Source of the DNA: an uncultured Chloroflexia bacterium
GTDB lineage: Bacteria > Chloroflexota > Limnocylindria > Limnocylindrales > CSP1-4
Direction: 5' to 3'
Assembly: GCA_963768655.1 (NCBI GenBank)
Contig: CAVYIM010000003.1
Coordinates: forward strand, 576,001 to 640,000
Length of the DNA: 64,000 nt
The position numbers and the translations under genes were made by a program. This document shows, piece after piece, positions 1-64,000 of this stretch. Below the pieces are notes generated by a model, which saw only the letters and a program-made list of their open reading frames with translations, was not told the origin of the DNA and did no database searches. Within the stretch, counting starts at the first letter, position 1; each line of letters begins with the position of its first letter.

Positions 1-32
1 TGCAGGCGCTCTCCCAGCTGAGCTATAGCCCC
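1..32 (-). tRNA. tRNA-Ala, 5' part (truncated by window edge; anticodon not visible)
   Basis: Reverse complement GGGGCTATAGCTCAGCTGGGAGAGCGCCTGCA is a typical tRNA-Ala acceptor/D arm. Confidence 0.9.
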
Positions 33-336
33 ACGCGCCCGCGAATGGTACAGCAACGAGGCGAACTTGCGCGATATCGGCGATGCGAGAAGGCTCGGGA
101 GGCGGCGGCTGTGGGCCATCTCAGAAACGAACCAGGGGCCCGTTTCCGGGCCCCTGGTGTTCCCCTCGATTCCCCCTCGTACCTTGACTACCGCCGGGCC
201 CCTGGCCCCTCACCACCGGCGGCCCCCTCAGCCTCCCCGTGCGTCCTTCGTTGCGGGCATCCAGACGGAGCCCGCCCGGCGCGTGTGACGGCGCCGCTGA
301 AGCAGGACTGAGGCCTCCGGGGTTACGCTTCGGCCG

Positions 337-1119
337 ATGGCGACGACGACCGAATGGCGCGCTTCTCTTCGACTGGCGGACGGGCGCCTCGAATGCACCA
401 TCCGGCGCTCGCCTCGAGCCAGGCTCCTGCGACTGACCGTCGACCCACAACACACCGCCGTCGTCACCATCCCGTCCCGGGCCGCACGTAACAAAGGCGA
501 GGCGGAGCGGCTGGCCACAGCGTTCGTGGCCGAGCGAGAGGGCTGGCTGCGGGGTCATCTCGAGCGACAGGCCCGCCAGATAGCGGCGCTGGATGCGCTG
601 GGGCCTCTCCGCGACGGAGGCACTTTCCTGTTCCGCGGGGAGCCGCACCGGCTCCGTATCGTGGCCGAGCCCGGGCGGCGTCGCACGGTCGTGACGCGCG
701 AGGGCGCAGACGCGGGCGACGAACTGGTCGTGCGCCCCGGCGGCGGGGAGCGGCGTGAGCTGGCCGCCATCCTCGAGGCGTGGTTGCGGGTGCGGGCCCG
801 ATCCGCCATCGAGCGTGAGATAGAGCGGCACGCCCCGGCTCTCGCGGTCGAGCCGGCCTCGGTGACGGTTCGGGACACCCGAAGCCGGTGGGGGAGCTGC
901 TCCCGCGCGCGCCGGCTGTCCTTTTCCTGGCGGCTTGTCCTCGCCCCGCCGGAGGCGCTCGAGACCGTGGTCGTCCACGAGCTGGCGCACCTGCGGGTAT
1001 TCGGCCACGGGCCGCAGTTCTGGGAGCTGGTCGCCGGCCGGCGACCGGATCATCGGCGCTGGCGACGCTGGCTGCGAGACCACTCGGTGGAGTTGCACGG
1101 AGCCCTGGCGGCCGCCTGA
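337..1119 (+). CDS. M48/YgjP-like (DUF45) zinc metallopeptidase
   Basis: SRWGSCS, LSFSWRL and VVVHELAHL...HGPQFW motifs. Confidence 0.85.
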   Translation: MATTTEWRASLRLADGRLECTIRRSPRARLLRLTVDPQHTAVVTIPSRAARNKGEAERLATAFVAEREGWLRGHLERQARQIAALDALGPLRDGGTFLFRGEPHRLRIVAEPGRRRTVVTREGADAGDELVVRPGGGERRELAAILEAWLRVRARSAIEREIERHAPALAVEPASVTVRDTRSRWGSCSRARRLSFSWRLVLAPPEALETVVVHELAHLRVFGHGPQFWELVAGRRPDHRRWRRWLRDHSVELHGALAAA

Positions 1120-1323
1120 TCCGCGCCGCTCGCGGCTTCGGGCCGTTCGCCCGAAGGTCGTCGCCCGATCCCCGCCCCTCGCGGCTTCGGGCCCCGGTCG
1201 CCGTTCCGCAGGTGCCGACGGCCCTTCCCTCTCTTGCGCGGGCGGCCTAGAGTGACTCCGAGCCGATCGATCCGGACCGAACGGCCGCGGGCGCGCCGGC
1301 GAGCAGGCACAGAGGAGCCCGAG

Positions 1324-1974
1324 ATGCCAGTCGTGACCATCTCCCGCCAGTTCGGTGCTGGTGGCTCGAGCGTTGCGGAGATCGTCGCCGCCGAGCTGCA
1401 CGCCGAGGTCGTCGACAAGAAGCTCATCGAGGAAGTGGCGCGACGGCTCCAGATCTCCACGACCGACGTGGCAGCCGAGGACGAGCGGCCCCGGCCGCTG
1501 CTCGAGCGCCTGGTCCGTTCCTTCTCCACGCTGGAGCCGACGATGGGCGCCGGCTGGTCGCCGCCGTATCCGGACCCGCTCTTCGACCCGCGCAACGCGA
1601 TCATCGAGCTCACCGAGCAGGTCATCCATGAGGTCGCGGACGGCGGCAACGTCGTCATCGTCGGCCGCGGCGCCGGCTTCTGCCTGCGCGACCGGCCAAA
1701 CGTCTTTCGGGTGTTCCTGCGCGCTCCGGAGGCGGTGCGAGTCAAGACGCTGATGGAACGGTTCGGCCTCAGCGAGGCCGAGGCACGGCGCAAGATGCAC
1801 GAAACCGACGCCAACCGGGCCGCCTACACGCACCAGCTCTACAAGAAGGACTGGTGCGACCCGGCCGAGTACGACCTGATCGTGAACACGGGTCGGTTGG
1901 GATACCAGGCCACGGCCGAACTCATCCTGCGCGGTCTGCGCGAGCCCGCCCGGGTCGCGATGCCCGTCGGCTGA
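1324..1974 (+). CDS. cytidylate kinase-like family protein
   Basis: VVTISRQFGAGG, VIVGRGA, YDLIVNTG; RBS GAGGAG upstream. Confidence 0.85.
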   Translation: MPVVTISRQFGAGGSSVAEIVAAELHAEVVDKKLIEEVARRLQISTTDVAAEDERPRPLLERLVRSFSTLEPTMGAGWSPPYPDPLFDPRNAIIELTEQVIHEVADGGNVVIVGRGAGFCLRDRPNVFRVFLRAPEAVRVKTLMERFGLSEAEARRKMHETDANRAAYTHQLYKKDWCDPAEYDLIVNTGRLGYQATAELILRGLREPARVAMPVG

Positions 1975-2017
1975 AGCTCGAACCGCCGCCGGAACTCCGC
2001 TCGACAGGGACCGGGCC

Positions 2018-2194
2018 TCAGTTCCCCGGCGCCCCGGCGGGCATGACCCAGGCCGGCCCGGCCTGGGGAGCCTGATCCCACTGGGCGTTGCTCAGCGGCG
2101 CCCGCGAGAGCGTGATGAAGCTCCAGGCCACGAAGAGGGTGAGTACCCAGATCACCACGACCACGTCGAAATGCCGGGCCAGTTCTGCTCGCAT
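2018..2194 (-). CDS. small single-TM membrane protein
   Basis: Hydrophobic segment VVVVIWVLTLFVAWSFITL; AT-rich putative promoter at about 2315-2365. Confidence 0.5.
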   Translation of the reverse strand: MRAELARHFDVVVVIWVLTLFVAWSFITLSRAPLSNAQWDQAPQAGPAWVMPAGAPGN

Positions 2195-2523
2195 GGCGAA
2201 CCCTACGAAGCGCTTCATCGGGCCGGTTCGTGCCCGGGCCTGCAGCGGAAGGTTCGACCGACAGAGGCTCGCCAGACAGGGCCCCGGGACCTCGATTCCC
2301 AATGTCCGGCGGCCCTAAGTAAACCGCTTATCTATGAATATCCGGGTCATTATTACGACATAAGTGCCCGATTCTGGACTACCCGGCGGGTTCGAACGAG
2401 CCGGGACCGGCCGCCCGGAAGGATGGCCGCTCGAACGAAACCGGTCAGGCGCCTGCGCCGCGCCGCGGATCGGCCGCTACGGCCGGGCCCCGCGCGTCGA
2501 GCGCCACGGCCCGGCGTCGCGCG

Positions 2524-3468
2524 TCAGGGGACCGCGACGGCCTCCGGTTCGACATCGAAGAGGCCCGGCACGGACAGATACCGCTCCCCGGTGTCGTAGG
2601 TGAAGGCCAGGATGCGGGCACCGTCCTTGATCTCGGGCAGCTTCCTGGCCACGGCAGCAAGTACCGCCCCCGACGAAACACCGATCAACAGCCCTTCCTC
2701 GCGCGCCGCCCGAACCGCGTAGCTGAACGCGTCCGGGGCCGCCACCGCGATGACCCCGGTTACGGCATCGGCGTGGTAGTTGCCGGGCACGAACCCCGCG
2801 CCGATGCCCTGGATGGGATGCGGGCCGGGGATACCGCCGCTCAGGACCGGGGAGAGCTCGGGCTCGACCGCGAAGACCTGCAGTCGCGGCCAGCGCGGCC
2901 GGAGCACCTCGCCGATGGCCGTAACGTGCCCGCCCGTCCCGACGCCGGCGAAGACGTAGTCGAGGCCATCGGGGAAGTCGCGGGCGACCTCTTCGGCCGT
3001 GGTCCGCTTGTGGACCTCGAGGTTCGCCGGGTTGTCGAACTGCATCGGCAGCCACGCGCCCGGGGTCTCGGCCACGATCTCGCGGGCCTTGGCGATGGCG
3101 CCCTTCATGCCCAGCTCACGTGGCGTCAGCTCGAAGGTCGCGCCGTAGGCGGCCATCAGCTTGCGTCGCTCGACGGAGAAGGACTCGGGCATGACGAGGA
3201 TCAGCTTGTAGCCCTTCACGGCGGCGACGAGGGCGAGCCCGACTCCGGTGTTGCCCGAAGTCGGCTCGACGATGATGCTGCCCGGCTTCAGGACGCCGCG
3301 CTTCTCGGCGTCTTCGATCATCGACAGCGCGATGCGGTCCTTGATCGAGCCGCCGGGGTTCTGCCGTTCGAGCTTGACCCAGACCTCGACGCGCGGGTCG
3401 AAGAGTTTGTTGATGCGAAGTTCGGTCGTGTTGCCGATGGTTTCGAGGATGCTGTTGGCCTTTGCCAC
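2524..3468 (-). CDS. cysK: cysteine synthase A
   Basis: [12 protein letters not shown] lysine, [30 protein letters not shown]; GTG start. Confidence 0.95.
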
Positions 3469-3551
3469 GGGTATCTCCTGCGAGTTGGTTGGGACACGCC
3501 AAACCGGGGTCCGGCCGGCGCCGGTCCTTCGAAGATGGGTTGGATTCGAAC

Positions 3552-4439
3552 CTAGATGACGAAGTCGGGCGCCTCGAAGTCGGCCCGGCCCTGCCGGACG
3601 TGGACCTCGCTGCGTTGGTAGACGATCGAATTGGGCGGGACGCTGGAGGTGATCCAGGTGTTGCCGCCGATGACGCTCCCCTCGCCGATGACCGTCTCGC
3701 CGCCCAGAATCGTGGCGTTGGCGTAGATGACAACGTCGTTGCCGATCGTCGGGTGGCGCTTGGTCGAGGCTAGGGACTTGGTCACGGAGAGCGCGCCAAG
3801 GGTCACGCCCTGGTAGAGCTTCACGTTGTTGCCCAGCACGGCCGTCTCGCCGATGACGATGCCGGTGCCGTGGTCGATGACGACGGGGTGGCCCAGGGTC
3901 GCTCCCGGGTGGATGTCGATGCCGGTTCGCTCGTGCGCCCATTCGGTCAGGACGCGGGGCAGCAGCGGCACTCGCAGCTCGTAGAAACGATGGCCGATGC
4001 GGTGGGCGGCGATGGCGAGGAATCCCGGATAGGCCAGGATCACCTCGTCCACGCTCTCGGCCGCGGGATCGCCTCGTTCGATCGCCGTCGCGTCGACCAA
4101 CAACTGGCGATGGATCTCGGGCAGCATCTTGAAGAAAGCGGCGGCGATCCGGGCCGGATCGTCGATCTCGCCCTCCAGCGGCCGGAGCAGCGACCGCAGC
4201 TCGGTCGCGGAGGCGTCGAGCGCGTCTCGGATGTCTCCCGGCGTGGCGTAGGTCTGCTCCGCGGTCTGTGGGAAGAGCGTGTCGAGCAGGGTCCGCAGCC
4301 ACGTCCCGACTCGGGCTTTTGCCAGCCGCGCCTGGGTGTCGTTGGCGAGCATGTCGTAGACGCGGCCCGCCAGCCCGTCCAGCGGGTCACTGGATGGCTT
4401 GGTCGTCTTCGCGGTGTGGATTGATCTGGGGAGAGCCAT
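3552..4439 (-). CDS. cysE: serine O-acetyltransferase (CysE/EpsC type)
   Basis: [33 protein letters not shown] hexapeptide repeats. Confidence 0.93.
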
Positions 4440-4594
4440 GTGTTCCTCGGTGGCGTTTCTCGCGGGAGCTGCGGATCGGGGCGCGGGCGGCTCGGGCAGG
4501 GCTGGTGGGGAAGGCCGAGCGGGCAGTCGGTGCCGGCCAGATTCGGGCCTGCGGACGGCGGCTCGACGCGAGCGCGGCGGCGTCCGCGAGGAGT

Positions 4595-4628
4595 AACAAA
4601 AAGCCGCGGGTCCTGTAGGAACCGCGGC
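4595..4628 (-). terminator. intrinsic terminator (attenuator) in the cysE leader
   Basis: mRNA GCCGCGGUUCCU-AC-AGGACCCGCGGC followed by UUUUUGUU, about 155 nt upstream of cysE. Confidence 0.8.
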
Positions 4629-4674
4629 CCCTGGGCGACTCGACCCGCTCCCGGTGGGAGCGCGAGACAGCCTG

Positions 4675-4734
4675 CTACCTCCTGCGGCGGGGCCGCCGCC
4701 AGGGACAGAGGCAGTTGTGGTTGTGCGAGTCCAT
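4675..4734 (-). CDS. putative Cys leader peptide MDSHNHNCLCPWRRPRRRR
   Basis: 19-codon ORF with two Cys codons between the promoter and the terminator upstream of cysE-cysK. Confidence 0.65.
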   Translation of the reverse strand: MDSHNHNCLCPWRRPRRRR

Positions 4735-4740
4735 GTCCGA

Positions 4741-4770
4741 ATCATGCGGGCTCGAGTCGATAGCCGTCAA
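4741..4770 (-). promoter_or_regulatory. sigma70-type promoter of the cys leader (leaderless)
   Basis: TTGACG-N18-CATGAT, then 6 nt to the ATG. Confidence 0.65.
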
Positions 4771-5011
4771 GCGACTGTCGCCTGAAGACCCGCTGAGGGC
4801 GGATCCAGATCGCACCGTGGAACGAGACGGGTGAGCGCGGCCGCGGTCCGTCGCTGCCTCGGTGTGCCGGAAGAGGTCGCGCAGCAGAAGACAATTCGAG
4901 GCGGCGGGATCCGTGATAACTTGGATCAACGCCGGTTGACCATTGTCTCCGGCCTGCCGTCCGCGGGTCGTCGCCGTGGCCGGCATCCGCACGAACCCGG
5001 AGAGGTGGTGG

Positions 5012-5818
5012 ATGTCTCACGTAATCAGCAGGCACGGACGGATCCTGCTCATCCTGCTGGCGGTCGCCGCTATCGCCCTGGCCGCCTGCTCGGGCAGCTC
5101 CGCCTCGGCGACTCCTGCCCCGGGGGGTAACGGCACACCTGCGGCTGCCAACACGCCGGCGGGCGGTGGCAGCGCCCTGGCTCCCGTCTCGAGTGCCAGC
5201 GGCGGCACCTCCGCGCTGAACGGTGCGGCGGCCGCGCTGTCGAACATCAGCAGCTACAAGTTCAAGATGACCGTCGCAGGCGGCGATTGGGGACAGACCC
5301 TCTCGGCCTTCAGCGGCGCCGCCACGACCGGCAACACGCCCACCGTCATCAGCGGCACGATCATTCTCAAGCCCGCCAGCGCGATGGACCTCACCGTTGG
5401 TGTCATGCACGTGATCGAGGTTGGCGGCAATGACTACCTCGATTTGACCGGAAGCGGCACCTTCATCTCATCGCCGGCTACCACTAGCATGGACGCGTTC
5501 GCGCCGTCGACGATGTTCTCCTCGATGATCGATCCCGAAACCATGAGCGATTTCACTGAGGTCGGGACCGAGCCGAAGAACGGCGTCACCGCCGACCACT
5601 ACCAGGGCACCCAGGCGGCGCTCGCCGATCTGGGCCCGCTCACGAATGTCCAGGGCGCGACCTGGACGGCCGACCTCTGGATCGCCACCGATGGCGGCTA
5701 TCCGGTCAGCATGGCGATCGTGGGCACGGCCGCAGACAACACCGTCGCCTACGAGATACTCTTCGACATTACGAACGTCAACGATCCGGCGAACACGGTC
5801 ACAGCTCCCAATGTCTGA
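5012..5818 (+). CDS. lipoprotein, LppX/LprAFG-like fold (tentative)
   Basis: Lipobox ALAAC; LSNISSYKF, KNGVTADHY, ADLWIA...GYPVS, DITNVND. Confidence 0.75.
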   Translation: MSHVISRHGRILLILLAVAAIALAACSGSSASATPAPGGNGTPAAANTPAGGGSALAPVSSASGGTSALNGAAAALSNISSYKFKMTVAGGDWGQTLSAFSGAATTGNTPTVISGTIILKPASAMDLTVGVMHVIEVGGNDYLDLTGSGTFISSPATTSMDAFAPSTMFSSMIDPETMSDFTEVGTEPKNGVTADHYQGTQAALADLGPLTNVQGATWTADLWIATDGGYPVSMAIVGTAADNTVAYEILFDITNVNDPANTVTAPNV

Positions 5819-6036
5819 TGGCCCCGTCGGATCGGGCCGCGATGGTCGCGGTGGGGTAGAGGCATTCGAGGCCTCGGTCATTCGGCCGGGACCTGTTCCG
5901 GACCAGACGCCGGGCTGCCACGTGCCGCCTGACGAGACAACGAGGCGTGTGCGGCCGGTGAGCCGGCCGCCCCGCTAGTTTCCAATCAAGGCCGGCTCGT
6001 TCGGGCCCGGCCACCGCCCCCGGAGGAGGGAGATTG

Positions 6037-6807
6037 ATGATCGGATCGGCAAACAGGACGACTCGAAGCCTCGTGGCCGCGAGTCTGGCATTCGCTCTCG
6101 TCGTCGCTGCATGCGGCTCTTCGACGAAGCCCACAATCGGAATTCCCGTCAGCGGGAACAGCACCAACGCCGGAAACAACCCCGGCGGCAGCGGCTCACT
6201 CACTTCCGGCCTGACCTCGAATCTCGACGCTCTCGACAGCTATCAGTTCTCCTGGCAGATGACGACGGCCGCAACCGGCGCCGGCGCGAGCGGGACGGGG
6301 TCGTTCGGAATCTCGGGGACGGTTGTCAACAAGCCGACCCAGTCGTACGAGATCAACGACGCCGGCATGATGGAGATCATCGTCATCGGCACCCAGGGTT
6401 GGATCTCCATGGACAATGGGAGCACCTGGATGGCGAGCTCGGATTACTCGAACGGGAGTTCCGATCTGAGCTCCCTGCTGCCGGACTCGATGTACGGCTC
6501 CGACTTCGACTCCAACGCGGGTGACTTCAAGGTCGTCGGCGAGGAGACCAAGAACGGCATCGACTGCATCCACTACTCGGCCAGCACGGACCTTGGCGCG
6601 GGCGGTGCGATCCTCGGCATCGCCGGCAACTTCTCGGCCGACCTCTGGATCGCCAAGAGCGGCGACTATCCCGTCAGCGGCTTCTACGGCTACAGCGCCT
6701 CGGCGGGCGGACAATCCGGCGCCTGGGGCTACTCGTTCGACATTACCCACGTCAACGACGCGTCCGCCAACGCGATCACCGCGCCGGCCAACGTGACCAC
6801 GCCATAG
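6037..6807 (+). CDS. lipoprotein, paralog of 5012-5818
   Basis: Lipobox VAAC; LDSYQF, KNGIDCIHY, ADLWIAKSGDYPVS, DITHVND. Confidence 0.75.
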   Translation: MIGSANRTTRSLVAASLAFALVVAACGSSTKPTIGIPVSGNSTNAGNNPGGSGSLTSGLTSNLDALDSYQFSWQMTTAATGAGASGTGSFGISGTVVNKPTQSYEINDAGMMEIIVIGTQGWISMDNGSTWMASSDYSNGSSDLSSLLPDSMYGSDFDSNAGDFKVVGEETKNGIDCIHYSASTDLGAGGAILGIAGNFSADLWIAKSGDYPVSGFYGYSASAGGQSGAWGYSFDITHVNDASANAITAPANVTTP

Positions 6808-6825
6808 GCGCATTTCGGGCAAATC

Positions 6826-6862
6826 GAAGAGGCCCCGGCCGTTTGGTCGGGGCCTCTTTCTA
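6826..6862 (+). terminator. intrinsic terminator
   Basis: AAGAGGCCCCGGCC-GTTT-GGTCGGGGCCTCTTTCT hairpin after the lipoprotein pair. Confidence 0.8.
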
Positions 6863-6909
6863 TGTCCGCGGAGACAACGAGCTTGCCGGGCGCCTCGCTC
6901 CCTGCGTAA

Positions 6910-6943
6910 TGACCTGAGGTCAGTATATGATGACCCGAGGTCA
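6910..6943. promoter_or_regulatory. tandem palindromic TetR operators
   Basis: TGACCTGAGGTCA (6910-6922) and TGACCCGAGGTCA (6931-6943) flank a -10-like TATGAT upstream of tetR. Confidence 0.7.
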
Positions 6944-6965
6944 CCAACCGGAAAGGAGCACCGGG

Positions 6966-7679
6966 ATGACGGGAACTGGCGCACGCGGCGACGCGGGCGA
7001 CGCGCCATCCGCCCCAACGGCACGGCGGACAGGCCGCGAGCTGGCTGCCGTAACCCCGGGCCGGCGGCGGCTGGCGCCCGACGATCGCCGGGCCGAGTTG
7101 GTCGAAGCCGCCATCGCGGTGTTGCGCGCCGGTGTCGACGAGGGCAACTGGGTCGCGGAGGTCACGCGCGCCGCGGGTGCGGCCAAGGGGACGTTCTACG
7201 TGTACTTCCCGTCCTGGGAGGACATGCTCGCCGTGGTCCGCGGGCGGCTCATTGACGAGTGCAACGCCCCGATCCGACACGCTCTCGCCACCGCTGACTC
7301 CGTCGACTGGTGGGCCGTCCTGGAGGACCAATGCGGGCGCTTCGTCGACGTAGTGAACGAGTTCGGCCGGCACCACGCCGTGATCTTCCATGCGGCCCTG
7401 CCGCACGATCCGGTCGGGGCCTCGAGGTCAGGTCCGGCAGTGCTCGCCGTGGCAATCGAGCGAGGGATTGCCGAGGGGTTCTTTGCCCCGGTCGACGTCG
7501 AGGCCGCAGCTCAGTTGCTCTTTGCCGCCGTCCACGCCGCGGCCGACGCGGTGCTCGCCGGCGGAGAGCGTGAGCGGTGGATCTCGGCCTGCACTGAACT
7601 CGCCCGCAGCTACCTCATGCCAGCGGCGCAGCCGATCGACAGGCTTCTCCAGCCACCCGAAGAAACTCCGCCGGCATGA
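6966..7679 (+). CDS. TetR/AcrR family regulator
   Basis: RRAELVEAA...VTRAAGAAKGTFYVYFPS HTH; RBS AAGGAG. Confidence 0.9.
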   Translation: MTGTGARGDAGDAPSAPTARRTGRELAAVTPGRRRLAPDDRRAELVEAAIAVLRAGVDEGNWVAEVTRAAGAAKGTFYVYFPSWEDMLAVVRGRLIDECNAPIRHALATADSVDWWAVLEDQCGRFVDVVNEFGRHHAVIFHAALPHDPVGASRSGPAVLAVAIERGIAEGFFAPVDVEAAAQLLFAAVHAAADAVLAGGERERWISACTELARSYLMPAAQPIDRLLQPPEETPPA

Positions 7680-9115
7680 CGGCTCGTCAGGATCTCACCT
7701 ACCGGCGGCGGATGCTCGTCCTCGCCATCTGCTGCCTGAGCCTGTTCATGGTGGGCTTGGACACCACGATCGTGAACATCGCCCTGCCCACGATCCAGCA
7801 GGACCTGCGTGCCGGGATCTCCGGCCTGCAATGGACTATCGACGCCTACGCCCTCGTCCTCGGCAGCCTGCTCATGCTCTCGGGCTCCATGGCGGATCGA
7901 TTCGGGCGGCGCCGGGTCTTTCTTGCCGGCCTGGCCCTGTTCGGCACCGCCTCGCTGCTCTGCAGCCTGGCCCCCAGCATCGATTGGCTCATTGCGTTCC
8001 GAGCGATCCAGGGCATCGGGGGTTCGATGCTGAACCCGGTGGCCCTCTCGATCGTCAGCAACGTCTTCACCGACGATCGCGAGCGGGCTCGGGCGGTCGG
8101 CGTCTGGGCCGGGGTGTTCGGGCTCAGCATGGCGCTCGGTCCGTTGGTAGGCGGGCTGCTCATCGGCGCCTCGCTGGGCTGGCGGTCCCTTTTCTGGATC
8201 AACGTGCCCGTCGCGCTGGTGGCGGTGTTCCTCACCTGGCGCTTCATCCCGGAGTCCAGAGCTGCCCACCCGCGGCGAGTCGACCCGGTGGGCCAGGGGC
8301 TCATCATCGGACTGATCGCGGCCTTGACATACGCCATCATCGAGGGGCCGGACTCCGGCTGGACGTCGCCCACGATCCTCGCCTGTGTCGCCATCGCGGC
8401 TCTCGTCCTGATCGGCCTCCTGGTCTACGAGCCACGCCGCCGTGAACCCCTGCTGGAACTGCGGTTCTTCGCCAGCGTGCCGTTCTCGGGGGCGTCGGCC
8501 ATCGCGCTAATCGCCTTCGCCGCAGTGGGCGGCTTCGCCTTGATGACCACCCTATATCTCCAGGAAGTGCGCGACTACTCGGCGCTGCAAGCCGGGCTCC
8601 TCTTCCTGCCCGTGGCCGCGGCGGCCATTTTGTCGGGTCCTATCTCGGGCCGACTGGTCGCCAGCCGCGGCCCGCGAGCCTCGCTGATCGGGGCCGGCGC
8701 GGCCCTGACGCTCTGCGCGGTGATGCTCACGGGGCTGACCGCGACGACGTCGGTCGGCTGGCTCGTCGCTTCCTACGTCGTCTTCGGGCTCGGTTTCGGC
8801 ATGGTCAGCGCCCCGGTCAACAACACCGCGCTCTCCGGCATGCCGCGATCGCAATCGGGCGTGGCGGCCGCGATCGTCTCGACCGGCCGGCAAGTCGGCC
8901 AGACCCTCGGCGTCGCCGTGGCAGGCGCGCTCCTCGCCTCGGGCCTCCACGGCTCGCTCCGCACGGGGCTCGCTCCGGCCAGTCAGCCGGTCTGGTGGGT
9001 CATGGCCGGCTTCGGTGTCGTCGTTGTCGCGCTCGCCATCGTAACCACCACCACATGGGCACGCGGTACGGCTGCCGCGGTGGGCCGGGAAGCGGCCGGC
9101 GAGGCGGGCTCCTGA
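7676..9115 (+). CDS. MFS drug efflux transporter (DHA2/EmrB-QacA)
   Basis: LDTTIVNIALP, DRFGRRR, WRSLFWINVP; about 14 TMs; ATGA overlap with tetR. Confidence 0.92.
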   Translation: MTARQDLTYRRRMLVLAICCLSLFMVGLDTTIVNIALPTIQQDLRAGISGLQWTIDAYALVLGSLLMLSGSMADRFGRRRVFLAGLALFGTASLLCSLAPSIDWLIAFRAIQGIGGSMLNPVALSIVSNVFTDDRERARAVGVWAGVFGLSMALGPLVGGLLIGASLGWRSLFWINVPVALVAVFLTWRFIPESRAAHPRRVDPVGQGLIIGLIAALTYAIIEGPDSGWTSPTILACVAIAALVLIGLLVYEPRRREPLLELRFFASVPFSGASAIALIAFAAVGGFALMTTLYLQEVRDYSALQAGLLFLPVAAAAILSGPISGRLVASRGPRASLIGAGAALTLCAVMLTGLTATTSVGWLVASYVVFGLGFGMVSAPVNNTALSGMPRSQSGVAAAIVSTGRQVGQTLGVAVAGALLASGLHGSLRTGLAPASQPVWWVMAGFGVVVVALAIVTTTTWARGTAAAVGREAAGEAGS

Positions 9116-9170
9116 GCTGATGCGTCGTGCCGGTTCGGGGTAGTGAAGTTGGCACCTGGGGAAGGTGGTG

Positions 9171-9218
9171 TGGCGGAGCTGGGCCGACTGACTGCGAACC
9201 GGCCGGCCGGATCGATCC
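9171..9218 (+). repeat. att-like repeat, copy 1
   Basis: TGGCGGAGCTGGGCCGACTGACTGCGAACCGGCCGGCCGGATCGATCC; similar to 11768, 14270 and 15753. Confidence 0.75.
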
Positions 9219-9463
9219 GGAGTTGTCTGGCACCAATCTGCCGCGCCCGGCGCACGTGACCTGGCCGGCGTGACGAGATGGGCTTCTTGGGGGGAGGACG
9301 GCCGCCCGGCCAACGCTGCCTGCCAGCGAATAGCTGGCAGGCGCTACGATTGCCGAGCCACTCCTCTGGGTGGGGGAGAGGAGGAACGGTTCGTCGTTGG
9401 TCCGAGGGCGCGGTTCATCCGATTGATGCGCCGCTCGCTCTCTCCGGAGCTTAGGAGACTGCG

Positions 9464-10333
9464 ATGCCGTTTGGAATCGGGGAGCATTGGGTCAAGGCGC
9501 AAGGTCTGGTCGTCGCGAGCCGCGAGATCGGCAGCAAGGGCCTGGGAACGTGGCGCGAGGAGTGGGTGGTCGAGGTCCACACAGCGGAGGGGGAAACGTT
9601 CCGGTCCCCGATCAAGTGGCCGCTGGTCGAACATGATGATTTCAGTTTCATTCCGTGCTCAGAGGGCGAGACGGTCAGAATCGAGTACGACCCCAAGAAC
9701 CACAACCTCCGCTGGGACAAGTCAGATCCGGCGAGAAACATGCTCGCGAAGACGCCCTCCGACGAGCTTGCGCGGCAGAACCAGGCTTTCAACGACGCGT
9801 TGGCGGGACGGACTCCCTCTGCGTCAGGTCCGTCTGTCGCCGGGCTGGATCCGGATCTACAGGAGCTTGTGAACCTTCAGGCCAGGGCGGGCGCTCAGGC
9901 ACCGGCCGCGGACGGCAAGGTGGGCCTCGACTTCCAGTTCGATGCCAGCGGCCGGCCGGCAGCCGGTCAGGTGGAGAACGTGGTCGGCGCGGTTGCCAGC
10001 GGCCAGATGCGGACGATCAGGGGCAAGGCGGACGAGATTCTTGCGACCGGGACTCACGGCACCGCGGTGATCACCACGGCCTCGCCGCTCGGCAAGACGG
10101 TCCGCGACATCAACCCGAACGCCGATCCCTCGCGTCTCAACGACCCCATGTGGCTTTTCACACTCGAGGTCAGTCTGGCCGGCCAACAGCCATTTCCGGC
10201 GGTCTTCGGTCATCGTGTGCCGCTGGCCAAGCTGGCTTCCGTCGCTCCGGGCGTGAAGCTGGCCGTCGCGGTCAACCCGGCGAACCCCAACAACGAGGTC
10301 GCGATCGACTGGGACAAGTCGCCGCTCTCCTGA
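9464..10333 (+). CDS. hypothetical protein
   Basis: Long ORF with RBS AGGAG and high-GC3 codon usage. Confidence 0.7.
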   Translation: MPFGIGEHWVKAQGLVVASREIGSKGLGTWREEWVVEVHTAEGETFRSPIKWPLVEHDDFSFIPCSEGETVRIEYDPKNHNLRWDKSDPARNMLAKTPSDELARQNQAFNDALAGRTPSASGPSVAGLDPDLQELVNLQARAGAQAPAADGKVGLDFQFDASGRPAAGQVENVVGAVASGQMRTIRGKADEILATGTHGTAVITTASPLGKTVRDINPNADPSRLNDPMWLFTLEVSLAGQQPFPAVFGHRVPLAKLASVAPGVKLAVAVNPANPNNEVAIDWDKSPLS

Positions 10334-10518
10334 AGCCCACTCGCCTCGGGCACGACGCGCACGGCTCAAGTCACGGCCGCGGTCCTCTGAGTCAGACGAA
10401 GTCCGCGCCGGGCAGGCCTCGAGGTGGATTACTCTCCGCCGACCGGTGCTAGCCTGGCTTCGGTCGAGCACGCGCGGGCTGGCGGCCGTGGACCGGAAGC
10501 GAAAGCCACGTGGGGAGA

Positions 10519-10983
10519 TGCATGGAACACACATACAAGGTCGGCAGCACAGAGCGGATCGGCAACCTGGTCGCGAAGGTGTTGGTGAGAGCGGGAGTCG
10601 GGCCGAAGCGCATGCGCCTCCTCACCATCCAGGGACGCAAGACCGGCAAGCCCCACACGATACCGCTAACTGTGGTCGAGACCGACGGGCAAAGATGGCT
10701 CGTGGCGCCCTATGGCGGCGTGGCCTGGGCCAAGAACGCCAGGGCGTCCGGCACCGCGAAACTGAGCCGGGGTCGAGTGACGGAGCAGGTGAAGGTCGAG
10801 CCGGTCGACGCCCATGAGAGCGCACCCGTGCTGAAGGCCTACATCGGCATAGAGCCGATCACAAGGTCCGCGTTCGAAGTCGGGCCGGACGCGAGCCTGG
10901 AGGAGTTCGAAGCCATCGCGCCGAACCATCCGGTCTTCCGAATCCTCCCGGTCCGGCCGGCCGACTCTGTCGCTTCGGAGTAG
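10519..10983 (+). CDS. deazaflavin (F420)-dependent nitroreductase family (DUF385-like)
   Basis: LLTIQGRKTGKPHTIPL, WLVAPYG..AWAKNARA, HPVFRI. Confidence 0.85.
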   Translation, partial: CMEHTYKVGSTERIGNLVAKVLVRAGVGPKRMRLLTIQGRKTGKPHTIPLTVVETDGQRWLVAPYGGVAWAKNARASGTAKLSRGRVTEQVKVEPVDAHESAPVLKAYIGIEPITRSAFEVGPDASLEEFEAIAPNHPVFRILPVRPADSVASE

Positions 10984-11058
10984 CGCCCCCGCTGCGCTGG
11001 TCGTCGACGATCCCGGCCCCCGCTGGGCCAGTTCGAGCAGCGGCGCCGGGGGCATATC

Positions 11059-11721
11059 ATGCAGGCCAACGGAAGGGGGCCATTGGTGGCAGACGCATCG
11101 GTGGGCGCATCCGATCTTCACGGGGCACCGACAAAGCCGGCGCGTCGCGGCCCGATCCCACGCGCCCGGCTGTTTCTAGGTGGCCTGGGCGCGATCGCGC
11201 TGGCGGTCGTGGTCGGGGGAAGCTGGTCGCTGTCGCACTCCAGCTCGCCGTCGGCGCAGGCCAGCCCGTCCTTCGCCGTGTACGCGGTCAATCCCGGCGC
11301 CAGATTGGCGGACATCGCCACGTGCTCCACGCCGGCTCAGACCTACGGCCAGACTCAAGCCGACTGGGGCGAGGACTACTTCATCGGGGTTTACCTCTAT
11401 GTAAACTTCACCGGCCAGCCCGACGCCCACGTCGCTGCCCTGCGGGCGCTCTTGCCGTCCAGTTGTGCGGTCTACGTCCGGATCGTCCCGATCTCGTCGG
11501 CCGCAGGCCGAGCGCTTCAAGAACGGATAGAAGGCGACATGGCGTCGCTCCAGGCCGCGGGGATACCCATCAACTCTGTCGGTTTCAACCCGATGAGCGA
11601 CAAGGTCGAAGTGGGCGTCTATCCGCTGACGCCACAGGCTCAAGCCGAGTTGGAGCGGCGATACCCAACGGGGATGCTGGACATCCACCAAGAGGCACCC
11701 GCCGTGCCGGTAGCGTCATAA
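11059..11721 (+). CDS. membrane-anchored hypothetical protein
   Basis: One TM helix, Ser/Pro linker, then a globular domain. Confidence 0.6.
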   Translation: MQANGRGPLVADASVGASDLHGAPTKPARRGPIPRARLFLGGLGAIALAVVVGGSWSLSHSSSPSAQASPSFAVYAVNPGARLADIATCSTPAQTYGQTQADWGEDYFIGVYLYVNFTGQPDAHVAALRALLPSSCAVYVRIVPISSAAGRALQERIEGDMASLQAAGIPINSVGFNPMSDKVEVGVYPLTPQAQAELERRYPTGMLDIHQEAPAVPVAS

Positions 11722-11767
11722 GGTAGTCCGTCGATGCGGCACTGGGCACGGATCTCGCGGAAAGGAG

Positions 11768-11815
11768 TGGTGGACCTCGCCCGACTGACGGCGAACCGCC
11801 CCGGGGGATCGATCC
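11768..11815 (+). repeat. att-like repeat, copy 2
   Basis: TGGTGGACCTCGCCCGACTGACGGCGAACCGCCCCGGGGGATCGATCC. Confidence 0.8.
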
Positions 11816-11891
11816 AGCGTTCCTTGGTACTGGTCCGGCCGTCTCGTCCTGCGGTCTGCAGTTCGTCCGCTCGCCCTGTGGCCGGGGCACC

Positions 11892-13244
11892 CTAGCCCGA
11901 GTGTTCCGAGGTCAGGACCGACAGCGGCACGCCGCGGATCCTCTCTTGCAGCGGGTCATCACGCCCGAACTCCTCACTCCAGACGAGCCAGTCGCCACGG
12001 ACGGAAACCTCGTAGCTCTCGCTGCCTTCAGTGTCGACCTGCACCGGCGACGACCAGCCCGGTTGCCAGATGGTCAGCACATCGTGCCAGGCCTGTCCCC
12101 AGGCCTCCTGCTCCCACCAGGCCACGGCGCCCGAGCCGCATGCCATGCCGTCTATCCCCTTGGTGCCGGTGTCGCTGTCTGCGGGGCTGATCGGCTGGGC
12201 ACCTGTGTAAGGAGCGGCTCCGGTGTAGAGGCGCGGAGCCTGGAAGAAGCCTCCGGTCTCCGCATCCGCAATGGGATCGACTACCCACGCAGCCAGATCG
12301 GCCGCTGCATTGATCTGGTAGGCGGCTGCACCGATCTGCCTGGACCCACCCGAAGGCGTCCAGTGCCAGAGATGCGTGTGGCTGACGGTCCCCATGGTCG
12401 CGTCGTAGGCACCCGCCGAGTAGAGCAGACCGTCACCCACCAGGGCCATGTCGAACGGGTCCTGCGACGTCTGGATCGTGGCCTGGACCTTGCCCGAGAG
12501 GTCTCTGATCTCGATCTGCCAGCCGCGCGCGAGAGACTCGAGCATTGCGATGCGGCTCCCGTCGAATCGGATCTCGGTGACCTCGGAGTGGCCCCCGAAC
12601 CTCGGTGTCAGGCCCTGGGTCACGATCTTGACCGCGCCAGTCGCGAGATCCATGGCCTTGACGGCCCACTCCTTTGTAGGCGCGTAAACGTCTGAACCCG
12701 CGTGAGCTACTTCGAGCCAAACCAGCTGGCCGCCGGCGAGCTGGGGGTCGACTATCGCCACGCGCAGCGAGGTGCTCTCCTTCGCCTGGTAGACGATCTT
12801 GACCGACTTGGTCGTGAGATCCCCGTACCAGAGATCACCATCGTTCTCGTAGTCCGCGCTGTTGAACGCGATCTTGGAGCCGTCATTGGTGAGGTACTTG
12901 ATCTGTGGGTGGGTGAAGGGTCCGATGTCCTGGCAGGCGTCCGAGCCGAGCGGAATGGAGATGTGCGCGAAGGCGTACTGGGGCTCGGGACGCGTGCCGT
13001 GGGAGTCCCCGCAAGCTGTTCCCGAAGACGGGCTGGCGGTCGCGGCCGGCTCGGTCGACGACGGGCTCGCAGCCTGCTCCGAAGGTGATCCGACCGCGGA
13101 AGCACTGCTTGGGCTGGGGCTTGGCGTGCTGGTCGTCGTCGTGGGACTGTTCGATCCACAGCCCGAGATCACGAGGGCGATGGCGAGGGCACGCGCCCCC
13201 GCCATCACAGCTGCCCTAGTACCAGAGCGGCGCCTGAATGCCAC
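11892..13244 (-). CDS. lipoprotein with probable beta-propeller
   Basis: Lipobox ISGC, Ser/Pro/Thr linker, repeated beta-strand blades. Confidence 0.7.
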   Translation of the reverse strand: MAFRRRSGTRAAVMAGARALAIALVISGCGSNSPTTTTSTPSPSPSSASAVGSPSEQAASPSSTEPAATASPSSGTACGDSHGTRPEPQYAFAHISIPLGSDACQDIGPFTHPQIKYLTNDGSKIAFNSADYENDGDLWYGDLTTKSVKIVYQAKESTSLRVAIVDPQLAGGQLVWLEVAHAGSDVYAPTKEWAVKAMDLATGAVKIVTQGLTPRFGGHSEVTEIRFDGSRIAMLESLARGWQIEIRDLSGKVQATIQTSQDPFDMALVGDGLLYSAGAYDATMGTVSHTHLWHWTPSGGSRQIGAAAYQINAAADLAAWVVDPIADAETGGFFQAPRLYTGAAPYTGAQPISPADSDTGTKGIDGMACGSGAVAWWEQEAWGQAWHDVLTIWQPGWSSPVQVDTEGSESYEVSVRGDWLVWSEEFGRDDPLQERIRGVPLSVLTSEHSG

Positions 13245-14169
13245 TGCCAGTCGCCTCTTTGTCCATGGCCTGGTAGTAGTTGGCCTGGGGCATCACCCAG
13301 TAGCAGCCCCACGTCCCTGATCCGTACGCGGTGCTAATGCACGCGGCATTGCTGCTGCTGGTCCGCTTCGACCAAGGATCGTAGCTCGTGACCGTGCCCG
13401 CGTTGTCGTCATAGCCCGTCGCCTCAGTGGCATGCAACCCGCCAGACGTGAAGTTGCCGTAACCGCCGTTGGCCAGGCTGACCCTCACGTAGTTGGCTTC
13501 CAGGTAGCCCCAGAGGTCCTCCCGCACGAAGCTCATGAACGTCGCGGTCGATGTCGGCTTCACAGGATAGTAATAGAAGGTGTACCCGTGATTCGAGAAC
13601 TGGGCATTGATCCAGGGGAGCGCGTGGATGTCGTTCACACCGCTCGCGGTCCCTTGAAGAGCGGCGAAGATCGCGTCTTGGCCCTTCCTGACAGTCCCTT
13701 TTCCCATCGTCTCATATGACGTGCCCAGGTCGAACACCGCGAACGACTGTACGGCAGCCACAACGCAGTAGATCGTTGTCTGCTCGTGCATGCCCGGGAA
13801 GAAGCTTGTGATGTCAAAACTGCAAGGGAACCCGTCAACGCAAGTGGCGTACATCGGCTGCACTGCACCTGTGCTCAGGGCCGCCCCAACACCAGTCTTG
13901 ATGCCTCGGCTCACGGGCTGGGCCGTGATGGTACCAGCGTCGATCTCAGCTGTAATGGCGTCCTTCAGCTGCTTGTAGGCGGCGGGAACACCGTCGTCTA
14001 CGGCCGGCCCCCCGGACCCGATCGGAATGGCAATTCCGGTGCCGGTACCGGTGTAGGCGGGCGCAACCGCGTTCGGATTCGCCGCGTAGGCGACGGAAGA
14101 CGACGCGCAACCCAATGCCAGAGCAGCCAACACTGCTGCTAGCGCGCGTCGGCCCACGAGACATACCAT
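13216..14169 (-). CDS. secreted C39-like (papain-fold) cysteine peptidase
   Basis: Signal peptide; QTTIYCVVAA ... LHATEATGYD ... YDPW matches the Q/C/H/D pattern. Confidence 0.6.
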   Translation of the reverse strand: MVCLVGRRALAAVLAALALGCASSSVAYAANPNAVAPAYTGTGTGIAIPIGSGGPAVDDGVPAAYKQLKDAITAEIDAGTITAQPVSRGIKTGVGAALSTGAVQPMYATCVDGFPCSFDITSFFPGMHEQTTIYCVVAAVQSFAVFDLGTSYETMGKGTVRKGQDAIFAALQGTASGVNDIHALPWINAQFSNHGYTFYYYPVKPTSTATFMSFVREDLWGYLEANYVRVSLANGGYGNFTSGGLHATEATGYDDNAGTVTSYDPWSKRTSSSNAACISTAYGSGTWGCYWVMPQANYYQAMDKEATGSGIQAPLWY

Positions 14170-14269
14170 GGAACCCCCACTCGGACAGCCCCGGGTCCCT
14201 CGCCCGGGCTCGATGTCTGTCCACTAGGACACTACATGCTAGGCATCACCCAGTCAACACGAACGTTGC

Positions 14270-14304
14270 TGGTGGACCTCGCGCGACTGACGGCGAACCG
14301 CCCG
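14270..14304 (+). repeat. att-like repeat, copy 3
   Basis: TGGTGGACCTCGCGCGACTGACGGCGAACCGCCCG. Confidence 0.8.
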
Positions 14305-14588
14305 TGCGGAAAGATCCGATGCTCGCTAGCGATGGCCCGGAAGTCCGGCCGGGTGGGTCGTGGCCGGCTTGAGGCCGACTGCCCGGCGTGAAGTCGCGTC
14401 GGGACTTCGTAGTTCATAGCCGATCGTTGTGATACGCCGCTGTGCCTACATTGGGGCGAACAGTCCCGGCCGGCTACTCGCCATCAGAACACGGATAGGT
14501 AGCGGCTCCTGAGCGGCAAGGCAGAGGACCACCCTGAAGTAAGGTGCAACGGCGGCCCGGGGTCAGGCGTTAGACCTGATAGAAGGGA

Positions 14589-15086
14589 GTGGCGGTGGAA
14601 TCGGTCGCGGACGCGAGCCGAAGCGAAGCAGAGGGTTTCGACGCGGCCGTCCGCCGGCACGAGAGCTGGCTGATCGGGCGGCTCGCGCTCGTCGTCGGCG
14701 ACCGCGAGGAGGCCCGCGATCTCGCTCAGCAGACGTTCCTCAGAGCCGCCGAGCGCTGGCCCATCGGCACGGACGGCGAGGTCGCGCGCTGGCTCTCTGT
14801 GGTAGGCGTGCGGCTCGCGATCGACGAGCGCAGGCGGCGCCGGCGCTGGGGCTTCCTGCCTATCGAAGAGGCGGATTCGACCTGGGCTCTTGCCGCCGAC
14901 CCCGACGTGTGGCGGGCCCTATCGCGGCTCGACCGTCGTACCCGAGCGGCGCTGGTGCTCACGGTGATCGAGGGCTACTCGCAGGATGAAGTCGCGGAGG
15001 CTCTCGGCGTACCCCGCGGGACGCTGGCCAGCTGGCTGTCTCGGGCGCGGAGTCGCCTTCGCGCGGCACTAGAGGAGCGTGAGTAG
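14589..15086 (+). CDS. ECF RNA polymerase sigma factor
   Basis: EARDLAQQTFLRA, EGYSQDEVAEALGVPRGTLASWLSRAR. Confidence 0.9.
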   Translation: MAVESVADASRSEAEGFDAAVRRHESWLIGRLALVVGDREEARDLAQQTFLRAAERWPIGTDGEVARWLSVVGVRLAIDERRRRRRWGFLPIEEADSTWALAADPDVWRALSRLDRRTRAALVLTVIEGYSQDEVAEALGVPRGTLASWLSRARSRLRAALEERE

Positions 15087-15088
15087 CG

Positions 15089-15727
15089 ATGGACGATCTC
15101 GACGCTCGGATCCGGACCCGCCTCGTCGCCCTGGCGGACGCAGCCACGCGAGAACCGGTCACTCCCGCGGCCGCGACTCTCGGGCAGCGTCCTCGGGTGC
15201 GGAGTGCCGCGCCTGTCGGAGTGCTGGCTCTCGGTGCGGTCCTTCTTGCTGCGGTCGTGATCGGAGTCCGCCTGGGCCGGCAGCCCGGCGTCGCGCCCTC
15301 TCCGGCCGCTCAGTCACCGTCTGCGATCGTGGCGAGCCCCTCTACGAGCCTCGCTTCGGTCGTGCCGACGGTCACCCCATCGCCCTCGCCCACCATTGCT
15401 TCGGCCGCACCCACCGTGACCCCGTCGCCGCTGCCGTCGGGCGGGATCTCCGAGGAGCGCGCCATCGAGCTTGCCAGGCAGCAGGGCTTCTATACCTTCG
15501 TCAGCGCCGTCGCTGGTACGTTCGAACAGAACAACATAGGGATCGGGCCGGGCGCAGGGATCGCGCAGGATCGAATGGTCTGGGCCGTCACACTTTCGGG
15601 CACTGCCGCTCCCTGCCCGCCCAACGGAGCGACGTGTGGGCCGCCCAGGGCCGGCACTGTGATTTACTACTTCGACTACTACACGGGCGCCTTCCTAGCC
15701 AGCTACGGCTCATTCCCTGCGCCATAG
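15089..15727 (+). CDS. putative anti-sigma membrane protein
   Basis: MDDLDARIRTRL N-terminus, one TM, Ser/Pro linker; directly after the ECF gene. Confidence 0.7.
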   Translation: MDDLDARIRTRLVALADAATREPVTPAAATLGQRPRVRSAAPVGVLALGAVLLAAVVIGVRLGRQPGVAPSPAAQSPSAIVASPSTSLASVVPTVTPSPSPTIASAAPTVTPSPLPSGGISEERAIELARQQGFYTFVSAVAGTFEQNNIGIGPGAGIAQDRMVWAVTLSGTAAPCPPNGATCGPPRAGTVIYYFDYYTGAFLASYGSFPAP

Positions 15728-15752
15728 GCTCAGCGCGTTCCGCTGCGCCGGA

Positions 15753-15774
15753 GCCCGACTGACGGCGAACCGCC
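15753..15774 (+). repeat. att-like repeat, copy 4 (distal part only)
   Basis: GCCCGACTGACGGCGAACCGCC, identical to part of copy 2. Confidence 0.7.
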
Positions 15775-16133
15775 TGGGTGGGATGGTGCGGTGCTCGCTG
15801 GCAATGCCGAGCGACTGGCGTCGGAGCGGGGCGTCGCATTTGGCGACGGTATCGAGGCCGATCGCCTGGCCTTTGGCTGGGCCGCCTCGAAGTGCGAGTG
15901 GCCTCAGATAAGCGGCGGCGCCTGGCCAAGCATCGCCGTGAGCTCCAACGTTGGGGACGTGCCCGACTCTCCGGCGACCAGCGCCGAGCACAGGTGTTGC
16001 GGCCCTGGACGCTGCGCGGCGTGGTGCGCCGGGGCCGAAGACGCGAGCCGTGAGGCGGTTCCGCGAGGCTTGGAGGCTCGGTACGTCACAATTGTCGATG
16101 GGGCGAATCTCGCGCGATCTCGGAGGAGACAAG

Positions 16134-16901
16134 GTGGGCGATCGGCTGACATTCCTCGGCCATTCGACCGTCCTGGTCGACCTCGATGGCGCCCGAGTGT
16201 TGACGGATCCGCTGCTGGGCCACCTGGCGATAGCCATCCGGCGCCAGGTGCCTGCCGTGCCTCCTGACACCCTCCGTGACCTTTCGGCGGTCTTCATCAG
16301 CCACGGTCACCTGGATCATCTGGATCTCGAATCCCTTCGGGCTCTTCCGGGCCAACCGGCGCTCATCGTCCCGGTCGGCCTGGGGCGCGTCGTGGCAAAG
16401 GTCGCGCGCGGCGCGGTCCGCGAGGTGCGGGCCGGCGACCGGCTGCAGGTCGGCGATCTGACGCTGGAGGCCGTCCACGCAGAGCACAGCCGCCGCCGCT
16501 CGCTCTTCACGGCCGCCGAGGGTCCTCTGGGCATCCTCATCGTCGGGTCGACGCGCGTCTACTTCGCCGGCGACACCGGCCTCTTCCCGGGAATGCGGCA
16601 GCTGGCCGGGCGGGTCGACGTGGCGCTCCTGCCGGTGAGCGGTTGGGGTCCCACGCTCGGGCGCGGCCATCTGGACCCGCAGACGGCGGCCGAGGCGGCC
16701 GTACGGATCGGCCCCGCGATCGCCACTCCCATCCACTGGGGCACGCTTTATCCACTCGGCCTCCGGCGCCTTGCGAGCCGCCAGTTCGAGGGACCGGGCG
16801 AGGCTTTCCGCCAGGCGGTCGCCGCGCGCGACGCTCGAATTGACGTGCGCGTTCTGCAGCCGGGGCAATCGATGGCCCTCGACGGGAGGGCCGGGCGATG
16901 A
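16134..16901 (+). CDS. MBL-fold metallo-hydrolase
   Basis: FLGHST, LTDP, ISHGHLDHLD, YFAGDT, PIHWGT. Confidence 0.9.
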   Translation: MGDRLTFLGHSTVLVDLDGARVLTDPLLGHLAIAIRRQVPAVPPDTLRDLSAVFISHGHLDHLDLESLRALPGQPALIVPVGLGRVVAKVARGAVREVRAGDRLQVGDLTLEAVHAEHSRRRSLFTAAEGPLGILIVGSTRVYFAGDTGLFPGMRQLAGRVDVALLPVSGWGPTLGRGHLDPQTAAEAAVRIGPAIATPIHWGTLYPLGLRRLASRQFEGPGEAFRQAVAARDARIDVRVLQPGQSMALDGRAGR

Positions 16902-18985
16902 CGCCCGAGATCGGCAAGGGGTCCGCGCCCCTGGCCCGCCGCGCGTTCGACTTCTATCGCCTCCAGGCTCGCCTGATGTGGGAGTGGCGGCCGAGCCGCC
17001 TGGCGATCCTGCGCCGCGCGGTCCTGTCGTTCGTGGGGGCCTGTCTGGTGCTGGCCATCACGGACGCCGTGCTCCCGGGGTTGAGCATCGACAGCCCCGG
17101 CCCGCTGCTGCTTGCCGGGCTCCTGCTGGCGGCCCTCGACAGCTGTTCCGACATGGTCCTCCACTGGCTGCTCGTAGCCTGGCCCATCTTCGTCGCCCAG
17201 ACCGTGGGCCTGGCCGTCCAGTTCGTGGCCATCATCATCATCGGGCAGGTGCTGCCGGGAGTACGGGTGGACGGCATGGGGACTGCAGTCTGGGGAGCTG
17301 TGCTGCTGACGTTGCTCAACAGCCTGTTCGCCGACATCGTCTCGGTCAGTGACGACAATTCCTGCTACAGCGTTCTTGTCCGGCGGTTGGTGGCACGAGA
17401 CTTCGGACGCGCCAAGGATCGGACCCCGGGCCTGCTGGTCGTCCAGATCGACGGACTGAGCTTGCCCGTCCTGCAGCAGGCGATTCGGGCTGGCCGGGTG
17501 CCCATCCTCGGTCGGTTGCTGCGCGACGGCGAGGCCACCCTCCACCCGTGGATCGCTTTGCTCCCGCCCACGACGCCGGCCAGTCAGGCCGGCATCCTGC
17601 ACGGCCGCAACGACGGCATCCCCGGCTTCCGCTGGTACGAAAAGGCGAGCAATCGGTTGATGGTGGCCAACCATCCGGACGATGCGGCCGAGATCGTCCG
17701 TCGCATCAGCGATGGCACGGGCCTGCTGGTCGACGACGGGGCCAGCGTCGGCAATCTCGTGACCGGCGACGCGCCGCGCAGCTACCTGACCATGGCCACG
17801 ATCGCGGAGGGCGCGTCGACCGACGACGAACGGCGCCTGCGCGGCTTGTTCGTTACCACCGTCGACTACATCCGCCTGGCGGTGCTGATGGTCGGCGAGA
17901 TGGCCAAGGAGCTGTACCAGGCGGAGCGCCAGCGTGCCCGATCGGTCGAGCCCCGCATGCACCGCGATCTGCACTTCGCCCTCGAAAGAGCCGTCACCAA
18001 TGTCGCGCTGCGGACGGTATCGACCGCCCTCGTCATCGAGGAGATGCACAGCTCGGCGCCGACCATCTATGTCGACTACACGGGCTACGATGCTATCTCG
18101 CACCACTGCGGCCCTGAGCGCGAGGAGGCGATCGACGCGCTCAGAGGCATCGATCGGGCCATCGGGTCCCTGATGAAGGCCGCTCGCCACGCCAGGCGGG
18201 CGTATCGGCTGGTCGTGCTGTCCGACCACGGCCAGTGCCTGGGCGCAACCTTCAGCCAGCGCCACGGCGAGCCGCTCGAGGCCGCGATAGCGGCGCTCCT
18301 TCCTCGCACGATGACCGTTTTCGGCACCACCGCCGCGGTCGAATCGGCCGGCATCGGCCGGCGCATCGCGGCCGAATTCAGCCGCGGCTCCAGCCTTGCA
18401 CCGTTGGTCGCTCGCCGGCTGCGCCGCGCGCTCGGCCGCCCCGAGGCTGCTTCCGGGGCGCCGGGGGACGTCATCGTGTGCTCCTCCGGCAGCCTGGCTC
18501 ACGTCTACTTCACGGGCGAGCCCTATCGCTTGAGCTGCGAGACGATCGAGGCGCGCTACCCAGGCCTGATCGAAGGGCTAGCGAATCATCCTGACATAGG
18601 AGCGCTGCTGGTCAGGTCCGACGCCGGTCATATGCTGGTGCGGGGGCCGCGCGGCCCGCTCGACGTGACCGCAGGCCAGCCCGAGGGCAGCGACCCCCTG
18701 CCCGACTACGGTCCGCGGGCCGCCGAAGACCTGCGGCACCTCGGGGGCTTTCCGAACGCCGGCGACCTGATACTGCTGGGCGCCGTCGACCGCGAGTCAG
18801 GCGAGGTCACCGCATTCGAGGAGCTCATCGGCTCGCATGGCGGCCTAGGCGGCTGGCAGGGCGAGCCATTCATCCTGTGCCCGGCAACCCTGAACCTGGC
18901 CGAGGATGCACTGCTGGGGGCGCCGGCCGTGTATCGCCAGTTGGTGGCGTGGCGGGCGCAATTGCAGGGCGAGCAGGGGGGCTGA
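16898..18985 (+). CDS. phage-holin-like (YvlD) membrane domain fused to an alkaline phosphatase-superfamily domain
   Basis: 4 TMs, then QIDGL, GYDAISHH, LSDHGQ, ELIGSHGGLGGWQ. Confidence 0.82.
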   Translation: MTPEIGKGSAPLARRAFDFYRLQARLMWEWRPSRLAILRRAVLSFVGACLVLAITDAVLPGLSIDSPGPLLLAGLLLAALDSCSDMVLHWLLVAWPIFVAQTVGLAVQFVAIIIIGQVLPGVRVDGMGTAVWGAVLLTLLNSLFADIVSVSDDNSCYSVLVRRLVARDFGRAKDRTPGLLVVQIDGLSLPVLQQAIRAGRVPILGRLLRDGEATLHPWIALLPPTTPASQAGILHGRNDGIPGFRWYEKASNRLMVANHPDDAAEIVRRISDGTGLLVDDGASVGNLVTGDAPRSYLTMATIAEGASTDDERRLRGLFVTTVDYIRLAVLMVGEMAKELYQAERQRARSVEPRMHRDLHFALERAVTNVALRTVSTALVIEEMHSSAPTIYVDYTGYDAISHHCGPEREEAIDALRGIDRAIGSLMKAARHARRAYRLVVLSDHGQCLGATFSQRHGEPLEAAIAALLPRTMTVFGTTAAVESAGIGRRIAAEFSRGSSLAPLVARRLRRALGRPEAASGAPGDVIVCSSGSLAHVYFTGEPYRLSCETIEARYPGLIEGLANHPDIGALLVRSDAGHMLVRGPRGPLDVTAGQPEGSDPLPDYGPRAAEDLRHLGGFPNAGDLILLGAVDRESGEVTAFEELIGSHGGLGGWQGEPFILCPATLNLAEDALLGAPAVYRQLVAWRAQLQGEQGG

Positions 18986-19054
18986 CGCCGCGTCCGACCG
19001 GACCGCGTCGCGAACAGTCCGGCCACCAGAACGGAGGGTCGCCGGGACTCAGGT

Positions 19055-19585
19055 CTAGGCGCCGCCGCTCGGTGCCCCTCGGTAACCGTCTTCGAGGTCG
19101 TTCTTGGCGTTCAGCATCGCCTTCTTGAAGTCGATCACGTGGGAAAGCATGTGGTAGCGGTCTATGGCGTCGTCGTTCGCGGTCAGGATCTCGAGGTCTC
19201 CGTAGCGCAGCATCCGCGCGAGCAGGCCCTGCTTGAGGACCGCGTCGTTGATCTTGTCGAGCGAGCTGTCGCCGCTCTTCTTGTCCAGCAGGCCTTGGAC
19301 CTTGAGCACCCGACGACCGGTGACGATGTACTCCTCTGCGCGCCAGGTGAGGTAGACAATCGCGATCCAGACGATGCCGATGATGAGGAGCAATGCGCTA
19401 ATGCCGGCCATGATCTGCCAGCCGGTGCCGGTGGCCTTCCAGAGCGTGGCCAGGAAGAAGATCACCAGCCCCAGGAGCACGATCACGATGGGCCGCAACG
19501 AGTGGGACAGGGGCGCCAGCCAGTGCTGTCTGCCCCGATAGAGGACCTTTTCGTCCTTCGCCATCAACGAGTCCGCGTAGCTCAT
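19055..19585 (-). CDS. bacterial PH-domain membrane protein
   Basis: RQHW, 2 TMs, YIVTGRRV...LDKIND...RMLRYGDLEI; RBS AAGGAG. Confidence 0.85.
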   Translation of the reverse strand: MSYADSLMAKDEKVLYRGRQHWLAPLSHSLRPIVIVLLGLVIFFLATLWKATGTGWQIMAGISALLLIIGIVWIAIVYLTWRAEEYIVTGRRVLKVQGLLDKKSGDSSLDKINDAVLKQGLLARMLRYGDLEILTANDDAIDRYHMLSHVIDFKKAMLNAKNDLEDGYRGAPSGGA

Positions 19586-19756
19586 CCTCGTCTCCTTCAT
19601 GGCCCGTCCACCGCCGGGCGAGTGCGCTCTCAAGCCCGTGGGTGGGGCGGGCGCAGACATCTTCGATCAGGCCCGCTCGACCCGCACATCGTGATCGTAT
19701 GTCTGACCGTGCAGGCCCGCGGGCGCGAGGGTTTCGACCGTCGGGATGCCCGACCC

Positions 19757-19828
19757 TCAGCGACGACTGACACGCAACCCGCCGAACAGGAAGAGCACGA
19801 TGAGGATGACGACCAGGAGTTCCAACAC
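19757..19828 (-). CDS. 23-aa membrane peptide MLELLVVILIVLFLFGGLRVSRR (DUF3309-like)
   Basis: RBS AGAAGG, GTG start, hydrophobic helix with basic tail; not in ORF track. Confidence 0.7.
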   Translation of the reverse strand: MLELLVVILIVLFLFGGLRVSRR

Positions 19829-19874
19829 AGGACACCTTCTTTCATGATCAGCCTGCTCGTCTTCACCCGCGGGT

Positions 19875-19892
19875 GCGAGGATGAAAACCCCC
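19875..19892 (-). promoter_or_regulatory. conserved promoter motif, copy A
   Basis: GGGGGTTTTCATCCTCGC-N19-CAGGCT. Confidence 0.65.
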
Positions 19893-20024
19893 GCCGTAAC
19901 CCACCTGGCGTTCTCTGGGCGGCTGGCAGAGCGAGCCGTCCATCCTCCCGGCGACCTGAGGCTGGCCGAGGATCCGCCGATAGTCGTAGCTCGACTCCCG
20001 GGTGCATCGATTCCAGCCGGGCCT

Positions 20025-20042
20025 GCGGGTCTTCATCCTCAC
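20025..20042 (+). promoter_or_regulatory. conserved promoter motif, copy B
   Basis: GCGGGTCTTCATCCTCAC-N20-AAGACT. Confidence 0.6.
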
Positions 20043-20136
20043 AATCGATCGTCAGGCAGGGTAAGACTCGAAGCGGACCTCCTTAGACTCCGCCCGTTCC
20101 GGGCGAGCAGGCCAGGTCCCGATCGAGGAGACTCCC

Positions 20137-20304
20137 TTGGCTCGCAACAAGATGTTCAGCAACCCCAAGTCGGTGTTGGTCATCGTGGCCTGTATCTGCT
20201 TCGCGATCGCCGTGCTCACGACGGCTGGGATCCTCTCGATCGGCAGCAAGATCGACTGGACCAACCTGGGCCTGTTCTTCGGCTTCCTCTCCTTCATCGT
20301 CTGA
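20137..20304 (+). CDS. small 2-TM membrane protein
   Basis: RBS GAGGAG, TTG (or ATG 20152) start; ...VLVIVACICFAIAVLT...DWTNLGLFFGFLSFIV. Confidence 0.7.
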   Translation: MARNKMFSNPKSVLVIVACICFAIAVLTTAGILSIGSKIDWTNLGLFFGFLSFIV

Positions 20305-20572
20305 CGCGTCGGGCGCGCCCGCCAAACTGGAGCGCCCGGTTCACGGTCGTGGAACGCCACCTGGGCGGTTAGCCCTGCTGGCTACCCCGACGAGCCCCCA
20401 CGAGACGCGCGGCTCGAGCATCCTGCGCCCCGCTGCGCCGTACGGGACCTCGGCGCTGTGCACAGCCTGACGGACCACGTTGGCATGAAAGAGCAGGACC
20501 GGCCCCTCGTCCGGGGACCGATCCTGCTGGATGAGATCAGAGCGAGGCAAGAGCCCCGCGAGCGTTCTCGGC

Positions 20573-20857
20573 TCAGCGCCAGCCGAACGAGCGACGCCGG
20601 CCGCCGAGGCTTCCGACGACGAAGACCACGATCAGCGCACCGACCACCGCGACGATGATGCTCGTGGTGTTGACGCCGGTCACGTTGGCGATCTTGAGGA
20701 CATCTGCGGCAATCCATCCGCCGACGATGGCGCCCACGATACCGAGCACGACCATCATCACCAGGCTCTCACGGGACCCGGAAATGAGGCTGGCGAGGAA
20801 GCCGGCGATCGCGCCGACGACGAGCCAGGTGAGGAGAGTCATATTGGGAATATCCAC
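20573..20857 (-). CDS. GlsB/YeaQ/YmgE stress-response membrane protein
   Basis: WLVVGAIAGFLA...LGIVGAIVGGWI...IVAVVGALIV. Confidence 0.9.
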   Translation of the reverse strand: MDIPNMTLLTWLVVGAIAGFLASLISGSRESLVMMVVLGIVGAIVGGWIAADVLKIANVTGVNTTSIIVAVVGALIVVFVVGSLGGRRRSFGWR

Positions 20858-20926
20858 GGGATTCCTTCTTTCTTGTTGAGCGCATGCCGGAAGCCGGGCG
20901 ACGGGGCTGCGCGAGTAGCGGCCGGA

Positions 20927-21340
20927 TTATGCGAGGGCGGGCTCGTGCCGGAAGATCGCGAGGCCCCAGAGAACGATCAGTTCGACGATCGTCCAGCCGA
21001 CAAAGGCGACGACTGCGGCGACATCGAGCACGGAGCCGCCGGAGGAAGCGGCGCTGATGCGCAGGATCCCCTGGAACGGCGCGGCGACGAGCCCGCCAAC
21101 GTTGTTGATGATCGCAACGAGCAGGTTCCCTGTGCGTGCGTCGAGCAGCAGCAAGACGATCCGCAGGCCGAGCACGATCTGGATCAGGCCGAAGACGAGG
21201 ACGACGATGCGGCGGGTTGTCTCATTGTTGCTGGGCCGATAGTCGAACTGGCGCCTGGTGGTGGTCCGGTTGCGAAGGCCACCGGACTCGGTGGGCGTCG
21301 GCGCGTCGGTGGTGACGCTCCGCTGTTCCTGAACTGTCAC
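20927..21340 (-). CDS. YggT-like membrane protein
   Basis: LGLRIVLLLL...LVAAPFQGI...AAVVAFVGW. Confidence 0.75.
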   Translation of the reverse strand: MTVQEQRSVTTDAPTPTESGGLRNRTTTRRQFDYRPSNNETTRRIVVLVFGLIQIVLGLRIVLLLLDARTGNLLVAIINNVGGLVAAPFQGILRISAASSGGSVLDVAAVVAFVGWTIVELIVLWGLAIFRHEPALA

Positions 21341-21416
21341 GGTGGTCTTCTTCCCGGCGACGGACGATGGACCTGCACCCGGCCATCAAGCCGGTGGGGC
21401 CTTCGATCCGTTGTCA

Positions 21417-21911
21417 CTATTCGATAGTGGACCTGCCGCCGGGCGTGTCGCGAGGATGAAAACCCCCTGCTGAACAGGCGTCGGAGTGGGCGCCGCCGCT
21501 ACGGCAGAGCCGGGTGCGGGGCCTGGTGAGACCGGCGCGTCGGGACACGATCGCGAAGCCGAGGATCGACGCGGGTGCAAAGCCGGCCAGCGTGACCAGG
21601 CGCGGCGCCCTCGCCAGACGGAGGCCAGCACCCAGACCGATCGAGGCGACCGCCAGGAGTCGCAGCGCCGAATCGGGCATCGTTTGCAGGCCGGTTACCG
21701 TGCTCCCCGCGCCGGATTGCACGCGGTCGAAGGCCCCCGGAAGCCGATCGCCGACCTGACCCGCGCGATGGCGCGCCGCGCCGGCGATTTCCGGCACGTG
21801 CCCGATAGCCTTGGCCACCCCGGTGCGTGCCTGATCGATCGCAGCTCGCGCGCCGGCGAACGACGCCTGTCCGTTGTCCTGGGTTTCCATCGTGATCTCC
21901 GTCGTAGTCAT
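21417..21911 (-). CDS. hypothetical protein (amphipathic N-terminus, C-terminal TM)
   Basis: ORF downstream of motif copy D; 3' end uncertain. Confidence 0.5.
   Translation of the reverse strand: MTTTEITMETQDNGQASFAGARAAIDQARTGVAKAIGHVPEIAGAARHRAGQVGDRLPGAFDRVQSGAGSTVTGLQTMPDSALRLLAVASIGLGAGLRLARAPRLVTLAGFAPASILGFAIVSRRAGLTRPRTRLCRSGGAHSDACSAGGFHPRDTPGGRSTIE
21450..21467 (-). promoter_or_regulatory. conserved promoter motif, copy C
   Basis: GGGGGTTTTCATCCTCGC-N20-CACTAT, identical to copy A. Confidence 0.65.
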
Positions 21912-22013
21912 GTTGAGGTGCTGGGTCGTGTCCACGGCCCAAGGCCTGGCGGGTTGGACGCCGGACGACGTACTCGCCCTCATGTAGCAACGTGGGCGTC
22001 CGCAGACAGTCTT

Positions 22014-22031
22014 GCGAGGATGGAAACCCTG
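22014..22031 (-). promoter_or_regulatory. conserved promoter motif, copy D
   Basis: CAGGGTTTCCATCCTCGC-N19-CACGTT. Confidence 0.6.
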
Positions 22032-22120
22032 CCCTGAGGACGTCGGTTGTGCCGGTCTCTGTTGGGCCGGTCGGGACCTGGGTCCACTTCACTCGATCGC
22101 CAACCTAGAATGTGAACAAC

Positions 22121-25100
22121 ATGGCGCGACCGGCGATCCCAGCGGAATCTCAGCTCGTCGTGATCGGATCCTCGGCGGGCGGAATCGAGGCGCTCTCGCG
22201 CGTGGTCGCGAGCCTGCCGGCCGACTTCCCGGCGCCGATCGTGATCGCGCAGCACCTCGACCCCCGCCGCCCCAGCCATCTGCACGAGATCCTGGCCCGC
22301 CACGCAACTCTGCCCGTCCGAGTGGTCGAGGAGCGCGAAGCCCTGGAGGACGGCGTGATCTTCGTCGTTCCTTCGAACCGGATCGTGGAGATCAGCCACG
22401 GCGACCTCCGGCTTCGCGCAGCCAAAGCCGGTGCCGTCGCACCCTCCATCGATGTGCTGTTCGAGAGCGCGGCCAGTGTCTTCGGCCCCGGGCTCATCGC
22501 CGTGATCCTGACCGGCAGCGGGTCCGACGGATCCTCGGGAGCCTGGCACGTCAAGAAGGCCGGCGGAGCGGTCGTCATCGAGAACCCCGCGACGGCCATG
22601 TTTCCCTCGATGCCCAGCTCGATACCCCCGTCCCTGGTCGACGCGACAGCTGATCTCGACTCGATTGGATCGATCCTGTGCGATCTGCTGGCGGCCGGCA
22701 ATGCTCCGGCGGAGGGGCCCGACTACGACGAGCTTGGCAAGCTCCTCGAGCGGATCCACGCGCGAAGCGGCATCGATTTCCGCAGCTACAAGCCGGCTAC
22801 GATCCTGCGGCGTTTGCGCGGCCGGATGAACGCCACTTCTCGCCCAACGCTCGCCGGGTACGCGGCGTTGCTGGAATCCGATCCCGAGGAGTTCGCCAGG
22901 CTCCTCAACAGCCTCCTGATCAAGGTCACGGAGTTCTTCCGGGACCCGAAACTCTTCGAGTACCTGGGCGCCCATGTCCTCCCCGAGTTGATCGCGGAGG
23001 CCCGGCGCGAACAGCGGGAACTCCGCATCTGGTCGGCCGGGTGCTCCACGGGCGAAGAGGCCTACTCCCTGGCCGTCGTCGTTGCCGAAGCCCTCGGAGA
23101 CGAGCTCCCGTGGCCGGATGTCCGGATCTTCGCGACTGACATCGACCGTGAGGCGATCGCCTTCGCCCGCCGGGGGATCTATCCGCCGGCAGCCCTCAAG
23201 GGCCTGCCCGCAGGCGCTCGAGACCGCTACTTCGTGAAATCGGACGGGGGATACGAGGTCGCCAAACGGTTGCGCACCCTGATGGTGTTCGGCGAGCACG
23301 ACCTCGGCGAGCGAGGGCCCTTCCCGCGAATCGATCTGCTGCTCTGCCGGAACGTGCTGATCTACTTCGCCGCGCCGATGCAGCGGATCGCCCTCGAGAC
23401 GTTCGCGTTCTCGTTGCGGCCAGGCGGTCGGCTGGCCCTCGGCACGTCCGAGAGCGTCATGGCCCTGCCGGAGCCGTTCGAAGAGGAGCACGCGCGACTG
23501 CGGGTCTATCGGCGGCGGCCCGGGAGCTACGCGATCCCACCGATGCGACCGGTGGCGCTCCACCCGCGTCGGAGCCAGGAATCTCAGCTCGATCAGGCCA
23601 TCCGAGTCACGCACCGCGACGTCCAGCGCGTGGCGGAATCGTCGTCGTCGGCGGATAGCCTGCTGCTCAACCTGACGGTGGGCATCGTCGTCGTCGACCC
23701 GCGCTACTACATCGTGCGGATCAACTCCGCGGCCCGCCAGATGCTCGGGATCCACGGCGCGGCCTACGACCAGGACTTCGTCCATCTCGCCGAGGTTCTT
23801 CCGCCCAGTGCGATCCGAGCTGCCATCGACTCCGCGCTGGCGGGCAAGAAGACCACGTCCGTGTTCGAGGTGGAGCCCACGGATGCCGCCAGCGAGACAG
23901 CCCATTTCGTGGAGGCCACCGTCCGCCCTTACCGGGTCGAGGACCGCGCCATCGAAGGCGTCGTCGTCGAGCTGACGGACGTAAGCAGGCTCGAGCAGGA
24001 GCGTCGAGCCGGCGTCCGGACACGGGAGCGACTCGAGAAGGCGGTCGCCACGAACGGCCGGCTCCTTCGAGCGAACGAGGAGCTGACCGCCCTGGTCGCC
24101 GAGCTCAGGTCGGCGAACGAAGCGATGCTCCTGGCCAGCGAGGACGCGCAGGCCACTCGCGAGGAAGTGGAAACCGTCAACGAGGAGTTCCAGGCCACCA
24201 ACGAGGAGCTCGAAACCCTCAACGAGGAGCTGACTGCCAGCGTCGAGGAGCTGCGGGTCGCGAACGAGGATCTCGCGACTCGCACCGAAGAGCTCAGCGA
24301 GCAGGCGGTCGTGCTGGAGCAGCAGCGGTTGAGCATCCAGGAGGAGCACGATCGTCTGCGATCGATCCTGGCGAGCCTGGGCGACGCGGTCGTCGCGGTC
24401 GACTACGAGGGCCGCATTATGACGACAAACGACGCCTACGATCGGCTCTTTGGCAACGCCGAGATCGAGCCCGAGGATGCCGCCGGCCTCCCGATTCCAC
24501 CGGCAGACTGGCCTCTGAGACGGGCTGCCCGAGGCGAACGGTTCCGTATGGAATTCGCGGTCGCCCGGCCCGGGCAGAGTAGACGCTGGTTCGAGGCCGT
24601 GGCGGAGCCGCTCACCGCCGGTGACCGAACCTGGGGCGGCGTGCTGACGATCCGGGACCTTTCCGAACGCACGATGCGGCTCAGCCTGGAGCGGCTGATG
24701 GCCGCTGCGGGTCACGAGCTCAAGACCCCGGTGGCCGCCCTGCATGGATACCTCCAGCTCGTCGAAAGGAACCTCGGCCCGGAGAGCTCCACGCAGGCCC
24801 GGACTTATGCGGCCCGGTCGCTGGTGCAGACCAGGCAGATCGGGGAACTCATCGAGCGTCTCTTCGACGTCAGCCTCATCCAGGGCGGCAACCTCGAGCT
24901 CATCACCGCGCCGATCGATCTCATTGCGGTCGTGCGCGATGCAGTCGACGTTGCCGGGACATTGCCGAAGGCGCCGCCGATCCGGGTCTCGGCGACCGCT
25001 GGACCGATCCTCGTCCAGGCGGATGCTGTTCGCCTGGAGCAGGTCTTCGTCAATCTCCTCTCGAACGCCGTCGAGCACGCGGGCAGCTCGCCGACCATCG

Positions 25101-25396
25101 GCGTGTCCGTGAGCCGATCCGGCACGACGGCCGTCGTCGAGGTCCGCGACCACGGTCCGGGGATAGCCAGCGAGGTTCTGCCGCAGCTGTTCCAGCCCTA
25201 CGCGCGGCTGGGGCACAAGCCGTCTGGCGGGCTGGGTCTTGGACTCTACCTGGCACGCGAGATCGTGATCGCGCATGGCGGAACGATCGAAGCCGAATCG
25301 ACCCTCGGCGAGGGAACTACCCTCACCGTTCGGCTCCCGCTCCGGCGGCGGAGGTCTCGCCGCGAGGCCGCTCCGGCGGCGGAGGCAGGATTGTGA
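22121..25396 (+). CDS. CheB-CheR-PAS-histidine kinase fusion
   Basis: IGSSAGG/QHL/LTGSGSDG (CheB), VTEFFRD/WSAGCSTGEEAYS/CRNVLIY (CheR), NEE..ATNEELET coil, GHELKTP, GLGLGL. Confidence 0.93.
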   Translation: MARPAIPAESQLVVIGSSAGGIEALSRVVASLPADFPAPIVIAQHLDPRRPSHLHEILARHATLPVRVVEEREALEDGVIFVVPSNRIVEISHGDLRLRAAKAGAVAPSIDVLFESAASVFGPGLIAVILTGSGSDGSSGAWHVKKAGGAVVIENPATAMFPSMPSSIPPSLVDATADLDSIGSILCDLLAAGNAPAEGPDYDELGKLLERIHARSGIDFRSYKPATILRRLRGRMNATSRPTLAGYAALLESDPEEFARLLNSLLIKVTEFFRDPKLFEYLGAHVLPELIAEARREQRELRIWSAGCSTGEEAYSLAVVVAEALGDELPWPDVRIFATDIDREAIAFARRGIYPPAALKGLPAGARDRYFVKSDGGYEVAKRLRTLMVFGEHDLGERGPFPRIDLLLCRNVLIYFAAPMQRIALETFAFSLRPGGRLALGTSESVMALPEPFEEEHARLRVYRRRPGSYAIPPMRPVALHPRRSQESQLDQAIRVTHRDVQRVAESSSSADSLLLNLTVGIVVVDPRYYIVRINSAARQMLGIHGAAYDQDFVHLAEVLPPSAIRAAIDSALAGKKTTSVFEVEPTDAASETAHFVEATVRPYRVEDRAIEGVVVELTDVSRLEQERRAGVRTRERLEKAVATNGRLLRANEELTALVAELRSANEAMLLASEDAQATREEVETVNEEFQATNEELETLNEELTASVEELRVANEDLATRTEELSEQAVVLEQQRLSIQEEHDRLRSILASLGDAVVAVDYEGRIMTTNDAYDRLFGNAEIEPEDAAGLPIPPADWPLRRAARGERFRMEFAVARPGQSRRWFEAVAEPLTAGDRTWGGVLTIRDLSERTMRLSLERLMAAAGHELKTPVAALHGYLQLVERNLGPESSTQARTYAARSLVQTRQIGELIERLFDVSLIQGGNLELITAPIDLIAVVRDAVDVAGTLPKAPPIRVSATAGPILVQADAVRLEQVFVNLLSNAVEHAGSSPTIGVSVSRSGTTAVVEVRDHGPGIASEVLPQLFQPYARLGHKPSGGLGLGLYLAREIVIAHGGTIEAESTLGEGTTLTVRLPLRRRRSRREAAPAAEAGL

Positions 25397-26001
25397 TCCG
25401 CTTGGCGATAGTCGAGGATCATCCTGCAATCGCCGAGGGGCTCACGGCGCTGCTGCGGGGCGAGCCCGACGTGACCGTCGTCGGGACGGCCCCGGACGAT
25501 GTGGCGGCCGACCATCTCATCGCTGCCCAATCCCCCGACGTCGTCTTGTGCGACATCCGTCTGGCCGGGACCGTGGACGGGCTGGAGGTCCTCGCCCGCC
25601 ACACGCCGGGCCCGGCATTCATCATGCTGAGCGCGTACTCGTATCCAAGCTATTACGTCGCCGCGGTCGAGCACGGAGCGAAGGGCTACCTCTCGAAGAT
25701 GGCGACCATCGAGCAAATCCTCAGAGCAGTGCGCACGGTCGCTGCTGGAGGCACCGCATTCCCGGACGGCGTCCGCCGAGCCGTCCGCACGGCGCTTCGT
25801 TCGCCGACTCCGCGCGAGGCCCAGATCCTGGCGCTCGTGGCCGAGGGCCTCGGTAACGCGGAGATCGCCGAACGTCTGTCGCTCCGGCTCAAGACTGTCG
25901 AGAGCCAGCTCCGGCGCATGTTCGATCGCTACGACGTGACGAACCGGACCTCGCTGGTGCGCGTCGCCCAACGGCAGGGCTGGATCGAAGGCGATCGCTA
26001 G
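25393..26001 (+). CDS. NarL/LuxR family response regulator
   Basis: IVEDH, LCDIRL, GYLSK; TPREAQILALVAEGLGNAEIA HTH. Confidence 0.93.
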   Translation: MIRLAIVEDHPAIAEGLTALLRGEPDVTVVGTAPDDVAADHLIAAQSPDVVLCDIRLAGTVDGLEVLARHTPGPAFIMLSAYSYPSYYVAAVEHGAKGYLSKMATIEQILRAVRTVAAGGTAFPDGVRRAVRTALRSPTPREAQILALVAEGLGNAEIAERLSLRLKTVESQLRRMFDRYDVTNRTSLVRVAQRQGWIEGDR

Positions 26002-26125
26002 TCCGTGCCGGGGACTGTCAGGTCGGTGGTAGACCTGCGGCTTGAGGCACCACGAAGGCCCGCGAACCGGACTAACCCAGCCTCAGCCGGTTGCGGCGCC
26101 GTTTCGTAGATGGTATATATAACCC

Positions 26126-26716
26126 ATGACAGCTAACCCGCCGGATAACCGGTACCGCCGACGTTTCCTGGTCGAATTCACCCCCGCCGAGTCCGATCTT
26201 GCGGAGCGGCTCGGGGCTGTTCACGGCTCCAAGCGCCGGGCGATCGTGACCGGGTTGGGATTGCTGGAGAGCGGCGAAGTAGAGGCGCTCCGCGGCCAAG
26301 TCGCCGCGCTGGAGAAGGAGCGTGATGCCGCCAGGGCGGCCGCCTCCAGGGCCGGTGAGAGCCTCAAGGCCGCGAAGGAGCGGGCTGCAAACGCGAAGGA
26401 AGCCGCCGCCGAGCTGCGCGCCGAGCGGGCTGCCCACAACAAGACGAAGGCGGAACTCGCCCAAGCTCGCCGCGAAATGGCATCAACTCTAGAGGCGCTC
26501 ACAGCTGCACAATCTGAGCTGCAGCGCTACGCGTCGAGCCTTCCGACCATGGCCTACTGCCGCGAATGCGACAAGTTCGTGCCACTGACCGAATGGAGCG
26601 AACGGGCCGCCGAGGGTGGCGTCGTGCACGTCTACCACAACAAGCACGAATATCGACCCAGGGGCTCGATAACGAAGTACGCCACAGTCATGTTCATGAG
26701 AGGAGGGACCAAGTGA
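26126..26716 (+). CDS. hypothetical protein (RHH-like N-terminus, coiled coil, CxxC..HxxH)
   Basis: RRFLVEFTPAE...SKRRAIV; long Ala/Glu coil; YCRECD...HNKH. Confidence 0.7.
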   Translation: MTANPPDNRYRRRFLVEFTPAESDLAERLGAVHGSKRRAIVTGLGLLESGEVEALRGQVAALEKERDAARAAASRAGESLKAAKERAANAKEAAAELRAERAAHNKTKAELAQARREMASTLEALTAAQSELQRYASSLPTMAYCRECDKFVPLTEWSERAAEGGVVHVYHNKHEYRPRGSITKYATVMFMRGGTK

Positions 26717-27144
26717 GCGAACAACTTGCCGGAATGCCGGCCTCGATCCTCGGGCCGGAGCCGAGTCTGCTGACCATCATCGCCCTGCTCTTGCTCTGGA
26801 TCTCGGGCGCGTTCGAGCGGGCCCTTGCGGAGGCCTTCCTGCCCGCAGCTCCAGCCCGACCGCCTTCGATCCACCTGGCAAGGCCGCGCCTGGTACCCAT
26901 GTCCGCGGAGAGGGCTGCCATCGGCAGCCAGACGCCCGTCGAGCCTGTCAGCGCCGACGACGTGGCCTTGATCAGCTGGTCGCTCACCGAGGCCCTCGAC
27001 GAGGTCCTCAAGGCCATCCCGACGCCGCGGGCCAAGGCGCTGTTAAGACTGCTAATAGAGGAGATCCGTCCTTATTCAGGCGGGCCTGGTCGCAATGGCT
27101 CGTCCCGTATCGGCTGCGGGCGTAGCAGGTGTAGTAGGCGTTAG
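26713..27144 (+). pseudogene. small membrane ORF fused to an LSR-like C-terminal fragment
   Basis: TM N-terminus followed by ...TPRAKALLRLLIEEIR. Confidence 0.5.
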
Positions 27145-27180
27145 CGCTTACCGCCGCGACCGCGAGCAGCTGCGCCGATC
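27067..27180 (-). pseudogene. inverted LSR zinc-ribbon fragment
   Basis: Minus strand reads IGAAARGRGGKR / (frameshift) NAYYTCYARSRYGTSHCDQARLNKD. Confidence 0.6.
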
Positions 27181-27300
27181 ATCCGTGGTCGTCTCGCCGA
27201 TGGACATCCGGCCCACCTACCGAGTGCCGGCGATGACGGCCCCGGCAGAACCGCTGCCGGCCTCCGCCGACGCGGTTTGCCGTGCGGAGGCTATGGTGGA
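27181..27300 (+). pseudogene. LSR-like extreme C-terminus running into the tRNA att site
   Basis: VVSPMDIRPTYRVP...VCRAEAMVEMRGLEP. Confidence 0.6.
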
Positions 27301-27369
27301 GATGAGGGGACTCGAACCCCTGACCCCCGCGATGCGAACGCGGTGCTCTCCCAGCTGAGCTACATCCCC
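27294..27369 (-). tRNA. tRNA-Ala(CGC)
   Basis: GGGGATGTAGCTCAGCTGGGAGAGCACCGCGTTCGCATCGCGGGGGTCAGGGGTTCGAGTCCCCTCATCTCCACCA; 76 nt, G3:U70 pair, CCA end. Confidence 0.97.
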
Positions 27370-27566
27370 ACGCGAGCGAGGGGCAGTCTAGCACAGGCCC
27401 CGGCGAACAAACCCCAGGATCTCGTGCATTGAATGCAACTTGGGCGCGGCCCGAGGCGGCCCGCGGCCACGCGCGATGTCGGGGCCGGTTCGAGCGCGGC
27501 CCGGGCGGGCATTCTGGTCAGATTCGTCATCTAGGACCTGTAGGCGGCCCTGGAGGGCTTCTACGC

Positions 27567-27803
27567 GACGAGCTGGAGCAAGCGGTGATGGCTCAGATGC
27601 GCGAGGTCTACTCCAGCACTGCGCTGATCGAGTCGGCGCTGACCGAGGCTCAGGCCGAGCTGGCGCAGACGGAGACCGCGCAATCCGAACGCCTGGCCGG
27701 GATCGAAGCGGAAGCGGTCGACCTGCGGACCCGGATCGAGCGTTACTTCGCGAGCTTCGAGGCAGGAGAGTTGAGCCCGCAGATGGCCGGGAAGCCGGGG
27801 TAG
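27567..27803 (+). pseudogene. LSR-like coiled-coil fragment
   Basis: DELEQAVMAQMREVY...RIERYFASFEAGELSP. Confidence 0.6.
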
Positions 27804-28043
27804 CACAGGTCCAGATTTCGCCTTGGCTCGGGCTTGTTTTCGATCCGAGATACCGGTCTGGATCGCGAGATCAAGCGTGGATCCGAGATCGATCGAGCTG
27901 TTGCGGGCTCCAAGCGCGCCGTCCACGACCCTCGGAATTGGTCCGGTGCTACCCGGGTTTGCATATGTCCAGGTCGCGGCGGCCGAGCGGCGAGCGGCGC
28001 CGCGGGCGCGGGCGGCGGGGCGGTCGAGCCGGAGGCTCGGGGG

Positions 28044-28071
28044 TTGACTATTAGAACACATGTTCTAGTAT
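28044..28071 (+). promoter_or_regulatory. promoter with LexA SOS box
   Basis: TTGACT-N16-TAGTAT with GAAC-ACAT-GTTC (28054-28065) in the spacer. Confidence 0.88.
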
Positions 28072-28081
28072 AGGTGGTCCC

Positions 28082-29344
28082 ATGGCCACCCCTTCCCCAA
28101 CCGTCCAGGCCGCTCTCGCGTCCCTTCGGGAACGCTGGGGCGGGGCAGCTCCACGCTGGGGCGGGGAGGTTCTGGGGGCGCTGGCAGTTGCGCCGCGGCC
28201 TATTCCGGAAGACGAGGTGCGGCCGATGGGCCGCCCGGCGATCGCGCCGGTCACCTCGGACGAGCGCGCTGTACCTACCGGCTTTCGTGCACTGGATGCC
28301 ATCCTCGGTCTGGGTGGGCTGCCTCGGACCTCGACCATCGCCCTCCAGGGAGACGGAACGAGCGGCAAGACCACCCTTGCGCTGCGGGCCGTCGCCCAGG
28401 TCCAGGCCGCCGGCGGGATAGCAGCCTACCTGGACCTCGCGCGGAGCCTCGATCCGGTGGAAGCGGCAGCCCGGGGCGTTGCGCTCGAATGGCTGGTCGT
28501 CCTCACGCCGGACACTTTCGAGGAGGCGCTGTCGATGGCGGCGATGCTCCTCCAGGATCGAACGGTCGACCTGCTGCTGCTGGACCTGCCGCAGCTGACG
28601 GGCGATCGCACGGGACTGCCCGCGGCCGCTCTTGGCGAGCGATTGCACCGCCTGGCGGCGCTGGCGCGTCGAGCCGAGATCCAGCTGCTGGTGCTCGAGC
28701 CGCCGAATCTGCCCGCTCCTATGGCTGGCGCACTTGCCCAGGTCGCGGCGCTCCGCCTGGAGCTGAGCCGGCGGGCATGGATCAGGCTCGGCCGTGACGT
28801 CGTAGGGCAGCGGACCGAGGTGCGTGTCTCGAGGGATCGGTACGGGCCGCCGGGGCGAAAGGCGGAGGTTCGAATCCTGTACGCGGAGGGAGGTCTACGG
28901 GATGCGTGCCTGGCCCGCGACGAACTGCTCGGGAAGATGGAGCCTCGAGGCGGGCCGCGCGTTGCCGCCGCCCTGGGCGCCGCCGCCTCGCAGGCTGGGG
29001 CCGCGCACTTTGGGGCCGCGCCGCCCGGTGGCTCGCGGCCGGTCCCCGGCTATTCAGCGGCCCGGCCGTCGCCGCTCCCTGGTCATATCCCTCTCCCGGT
29101 TTCCACCGATGCGACTCCTCCATCTCTACTGGCCCCACCTTCTAATTCGCCTGGCACGAGCCCGGTCTTCCGCACCCTTCGAGGCGGAGCCGATCGTGCT
29201 GGGAGGCATGCCGTGGATCAACGGGCCGGTTCTAGACGCGAGCAGGTCGGCGCTGGAGCTGGGGGTCCGGCCGGGCATGCCGCTCGGCGCGGCTCACCGG
29301 CTGGTGCCGGAGGCGCGATTCCTCGACCCGAGCCCGGAGGCTGA
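28082..29344 (+). CDS. imuA: ImuA-like/RecA-like mutasome protein
   Basis: VPTGFRALDAILGLGGLPR, GDGTSGKTTLA, AAYLD, LLLLD; upstream of imuB. Confidence 0.75.
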   Translation: MATPSPTVQAALASLRERWGGAAPRWGGEVLGALAVAPRPIPEDEVRPMGRPAIAPVTSDERAVPTGFRALDAILGLGGLPRTSTIALQGDGTSGKTTLALRAVAQVQAAGGIAAYLDLARSLDPVEAAARGVALEWLVVLTPDTFEEALSMAAMLLQDRTVDLLLLDLPQLTGDRTGLPAAALGERLHRLAALARRAEIQLLVLEPPNLPAPMAGALAQVAALRLELSRRAWIRLGRDVVGQRTEVRVSRDRYGPPGRKAEVRILYAEGGLRDACLARDELLGKMEPRGGPRVAAALGAAASQAGAAHFGAAPPGGSRPVPGYSAARPSPLPGHIPLPVSTDATPPSLLAPPSNSPGTSPVFRTLRGGADRAGRHAVDQRAGSRREQVGAGAGGPAGHAARRGSPAGAGGAIPRPEPGG

Positions 29345-30482
29345 CGGTGCCGCACTGGAGGCGGCGCTCGATCGACTGGCCGGCTTCAGCCCGGGCGTGG
29401 CCGCCGAGGCGGACCCGACCATGCCGGGCTTCGGGCGGGCGGAGGTTCAGCTCGATGGCCTGGAGCGACTGTGGGGACCGGAGCCGCTGATCGCTAGCAG
29501 GATCGGAAAGGCGCTGGCGGAGGTACTGCCCGGGCCGCCGCTGGCGGGCATCGGCGGGACGCGTTTCGTGGCGGCCGTGGCGGCGCACGAGGCCTCGTCG
29601 CGAGCCACGGGAGTGGCGGCGGGAGTGGCGTCGCCCGGGGTCACGGCGATCGCCGGTGACGTTGTTCGGCTGCACGTGGTGGAATCGGGCGCCGACGCGG
29701 ACTTCCTGGCGCCACTCCCTGCCGCCATGCTGAGCCGCGATCCGGAGGTGCGGGCCCGCCTGGATCGATTCGGGTTGCGGCGGATCGGGCAGATCGCCGA
29801 GCTGCCACTCTCCGCGGTCGTGGCGCGGTTCGGGGCGGAGGGGGAGCGGATCCATGGGCGGGCACGGGGTCTGGAGACGGAGCCGTTCCGGCCGCGCCGC
29901 GTCCCTGAGCGCATGGCGCTGACTCTCCCCATAGAACCGCCCGTTACGGACGTCGAGGCTCTGCGCTTCGTGCTGCACAGGCTGGCGGCGGCGTTCGGGG
30001 ATCAGCTGGCGGCGCGCGGCGCGGCCGCCGGCCGGGCCCGGCTGACCCTCGGGCTGGACGGCACGTTCGTGGCCGGGGAGACGCCGCCGACGCTGGTCAT
30101 CGACCAGCGCCTGCCCGAGCCCACGTTGGAGGGCCTGGCCGTCGAGCGGCTGCTCCTGGCCCGGATCGAGGCATCTCCTCTGCCGGCGCCGGTGGCGAGC
30201 CTGGAGCTGGAGCTGGGCGAAGTGGCGCCGGCGGCCGGCACTCAGCTGACCCTGTTCACGCCGCAGACCGGCAGGACAGGGCGGCTCGGCTGGCAGCTGG
30301 CCCGGCTCGGTCTCCGCTTCGGCGAGCACCGGATCGGCTGGATGGAGATCGGCGACCCGGAGGCGCCGCTGGCCGAGACGCGCTGGACGTGGCGCCGCCC
30401 GATCGGCGCAGGAACGCCCGCCACCGACGTCGTCGCCACCGATGGCGTCGCCCCCGATCGCGATCGCGAGCGCCGCCGATGA
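29109..30482 (+). CDS. imuB: ImuB, inactive Y-family polymerase
   Basis: GVRPGMPLGAA, FSPGV, LERLWG, FGLRRIGQ, clamp-binding motif QLTLF. Confidence 0.88.
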   Translation: MRLLHLYWPHLLIRLARARSSAPFEAEPIVLGGMPWINGPVLDASRSALELGVRPGMPLGAAHRLVPEARFLDPSPEADGAALEAALDRLAGFSPGVAAEADPTMPGFGRAEVQLDGLERLWGPEPLIASRIGKALAEVLPGPPLAGIGGTRFVAAVAAHEASSRATGVAAGVASPGVTAIAGDVVRLHVVESGADADFLAPLPAAMLSRDPEVRARLDRFGLRRIGQIAELPLSAVVARFGAEGERIHGRARGLETEPFRPRRVPERMALTLPIEPPVTDVEALRFVLHRLAAAFGDQLAARGAAAGRARLTLGLDGTFVAGETPPTLVIDQRLPEPTLEGLAVERLLLARIEASPLPAPVASLELELGEVAPAAGTQLTLFTPQTGRTGRLGWQLARLGLRFGEHRIGWMEIGDPEAPLAETRWTWRRPIGAGTPATDVVATDGVAPDRDRERRR

Positions 30483-30727
30483 CCCGACTGCTGCGCGAGC
30501 ACCCCCCGATCGAGGCCGAGCTGGACTCGAGCGGCACGCTCGTCGCTTTCCGCTGGAACGGCCGCCGCGAGGCGGTCGAAATCTGCAATCGCTGGCGCGT
30601 GGAGGAGAGCTGGTGGAGCCAGCCGATCGCCCGCGACTACTTCAAGGTGGCCGGACCTCGCTGGCTGGCACTCATCTACCTGGATCGAGTCGACGGCTCC
30701 TGGCACCTGGAGCGTCTGTACGACTGA
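30479..30727 (+). CDS. small mutasome-associated protein (DUF6504-like)
   Basis: FRWNGRR..V.EI.NRWRV...WW...RDYFKV...W.LERLYD. Confidence 0.8.
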   Translation: MTRLLREHPPIEAELDSSGTLVAFRWNGRREAVEICNRWRVEESWWSQPIARDYFKVAGPRWLALIYLDRVDGSWHLERLYD

Positions 30728-30842
30728 TCCGCGCGAGCGCTCCGGGCCGTCCTCCACGCTGCCAGGCCGGTAACATTGGCCGGGTCCGAGAAGAGAGCGG
30801 CGCGGTGTCGCACGCGACCTCCAGGCGGGCACAGGAGAGGGA

Positions 30843-32345
30843 ATGCAGGAGTTCTGGTTCTGCGAAGCCTGCAGGTCGATGAACCGCGGCGACGCCGACC
30901 GCTGCTACCGCTGCCGGGCTCCCAAAGCCCGCGCCACCATGGCCACGGTCCACGAGCGCCGCATCGAGGACGTCTTGATGCCCGGCGTCGACCGCCTCGA
31001 ACCAGGCGAGGCCCGGGCGCTGCTGGCTCAGAGTCCCTACACAACCGCGTGGCCGATTGGATACGTCTCGGCCGTGTTGCTGGTCGTCCCTGCGGTGTTC
31101 CAGTTCGTGCTTGCGCTGGTTCTGGCCACTCCTCTGCTCTCCCTGATCAGGCCTTCATTCGTTCTCGGTAACGGCTGGTACGTGGCCGTTGCAGGCTTGT
31201 CGCTCGGATTCACCGTCGCCGAGCTGGTCGCGGCCGTGGCTCACAGCGTCTTCCTGGGCTTGACGGACATGAACGTCCCGTCTCTGGGAGGTGGCCAGCC
31301 GAGATTCGAGCCGCTGCGAGCGGGCCTGTGGTGGATCGAGGCCGCCGGGTGGGCCGTCAGGGCCTACCTGACGGTGTGGATTCCTCTGTTCATCGGCCTC
31401 AGGGTCACGGAGGTCCTGGGCGTGTTCGGAATCCTGCTGGCGATGGCGCTGCTGTACATGTCGGGGCGGCTCTTCCGCAACCCGCTATACAGCCTGCGCA
31501 AGCCGGTCCGGCTGCTGGACGATCTGATTCGACGCCTCTCCGTCCGCGCTGATACCGGCGGTTTCGCAAGCACGTGGTCGATCGCGTGGATTGCGGCTCG
31601 ACTCGTAGACGCGCTCGGACCGGTGTTTCTGACGTGTGCCTGGCTGGTCGCCGTCGCAGCGGCCTTCGTGCAGGCGGTCCGTTCCGCCAACGGCGGGGGC
31701 CCGCTCTACGACCTTGGCCAGATCGTCACGGAGGTCTACGCCCTCTCGGTCCTGCTCGTGGTGCTGGAGGTGATCGCGAACGCGCTAGCTCTCTGCCTGC
31801 TGGCACGCCTGACCCTGTCGCTCTCGAGCTCGCAGAGGGTCCGGCGCGACTGGGTGGTCCAGAGCGCGAGCCGGCCGTCCGGCCCGTACCCGGCCGGCCG
31901 TCCCGTCGGGGCCGTGGCTTCCCCAACCTATCCACCCGCAGTCGCCCCAGTCGCCCCAGTCGGCCCAGTCGCCCCCGTCGCCTCTGCCGCCGCGCCTCTC
32001 GCGCCGGACGCGCAGCCTGCTGCATGGGAGCCACCCAGGGACTCGCTTGCGCAGCCGGCGCCGCCGCCGATCGCTCGTCCTCGCTGGATCACCACTCAGG
32101 CCGAACTCGCCGGCGAGAGCGCATCCACGGCGCCCCTGGTCACCGAGACAGCCCCCGCCCCAGAACGCGTGCTCCGTCCCTCGCTGAACGTGCTTCCGCG
32201 CTATGGCGTGCTGCCGCGCTACGGGGTGCCTCAGCGGCCCGATACACCCGCTCCGGCCGAGTCTCCGACCGCGCAGGGGTCCGCCGAGCAGGTTCCGGCC
32301 GAAAGTACGCTCCCCGCCGAGGCCGACTGGCCCGAAGGCATCTAG
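30843..32345 (+). CDS. membrane protein with N-terminal RanBP2-like Zn finger
   Basis: WFCEACRSMN...CYRCRAPK; about 6 TMs; Pro/Ala-rich tail. Confidence 0.75.
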   Translation: MQEFWFCEACRSMNRGDADRCYRCRAPKARATMATVHERRIEDVLMPGVDRLEPGEARALLAQSPYTTAWPIGYVSAVLLVVPAVFQFVLALVLATPLLSLIRPSFVLGNGWYVAVAGLSLGFTVAELVAAVAHSVFLGLTDMNVPSLGGGQPRFEPLRAGLWWIEAAGWAVRAYLTVWIPLFIGLRVTEVLGVFGILLAMALLYMSGRLFRNPLYSLRKPVRLLDDLIRRLSVRADTGGFASTWSIAWIAARLVDALGPVFLTCAWLVAVAAAFVQAVRSANGGGPLYDLGQIVTEVYALSVLLVVLEVIANALALCLLARLTLSLSSSQRVRRDWVVQSASRPSGPYPAGRPVGAVASPTYPPAVAPVAPVGPVAPVASAAAPLAPDAQPAAWEPPRDSLAQPAPPPIARPRWITTQAELAGESASTAPLVTETAPAPERVLRPSLNVLPRYGVLPRYGVPQRPDTPAPAESPTAQGSAEQVPAESTLPAEADWPEGI

Positions 32346-32532
32346 GATCGCCGGCCGCCTGCCGCCCCGTGAGCCCCCGGAGCCCTGGCGTCGCAACCCG
32401 CTCGCCTCGCCGTAGATGCAGCAAGGCCCGCCGCCGAGACGACGGGCCTTGCAGGTCGGGAGACCAGCTCACCAGGCCACCCGACAGGTCGAGCGGTCCG
32501 GCCACCACGCCGGGCCGTCGCCAGAGAATCGG

Positions 32533-32655
32533 TTAGTCCGCAGCCGCTTGCGCGGCGACTGCCAACGGCAGCAGAACAAGGATAAGCAACGCGGCGAGGA
32601 CTACCAGCACCGTTGTTCGGATCGTGGCGATGGCGATTCCGCGGTAGCCGTTCAT
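32533..32655 (-). CDS. 40-aa membrane peptide
   Basis: MNGYRGIAIATIRTTVLVVLAALLILVLLPLAVAAQAAAD; RBS AAAGGG. Confidence 0.6.
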   Translation of the reverse strand: MNGYRGIAIATIRTTVLVVLAALLILVLLPLAVAAQAAAD

Positions 32656-32692
32656 AAGGCCCTTTCGACGAGGCGGCGTCGATGACTGTGGC

Positions 32693-32812
32693 GCGCCGCC
32701 CGCCTGCCGCACCTCTCGCCCGGCGCCGCCTGCCGCGCCGCCCGATGCCGCCTGCCGCGCCGCCCGATGCCGCCTGCCGCACCTCTCGCCCGATGCCGCC
32801 TGCCGCTCGCCG
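32693..32812. repeat. short degenerate tandem repeats
   Basis: CGCCTGCCGC about 5 times, with ACCTCTCGCCCG/CCCGATGC spacers. Confidence 0.6.
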
Positions 32813-32856
32813 CTCGGGCCACTCGGGCCACCGGCTCGGGAGGGCCTTCCTGTATA

Positions 32857-32875
32857 CGAACACATGTTCTATTAT
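32857..32875 (+). promoter_or_regulatory. LexA SOS box abutting the -10 of dnaE2
   Basis: CGAAC-ACAT-GTTC followed by TATTAT; same core as 28054. Confidence 0.88.
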
Positions 32876-32948
32876 CGAGTTCGCGCCGAACCGACCTTCC
32901 AGCCGCCCGATCGACTGCGGCCCGGCGACCGAACCGCCCGAGGCACCG

Positions 32949-35900
32949 GTGGCCTCCTACGCCGAGCTCCACTGCCACACGCACTTCTCGTTCCTCGATG
33001 GCGCCTCTCCGCCGGACGAGCTGGTCGGGCGCGCCGTCGAGCTTGGACTCTCAGGTCTGGCGGTCACGGATCATGGCGGTCTGTACGGCGTGATCCGTTT
33101 CGCAGCCGCGGCCCAGGAGGTGGGGCTGCGGCCGATCGTCGGGGTCGAGATCGAGCTGATGGACGCGGCGGCGTCCGATCCGGCGGGGGTCGTCGTGCCG
33201 CCGCGTCGGCCACGGAGCCACGCTCCGGCGGTGGGCTTGCCACTTCCGGGGGAGTGGCCGTGGGACGACGGCCTGCCGGCCCGACCCCGCCCGGACCGCG
33301 CCCGGCTCCCCGGCCATCGGGATGCGGTCAAGGAGGATCTGCGTGGCGTCGGGGAGGAGCAGCGCGGTCCGCACCTCGTCCTGCTGGCGCGGAACGCGGC
33401 CGGTTATCGCAGCCTCTGCCGCCTGGTGAGCCGGGCGAATCTCGCCGGCACGAAATCGATGCCGCGCTTCAGCCAGGAGCTGCTGGCGGCGCACACCGAC
33501 GGGCTGGTGGCGCTGTCCGGCTGCCGCGAGAGCGAGATCGCCCGGCGGCTGCGGGTCGGGGATCGGGCCGGGGCGCGAGCCGCCACGGAACGGTATGCGC
33601 GGCTCTTCGGCGGGGGATTGGTCGGCCCCCGGACGCGCGGCGTCGCTCCCCGAAGTGCCACTTTCCGTGGCGATAGCCCGGCCACGGCGGGCTTCTTCCT
33701 CGAGCTGCAGCACCACCTCCTCCACGACGACGACTGGCTCGTGGCGGAGACCGCACTCCTCGCCGAAGAGATGGGCCTCCCGGTCGTGGTCACGAACGAC
33801 GTCCACTACGCCTACCCCGAGGGCCGGGAGCTCCAGGACGTCCTGACCGCCATCCGCCACGGTCGAACGCTCGACGAGCTGCGCGATCTCCGGCGCCCGG
33901 ACGGCGAGTCGTTTCTGAAGGGGCCCGGCGAGCTGATGGCACTGCCGCCCGCGGGCGGCGCGGCCGCGGGGAATTCGAACGCGGACGCCCGAACCGCGGC
34001 GGCCTGGGCCGAGGGAATCGGCAACGCGGGTGAGCTGGCCGCCAGCTGCTCAGTCGACCTTGGCTTCGAGCGCTACCGGTTTCCGGGCTTCCCGGTTCCC
34101 AGGAGCCACACGCCGTTTTCGTATCTCGAGGAGCTGTGCCACGAGGGCGCCCGCCGCCGCTATCACCCCATCTCCTCGCCGGTGGTGCGGCAGCTGGCTC
34201 ACGAGCTGGACGTGATCGAGCGGACCGGCCTGGCCGAGTTCTTCCTGATCTGCTGGGACCTGATGAGGTTCGCTCGCTCGCGTGGGATCCCGGCGCAGGG
34301 TCGGGGAAGCGCCGCCGATTCGATCGTGGCCTACGTTCTGGGCATCACCCGCGTCGACCCGATCCGCCACAACCTGCTCTTCGAGCGGTTCATCAACGAA
34401 GGTCGAACCAGCTATCCCGATGTGGACATCGACTTTTCCTCCGAGCGTCGGGAGGAGGTCATCCAGTACGTCTACAGCCGCTACGGGTCCGAGCACACCG
34501 GCATGGTCTGCAACCTGGTCACGTACCGGGCGCGGTCGGCGGTGCGCGAAGTCGGGTATGCGCTCGGGTTCCCGCGGCCGCTGGTCGATCGGGTCGCCAA
34601 GGCGCTCGAAACGTACGACTCGGTCATGGTCCGGCGGGACCTGGAGGCGGAGGGCGGCTTCGGCCAGTTCTTCGCCCAGACGGTCGAGCGCGAGGCTGAG
34701 GCTGAGACGGCGGCGCGGGGCGCGGTGGCGGCGCGGGCGACGGCGGCGCGGGGCGCGGTGGCGGCGGGCGCGGGGGCGGCGCGGGGCGGCACGGCCCGGA
34801 CGCGGGTCGAGACAGCGGCGGCGCGGGATGAGGCGGCTAGGAGTGACGCCGTGCCGGGCAGCTCGGCGGCCGGGACGGCCGAAAGGGCCATCGAGCGCGG
34901 CCTGGTCGACCGAATGGGCCAGCTGAACCACCCGCGCGGCGGCCGAATCGCCTCCCGTGCCCTCGTCTCGGGTGTTGCCGGGGCAACCGCTCGCGACGCG
35001 AGCCCGTTTCTCCCTAACACTCATCGGGTGAGTGCAATAGAGCCGGGCGGCCCCGATAGCGCAGCCGCGGTGGGAGCTGACGATGCGGCTCTCCCTAATA
35101 CTCACCGGGCGAGTGCCAGCAGGCTGCACGACCGCGTATCGGCACCTGGCGATGGTGCGGCGATGGTCAACCGGACCGATCCGCACTCCAAAGGGCAGGT
35201 CGCCGAGCTCCCAACGGGCCGCCCTCTCACTTCCTACTCACTCTATGCGTATAGCGCGGGAGAGCGGGGTGACGCAGGTGGGGCCTGCGTGGCGCGCGGC
35301 CCGGGGCGGGTCGTGGACCTGGGCGGCGGGTCGGCGATCGAGCAGCAACGGCGGTTGGCGCGGCAGCGGCCTGTCGGGTCGGACGACGAAGGGGGACCGG
35401 GCGACTCGCCGGCGAGCGTCGCCTGGCTGGCGGCGGAGAGGGTGGCAAAGGACCCGGCGCGAGCACTCGAAGCGGGCAGGGCCGGGAGGGCGATCAGCGG
35501 GCCCACCGCCGGGCCCGCGGCCGCCCACGTCGCCGCCCACGAGCCCACCTCCAGCGTGGCGCGGGTTCAGCCCCAACCGCAGATGCCATCCGAAATCCGG
35601 CGCGGCCCCACGATCGGCATGCCGGATTGGGAGCGCTGGCTGGCGTTCTGCGCCCGCATCGACGGCTTCCCGCGCCACCTCTCGATCCACAGCGGAGGCA
35701 TGCTCGTGACCGCGGCGCCGCTGATCGACATCGCCCCGCTGGAGCGGGCCACGATGCCGGACCGCGTTGTCGTCCAGTTCGACAAGCGCGACGTCGAGAC
35801 GATCAAGCTGATCAAGCTCGACCTTCTCGGCCTGGGCATGCTGGCCGCGATCGACGAGACGCTCGGGCTGATCGAGCAAGACTGCGCCGCCTGCGTCGAT

Positions 35901-37649
35901 CTCGATCGACTGCCGGAAGACGTGCCCGAGGTCTTCGAAATGCTCCAGGCGGCCGACACGGTGGGCGTCTTCCAGGTCGAGAGCCGGGCCCAGATGCAGA
36001 CGCTGCCAAAGTCGAAGCCGGCCAACCTGGACGACCTGGTGGTGGAGGTCGCGATCATCCGGCCGGGCCCGATCCAGGGCAACGCCGTCCACCCGTACCT
36101 GCGCCGCCGCCAGGGGATCGAGCCGGTCGAGTATCTCCATCCCAGCCTGGAGCCGGTGCTGCGCGAGACGCTCGGCGTGATCCTGTACCAGGAGCAGGTC
36201 ATGCAGATCGCGATCACGGTCGCGGGTTTCAGCGCGGGGGAATTGGACGGGTTCCGGCGGGCGATGGGGACGTGGCGCTCGAGCCGGGAGATGGAGAAAC
36301 TCCACCGGCGTTTCGTGGACGGCTGCCGCGCGGCCAACGGCCTCTCCATCGAGCAGGCCGAGGAACTCTTCCGCCAGGTCGCCGCCTTCGCGAGCTTCGG
36401 CTTCGCCAAGAGCCACGCCGCGGCCTTCGCCCGGACCGCGTACGAGTCGGCCTTCCTCAAGCTCTTCTACCCCGCCCAGTTCACGGTCGGGCTGATCAAC
36501 GCCCAGCCGATGGGCTTCTATCCGGTGGAGGTGCTGATCAACGACGCCAAGCGCCACGGCGTCGCGGTCCTGCCGGTGGACGTCAACGCCTCGAGCTACA
36601 AGACGACGACCGAATGGGTCGGGCGCGACGGCGAGCCACTCCCCGAAGAAGCGGGCATTGCGCGGCGGCCGGCCGTGGTGCGCTCGTCCGGCTGCGTCGT
36701 CCCCTCGGCCGCGTCCCGCGAGCGCTGGACGCCCGACCTGGCGACCGGCTACGGCATACGCCTCGGCCTGGCGCTCGTGAAAGGGATCGGCGACGAGCAC
36801 GCCGGCCGCCTGGACGCCGAGCTGGCCCGCGGGCCCTACCACTCTCTTGCAGACGTCGTGGCCCGAACCGAGCTGCCCGAGGAGGTCATCGAACGGCTGA
36901 TTCGAGCCGGGGCGCTCGACTCGCTTGGCCGGCCCCGGCGCGAGATGCTCTGGCAGCTGCGCGAAGTGATGGGCGCGACGCGCGGTCGGGTGGGCGGCCG
37001 AACGGACGAACAGGGACGAAAGGACGGACGGAGCAGGGCGGACGGACGGAGCAGGGCTTCCGGTGGCAAGAGCCGGCCTGGCGGACGGGTCAGGCGCGCC
37101 GCCGATGTCGGCGGACGCGCGGGCTGGCATCGGGCCGCCGGACGGCCGATGGATCTGCGCCTGCCGCCGACGCCGGCTCCGGAGCTTCCGGCGCTGACGG
37201 AGCGCGAACGCCTGGGCGACTCGTACGCGGTGCTATCGCTCGACGCCCGCCGGCAAGTGGTCTCGCTGTTCCGCCCGGCGCTGGAGCGGCTCGGGGCCGT
37301 GACCAACGCCTCGCTGGCGGATCGGGGCCCCGGCCCGGTCAGGCTCGGCGGCCTGGTGGTCACTCGCCAGCACCCGATGACGGCGCGCGGCACGGTCTTC
37401 CTGGCCCTGGAGGACGAGACGGGCATGGTCAACGTCACTCTCTGGCCGGACGCGTGGGCGCGTCTCCGGGGAGTGGTCCGGCGCCACGCGCTGCTCTACG
37501 TGGAGGGGATGCTCCAGCGCGAGGCGAACGTCGTGAACGTCGTGGCGCGCGAGGTCAGGCCGCTCCCCGTCGTGGCGGAAACAGTAGGCGGTCCGCCACG
37601 GCCCGAGGGCGTGCGGGCTCTCGGCTACAGCGGGATGCGCCGCGGCTGA
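32949..37649 (+). CDS. dnaE2: error-prone DNA polymerase DnaE2
   Basis: YAELHCHTHFSFLDGAS PHP domain, GRGSAA, PDVDIDF, PRHLSIHSGG, KLDLLGLG, FAKSHA, QPMGFY, TARGTVFLALEDETG. Confidence 0.95.
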   Translation: MASYAELHCHTHFSFLDGASPPDELVGRAVELGLSGLAVTDHGGLYGVIRFAAAAQEVGLRPIVGVEIELMDAAASDPAGVVVPPRRPRSHAPAVGLPLPGEWPWDDGLPARPRPDRARLPGHRDAVKEDLRGVGEEQRGPHLVLLARNAAGYRSLCRLVSRANLAGTKSMPRFSQELLAAHTDGLVALSGCRESEIARRLRVGDRAGARAATERYARLFGGGLVGPRTRGVAPRSATFRGDSPATAGFFLELQHHLLHDDDWLVAETALLAEEMGLPVVVTNDVHYAYPEGRELQDVLTAIRHGRTLDELRDLRRPDGESFLKGPGELMALPPAGGAAAGNSNADARTAAAWAEGIGNAGELAASCSVDLGFERYRFPGFPVPRSHTPFSYLEELCHEGARRRYHPISSPVVRQLAHELDVIERTGLAEFFLICWDLMRFARSRGIPAQGRGSAADSIVAYVLGITRVDPIRHNLLFERFINEGRTSYPDVDIDFSSERREEVIQYVYSRYGSEHTGMVCNLVTYRARSAVREVGYALGFPRPLVDRVAKALETYDSVMVRRDLEAEGGFGQFFAQTVEREAEAETAARGAVAARATAARGAVAAGAGAARGGTARTRVETAAARDEAARSDAVPGSSAAGTAERAIERGLVDRMGQLNHPRGGRIASRALVSGVAGATARDASPFLPNTHRVSAIEPGGPDSAAAVGADDAALPNTHRASASRLHDRVSAPGDGAAMVNRTDPHSKGQVAELPTGRPLTSYSLYAYSAGERGDAGGACVARGPGRVVDLGGGSAIEQQRRLARQRPVGSDDEGGPGDSPASVAWLAAERVAKDPARALEAGRAGRAISGPTAGPAAAHVAAHEPTSSVARVQPQPQMPSEIRRGPTIGMPDWERWLAFCARIDGFPRHLSIHSGGMLVTAAPLIDIAPLERATMPDRVVVQFDKRDVETIKLIKLDLLGLGMLAAIDETLGLIEQDCAACVDLDRLPEDVPEVFEMLQAADTVGVFQVESRAQMQTLPKSKPANLDDLVVEVAIIRPGPIQGNAVHPYLRRRQGIEPVEYLHPSLEPVLRETLGVILYQEQVMQIAITVAGFSAGELDGFRRAMGTWRSSREMEKLHRRFVDGCRAANGLSIEQAEELFRQVAAFASFGFAKSHAAAFARTAYESAFLKLFYPAQFTVGLINAQPMGFYPVEVLINDAKRHGVAVLPVDVNASSYKTTTEWVGRDGEPLPEEAGIARRPAVVRSSGCVVPSAASRERWTPDLATGYGIRLGLALVKGIGDEHAGRLDAELARGPYHSLADVVARTELPEEVIERLIRAGALDSLGRPRREMLWQLREVMGATRGRVGGRTDEQGRKDGRSRADGRSRASGGKSRPGGRVRRAADVGGRAGWHRAAGRPMDLRLPPTPAPELPALTERERLGDSYAVLSLDARRQVVSLFRPALERLGAVTNASLADRGPGPVRLGGLVVTRQHPMTARGTVFLALEDETGMVNVTLWPDAWARLRGVVRRHALLYVEGMLQREANVVNVVAREVRPLPVVAETVGGPPRPEGVRALGYSGMRRG

Positions 37650-37656
37650 CCCGACG

Positions 37657-38370
37657 TCAGCGTCGCGCCGCAGGCCGCCGCTGAGCCGGCTTCTTCGCCG
37701 CAGGACGCTGCGTTCGGGCCGGAGCGGGGCTGGCCAGGGAGAGGAAGCGCTTGTACCAGCCGGATGCCGCGCCTAGGAGCGCGCCGAACGTGATCGCCGT
37801 CAAGGCCAGGTCGAGCGAAAAGGGGATGACCGCGAGCGTGCCTTCCGGAACGTTGGCCACATGGCCGCCCAAAGCCCAGAAGATCAGCACGTCGAGACAG
37901 AAGCTCGAGATCAACGAGCTGATGATGCCGGCCAGCCACGTGGCCCGCGGTGCCAGGAATCCCGCGAGCATCGGCTGGATGAGTGGCGGTGTGGCTATGA
38001 GCAGATCGCGGACGGTCGAGAACCCGCCGCTATTCCAGTCGTTCTGGGTAAGCCCGAACGCCAGCGAAGCGAAACTGAGGAGCGCAGTCGGCCATATGGC
38101 GTTGGTCTTCATGATCAGCGTCGGCGCGTAGCGCAGGTCGTCGATGTAGTGGACCGGGCGAGTGGCCAGCTTGAATGCGGAGAAGATCCCGACCTTCTGG
38201 CCTGGCCTGACGACCTGGTCCGGCGTCGGTCGGTCCGCCCTGGCTGCCGGCTGCGGTCGAGGCGCGACCTCCTCCTCGGGCGGTGTGCCCTCGGCCTCGG
38301 CCTGCGCCTGCAGGTACGCACGATAGCGGCGGCGCGCCTCCGCGCGTTCGGTGCTCTTGGCGCGAGCCAC
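37657..38370 (-). CDS. conserved-looking membrane protein
   Basis: RAEARRRYR N-terminus, 4 TMs, basic tail. Confidence 0.75.
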   Translation of the reverse strand: MARAKSTERAEARRRYRAYLQAQAEAEGTPPEEEVAPRPQPAARADRPTPDQVVRPGQKVGIFSAFKLATRPVHYIDDLRYAPTLIMKTNAIWPTALLSFASLAFGLTQNDWNSGGFSTVRDLLIATPPLIQPMLAGFLAPRATWLAGIISSLISSFCLDVLIFWALGGHVANVPEGTLAVIPFSLDLALTAITFGALLGAASGWYKRFLSLASPAPARTQRPAAKKPAQRRPAARR

Positions 38371-38700
38371 GATCTCTCCTCGGGTCGAATCGGATGGATA
38401 GGTCGGGCGCCGGCCGGGACGACGACGGCGCGGTCGGAATGGTAGTCCATGGCGCCCTCGGTCACAGGCCGAAAGATGGACGGCGCGTGGAAGAGCCGCG
38501 GCGAGGTCGCGGCGAGAGGGCGACGGCGAGGTCGCGGCGACGAGGGCGACGGCGCCAGGCGGCGCCCGGCGGCGGTCCGCCCGGCGACGTCCAGCGGCGG
38601 TCCGCCCAGGTCCAGATAAGCCGGGGTAAAGCGCCGGATAAGCCGCCGCGCGTACAACATGCGCGCCTTCCCCGCCCGCAAGCCGTCCTGAGGTGTTCCG

Positions 38701-41700
38701 ATGTCCGCTCCGCGCGGGGTTGCCGTCGTCCTCGTTTCGCTCCTGGTGCCACTCGCTGCTGTCTCGGCCGCCGTCTCCCCCGGCTACGCCGAGGCGTCGG
38801 TCGCGTGGCCGGTCTCAACGGGCCTGGTGCTGGCAGAAGTGGTGACCGGTGGCGCCTCCGCCTCGGACGAGTACGTGGAGATCTACAACGCCGCGGCCGT
38901 CGCGACCGACCTGGGCGGCTGCGAGCTGATCTACGTGACCGCGTCGGGTGCGACGACGACGCGAAAGGCCGCCTTCGACCCGCCGCTCATGCTCGCGCCC
39001 GGAGCGCACCTGCTGGTCGCCAATTCGGCTGGGGCGTATGGGCCGCTCGCCGACGCAACTTACACCGGCGGCCTGTCCGGCGATGGGGGATCGCTGGCCT
39101 TGCGGCATGTTGGCGGCGCGGTGATCGATGCGGTGAGCTGGGGGACGGCGAGCAACGCGTATGTCGAAGGGGCGGTCGCGCCGGCTCCTCCGGCCAGGTC
39201 GAGCCTGGAGCGGCGACCGGGGGGCGCGGCGGGCAACTGGGAAGACACGAACGACAACGCCTCTGACTGGATGGTGCAGTCGAACCCAATCCCGCAGTCC
39301 CTGGCTTCGACTCCCGTGCCGGCTCCGTCGAGCTCGCCTCCGGACGAGACTGCGACCGCGACGCCGCTCTCGCCTCCGCCTTCGGGCGAAACCTCCGAGC
39401 AGCCCTCGTCCGAACCCACGTTCGAGCCGACGGCTCAGCCGACGGCCGGACCCACGGCCGGACCCTCCGCCAGCCCGGCGGCCTCCGCCAGCCCGAACGC
39501 TACGGCCACGCTCGGGCCAACTGCCGCCCCGACGCCTACCCCGGCGGCGCCCACCGCCCCGGCCATCGATCCCGAGTCGGTCGCGGCGGCGCGGTCCGGC
39601 GCCATCGGATCACTCGTCCACGTGTCGGGTGTCGTGACCGTGACGCCGGGTCTGGTCGGCGCCGACAACCTGTTCGCGATCGCCGATTCGTCGGGCGGGA
39701 TCTTCGTCCGCCTCGCCGCGCCCGTCGACGGCGTCGAGATCGGTCGGTCCATCGACCTCGTCGGCGTGCTCGCGGCGCCGTACGGGCAGCTCGAGGTCCG
39801 CGAACTGGAGTGGCTCGAACTCGGGGTCACCGATGCCGCTCCCAAACCGATCGCCGCCACGCTGCCCGAGATCGGGGAGGGCCTCGAGGGTTCGCTCGTT
39901 ACCCTCGCGGGCACCATCGACTCGGTCAGCCTGGACAGCGGCCGGCTCGTCCTCACGATGGGCGACAAGCAGACGGAGCTGCGCGTCCTGGCCGATCCGC
40001 CCTCGGGCATCGTCAAGGCGGACGTAACCCGGGGCGAGCAGGTCACCCTCACAGGCATAGTCGGCCAGCGAGCCACCGCCCTCGGTCGCGAGGATGGCTA
40101 TCGGTTGTGGCTGCGGATGCGAGCCGACCTCCAGGAAGTCGTCCCGGCGTCGCCGAGTCCCACGGCCGCCTCGTCAACGGCCGGACCCTCCGCCAGCCCG
40201 GCGGCCTCCGCCAGCCCGAACGCTACGGCCACGCTCGGGCCAACTGCCGCCCCGACGCCTACCCCGGCGGCGCCCACCGCCCCGGCCATCGATCCCGAGT
40301 CGGTCGCGGCGGCGCGGTCCGGCGCCATCGGATCACTCGTCCACGTGTCGGGTGTCGTGACCGTGACGCCGGGTCTGGTCGGCGCCGACAACCTGTTCGC
40401 GATCGCCGATTCGTCGGGCGGGATCTTCGTCCGCCTCGCCGCGCCCGTCGACGGCGTCGAGATCGGTCGGTCCATCGACCTCGTCGGCGTGCTCGCGGCG
40501 CCGTACGGGCAGCTCGAGGTCCGCGAACTGGAGTGGCTCGAACTCGGGGTCACCGATGCCGCTCCCAAACCGATCGCCGCCACGCTGCCCGAGATCGGGG
40601 AGGGCCTCGAGGGTTCGCTCGTTACCCTCGCGGGCACCATCGACTCGGTCAGCCTGGACAGCGGCCGGCTCGTCCTCACGATGGGCGACAAGCAGACGGA
40701 GCTGCGCGTCCTGGCCGATCCGCCCTCGGGCATCGTCAAGGCGGACGTAACCCGGGGCGAGCAGGTCACCCTCACAGGCATAGTCGGCCAGCGAGCCACC
40801 GCCCTCGGTCGCGAGGATGGCTATCGGTTGTGGCTGCGGATGCGAGCCGACCTCCAGGAAGTCGTCCCGGCGTCGCCGAGTCCCACGGCCGCCTCGTCAA
40901 CGGCCGGACCCTCCGCCAGCCCGGCGGCCTCCGCCAGCCCGGCCGTCTATCACGACCTGGCGAGCGGGCTGGCAGCGAGGGGTCGCATCGTCGACGTGGA
41001 TGCAACGGTCACGGCCGCCGCCGGACTCATCGATTGGGGTGGCCCGACGATCGTCGTCGACGACGGGACGGCTGCCGTCGCAGTGGTGCTGCCGGACGGA
41101 GTCGCCGGCCCACGGGTCGGCGCCGGCGTTCACATCGTCGGCAAGACGGGCAGCCTTCACAGTGGACCCCGGGTTGTGGCCACGCTCGTCGAGGGGCAAG
41201 GCGAGGGCGTCGCGGTGCGGCCCCGCCAGATCTCCGGCGCGCTCGGCCCATCGCTCGAGTGGCAGCTCGGCGAGGTCTGTGGCCGCGTTCAACGCCTGAC
41301 GCGCGCGGGCTCGCGCTGGCGCGCCGACCTGGCGGTGGATGGCCAGATCGTAGCCGTGCTTGGCGAGCCCGGAGCCGGCATCGACCCGGCGGGCATCGTC
41401 GCAGGACGGCTCGCGCTGGCCACGGGAATCGTCCGCCGTTCCACCTCTGATCCGAGCGTCTTCCAGCTGCTGCCGAGATCGGGTGCGGATCTGACCCTGG
41501 GCCCGGCCCCAACCGCTTCCGGACAGAGCGCCGGCCCGGCCGGTCCGGCGTCGGCGTCACGGTCACCGGACGACTCTTTCGCGACCGAAGCCCTCACTAC
41601 CATCGCGCAGATCCCGGGCCGCGAAGGCGAGACCGTGACGCTCGCCGGGTTGATCGTGGACACCGGCCCAACGACGGCGACGCTCGACGACGGCACCGGC

Positions 41701-42198
41701 CGAGTACGCCTCGGTGGCGCGGACTCCTCGGACGCGATCTCCCTGCTCGAGCCCGGCGACGCCGTGGAGGTCACGGGCATCGTTTCGCGTGACGCCGATG
41801 GCTGGCTGGTCGAGGTCGATCCGGATCGGATCGTGACCCTCGCCGGCCAGGCCTCGGGCGGGGCCGCCTCGTCCAGCGCTCCGCCGGCCGGAGCCTCTCC
41901 TTCCGTCGAGTCGGCGTCCGGCAATCCTGCGTCGGCGTGCGAGACGCCGGCGGCCCGGGGCCAGGCCCACGGGCTGGCCCTTCCCGCCGGCGGCGGGCCT
42001 GGCTCAGATCCGACACAGATCGTCGCCCTCGTGGGCGGTGGCCTGGCGTTGCTCGCTCTCCTGGTTCTCCTCGGGCTCACGGTCGCCCGAGCGGCCCGAG
42101 AGCGCCGGCTGCACCGTCCCGGGCGGCCCCGGCGCTCCCGCGGCGGCAGCCCAGAGGCACAAGCCGTCGACCCAAGTGACGGCGCAAACGCCCGATGA
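38701..42198 (+). CDS. surface protein: lamin-tail domain, multiple OB-fold-like domains, C-terminal TM anchor
   Basis: Signal peptide; LAEV.TGG...DEYVEIYN, IDAVSWG, SLERRP, DTNDNASDW; IADSSGGI/VDDGTA OB motifs. Confidence 0.8.
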   Translation: MSAPRGVAVVLVSLLVPLAAVSAAVSPGYAEASVAWPVSTGLVLAEVVTGGASASDEYVEIYNAAAVATDLGGCELIYVTASGATTTRKAAFDPPLMLAPGAHLLVANSAGAYGPLADATYTGGLSGDGGSLALRHVGGAVIDAVSWGTASNAYVEGAVAPAPPARSSLERRPGGAAGNWEDTNDNASDWMVQSNPIPQSLASTPVPAPSSSPPDETATATPLSPPPSGETSEQPSSEPTFEPTAQPTAGPTAGPSASPAASASPNATATLGPTAAPTPTPAAPTAPAIDPESVAAARSGAIGSLVHVSGVVTVTPGLVGADNLFAIADSSGGIFVRLAAPVDGVEIGRSIDLVGVLAAPYGQLEVRELEWLELGVTDAAPKPIAATLPEIGEGLEGSLVTLAGTIDSVSLDSGRLVLTMGDKQTELRVLADPPSGIVKADVTRGEQVTLTGIVGQRATALGREDGYRLWLRMRADLQEVVPASPSPTAASSTAGPSASPAASASPNATATLGPTAAPTPTPAAPTAPAIDPESVAAARSGAIGSLVHVSGVVTVTPGLVGADNLFAIADSSGGIFVRLAAPVDGVEIGRSIDLVGVLAAPYGQLEVRELEWLELGVTDAAPKPIAATLPEIGEGLEGSLVTLAGTIDSVSLDSGRLVLTMGDKQTELRVLADPPSGIVKADVTRGEQVTLTGIVGQRATALGREDGYRLWLRMRADLQEVVPASPSPTAASSTAGPSASPAASASPAVYHDLASGLAARGRIVDVDATVTAAAGLIDWGGPTIVVDDGTAAVAVVLPDGVAGPRVGAGVHIVGKTGSLHSGPRVVATLVEGQGEGVAVRPRQISGALGPSLEWQLGEVCGRVQRLTRAGSRWRADLAVDGQIVAVLGEPGAGIDPAGIVAGRLALATGIVRRSTSDPSVFQLLPRSGADLTLGPAPTASGQSAGPAGPASASRSPDDSFATEALTTIAQIPGREGETVTLAGLIVDTGPTTATLDDGTGRVRLGGADSSDAISLLEPGDAVEVTGIVSRDADGWLVEVDPDRIVTLAGQASGGAASSSAPPAGASPSVESASGNPASACETPAARGQAHGLALPAGGGPGSDPTQIVALVGGGLALLALLVLLGLTVARAARERRLHRPGRPRRSRGGSPEAQAVDPSDGANAR
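39454..40941 (+). repeat. apparently exact 723-bp tandem duplication
   Basis: Units start at 39454 and 40177; the ~42-bp junction repeat recurs at 40900. Confidence 0.95.
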
Positions 42199-42246
42199 GC
42201 GGCCTCACAACGTGAGATCGCCCCGTGCCACCGACAATGGCGCGCT

Positions 42247-42276
42247 TGACGCTCAAGTTTGGCGCCGTCTATGCTC
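42247..42276 (+). promoter_or_regulatory. sigma70-type promoter
   Basis: TTGACG-N18-TATGCT. Confidence 0.65.
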
Positions 42277-42594
42277 CGTTGAGGTGCCCAGCGTTGCGCA
42301 CCAGGAACGGTGGAAGAGGTATTGCCGAACGCGGTCAAGCGCGTGCCCCACAATGGAGCCCGGCAGCACCACAACGAACTCGGCCCCGGCAGGTCGGTCG
42401 GGGTTTCCGTCCCCACCGCATCGTTGCGGAGTTCTCAGGGTTGCGGGTTCAGCCGCCAGCGGCTGGTAGAACCGCCATCGGTTGTGCTCGATGTTCTCGT
42501 ACCGCCGTCCTCAGGCGGCCCTGCCTGAGGCGCTAGCGCAAGACCAGGGGCGCCGGCGCCCCGTTTGGCTACACACATCGGGAGGCTGAACGAC

Positions 42595-42735
42595 ATGGCA
42601 GAGGGATACTGCGTCAAGGACAAGAAGATGGTCGAGATCAAGGACCCGCACAAGATCACCATGAAGAACGGGAAGCCCGCTACTCAGGGCACTTGCCCCA
42701 CCTGCGGCGGGAAAGTGACCCGTATCGGAGCCTGA
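42595..42735 (+). CDS. DUF5679-like small Zn-ribbon protein
   Basis: MAEGYCVKDKKMVEIKDPHKITMKNGKPATQGTCPTCGGKVTRIGA; RBS GGAGG. Confidence 0.85.
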   Translation: MAEGYCVKDKKMVEIKDPHKITMKNGKPATQGTCPTCGGKVTRIGA

Positions 42736-42755
42736 CCGCTCCGTCGGTCGGTTCT

Positions 42756-42788
42756 GCAGCGACCCCCGCTACACCGGGGGTCGCTGCC
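42756..42788 (+). terminator. GC hairpin terminator
   Basis: GCAGCGACCCCCG-loop-CGGGGGTCGCTGC. Confidence 0.65.
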
Positions 42789-42964
42789 TGTCCGGGGCAC
42801 GACCGGGCGGATTGAACAAGCGGCCTCCGAGAGCATGATTGGCGTCACGCCGGGCTCGGTCGGAGCAGACGCTCGTTATGGGCCAACCGGCCCGCTTGGG
42901 CCGTGAATCCGCTTTGCTAGAATTGGCGAGCATCCCACCAATTCCCAACCGGTGAGGTTCTCCT

Positions 42965-43993
42965 CTGTCAGCACGGCCTGTCCTCGCGCTCGACGTCGGC
43001 GGCACGCAGATACGCGCGGCCGTCGTGATGGAAGATGGAACGCGGATCAATCGCGCCCAGGGCCAGACGCCCGTGGCGGACGGACCCGCGGCGATCCTGC
43101 GTGGCTGCGTCGCGGCCTTGACGGAAGCTCGCGACGGCGCACCGCCCGATATCCGCGAGGCGATCGTCGGCGTCGGGATCTCCAGCCCCGGCCCCGTCGA
43201 TCCGTGGCGCGGCATGGTCCTGCAGACGCCCAACATGGGCCCCGGCTTCAACGACGTGCCGATCGCCGCCAGCGTCGGCCGCGCACTGGGCCTTCCCGCC
43301 TTCCTCGATCGCGACGCGAACGTGGCGGCTCTCGGCGAGATGGCGTTCGGGGCAGCCCGCGATTGCTCCGACTTCATCTACCTGACCGTCTCGACTGGCG
43401 TCGGCGGGTCGATCGTGTCGGAGGGGCGAATCTTCCACGGTCCGGACGGAACCGCGGGCGAACTGGGCCACACGCCTGTCGCCATGGACGGGCTCTGCGG
43501 ATGCGGCGCGGTCGGGCATCTGGAGGCCTTTCTGGGCGGGGCGGCCATGGCCCGCACGGCGCGCCAGGCCGTTGTCGAAGGCCGCAGCCCCTACCTCACC
43601 GCCATCGCGGAGGAGGAGGGCATCGACGCCATCGATGCCAGGGACATCGCCGAGGGCGAGGACAGCGGCGACGAGACCTGCCACGCGATCCTGGAGCGAG
43701 GTCGCCGCGCCTTCGCCGTGGCCTGCGTCGGGTTCGTCGACGCGCTGAATCCGACCCGGATAGTGGTCGGAGGCTCCATCTCGGATGCCCAGGGCGCCCG
43801 GCTGCTCTACCCTGCCCGGGCCGAAGTAGCCGCGACCGCCTTCAAGATGCCCCGCAGCCGGGTCCAGATCGTCCAGGCCGAGCTCGGCGCGGACGTGGGC
43901 CTGGCCGGTTGTCACCCACTCGTGATCGCGCGCCTCGGCGACCCTGCCTGGCGCGGCGGTCGGCCAACGTCCACCTCCGCGCAGAACGGTTGA
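42965..43993 (+). CDS. ROK family sugar kinase (glucokinase-like)
   Basis: LALDVGGTQIRAA, DANVAALGE, GELGH, CGCGAVGHLE; probable CTG start. Confidence 0.88.
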   Translation: MSARPVLALDVGGTQIRAAVVMEDGTRINRAQGQTPVADGPAAILRGCVAALTEARDGAPPDIREAIVGVGISSPGPVDPWRGMVLQTPNMGPGFNDVPIAASVGRALGLPAFLDRDANVAALGEMAFGAARDCSDFIYLTVSTGVGGSIVSEGRIFHGPDGTAGELGHTPVAMDGLCGCGAVGHLEAFLGGAAMARTARQAVVEGRSPYLTAIAEEEGIDAIDARDIAEGEDSGDETCHAILERGRRAFAVACVGFVDALNPTRIVVGGSISDAQGARLLYPARAEVAATAFKMPRSRVQIVQAELGADVGLAGCHPLVIARLGDPAWRGGRPTSTSAQNG

Positions 43994-44026
43994 TCCGAGC
44001 GCGGCATCACTCCTGGAGGATCAGAC

Positions 44027-45040
44027 ATGGCAGTTCGCGTCGGCATCAACGGTTTCGGTCGCATCGGCCGGCAGTCGCTGAAGGCCATCATCGAGCGGGC
44101 CCCCGGGCTCGAGGTCGTGGCCGTCAACGACATCGTGGACGTCCCGACCAACGCACTCCTCTTCGCCCACGACTCCACCTACGGCAACTTCCACGGCACG
44201 GTCTCGCACACCGAGGATTCGATCGTCGTCAACGGTAAGAAGATCCAGGTCCTCCAGATCAAGGATCCGGCCACCCTGCCGTGGAAGGACCTCGGAGTCG
44301 ACATCGTCATCGAGTCCACCGGCATCTTCACCGACGCCGAGAAGGCCCGCGCCCACATCACTGCCGGCGCAAAGAAGGTCCTCATCAGCGCCCCGGCCAA
44401 GAACGAGGACATCACCATCGTTCTGGGCGTCAACGAAGGCCTATACGACCCCTCCAAGCACGTGATCATCAGCAACGCCAGCTGCACGACCAACTGCCTG
44501 GCGCCCTTCGCGAAGGTCCTCAACGACAGCTTCGGGATCGAGAAGGGCGTGATGAACACGATCCACAGCTACACCAACGACCAGCGCATCCTGGACGTTG
44601 CCCACAAGGACCCGCGCCGCGCCCGCTCGGCCGGCCTGAACATGATCCCGACGACCACCGGCGCCGCCAAGGCGCTCGCGCTCGTCATCCCCGAGCTCAA
44701 GGGCAAGGTCGACGGCTTCAGCCTGCGCGTTCCGACCCCGACCGTGAGCATCGTCGACTTTGCGGTCATCCTCCGCGACGAGACCACTGCCGCCGGAATC
44801 AACGACGCCTTCCGCGCCGCCGCCGCCGGCTCTCTCAAGGGCATCCTGGGCGTCTCCGAAGAGCCGCTCGTCTCGATGGACTTCAAGGGCGACTCCCGCT
44901 CTTCGATCGTCGACTCGGCCCTGACCATGGTCATCGGCGGGACCGGCAAGTTCGCCAAGGTCCTGTCCTGGTACGACAACGAGTGGGGCTACAGCTGCCG
45001 CGTTGCCGACCTGACCAAGTTCATCGCCGATCGCCTCTAA
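44027..45040 (+). CDS. gap: type I glyceraldehyde-3-phosphate dehydrogenase
   Basis: [31 protein letters not shown]. Confidence 0.98.
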
Positions 45041-45118
45041 CCAGCGCCAAGTGTCGGATCGGGGCGGTCGGAGAGGCCGCCCGTCCCGATCCACGGCCAA
45101 GCCAGACCCGAGGTCACG

Positions 45119-47637
<2,519 letters not shown>

Positions 47638-47791
47638 CTCGACCTTCGTCAGTTCCGCGGGCCGGCCTTCGGGCCGGCTCGCTGATTCCGGGCGGTCCAC
47701 GCGCCTCTGGCGCTGGGGGAGTGGCTTGGGGCGGCTCGGACGGGCGAGAGGATGAACTCGACGCAGTGCGGCTCGATGGTGCGCGCCTGGG

Positions 47792-48835
47792 TCAGATGAT
47801 TTCTTCCGGTGCGCGCGAGCGGAGCACGATGCGTGTTAGCGGTATGCGGATCTCGCTGAAGACCTCGATCGAGACGAGGAAACCGGCGAAGAGGAATACG
47901 ACCCCGAGCAGCTCGCCGACGAAGAAGCCGCTGGTGTTGCCGAACCTGTTCAGGCCGCTGGTGATGGACGGGATCAGGCCGCCGATAGCTATCAGCAGCG
48001 TGGCCGGGACGCGGCTGTTGAGGCGTCCGGTCAGCAGCGCCGCCACGGCGCCTGGCACGGAGACGGCGAGGTTCAGGACGATCGCGAACGGTGCCACTAC
48101 CAGGTTGCCGATGTAGTGCGTCGGCGATTGGTTACGGACCAATGAGTAACGGATGAGCCTGCGTTTGGGCATGAAGATGTAGGTGCTGTAGATGCCGCCG
48201 AGGATCAGGGCGAAGGCACCAGTGATGTTGAAGAAGGGCGTCAGCAGTCGCAGGTAGCCCGGGAACAGGTCGCCCGTCGGGATGTGGCTGACGGGGTCGA
48301 CGACCCAGCCGGGGGATGGGAGCGACACCAGGGCCATCATTACCGCCGAAACGAGGGTGCCCGCGACCATCGCTGCCGCAGCCAGGAGCGGCCACTTCGA
48401 GCCGCGGCGATACGTGTCGATGCAGATCGCCGCCGCCAGCACCGCCGCAATCGCGAAGTAAAGGATCGGGGCTGGGCCACTGTCGGCGTATTGGTACTTC
48501 GCCTGGGTCAGCGCGGTGAACAGCCCGGCGAGGAAGAGCGAGCCGGCAAAGGCGTAGCCGAAGCGCGTCTTGCCGAGCAGCAGCACGGTACCGAGCCCGA
48601 GCCAACCAGCCACCCAGATGGCACCTATCAGGTACCACGCTCGATACAGCGGCTCGGACCAGCCGAAGGCTCCCCCGAGGAACTCCGTGCCGGCGGAGAG
48701 CCCGTACCAGAGCATGCCGATGGCCCAGACGGCCTGGTACGAGCGCCGCCGTTCGCGCCACTGGCCGAACAGGAGCGCGCAGAAGACGAGGCTGAGCAGC
48801 GACGAGCAGAACGGCAGCACCACGTTGAAGTCCAC
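47792..48835 (-). CDS. multi-pass membrane protein
   Basis: About 9 TMs; GWSEPLYRAWYLIGA. Confidence 0.8.
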   Translation of the reverse strand: MDFNVVLPFCSSLLSLVFCALLFGQWRERRRSYQAVWAIGMLWYGLSAGTEFLGGAFGWSEPLYRAWYLIGAIWVAGWLGLGTVLLLGKTRFGYAFAGSLFLAGLFTALTQAKYQYADSGPAPILYFAIAAVLAAAICIDTYRRGSKWPLLAAAAMVAGTLVSAVMMALVSLPSPGWVVDPVSHIPTGDLFPGYLRLLTPFFNITGAFALILGGIYSTYIFMPKRRLIRYSLVRNQSPTHYIGNLVVAPFAIVLNLAVSVPGAVAALLTGRLNSRVPATLLIAIGGLIPSITSGLNRFGNTSGFFVGELLGVVFLFAGFLVSIEVFSEIRIPLTRIVLRSRAPEEII

Positions 48836-49218
48836 GAACGCTCCTCCCCGATTGACGCACCCCCCTTTGGCCCTCCAAGGGTACACGTCCTGGTTTCGTT
48901 GGCGGCCGAGGCCCGGGGCAGTCGCCGGTCATCGTTGGCGTCTCGCCTTCGATCTGGCCGCTCGCACTCTCCAAACAGGCGCGTAGAGGCGAGACCATGA
49001 CCGGCGCCCAGTGGGGTATTGCCAACAGCCTTGGCCAGCAGCGCTTGGGACGCCACGCTCGCCCACCACGCCGTGCCGCTACCTGGGCATCCGCTGCCAG
49101 CTTCTAGCCGGATGCGATAGCCGATCTACAATCGCGGCGTGCGAGTGGGAGGGACGCAGGTGGCGATTGGCAGTCGTTCTTCCCGTGCTGATCTTCCTTG
49201 GAACTGCCGGGGTTGATT

Positions 49219-49503
49219 TCACAGCCGTGGCTTGCGTGCTGGCGTCCGTGCTGGCGGCTCGATGTCGCCCTCGCGGGCGTCCAATAGACCGAGCGCGACT
49301 CGGAGGGCTGTGGTCTTGCCAGAGCCGTTGGGGCCGATCAGCCCCACAACCTCGCCAGAGTGGACCTCGAAACTGAGGTCGGTCAGGCCGAATGATCCCC
49401 GTCCATAGTCGAAGTCGACGTGGCTAAGCGACAACAGTGGTGGGTCCGCCCCTCCTGCTGGCGCCGCCGACCCGGGGCGAGCCGCAACGCGCGTGGTTGA
49501 CAA
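49219..49503 (-). pseudogene. truncated ABC ATPase N-terminal fragment
   Basis: [26 protein letters not shown], then the ORF ends without signature or Walker B. Confidence 0.75.
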
Positions 49504-49869
49504 ATCGACCTCCTCTCGACGTTCGCACGAGAAACCCTCCTACGCTCGTGTCAGCCGGGACAGTCCCCGCGGCGTCCGCTAGTGATCAAGTTCCGACGGC
49601 TCCAGTCCCGCTCGGGTGCCGTCCACCGGAGCCATCATGGGGACTGTATCGGCGCGGTCTTCTCCCGCTCACTTGCTCTTCCCATGATCGGCAAACGAGT
49701 CAGCTGTACGAATTGCGGGTCCCATCCTGAATAGGCATCCCCCGTTCCCTCTCGGCGTCGCCCCTCTGTCGGCGACCGGATTGGACCGTCCAGCCCTCGG
49801 GAGCGGTCAACTGACAATTGGTGGGGCAGTGCATCCTGCCGTCAATGGGCAACGTCGTGTAGCCGATGA

Positions 49870-50285
49870 CTAATCTGCGGGTCACTCGGTCGGAGCGACG
49901 GGCACACGACCGACCCGATCACCGGCGAGGCGACCCTCTCGTCCTTGGTTCGGGCAGCGTCAGCCTCTCCTTCGACGCTCGTGGCCCGATCGGCCCTCGA
50001 AGAGGTCGCGGCAGCCGCCACATGGACTGGGTCTCGCTCCAGACTCCGACGTGCTGCCGCCACCTGGGTGCCGACAAGCCGATCACCTCGTCGCTCGAGG
50101 AATCCGTCGCCTGGTTGTCCGACGACCCGAACGCCGCCTTCGACAGCTCGTGAGGCCATGACCCTCTGATCCACCTGCCGGCCGGCGACTGGACGATCAC
50201 CGCCGTCACCGAAGTCGGCTTCGGGTCCGACTCCGGGATGGACCGCAACCTGGAGGTAACCGTCGATGTGCACGTGGCGGCCTGA
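49870..50285 (+). pseudogene. decayed secreted-protein gene
   Basis: Protein-like segments broken by an in-frame TGA (50151) and frameshifts; ends DPLIHLPAGDWTITAV...VHVAA. Confidence 0.45.
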
Positions 50286-50476
50286 GCCCCGGATCGGATC
50301 TCCGCAGCTGGGTTCAAGCGCTGGGCATGTTGGCGTGTCCTGGTCCGAGCTGGCGCTGTCGCATCCGGTCCGTTGAGAGGATTCGAGGCCGCAACGGCTG
50401 ACGACCCGTAGAATCCGAGCGTCGTCCCGGCGGCATAAGGTTTGAAGGCAGCCGGCGACCGCCGCAGGTTGGGCAT

Positions 50477-51442
50477 ATGGCCAGACGGCTCGAGGGCGTG
50501 CGGACCCTGTTCGCGTCGATCGTGGTTTCGGTTGTCGTGGCGGCTTGCGGCTTCGTCCCCGGCAGTGGCGCCGGGCCCGTCGCCACCCCGACGCCGGTAG
50601 CGGTCGTGCCGAGCATGTCGGTCATCATGGGCTCGGAGAACCTCCCTGCTCAGGTCGACGGTGAGCGCGTCTATCGCGTCACCGAACAAGCCGAGTGGGA
50701 GCAACTGAGCGGCAGCTTCCTGCTGGCCGCTACGCCCGCCTTTCCGACTGCGCCCTGCGCCGGCGGGCTCATCGCCAGCGGCAACTCCGCAGCCTACGAT
50801 CTCATCGGGACCTATTGCAGTTCGCCGGCTCTGACCAGCCTGGTATACGCCGCGCCCAAGAGCCCGGCGCTCGGGTCGGTGTGGGACTGGCTCAACCACG
50901 CCGCCGTATTCCAGGTCCACACCCACGACAGCGAGGCCGCCGAGTGCGGCGCCCTCCTGGACGAGTGCGAAGCCGCAGTCGTCGTCGACGCACTCGTCTG
51001 GCCGATCGTGCCGACTGAGATCGACGGCGAGCACGTCTATGGCGGGAGCGACTACTTCAGCTTGAACAGCGCCGGTAGTCAGTCCGGCAGCTTCCTGCTC
51101 GGTGGCGTCGTCTCGGTCGAGTCAGCCGAATCAACTGGCGTGACGACCGCCTGCTCCAGCGCTCCCGCCGAGAGGAGACTGGTCGCGAGTTGCGGCGGCT
51201 CGACCTGGTTCGCAATCGCGGGCGAGGGCGTCGCGCCAAAGAGCGACTTCCATGCCGTCGACGGCCAGGTCGTCGTCGTCCGCGCTCACCTCGACGATGC
51301 CGAGGCAGTCGACTGCTCGGAGGACATGATGGCTTCGTGCGAGTATGCGATGGTGGTCGAAGCGGTGGTCTGGACGTCGAACCCGTACGCGCCGGCCACG
51401 CCGGCTCCGCCCGTACAAACCACGACCCCGAGCGCAACTTAG
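50477..51442 (+). CDS. lipoprotein with two Cys-rich internal repeats
   Basis: Lipobox VAAC; P..(V/I)DGE.VY...GSFLL...H..D.EA..C....CE.A.VV.A.VW occurs twice. Confidence 0.75.
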   Translation: MARRLEGVRTLFASIVVSVVVAACGFVPGSGAGPVATPTPVAVVPSMSVIMGSENLPAQVDGERVYRVTEQAEWEQLSGSFLLAATPAFPTAPCAGGLIASGNSAAYDLIGTYCSSPALTSLVYAAPKSPALGSVWDWLNHAAVFQVHTHDSEAAECGALLDECEAAVVVDALVWPIVPTEIDGEHVYGGSDYFSLNSAGSQSGSFLLGGVVSVESAESTGVTTACSSAPAERRLVASCGGSTWFAIAGEGVAPKSDFHAVDGQVVVVRAHLDDAEAVDCSEDMMASCEYAMVVEAVVWTSNPYAPATPAPPVQTTTPSAT

Positions 51443-51579
51443 GCGTCGAGCCCGAATCGAATGGCGGGTGGCCATGGAGCGCCAGGACAAGGGCGCAGGC
51501 TCACCGACGCCCAGGGCGACGTTCGCGCCCGCAGGTATTCAGAAGGCTTGTCTCTGACTCTTCTCAGCAGGAGGAAACG

Positions 51580-52301
51580 ATGTCAGACATCCTGGCCCTC
51601 ATCCGGGAGAGGCGATCCGTCCGAGGTCCCTTCGATCCCGAGCGCCCCGTGTCGATGCCGGACCTGGAGCAGATCCTGGAAGCGGCCCGTTGGTCGCCCA
51701 CCGCTCACAACATGCAGAACTTCGAGATCCTGGTCGTCGATGCCAGGGAGGTGCTGGCCGGACTGGGGGACATCAGCTCGCCGGTCTCGGAGATCTTCAT
51801 CCGGGAGAACTACGCTCAGCTTGCCTTCTCGGAGGAAGAGCTGCGGCGGAGGAAGGTCGGCATCCTTGGCGCGATGTTCCCCGCAGCCTGGAGGACTCCC
51901 GGGGCCGATTTCGAACAGGTTGCCCGTGAGAGTGCGCCCTCGTTCCTGAGAGACACGATCAAGGACAGCCCCACAGTCCTGATCGTGACCTACGATCCCC
52001 GAAAACGAGCCCCTGCCTCGGAAGGCGACGTCCTCGGGTTCATCAGCCTGGGCTGCGTCATGGAGAACATGTGGCTCGTGGCCCAGTCTCTGGGCATAGG
52101 CTGTCAGATCATGAGCGTCTTCAGCGGAGACGCCGTCGAGGAGCAGGTCAAGCAGATCCTCGCCATCCCCGAGTACATGAAGATCGCCTTCGCGGCCCGC
52201 CTGGGCTACCCTGCGGCTCGGCTTTCAAGAATGTGACGGTGCGTCGCGACGTGAAGGACTTCGCGCACCGAAATCGGTTCGGTATCAAGCTAACCGACTG
52301 A
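51580..52301 (+). CDS. nitroreductase family protein (probable frameshift near 52210)
   Basis: IRERRSVR, AARWSPTAHNMQ, ENMWLVAQSLGIG; stop at 52236, with a plausible tail VRRDVKDFAHRNRFG in another frame. Confidence 0.8.
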
Positions 52302-52374
52302 TACGCGCCGTGGCGCGGACCGCGGGCGCCGCACGCCGCGGGGAACCGCCCTCCGCGGGAACCGCCCCGCAGCC

Positions 52375-52986
52375 TCAATCCACGTCCACGCCCGTCTCGT
52401 CCGCCCTACCGGCGAGCTCGCGCAGAGCGGCCGCCGTTATCTGAGTTCGGTTCACCAGCACGAGTCCGAAGTGGCTGATCACCCGCCGATCGGCCAGCGA
52501 GCGCGCCGTCGCCGCCGTCATGGCCACGAAGCGCGGATCGGGTGAATCCACAAACGTGGCGATGTCCGTCTCCGAGAACAGGTAGATCGTCCCCGTCAGC
52601 GTGTGACCCTCGGTGAAGATGACCAGCTCCCTCGGCGCGCGCACCATGGTCGGCCGGTCCATGCCGCCGACGAGTCCCGTTTCGGCCGTGGACACGTCCT
52701 CTTTCTTCTGGCCGATGAAGGTGATCTCGTCCTGGTTGACCATCAGCTCCTCGATCACCATGCCGGTCGGTTCGCCGTTACGTCGCAGGAGCTGGGCGCC
52801 CGTCAGCCGGACGAAGCCGCGGCTGTGGTTGACCAGATCCGACAGGCGAGAGAAACGAAGAAGCGAGATGTCCCCGGAAACCCGCAGATGAGGACCCACG
52901 AGCTCGATCGTCTCGGACCGGTCCTGGCCGACCGGGCCGGGAGGTCCGAGCGGATCGACCGGTCGAGAGTTACCCCAGCCCATCAT
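52375..52986 (-). CDS. hypothetical protein with two related small beta domains (DUF6812-like)
   Basis: RLSDLVN...FVRLTGA...LMVNQDEI and TFVD...FVAMTAA...LVNRTQI. Confidence 0.65.
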   Translation of the reverse strand: MMGWGNSRPVDPLGPPGPVGQDRSETIELVGPHLRVSGDISLLRFSRLSDLVNHSRGFVRLTGAQLLRRNGEPTGMVIEELMVNQDEITFIGQKKEDVSTAETGLVGGMDRPTMVRAPRELVIFTEGHTLTGTIYLFSETDIATFVDSPDPRFVAMTAATARSLADRRVISHFGLVLVNRTQITAAALRELAGRADETGVDVD

Positions 52987-53125
52987 CGCTGCACCCTCCG
53001 ACTGTTTGATACCCGTTGGGCTGACTCGATTGTATTGGGTGCGCAAAGCGCCCCGCGTCGGCGTCCCAAGTATCGCCACATGTCAGCCCGGCCGTCGCGC
53101 CGGCGGTGGAGTGGCGGGATCGGGA

Positions 53126-54005
53126 TCAGGCGGGTCCCGCGCCGCCTGTCGCGCCTGAAGCGGCCGAATTGCCCGTTTCTCCCGAGGCGCCGGATGCGGC
53201 CGAGGCGCCGGATGCGGCCGAGGCGCCGGATGCGGCCGAAGCGGCCGGAAGCTCGAACCAGAGTCGCGCACCGCCGGTCGGCCAATTCTCGGCGCCGGCT
53301 CCACCGCCCTGAGCCTGCGCCAGGGCCTTCACGATCGACAGGTCCAGCCCGCTCGTGCCGGCGGCCCGACTGTGGGACGGGACGGCCTGGAAGAACCGCT
53401 CGAAGATGCGGCGCAGGGCCTCCGGCGGGATGCCCGGCCCGGTGTCCTCGACGGAGATGCGGACTCCGTGCCGGACCGCGCCGCGCCCGGTCGCCACGTC
53501 CCCGGGCGTCGCCGCGAGCCGAACCGTGCCCCCGGCGGGAGTGTGGTGCAGCGTTGTCTACAAGCGCCGTCACGATCTGGCGGGTTCTGTCGGGATCTGC
53601 GTCAACGACGAGACCACCGGGCGCGTCGACGGCCAGCGCCACGCCCAGCGTCGCCGCCCGCGCCTCGAACCCCGCGGCCACGGACGCGAGAGTGGCCCCA
53701 ACGTCAACCGCGCTCCGTTCCAGCGGCAGATGGCCGCCTTCGGCCAGGCTGATCGTGCGCAGGTCGTCCACGACTCGGGCGAGTACGCGTGACTGATCGC
53801 GGATCGTCTCGATGTGGCGCCCCTCCGGCGGGTACACGCCGTCGAGAATCGCGCTCGACGTGGCGTCGATCACCGCCAGCGGCGTCTTGAGCCGATGCGC
53901 GGCGTCCTGCAGGAAGTCGCGCCTCGACTCGTCGGCGCGCTCCAGCTCGCCGGCCATCGAATCGAACGTCCGGCCCAGCTGACCGAACTCGTCGTTCCCG
54001 CGTTG
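53126..54005 (-). pseudogene. sensor histidine kinase remnant
   Basis: HAMP tail DEFGQLGRTFDSMA, altered H-box AHRLKTP, frameshift after LVDNA (~53545), G-box SGLDL; N-terminus absent. Confidence 0.8.
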
Positions 54006-54104
54006 AAGCGACCATGGAGTGCCGATGGAGGGTGAGTGGAGGTTGGGTGGAGTGTTCACCAGGCCGGACACATCATGAAGATTGGGCTCAGTTACGCTTG
54101 CGGC

Positions 54105-54539
54105 ATGGAAGTCCTGATCCGCGATGCGGTCGAATCGGACGCCGAGGCGATCTCGCCGCTGCTTGTCCAGCTGATGCACGAACCGTCCACGGCCGAACAG
54201 GTCAGGGCGCGCCTGCGACGTCTGGGCGAAACGGGCTTTGACCGCGTGCTCGTCGCCGTCGCGGAGGGGCGGGTGGTCGGCCTAGCCGGGCTGCACGTCG
54301 CCTGGATGGTCCACCTGGACCGGCCCACCGCGCGGCTGATGAGCCTTGTCGTGGACGAGAGCTGCCGGGGAGGCGGGATCGGGCGGCGACTCGTCGAGGC
54401 GAGCTGCGAGCAGGCCCGGGAATGGGGCTGCGACCGCCTGGAGCTGACCAGCCGGCTGACGCGAACCGGCGCGCACTCCTTCTACGAGAGCGTCGGCTTC
54501 GAGCACACGTCGAAACGCTTCTCGATGCCGCTCCGGTGA
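54105..54539 (+). CDS. GNAT acetyltransferase
   Basis: LVVDESCRGGGIGRRLV, AHSFYESVGF. Confidence 0.9.
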   Translation: MEVLIRDAVESDAEAISPLLVQLMHEPSTAEQVRARLRRLGETGFDRVLVAVAEGRVVGLAGLHVAWMVHLDRPTARLMSLVVDESCRGGGIGRRLVEASCEQAREWGCDRLELTSRLTRTGAHSFYESVGFEHTSKRFSMPLR

Positions 54540-54939
54540 ACCAGTCGCCCGATCGTCGGCGGCCCGGCTTCGCGTAGCCGCTCGCGGGCCGCCCGGTCGG
54601 GTATCGAGTCCCCGCCGGAGGCGGCCCGAACCCCGTTTCTTGCAGCTACGCCTGCCAGGCGTGTTGTCCGCGAACGGACGCGGTTCGGAGGCGCCGGACG
54701 GCGTGTGGAGGGCACGATCCACGCTCAGCCAGGGGCGTCAAGGCTACCCGATCCGCCGGCGCCCGGCGTCCGGAAGGCGGCGTCCGCATCCAACCCGCCC
54801 ACCAGGCGTGGATGACGGAAACGACGGCGTCTTCGGCGGCCGTCGGGCATCCGCGCCGCCCCGGCCGCCCCAGGGCGGAAGATGAGGCCCCGATGATCGA
54901 GATGGGTTGCCTGCCTCTCGGGGGCTGGTCCCGCCAGAG

Positions 54940-55602
54940 CTAGGCGCGCCTGGCGAACTCGGCCACGAAGCGTGGAACCGGCGGATCTCCGGGCTCGAGG
55001 ATCTCGTCCAGGCGGGCCAGCTCCAGGCCGGGCCCAACGAAGTAGTCCAACTCGTCGCGGGTGAGCGGCCATGGCATCAGGCCCTCCGGGTCCTGCGGCC
55101 GGCGGCTCCGGGCCACGACGAGCAGGGTTCCGCCGGGGGCGACCGAACCGCCGATCGAGTGGGCGCAGGCCGCCCGAGCCTCGCCGTGCAGAACCTGGAT
55201 CGTGTAGGCCTCGAACACGAAGTCGAAGGCGCGCGACCAGCCGGGCGGCGGGGAGAGCACGTCGGCCACTTCGTAGCGCACGCTCGAATCGGGGAAGCGG
55301 GCGCGGCAGCGGGCGATCGCGGTTGGCGCGACGTCGAAGGCGGTCACTTCCAGGCCGGTGGTGGCCAGCAGCTCGGCGTCGTCACCGTAGCCGCAGCCGA
55401 CCACGAGAGCCCTGCCGCTCGGCGGAGCCGGCCGGCGCTGGAGCCATTCCACCAGGTAAGGGTTCGGTTCGAGATCGACCCAGGAGATGCGAAAGCCATC
55501 TCGTTCCGACTCTGCGTACAGCGTCTCGAACCAGCCGATCACGTCCCCACGAGCGATCGCATCGCGGGCGAGTTCTCGGGCGTGGGCTCGCGGGTCGGAC
55601 AC
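54940..55602 (-). CDS. class I SAM-dependent methyltransferase (TPMT-like)
   Basis: GWFETLY, ALVVGCGYGDDA, FDFVFE. Confidence 0.88.
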   Translation of the reverse strand: MSDPRAHARELARDAIARGDVIGWFETLYAESERDGFRISWVDLEPNPYLVEWLQRRPAPPSGRALVVGCGYGDDAELLATTGLEVTAFDVAPTAIARCRARFPDSSVRYEVADVLSPPPGWSRAFDFVFEAYTIQVLHGEARAACAHSIGGSVAPGGTLLVVARSRRPQDPEGLMPWPLTRDELDYFVGPGLELARLDEILEPGDPPVPRFVAEFARRA

Positions 55603-55672
55603 TTGCGCCTCCGAATCAGAAGCGCCAGGTCAGGCGACCTGGCGCTTGCGGACTTCGAATGTGGGACCGAGC

Positions 55673-56530
55673 CTAGGGCTTCTTGGCTGCCGGCTTGACC
55701 GGAGCCTTCTCCTTGGCCGCCGGTTTCTCGGGCTTGGCTGCCGGCTTGGCCGGAGCCTTCTCCTTGGTCGCCGCTTTCTCGGGCTTGGCGGCGGGCTTGG
55801 CCGGCTTGGCGGCGGGCTTGGCCGCCGGTTTCTCGGGCTTGGCGGCGGGCTTGGCCGCCGGCTTGGCGGCGGGCTTTGCCGCCGGCTTGGTCGCCGCTTT
55901 CTCGGGCTTGGCCGCCGCTTTCTCGGGCTTGGCCGCCGGCTTGGCTGCCTTCGGGGCGGCTGCCTTCGGGGCGGCTGCCTTCGGGGCGGCTGCCTTCGGG
56001 GCGGCTGCCTTCGGGGCAGCTTTCGCCTTGACCGGCGTCTCGAGCTGCGCCGCTGCCGCCGCGCTGGCGGCCTCGGCTCGAGCGGTCTTGGACAACGCAG
56101 CGCGGGCCTTGCCGGCGGCTGTCTGCGGTCCCTTGGCCTTGGTGGCCTTGCCGGAGGCGATGCGAGTTCGAGCGGCCTTGACCGAGGCGGCCGTGCCGGT
56201 TGTCTTGGCGACACGTCCGGTCGTCTGGACGGACTCGCCGGCCTCGAGGGCATTGAGCCTCAGAGCCAGGCGCGACTTGCGGCGCGCGGCATTGTTGGGG
56301 TGGATCGCCCCGACCTTGGCGGCCTTGTCGAGAGCGCTCATCGCCTGCGCCAACGCTTCGGCGGTATCGCCTTCGGCAGCGCCGGTCGCGACCTTGACGG
56401 CATGGGTCGCATATGTCTTCGCCGCGCTGCGGCGCGGCTGATTGATGGCCCGCCGGCGCTCTGCCTGGCGAACCCGCTTGATCGCTGACGGCGTGCGGGC
56501 GCCGGTCCAGCCTCGGGGCGTCTTGGCCAA
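55673..56530 (-). CDS. rpsT: 30S ribosomal protein S20 with long Lys/Ala/Pro tail
   Basis: SAIKRVRQAERRR.IN..RRS, LDKAAKVGAIHPNNAARRKSRL; divergent from lepA. Confidence 0.92.
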   Translation of the reverse strand: MAKTPRGWTGARTPSAIKRVRQAERRRAINQPRRSAAKTYATHAVKVATGAAEGDTAEALAQAMSALDKAAKVGAIHPNNAARRKSRLALRLNALEAGESVQTTGRVAKTTGTAASVKAARTRIASGKATKAKGPQTAAGKARAALSKTARAEAASAAAAAQLETPVKAKAAPKAAAPKAAAPKAAAPKAAAPKAAKPAAKPEKAAAKPEKAATKPAAKPAAKPAAKPAAKPEKPAAKPAAKPAKPAAKPEKAATKEKAPAKPAAKPEKPAAKEKAPVKPAAKKP

Positions 56531-56657
56531 AGTTCGAAGACCTCTATGCTGCAACGGAAACGGCAGGCGCGCAGAGTGGGCGCCAGCCGGCGCGACGCTT
56601 GATGGTACCAGAGTCCGCGCGACACGCGTGCGAGCAGATACGCGCGCGAGCTTTTAC

Positions 56658-56801
56658 TCATGCGCACCGCGGTCGATGCTGCCTGGCACTCGTTCCGTTG
56701 ACGAGGAGCGCCAGGCCTTCGAGCAGCAAGAGCACGCCGAGGAGGCCGGCGAGCACCGCCAGGATCGCCACGCCGGTGGGACGGTCCATCCCGTTCTCCA
56801 T
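56658..56801 (-). CDS. small membrane ORF (possibly truncated)
   Basis: RBS GGAGG; [29 protein letters not shown]. Confidence 0.45.
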
Positions 56802-56914
56802 CTGTATGCCCTCCGCTACCCAATGGTGAACGCGGATACGATAGTCGCCCGAAGCCCTCTGCGGCGCTTCTCGGCGTGGCCCTTTGCGCGCACCGCCCCG
56901 CTACACTCCCACCC

Positions 56915-58726
56915 GTGACCATACCTCAATCTCGCCTGCGCAACTTCAGCATCATCGCCCACATCGACCACGGCAAGACGACGCTCTCGGACCGGCTGCT
57001 GGAGCTGACGCACACCATCGAACCGCGCCAGATGACGAGCCAGATGCTCGACTCCATGGACCTGGAGAAAGAGCACGGGATCACGATCAAGGCCCGGGCG
57101 GTCCGCCTCGAGTACACGGCCTCCGACGGCCTGGTCTACGGCCTCAACCTCATCGACACACCCGGCCATGTCGACTTCAGCTACGAGGTCAGCCGCAGCC
57201 TCCAAGCGTGCGAAGGCGCCATCCTGGTCATCGACGCGACGCAGGGGATCGAGGCTCAGACGCTGGCCAACGTCCATCTCGCCCTCAAGCAGAACCTGAC
57301 GATCATCCCCGTTCTGAACAAGATCGACCTGCCGTCCGCCCAGATCGACGTCGTCATCGATGAGCTCGAGAACGTCCTGGCCATGCCGCGGGAAGAGGTG
57401 CTGCTCGCCTCGGCCAAGGACGGGACCGGCGTGCCGGAGATCCTCGAGGCGATCGTGCAGCGCGTGCCGCCGCCGAAGGGCGACCCGGATGCGCCGCTCC
57501 AGGGCCTCATCTTCGACTCGCACTACGACCCCTACAAGGGTGTCGTCGTCTACATCCGTCTCGCCCAGGGAACGCTCCACCAGCACGACATCATTCGGCT
57601 CATGGGCTCGGGCGCGGAGGCCGAGCTCGTCGAGCTCGGCTTCTTCCGGCCGCAGCTCGTGCCCGTGCTCGAGCTGCACGCGGGCGACGTCGGCTACGTG
57701 GCGACCGGCCTCAAGAGCGTCCGCGACGCGCAGGTCGGCGATACGATCACGACCGTGGGCCATCCGGCCGAGCATCCGTTGCCGGGTTATCAGCCAGCCA
57801 AGAGCCTGGTTTTCGCCGGCATCTACCCCATCGTCGGGTCCGACTACCCGCTGTTGCGCGATGCCATGGAGAAGCTCCACCTCAACGACGCCAGCTTCAG
57901 CTTCGAGCCCGAGAGCTCGGTCGCCCTGGGGTTCGGATTCCGATGCGGCTTCCTCGGCCTGCTTCACATGGAGATCGTCGAGGAGCGCCTGGAGCGCGAG
58001 TTCGGCCAGGAGCTGATCGCCTCGGCGCCTTCGGTCCAGTACAAGGTCGTGCTCATGCACGGCCAGGGAACGGTCGACGTGGACAATCCGTCCAAGATGC
58101 CGGATGCCGGCGTGATCGAGGAGATCCAGGAACCCTGGGTCAAGCTCGGCATCGTCACTCCGTCCAGCTACATAGGGACTCTGATGGAGCTGGCCAAGAA
58201 CCGGCGCGGCACCTTCCTCGAGATGGAGTATCTGGACCCCAAGCGCGTCCTGCTCAACTTCGAGCTGCCGCTGGCCGAGGTGATCGTCGACTTCTACGAT
58301 CAGCTCAAGACACGCACGCAGGGCTACGCGTCTATGGACTTCGAGGAGATTGGCTACCGGGCGGCCAACCTGGTCAAGGTCGACGTCCTTGTCGCCGGCG
58401 ATCCGGTCGATGCGTTGTCGGTGATCGTGCATCGCGACCGGGCTCAGGCGATCGGGCGCGAGCTGGTCCACCGGCTGCGCGGCCTGATCCCGCGCCAGAT
58501 GTTCGATGTCGCCGTCCAGGCCGCGATCGGCTCCAACGTCATCGCCCGCGAAACCGTCGTCGCCATGCGCAAGAACGTCCTCGCGAAATGCTATGGCGGT
58601 GACATCACTCGCAAGCGTAAGCTGCTGGAGAAGCAGAAAGAGGGGAAGCAGCGGATGAAGCGGGTGGGATCCGTGGAGATACCCCAGGAGGCCTTCCTGG
58701 CGGTTCTCCGAATGGACGAGGTATGA
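56915..58726 (+). CDS. lepA: elongation factor 4
   Basis: [53 protein letters not shown]. Confidence 0.98.
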
Positions 58727-59490
58727 CGTCCGACCAGTTCCGGATCCTCGTCGCCGTCGTCCTGTTGCTGACGCTGATCCTGCTCCGGCTCCAGGCCGAA
58801 TCGTTCGGCGCGGCCGAGTACGACGAGCCGAACAACCGCTATCACCGCGGGTTCTGGACGCGCCTCGCCTGGTACGCGCTTGGGCTGGCGCTTCTGGCGG
58901 CGATCTACTCCGTCCACCCCGAGCCGCACGACGTTCTCTATCTGGTCCTCGGGAAGAAGGTCGATGTCCTGACCTTCGGGCTGTCCTTGGCCGCGATCGG
59001 CGCAGCCCAGGCGGCGGTATTCGCGTGGCTCCGATACGGCCGTTTGCGGTTGCCGGCGCCGTCGGCCTACCCGGGGGCGGCGATCAACTCGATCGTCACA
59101 GCGGTCATCGACGAGGCCGCCTTCCGGGGCGCTGTTCAGGGCATGCTTCTCGCCGCGGGCATGCCGGATGGCAGCTCGATCCTCGTCCAGGCGATCATCT
59201 ACACGCTGGCCACGCGCATGGGTGCGCCGGGCCGGCATCGCTACATGCTCCTGCTCACGTTCGGGATCGGTGTGGCCTGCGGTTGGGCCACGCTCCGCAC
59301 GGGCGGCATCGGGGCGGCGATCCTGGCTCACTCGCTGACTTCGTTCGCCCTGTTCGTTTGCACAGGTCACGCTGGTCAGGTGCGCCGCGGCGCAGAGCCG
59401 GACGAGATGGACGCTCTCCGCAGGCCTGAGGGCTGGCTCGACGCGCGACGACCCGACGAGGCTTCCGGCCGTACCGACGCCGGCTCGTAG
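58723..59490 (+). CDS. CPBP (CAAX/Abi) intramembrane metalloprotease-like protein
   Basis: [19 protein letters not shown]; multiple TMs. Confidence 0.8.
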
Positions 59491-59584
59491 CGGTCCACCG
59501 CCGGTCGGCGCCGCCGCATCGAACTGCCGCCGCCGGTCCGAGCCCGCTCGTGCCGGGCCGGCGCGAGCGGGCTACGCTCTGCGG

Positions 59585-60811
59585 GTGAGCACGCCACAAC
59601 CGCCCGTCGCGCTGTACGTCCATCTGCCCTTCTGCGTGGCCCGTTGCCCCTACTGCGACTTCGTCGTTTATGCCGGCGGCGAGGCGCGAGGACCTCGAGC
59701 GAGGACAGAGCGACTGTACGAAGCAGTCGGCCGCGAGCTGGAGCTACGCGCCGACGCTCTCGACGACCGGTTCGGGTCCGTGAGGCCGCCGCTGCAGACG
59801 CTCTACTTCGGCGGCGGCACACCGTCCCTCGTCCCGGGGGAGTGGCTGGCGCGCCTGATGGCGATCGTGCGGCGTCGCTACGGGCTCGCGCCCGGGGCCG
59901 AGGTCACGCTCGAAGCCAACCCGGGCCCCGACGAGCGGGGCGATCTCGCAGGCTTCGCCGCGATGGGAGTGAACCGCGTCTCGTTCGGTGCGCAGAGTAT
60001 GAACGGCGGGGACTTGCGGCGCCTCGGCCGGCGCCACTCCCCGGCGGACGTGGCGACGGCGGTGGCGCAGGCTCGCGCAGGCGGCCTCGGCTCGGTCAGC
60101 CTGGACCTCCTGTACGACGTCCCGGGGCAGTCGGTCGCGAGCTGGGAGTCGACTTTGCGGGCGGCGCTCGCGCTCCGTCCGGACCACCTCTCGCTCTACG
60201 CCCTCACGCTCGACGACCCCGATGCCGAGGGCCTCACCGGCGAAACGGGCGACCACCTCCCAACCTCGGCGGGCGCAAGGCGCTGGCGCGAGGCGGCCCG
60301 CCGTGAGCAGGACGACGATCGAGCCGCCGAGCAGTACGGTGTCGCCTCGAACCTGCTGGCAGCGGCCGGGTGGCGAGGCTACGAAATCTCCAACTGGGCG
60401 CGGCCGGGCCACGAGAGCCGCCACAACCTGACCTACTGGGAGCGCCGCCCATATGAGGCGGTGGGCCCCGGGGCTCACGCCTTCGACGGCGCGGTCCGGT
60501 GCTGGAACGGGGCCGCTCTGGAGGGGTACATCGCCGCGCTCCTCCCTGCGGCGGGGAACGGGGCTGTGCCACCGGGCGATTGCGAGATCATCTCGCCCGA
60601 GACGGCCGCAGCGGAACGTTCGATCCTGGCGTTGCGGCTGGATCGAGGAGTGCCTGCATCGTGGGCCGACGAGCCGTCAGCGGCGGACGCCTTCGAGTGG
60701 GGGCGATCCTCCGGGCTGCTGGAGGCCGTCGAATTCGACGGCGAAGCCCGTCTGCGCCTCACCCTTCGCGGTCGTCTCCTGAGCAACGAGTTGTTCGCAC
60801 GACTTCTGTGA
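59585..60811 (+). CDS. hemW: radical SAM heme chaperone HemW
   Basis: LYVHLPFCVARCPYCDF, YFGGGTPS, YEISNW, SRHNLTYW. Confidence 0.9.
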   Translation: MSTPQPPVALYVHLPFCVARCPYCDFVVYAGGEARGPRARTERLYEAVGRELELRADALDDRFGSVRPPLQTLYFGGGTPSLVPGEWLARLMAIVRRRYGLAPGAEVTLEANPGPDERGDLAGFAAMGVNRVSFGAQSMNGGDLRRLGRRHSPADVATAVAQARAGGLGSVSLDLLYDVPGQSVASWESTLRAALALRPDHLSLYALTLDDPDAEGLTGETGDHLPTSAGARRWREAARREQDDDRAAEQYGVASNLLAAAGWRGYEISNWARPGHESRHNLTYWERRPYEAVGPGAHAFDGAVRCWNGAALEGYIAALLPAAGNGAVPPGDCEIISPETAAAERSILALRLDRGVPASWADEPSAADAFEWGRSSGLLEAVEFDGEARLRLTLRGRLLSNELFARLL

Positions 60812-60974
60812 AATGCGCCTTTGGAGCCGGCGCCCGCCAGGGCTGACGAGATGGCGCTATGGGCCGACCACGGCGCCTGTACCGCCCTGCGCAACCGTGT
60901 CGTTGTGGTTTGTTGTTTAACACGCTATTCTTTGGTCATTCATTCCTCGGGCCCAACGAGGAAACTTCGAAGCC

Positions 60975-62273
60975 ATGATCAAGAGTCGCGCAGGCGAGAT
61001 CGCGCAGTCGGAGATCAGGCGCAACAACCTCAGCAGGATGCTCGAGGCGCTCCATCTTCAGGGCTCACTCTCTCGTTCCGAGTTGTCTGCCTGTTTGCAC
61101 CTGAATCGCAGCACTGTGGCATCGCTGATCGCCGAACTGGCGGCACGAGGCCTCGTGTGGGAGCGCTCCCGTGACAAGCCCGCGCCCCAGCCCACGCCCG
61201 GGCGTCCCTCTCCCGTCGTCGAGATCTGCCGTGAGGGCCCGGCCGCCCTGGCTCTCGAGCTGTCCACCGACTGGATCCGGGCCGCAGTGATCGGGCTGGG
61301 TGCCAACGTCGCCGTCTCGGTCAGCAAGGATCTGTCGCTCGCTTCGTCCACGCCGGAGGAGGCGCTGGACGAGGCTCATAGTCTCGTAGGGCCTATGCTT
61401 GCACAGCTCGATCATGGGCCACGCGTGGCCGCGATCGGGGTCTCGGCGCCGGGCGCCGTTCGAGCTGACGACGGTTATGTTTATCACGCGCCCAACCTTG
61501 GCTGGAGGGACGTTCCACTGGGTTCCTTGATCCGCAGCAGGTTCTCCGACCTGGGACTACCCGTGTTCGTCGGCAACGACGCCGACCTCGCCGCGTCCGC
61601 GGAGCACTTGCGAGGCTCGGGTCGGGGAACGGCGGATTTCATCTGCCTCTGGGGTGAAGGCGGCATCGGAGCCGGGATAGTGGTCGGCGGCCAGTCCCTG
61701 GCCGGGGCTGCCGGCTACGCCGGCGAGGTCGGACACATGGCCGTCGACCCTGAAGGCGCCGAATGTCGCTGCGGCTCACACGGCTGCTGGGAAACCGTGG
61801 TCGGCGAGGAGGCGCTTCTGCGCCGGTCCGGGCGCGACCCAAAGGGTGGCAGCGCGGCGGTCGCGGATCTGCTCCAGGCCGCGGAAGAGGGCGAAGGTGG
61901 GGCGCTCGCGGCCATCGCCGAGTCGGGCCGATGGCTGGGGATCGGGATCGCCGGACTCGTGAACGTTTTCAATCCCTCGCGGGTAGCGCTGGGTGGGCTC
62001 TACGCTCGCATCGATCCATATGCCCACGAAGCACTCGTGCATGAGCTCGGCTGCCGAGCGATGCCCGCGCCTCGTGCTATGGTTGAGTTGACGACAGCGT
62101 CGCTGGGTGCCGACGCGCTTCTGCTCGGCGCCGCCGAGCTCGCGCTGGCTCCCATTATTCGCGACCCAGCCACCGTCCCGCTGCCAGGCAATGCGGCAGC
62201 CATGAGTTCGCGGCGGCGCCCCCGTCCAGCCTCGTATACGTGGACGTTGACGCCGGCCGAGGCAAGGAGGTGA
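60975..62273 (+). CDS. ROK family transcriptional regulator
   Basis: N-terminal HTH SRSELS...LNRSTV, GRPS, GEVGH, CRCGSHGCWE. Confidence 0.92.
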   Translation: MIKSRAGEIAQSEIRRNNLSRMLEALHLQGSLSRSELSACLHLNRSTVASLIAELAARGLVWERSRDKPAPQPTPGRPSPVVEICREGPAALALELSTDWIRAAVIGLGANVAVSVSKDLSLASSTPEEALDEAHSLVGPMLAQLDHGPRVAAIGVSAPGAVRADDGYVYHAPNLGWRDVPLGSLIRSRFSDLGLPVFVGNDADLAASAEHLRGSGRGTADFICLWGEGGIGAGIVVGGQSLAGAAGYAGEVGHMAVDPEGAECRCGSHGCWETVVGEEALLRRSGRDPKGGSAAVADLLQAAEEGEGGALAAIAESGRWLGIGIAGLVNVFNPSRVALGGLYARIDPYAHEALVHELGCRAMPAPRAMVELTTASLGADALLLGAAELALAPIIRDPATVPLPGNAAAMSSRRRPRPASYTWTLTPAEARR

Positions 62274-62398
62274 TAGCCAGCGTGACTTCAGGGCGGCTGC
62301 CCCTGACCCATCTTTTGGAAGCCCTCCGCCGCCGCGGCCGATAGGGAGCCGCGGGGCGGCGGAGACAATTGCTTCACTAGTGACGGAGGAGTCCCAAT

Positions 62399-63640
62399 TT
62401 GGACACCAGGAAGCTCGCAGTATCAATGATCGCAGTGGCCGCCATCGTGACGGGCTGCTCATCCTCGGCGACGCCGTCCCCGACGGCGCCCCCGACCGCT
62501 GCACCGACCCCCGTGCAGCTCACCATCGGTTCATTCGACAGCACCTTCGCCGCGATGTCTCAGCTGACCAACCTGACCGGACAAGGTTCGGGCTCCGTCG
62601 GCGTGATCCTCCCCGACGTCACCACGTCGGCGCGGTACACCAGCTATGACCTCCCGTATCTGACCACGGCATTCCAGGATGCCGGCTACTCGTCCTCCCA
62701 GTTCAACATCCAGAACGCCTCTGGAACCACCACCACCGAGGTGGCGATCGCCCAGGCCGACATCGCCGCCGGTGCCAAGGTCCTTCTCGTGGACCCGCTT
62801 GACGGCCCGACCGGCACGCAGATCCAGTCTCTGGCCCAGAACGCCGGCATCCCGTACATCAGCTACGACCGCGCTACGTTCCAGGGCACGAACACCTACT
62901 ACGTCAGCTTCGACAACGTCCAGGTGGGCAAGCTCATCGGCCAGGGCTTCATGGACTGCGTCAAGGCGTGGAACGTCGCCAACCCGCAGGTCTACGAGCT
63001 GGATGGCGGCGAGGACACTGATCCGAACGCCATCTCGTTCGCCGCTGGTTACAACAACGTCGTCTGGGGCACGGCCCTGACGAACACGACCGTCCTCACC
63101 CCCGGCGGGACCAACAGCGCCGGCATGACGCTCGTCGGCGATGCGATTGCCCCCGGCTGGGACAACACCAAGGGCGGGTCCATCTTCCAGCAGGCCTACA
63201 CCGCCAACCCCAAGATCAACGCCACGATTGAGGCCAACGACGGCCTTGCCGGCGCCGTGATCACCGTCCTCAAGGGCGCGGGCGTCGCCGCCAAGACGAT
63301 CCCGACGACCGGACAGGACGCCACCCTCGCGGGCATGGAAGCCATTCTCCAGGGCTATCAGTGCGGTTCGGTCTACAAGCCGATCTACCTCGAAGCCCAG
63401 GCAGCGGTCGCGCTGGCCACCTATCTTCGCGCCAACGTGACGCCGCCCGCCGCCCTCGTCAACAGCACCACCACCGATCCGGCGGACACCTCCATCACTG
63501 AGCCGGCGGCTCTCCTGACCCCGGAGTGGGTCACCGCCACCAATATGGAGACGACCGTCATCAAGGACAAGTTCGTCAGCGTGACGGACCTGTGCAACGC
63601 TGTCGGCGCATCCGTCTGCACGGCCGCCGGCATCTCCTAA
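62399..63640 (+). CDS. sugar ABC transporter substrate-binding lipoprotein (XylF/ChvE-like)
   Basis: Lipobox VTGC; ISYDR, YVSFDNVQVG, ANDGLA, TGQDA, SVYKP. Confidence 0.9.
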   Translation: MDTRKLAVSMIAVAAIVTGCSSSATPSPTAPPTAAPTPVQLTIGSFDSTFAAMSQLTNLTGQGSGSVGVILPDVTTSARYTSYDLPYLTTAFQDAGYSSSQFNIQNASGTTTTEVAIAQADIAAGAKVLLVDPLDGPTGTQIQSLAQNAGIPYISYDRATFQGTNTYYVSFDNVQVGKLIGQGFMDCVKAWNVANPQVYELDGGEDTDPNAISFAAGYNNVVWGTALTNTTVLTPGGTNSAGMTLVGDAIAPGWDNTKGGSIFQQAYTANPKINATIEANDGLAGAVITVLKGAGVAAKTIPTTGQDATLAGMEAILQGYQCGSVYKPIYLEAQAAVALATYLRANVTPPAALVNSTTTDPADTSITEPAALLTPEWVTATNMETTVIKDKFVSVTDLCNAVGASVCTAAGIS

Positions 63641-63875
63641 CCGATAGCAGGTCGCGAGGGCGCATACGCCCAAGCGTATCGAGTCATCGCGACCCAGCCG
63701 TGTCGCACCCGCACTTCGCGGGTGCGACACGGCGTATTCAGGACCTGCGTGCGTGCGCACGTACGGCGGATAGACTGATATCGCACCCGGCGGAGCCACA
63801 GGCGCGCGAACCACGGATCGCAAACCGCCAGGAATTGCCAGGGACGCTTCGCGAGCGCAGATGGGAGTCCAAGCG

Positions 63876-64000
63876 ATGTCATTGACTCATATGGAGGAGC
63901 CCGCCGGAGGTGCTCCGGCCCCGGGGGGTCAGGCACTCGCCAATGGACCGGGGACCGCGGGGCCTCTGCTCATGCTGCGCGGCATCAGCAAGCACTTCGG
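63876..64000 (+). CDS. sugar ABC ATP-binding protein (5' part)
   Basis: PLLMLRGISKHF at the window edge, following the binding-protein gene. Confidence 0.75.
   Translation, partial: MSLTHMEEPAGGAPAPGGQALANGPGTAGPLLMLRGISKHF

Follow-up and report, generated by a model that had tools for sequence, protein, structure and literature searches.

Repeats beside a tRNA-Ala(CGC) gene of an uncultured Chloroflexia bacterium as probable P′ half-sites of islands moved by a large serine recombinase

The window, a 64,000-nucleotide stretch of the 3.37-Mb genome of an uncultured Chloroflexia bacterium (G000), carries an array of repeats on the 3′ side of a tRNA-Ala(CGC) gene, and each repeat is predicted, with a probability of about 0.8, to be the P′ half of an attP site belonging to integrative islands that were moved by a large serine recombinase (LSR) and inserted repeatedly at the end of the tRNA gene. 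A repeat would consist of the P′ half-site and roughly 50 nt of conserved DNA next to it. The islands would target the last six bases of the gene: the LSR is expected to cut at the central GG within TGGTGG (CCACCA on the opposite strand), and the T-loop CGAACC of the tRNA would supply the B′ half-site with its zinc-ribbon-domain motif. The P arm of the island ends in TGGT, and therefore the discriminator base and CCA of the tRNA would be restored. With every insertion, the new block would have a P′ copy left at its far edge and older blocks would be pushed away from the tRNA, and repeated insertion may have filled the 20.4 kb from the displaced native flank (6822-6873) to the tRNA. This reading draws on the anatomy of the att sites, on their association with the tRNA, on the LSR, on the site being found both empty and occupied, and on the turnover of blocks at P′ boundaries; from these we infer where the cut falls, in which order the insertions took place, and that a tRNA end with a resident island beside it can still be used for insertion. 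LSRs normally recombine attP only with attB, as described in PMC3783163, and insertion beside a resident island would therefore require a relaxed B-arm requirement.

Sequence matching within the window located four repeats, R1 (9171-9246), R2 (11768-11843), R3 (14270-14345) and the partial R4 (15753-15806), all on the + strand; an earlier note on this DNA had listed them as same-orientation repeats, and they are real. They form a 54-nt family of four copies and a 76-nt family of three, and comparison of 51 genomes of the genus places them in an element of about 90 nt. All four are putative P′ arms. In R2, TGGTGG (11768-11773) contains the central GG (11772-11773), and CGAACC (11792-11797) lies 18 nt from it. 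R3 matches the element model with E = 5.1e-20; R1 is the most diverged copy, with five mismatches in the first 30 nt (E = 9.4e-15). R4 is truncated: it lacks the TGGTGGACCTCG start and its core-proximal part, begins at CCCGACTGACGG, and covers model positions 16-95. The 15-nt core with at most one mismatch has four matches in the window, all on the + strand, and the core pattern is uninformative at three mismatches (seven matches versus 4.9 expected, 23 of 100 shuffles reaching seven). Genome-wide, the exact 15-mer occurs four times, three of them within the array, and all three occurrences of the 30-mer with up to six mismatches are within the array. Alignment of 16 element copies from nine genomes gave 28 invariant or nearly invariant columns out of 99. 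The only short hairpin in the core is broken by variants in R1 and in two other copies (L011 and L015), and by reading of the alignment it is not kept by covariation. Rfam covariance models applied to 8000-29000 found no match to the repeats at E ≤ 1; the tRNA alone reached a significant E-value, and was reported under the tmRNA clan with 40.4 bits, below the gathering score of 47.

The tRNA-Ala(CGC) gene (27294-27369) is on the minus strand, and its 3′ end therefore reads TGGTGGAGATGAGGGGACTCGAACC on the + strand, just as the earlier note wrote it. This end is the predicted B′ half-site: CGAACC (27313-27318) is 13 nt from the central GG (27298-27299), five closer than in the repeats. This offset, to which the earlier note had drawn attention, matches the published shift of the zinc-ribbon motif of LSR att sites, placed at attP positions 16-24 and 5 bp nearer the centre in attB (Rutherford et al. 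2013, PMC3783163). On the other side of the tRNA end, GGTTTG (27274-27279) is 18 nt from the central GG, like CGAACC in the repeats, and can be assigned as the distal motif of a P arm, as the earlier note had proposed; this P arm and the B′ half-site of the tRNA would together form attR. By a manual count that starts at the central GG and runs outward, the two arms (P and P′) agree at 14 of 24 positions, and at nine of ten over positions 15-24. A clean P-TGGTGG-P′ junction is found in the relative G005 (contig C72), with GGTTCG and CGAACC each 18 nt from GG. Over about 50 bp, the putative attP reads as an imperfect inverted repeat whose central dinucleotide is non-palindromic. A second group of LSRs (clade B, 55-58% identical) abuts tRNA-Ile(TAT), tRNA-Ala(GGC) and tRNA-Val(CAC) at sites of the same form with the same 18/13/18 spacing, B′ being at 13 versus 18 nt as at tRNA-Ala(CGC), and at the tRNA-Ile site the central dinucleotide is AG both beside the tRNA and in the distal site; clade B thus appears to be an independent replicate of the att-site geometry. 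A reading of the flanks of relatives found no conserved GGTTYG at attB distance in their native B arms, and the G055 junction includes nine extra tRNA-derived bases. The resemblance between element and tRNA by itself is not above chance: global alignment of the 76-nt element consensus with the reverse-complemented tRNA scored 9, as high as which 877 of 2000 shuffles scored, and ten other tRNAs of the genome outscored tRNA-Ala(CGC). The meaning of this resemblance comes from the junctions and the LSR.

An intact clade-A LSR of approximately 530-550 amino acids is kept in three relatives (G001, G023 and G005), just three of 21 element-bearing assemblies. Its domains are Resolvase, Recombinase and Zn_ribbon_recom; the G005 protein matches PF00239, PF07508 and PF13408, and has a full-length PDB match to a 500-residue 'Integrase' (9iu2_A). 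In G001 and G023 the LSR frame extends into the tRNA end and closes with ...VEMRGLEP... through the tRNA, and in G005 it extends into an element copy and closes with ...VVLACQTANR...; an intact LSR with C-terminal tails of these two kinds had been predicted from the window. The window itself retains scrambled LSR fragments only. The pseudogene, which includes the P arm (26881-27293, + strand), consists of residues 414-479 at 26881-27078, residues 309-334 inverted at 27065-27142, and C-terminal residues 476-535 from 27185, while a displaced fragment (27555-27797, + strand, residues 329-409) on the 5′ side of the tRNA has 80% sequence identity to the G005 LSR and a blastn match to G001. G052 and G055 have truncated LSR tails only, and the arrays of G006, G010, G015, G020, G041, G057 and G061 are accompanied by no cognate LSR at E ≤ 1e-20. 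Since the cognate LSR of the window genome is a scrambled pseudogene, the array is probably a fossil there.

The element is present in 21 of the 51 genomes. Wherever it shares a contig with tRNA-Ala(CGC), it is on the 3′ side of the tRNA in a single orientation, 0.75-11.5 kb away (10 of 10 genomes), and strong copies are restricted to the sides of tRNAs; the link to this tRNA that had been claimed for the motif is borne out. To the left of the array, 337-5818 is syntenic with G006, G010 and G055. This conserved flank includes, beside cysE/cysK-like genes, a secreted or lipoprotein-like gene (4943-5818, + strand) whose product is 61% identical to the G006 protein that precedes the first element copy of that genome; this identity between G000 and G006 contrasts with the conservation of the element. 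A paralogue with 31% identity to it (6034-6807, + strand) is the last native gene before the attachment site, and in G042, G012, G011 and G019 a homologue of this paralogue has its end at a distance of 84-168 nt from the 3′ end of tRNA-Ala. In G042 and G012 the site is empty: the lipoprotein paralogue is followed by a terminator-like hairpin flank that directly abuts the 3′ end of the tRNA. A nearly identical sequence on the + strand of the window at 6822-6873 may be regarded as the displaced native B arm; by inspection, neither TGGTGG nor P′ follows it there. An occupied version of the same site is found in a contig of run X3 from another sample, where all 30 of 30 letters shown of the G042/G012 flank and GGAG are followed by TGGTGG, P′ and a homologue of the second cassette of the window.

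Between the displaced flank and the tRNA, three blocks are bounded on both sides by R1-R4, and an island with LSR remnants extends from R4 to the tRNA. The distal block (6927-9115, + strand; TetR regulator 6927-7679, MFS transporter 7676-9115, by Pfam) has a left edge at which inspection found no recognisable P′. Cassette 1 (9464-11721, + strand, by codon-position GC and Pfam) comprises 9464-10333, an F420H2-dependent reductase (10510-10983) and 11059-11721; cassette 2 (− strand, by codon-position GC) encodes two secreted proteins of 450 and 317 amino acids (11892-13244 and 13216-14169); cassette 3 (14589-15727, + strand) encodes an ECF sigma factor (14589-15086) and a membrane anti-sigma-like protein (15089-15727). 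A Pfam scan of 32 ORFs in 6034-30482 upheld the reductase and the sigma factor of the earlier module list and gave no support at E ≤ 0.01 to its C39-like peptidase; the anti-sigma-like ORF has no Pfam match, and a transmembrane segment in its translation. The cargo of the tRNA-proximal island (15807-26880, + strand, by Pfam) includes an MBL-fold protein, a holin-like/phosphodiesterase fusion, a bPH protein, a CheB-CheR-PAS-kinase fusion, a LuxR response regulator and a 196-residue ORF (26126-26716) without a Pfam match. In relatives this ORF lies upstream of the LSR; the gene that precedes the LSR in G001, G023 and G005 is matched by 26104-26905.

Gene content across the repeats varies among relatives, as the earlier note had anticipated. 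The block from 11770 to about 14250 (cassette 2) recurs at about 94% identity in runs X2, X3 and X5 with other neighbours, and an X2 contig joins 10984 directly to 11771, so that the third gene of cassette 1 is missing there. The between-repeat sequence of the window is not shared with G001, G006, G010 or G015. Cassettes range from one to many genes and up to 7-11 kb, in both orientations. The data from other samples are assembled contigs, among which no circle junction was seen. All genomes compared are metagenome-assembled, and the window genome is 88.6% complete; population variants may therefore be collapsed or missing.

The same att identity would also suit a history of trimming, to which somewhat less than an even chance is given: full-size LSR islands would have inserted serially and then lost the recombinase and most cargo, and the small blocks, never mobile alone, would now be stubs with a P′ edge resembling cis-mobilisable elements (CIMEs). 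The tRNA-proximal island of the window decays in just this way, to scrambled LSR fragments, G052 and G055 are down to LSR tails, and a route of accretion and decay has been described for CIMEs (PMC5704250). Trimming does not readily account for the constant edges of cassette 2, which hold at its ~94% identity in three other samples among different neighbours and once directly beside the native flank, for the several internal junctions with P-like left arms (GGTTCC about 20-26 nt from the centre), or for P′ cores that are nearly invariant.

Readings that set the att identity aside fare worse against the data. An AAC-containing motif is found upstream of the ECF sigma gene itself (R3) and ECF sigma genes are near copies in G006, G005 and G001, as if the repeats were promoters or operators of the regulon of that sigma factor, with GAACC as -35 and GATCC or GGTCC as -10; this is exceedingly improbable, being already contradicted by gene orientation. 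A manual count finds the next gene downstream to be convergent in about half of the copies, among them R2 and copies in G006, G001, G005, G015 and G023, and the G006 ECF operon is antisense to both flanking copies. In addition, the 35-nt upstream part equals the supposed -35 in conservation, and linkage to tRNA and LSR would go unexplained. It is very unlikely that the repeats are 5′ ends of small protein genes in a variable region (SD-like GAAGG, start codon, peptide VV/DLAR(Q/L)TANRPxGxVRCxLAM). Most copies do have a purine-rich stretch and ATG, GTG or TTG before TGGTGG, and codons 13-24 vary somewhat more at the third position (permutation p = 0.03, 16 related copies), but the first 12 codons lack periodicity (entropy 0.28, 0.49 and 0.41 at positions 1, 2 and 3) and a GGAGG-like stretch precedes the tRNA end itself too. 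In G005 this frame carries the LSR ORF on over the attP-like junction, and that accounts for whatever coding-like signal there is. Decayed tRNA 3′ fragments displaced by tyrosine-integrase islands would have the position and orientation of the repeats, yet this origin, or that of a REP- or MITE-like dispersed repeat, is scarcely credible: there is no significant tRNA similarity beyond TGGTGGA and CGAACC, the derived features common to all copies are not expected from random decay, no Phage_integrase domain was found among the 32 ORFs scanned, and strong copies are not dispersed. The proposal that the repeats are P′ arms left by successive LSR-mediated insertion at the tRNA end, already made in the earlier note, is supported, and each of its predictions that was open to checking held.

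For phage-type large serine integrases, the structure of a Listeria phage integrase with attP is described as showing an imperfect inverted repeat about a central dinucleotide, with a distal zinc-ribbon-domain motif whose end is near position 24 of the attP half-sites and, in attB, lies 5 bp nearer the centre (PMC3783163). The predicted sites of the array share the inverted-repeat attP and both placements of the distal motif; they differ in that the attB half-site is the T-loop and acceptor end of a tRNA, that the B arm is not conserved between genomes, and that the arrays point to insertion next to elements already in place, a reaction not carried out by canonical integrases. The array may be classed as an accreted array of cis-mobilisable elements, integrase-less blocks between same-orientation att sites in tandem by the target gene, such as are known from ICE and IME families and are modelled as arising when an integrated element decays and another then integrates next to the target that has been regenerated (Guedon et al. 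2017, PMC5704250). The CIME example given there is a tyrosine-integrase element at a tRNA-Lys gene, whereas a serine recombinase is implicated here; the serine-recombinase IMEs that it describes disrupt dispensable protein genes.

Like an integron, the array has same-orientation recombination sites that punctuate variable cassettes and would grow at one anchored end. Of the integron-like accretion platform that was proposed earlier, accretion at the tRNA end is supported and the integron likeness is an analogy only: no IntI tyrosine recombinase, attI or folded attC-type site was seen, and cassettes have one to many genes, their own regulators and either orientation. No Phage_integrase was found among the 32 ORFs, the flank genes are cysE/cysK-like and lipoprotein genes, and the broken core hairpin and cassettes of up to 7-11 kb in both orientations do not fit attC.

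The composite SCC islands of staphylococci and the ssrA islands of Dehalococcoides are similar to the array, which differs in being at a tRNA gene. SCC and SCCmec elements, driven by CcrAB or CcrC, use the 3′ end of a single conserved gene as their insertion site, and short direct repeats separate tandem elements that include recombinase-less ones; CcrAB has a relaxed choice of site pairs. The target of SCC is the protein gene rlmH and most types have two recombinases, in contrast to a tRNA gene here; both would have LSR-driven insertion at a conserved gene's 3′ end, and elements in tandem with short direct repeats between them.

A parallel of SCC to serine-recombinase islands is drawn in the account of the ssrA-specific islands of Dehalococcoides and their DsiB serine recombinase (McMurdie et al. 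2011, PMC3146451). As described there, these islands, also from the phylum Chloroflexota, lie in tandem downstream of a tRNA-like gene end, with a recombinase of approximately 540 amino acids at the island edge whose ORF runs into the att site and RNA gene, and some lack an integration module and were read as cis-mobilisable elements gathered by accretion; the likeness is one of layout. The target here is a true tRNA gene (several for clade B) and theirs is tmRNA; here the predicted cut is some 5 nt away from the CCA end, and there it is in the T-loop; the shared core is 6-7 nt here and a 20-bp direct repeat there; and next to the LSR here neither a second small serine recombinase (DsiA-like) nor a six-gene integration module of the kind reported there was seen. 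The array may be viewed as a known kind of gene-accretion hotspot with an unusual enzyme-target pair.

Four repeats on the + strand were found in the window as the earlier note had described, the last of them partial: R1 (9171-9246), R2 (11768-11843), R3 (14270-14345) and R4 (15753-15806). Their 15-nt core has four matches in the window at up to one mismatch; the exact 15-mer occurs only four times in the 3.37-Mb genome, three of these in the array, and a 30-mer with up to six mismatches occurs three times in the whole genome, always within the array. A 15-mer search loosened to three mismatches was uninformative. The tRNA-Ala(CGC) gene is located at 27294-27369 (-), and its 3′ end on the + strand is TGGTGGAGATGAGGGGACTCGAACC, as the same note had written it.

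The gene map of the window, which is based on codon-position GC and Pfam, begins on the + strand with a lipoprotein-like gene (4943-5818), its paralogue (6034-6807; 31% identity), a TetR regulator (6927-7679) and an MFS transporter (7676-9115). Between the repeats, in blocks of 1.5-2.6 kb, are three + strand genes including an F420H2-dependent reductase (9464-10333, 10510-10983, 11059-11721), two - strand genes for secreted proteins (11892-13244, 13216-14169), and + strand genes for an ECF sigma factor (14589-15086) and an anti-sigma-like protein (15089-15727). From there 11.5 kb of + strand cargo (15807-27293) extends to the tRNA gene. This tRNA-proximal island carries a single 1094-aa ORF (22112-25396, +) that combines CheB methylesterase, CheR methyltransferase, PAS and histidine kinase domains, followed by a LuxR-type response regulator. 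A 695-aa ORF (16898-18985, +) is a fusion of a holin-family 4-TMS domain (PF04020) and a type I phosphodiesterase domain. The inverted repeat TGACCTGAGGTCA ... TGACCCGAGGTCA (6906-6945), which lies upstream of the pair of TetR and MFS genes, is likely to be the TetR operator. In the conserved right flank, the palindrome TAGAACACATGTTCTA (28046-28061), just upstream of RecA-fold (ImuA-like) and IMS-family (ImuB-like) ORFs, resembles a LexA/SOS box of a mutagenesis cassette.

The repeats belong to an element of about 90 nt that is present in related genomes. Its 16-nt core, with one mismatch allowed, was found in 12 of 41 relatives, at 26 places versus 5 for a reversed control, often as clusters on the same strand. 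A model of the element built from 16 copies, using sequence only, found it in 21 of 51 genus genomes with 1-7 matches each, and tRNA-Ala(CGC) was located in the relatives with the tRNA plus its flank as query. The proposed clustering of the repeats at tRNA-Ala was borne out: all ten genomes with both on the same contig (the window's own genome G000, and G001, G006, G010 with a weak copy, G015, G020, G023, G041, G057 and G061) have copies 3′ of tRNA-Ala(CGC) in the same relative orientation as the window, the nearest being 0.75-11.5 kb from the tRNA. In the remaining 11 genomes with the element, the tRNA gene is on another contig or was not found. The window has none of the DNA between its repeats in common with G001, G006, G010 or G015; both outer flanks are syntenic with relatives (cysK/cysE/lipoprotein on one side, imuA/imuB-like genes on the other). 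In G017, G065, G016, G024 and G063, where element matches are absent or weak, the cysE-tRNA distance is still 5.4-10.8 kb, so the hotspot is also occupied by DNA without the element.

Just left of the tRNA gene, 27185-27293 is the tail of an ORF that is intact in G001 and G023, where it encodes a protein of ~530-550 aa, reads into the tRNA gene and ends ...AEAMVEMRGLEPLTPAMRTRCSPS. In G005 (contig C72) the same protein instead reads into a copy of the element (...AEAMVVLACQTANRSAGTVRC...); the junction is clean and runs flank, TGGTGG, TCCTCGCC. Thus both of the C-terminal readings predicted by the earlier note for a large serine recombinase (LSR) were found, one at the tRNA and one at the element. 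The protein is identified as an LSR by its Resolvase, Recombinase and Zn_ribbon_recom domains and by its matches to serine integrases of solved structure. Intact genes of this clade (clade A, at tRNA-Ala(CGC)) are present in 3 of 51 genomes, and the database records of the LSR are from metagenome-assembled genomes of Limnocylindrales or Chloroflexia. The analysis brought up no directionality factor. On contig C72 of G005, the intact LSR island includes an MmeI-type methyltransferase/target-recognition gene (33-2120 of locus L097), which suggests restriction or defence cargo. The LSR gene of the window is wrecked: its first ~300 codons are missing, residues 414-479 are at 26881-27078, residues 309-334 are inverted inside the remnant (27065-27142, -), and residues 476-535 are at 27185-27364. 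The pieces are out of order, and a fragment encoding residues 329-409 lies beyond the tRNA, on its 5′ side (27555-27797, +).

When distances are counted outward from the last GG of TGGTGG (taken as the centre), CGAACC follows after 18 nt in the repeats and after 13 nt in the tRNA, confirming the 5-bp offset between repeat and tRNA that had been read from this sequence; GGTTTG follows after 18 nt in the LSR tail, and is, as proposed, the counterpart of the repeat CGAACC in the other attP arm. Read outward, the LSR tail (P) and the repeats (P′) match at 14 of 24 positions, including 9 of 10 in positions 15-24 (hand count). Rutherford et al. (2013; PMC3783163) place the zinc-ribbon motif at positions 16-24 in attP half-sites, with a 5-bp shift toward the centre in attB. 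By this rule, the spacing indicates that 27269-27318 is an attR site (P-GG-B′, with the tRNA as B′), that the repeats are P′ arms, and that the G005 junction is attP-like.

LSRs of a second clade (clade B; 55-58% identical) have the same pattern at three further tRNA genes: tRNA-Ile(TAT) on contig C3 of G001, tRNA-Ala(GGC) on C13 of G005 and tRNA-Val(CAC) on C5 of G063. At each site, GGTTCG of the P arm is 18 nt and CGAACC of the tRNA 13 nt from the centre; a distal P′ arm with CGAACC at 18 nt lies 11-14 kb away in G001 and G063, and the tRNA-Ile site has the central dinucleotide AG at both ends. Every P arm ends in TGGT, so that the discriminator base and CCA are restored. The tRNA genes found so far with LSR-type sites are Ala(CGC), Ala(GGC), Ile(TAT) and Val(CAC).

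Other tRNA-side copies were noted in G000. A clade-B-type P′ arm (C9:174159-174208, -), with a 12-nt insertion relative to the copy on contig C3 of G001 and no LSR nearby, is 4.1 kb from the 3′ end of tRNA-Ile(TAT) (C9:169957-170032) in the expected orientation, and would be a second fossil island. Two partial copies of the element (C5:48075-48135 and C5:50907-50960, +) are 3.4 kb from tRNA-Leu(TAG) (C5:54331-54416, -), a gene without an encoded CCA; their orientation is as expected but the CGAACC spacing does not fit. An exact 16-nt core that lacks the remainder of the element (C6:53318-53333, +), 1.9 kb from tRNA-Val(CAC) (C6:51387-51463, +) and opposite to the expected orientation, is either a chance match or a rearranged remnant.

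Several other readings of the repeats were considered. The hypothesis that they are promoters of the ECF sigma factor fails because convergent and co-directional genes follow the copies in about equal numbers, with a convergent one after R2, and because G006 has an ECF operon antisense between two copies. At the beginning of most copies, a purine-rich stretch leads into a start codon and the reading VV/DLAR(Q/L)TANRPxGxVRC..., as in a small ORF, but there is no codon periodicity in the first 12 codons and only a weak one in later codons (p = 0.03), a signal attributable to the LSR frame that crosses the site. Rfam has no match at the repeats, and the candidate RNA structure is a short hairpin without covariation support (by eye). 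The reading of the element as a diverged copy of the tRNA was rejected by shuffling: the observed global alignment score was attained in 877 of 2000 shuffles and surpassed by other tRNAs, so that similarity taken by itself puts the resemblance no higher than chance.

The site at the tRNA end occurs both empty and occupied. In G042 and G012, what separates a lipoprotein paralogue from the tRNA is a terminator-like hairpin flank that directly abuts the tRNA. The same flank occurs in the window right after its paralogue (6822-6873), 20.4 kb from the tRNA, with no P′ arm behind it. In a contig from public run X3, a G042-type flank (identical at 30 of the 30 letters shown, then GGAG) is joined to TGGTGG and a P′ arm, followed by a homologue of window block 11770-14250, another P′ arm and unrelated DNA. 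Runs X2 and X5 contain this block at ~94% identity; in X5 both of its flanks are unlike those of the window, and in an X2 contig 10984 is followed immediately by 11771. These neighbours and joints indicate that the P′ boundaries are exactly where gain, loss or reshuffling of blocks takes place. An apparent backward joint in X3 (14250 to 11768) arises simply because the following P′ copy was aligned to R2, which it resembles more, and no circle junction was seen in the covered parts of the assembled run contigs (at most 0.10 of sampled words shared). The left arms of internal copies are LSR tails (G005, and also G055, where 9 extra tRNA bases are present), hairpin flanks resembling the tRNA-adjacent ones with GGTTCC ~20-26 nt from the centre (G010, G015, G001), or others, as expected if newcomers enter at the tRNA end beside whatever was there. 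The G055 junction (locus L098, contig C138, minus strand ~790-740) keeps 9 tRNA-end bases between the LSR tail and a complete TGGTGG, and looks like a shifted or secondary event, not a clean exchange.

On the best reading of these sequences, the array probably arose by successive LSR insertion at the tRNA end, each newcomer entering next to resident DNA, with the recombinase genes decaying after insertion. Canonical LSRs recombine attP only with attB, according to PMC3783163, and so insertion beside a resident island would require tolerance for the B arm; the lack of conservation among native B arms makes such tolerance plausible. A further and rather unlikely proposition is that the array exemplifies a working serine-recombinase counterpart of the integron in Limnocylindria-type Chloroflexota: small recombinase-less cassettes with a P′ start and a P-like end would be circularised and reinserted in trans by a few LSR copies that circulate in the population, and since these enzymes would recognise little beyond ACCA and the T-loop, any suitable tRNA 3′ end could serve as a capture platform.

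Classically, tRNA genes are targeted by tyrosine integrases. Systems of this kind are already known; the variant is a serine recombinase at the CCA-proximal end of the tRNA, with the T-loop as distal motif. Between them, two LSR clades target at least four tRNA genes, each at its extreme 3′ end, and the universal T-loop sits exactly at the position of the attB zinc-ribbon motif, providing a natural test of the 5-bp rule. The LSRs are candidate integrases with a target in nearly every bacterium, which could make them of interest for genome engineering. In these arrays, uncultured Chloroflexota of soil and peat can be seen to gather regulators, transporters and defence genes in a single place. 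The proposed sequence of insertion and decay is the route of accretion and cis-mobilisable elements (CIMEs) described in PMC5704250; with serine recombinases it is known from the ssrA islands of Dehalococcoides (PMC3146451) and, according to the latter paper, from SCC elements. The window locus extends the accretion style of SCC and ssrA islands to a third kind of target gene.
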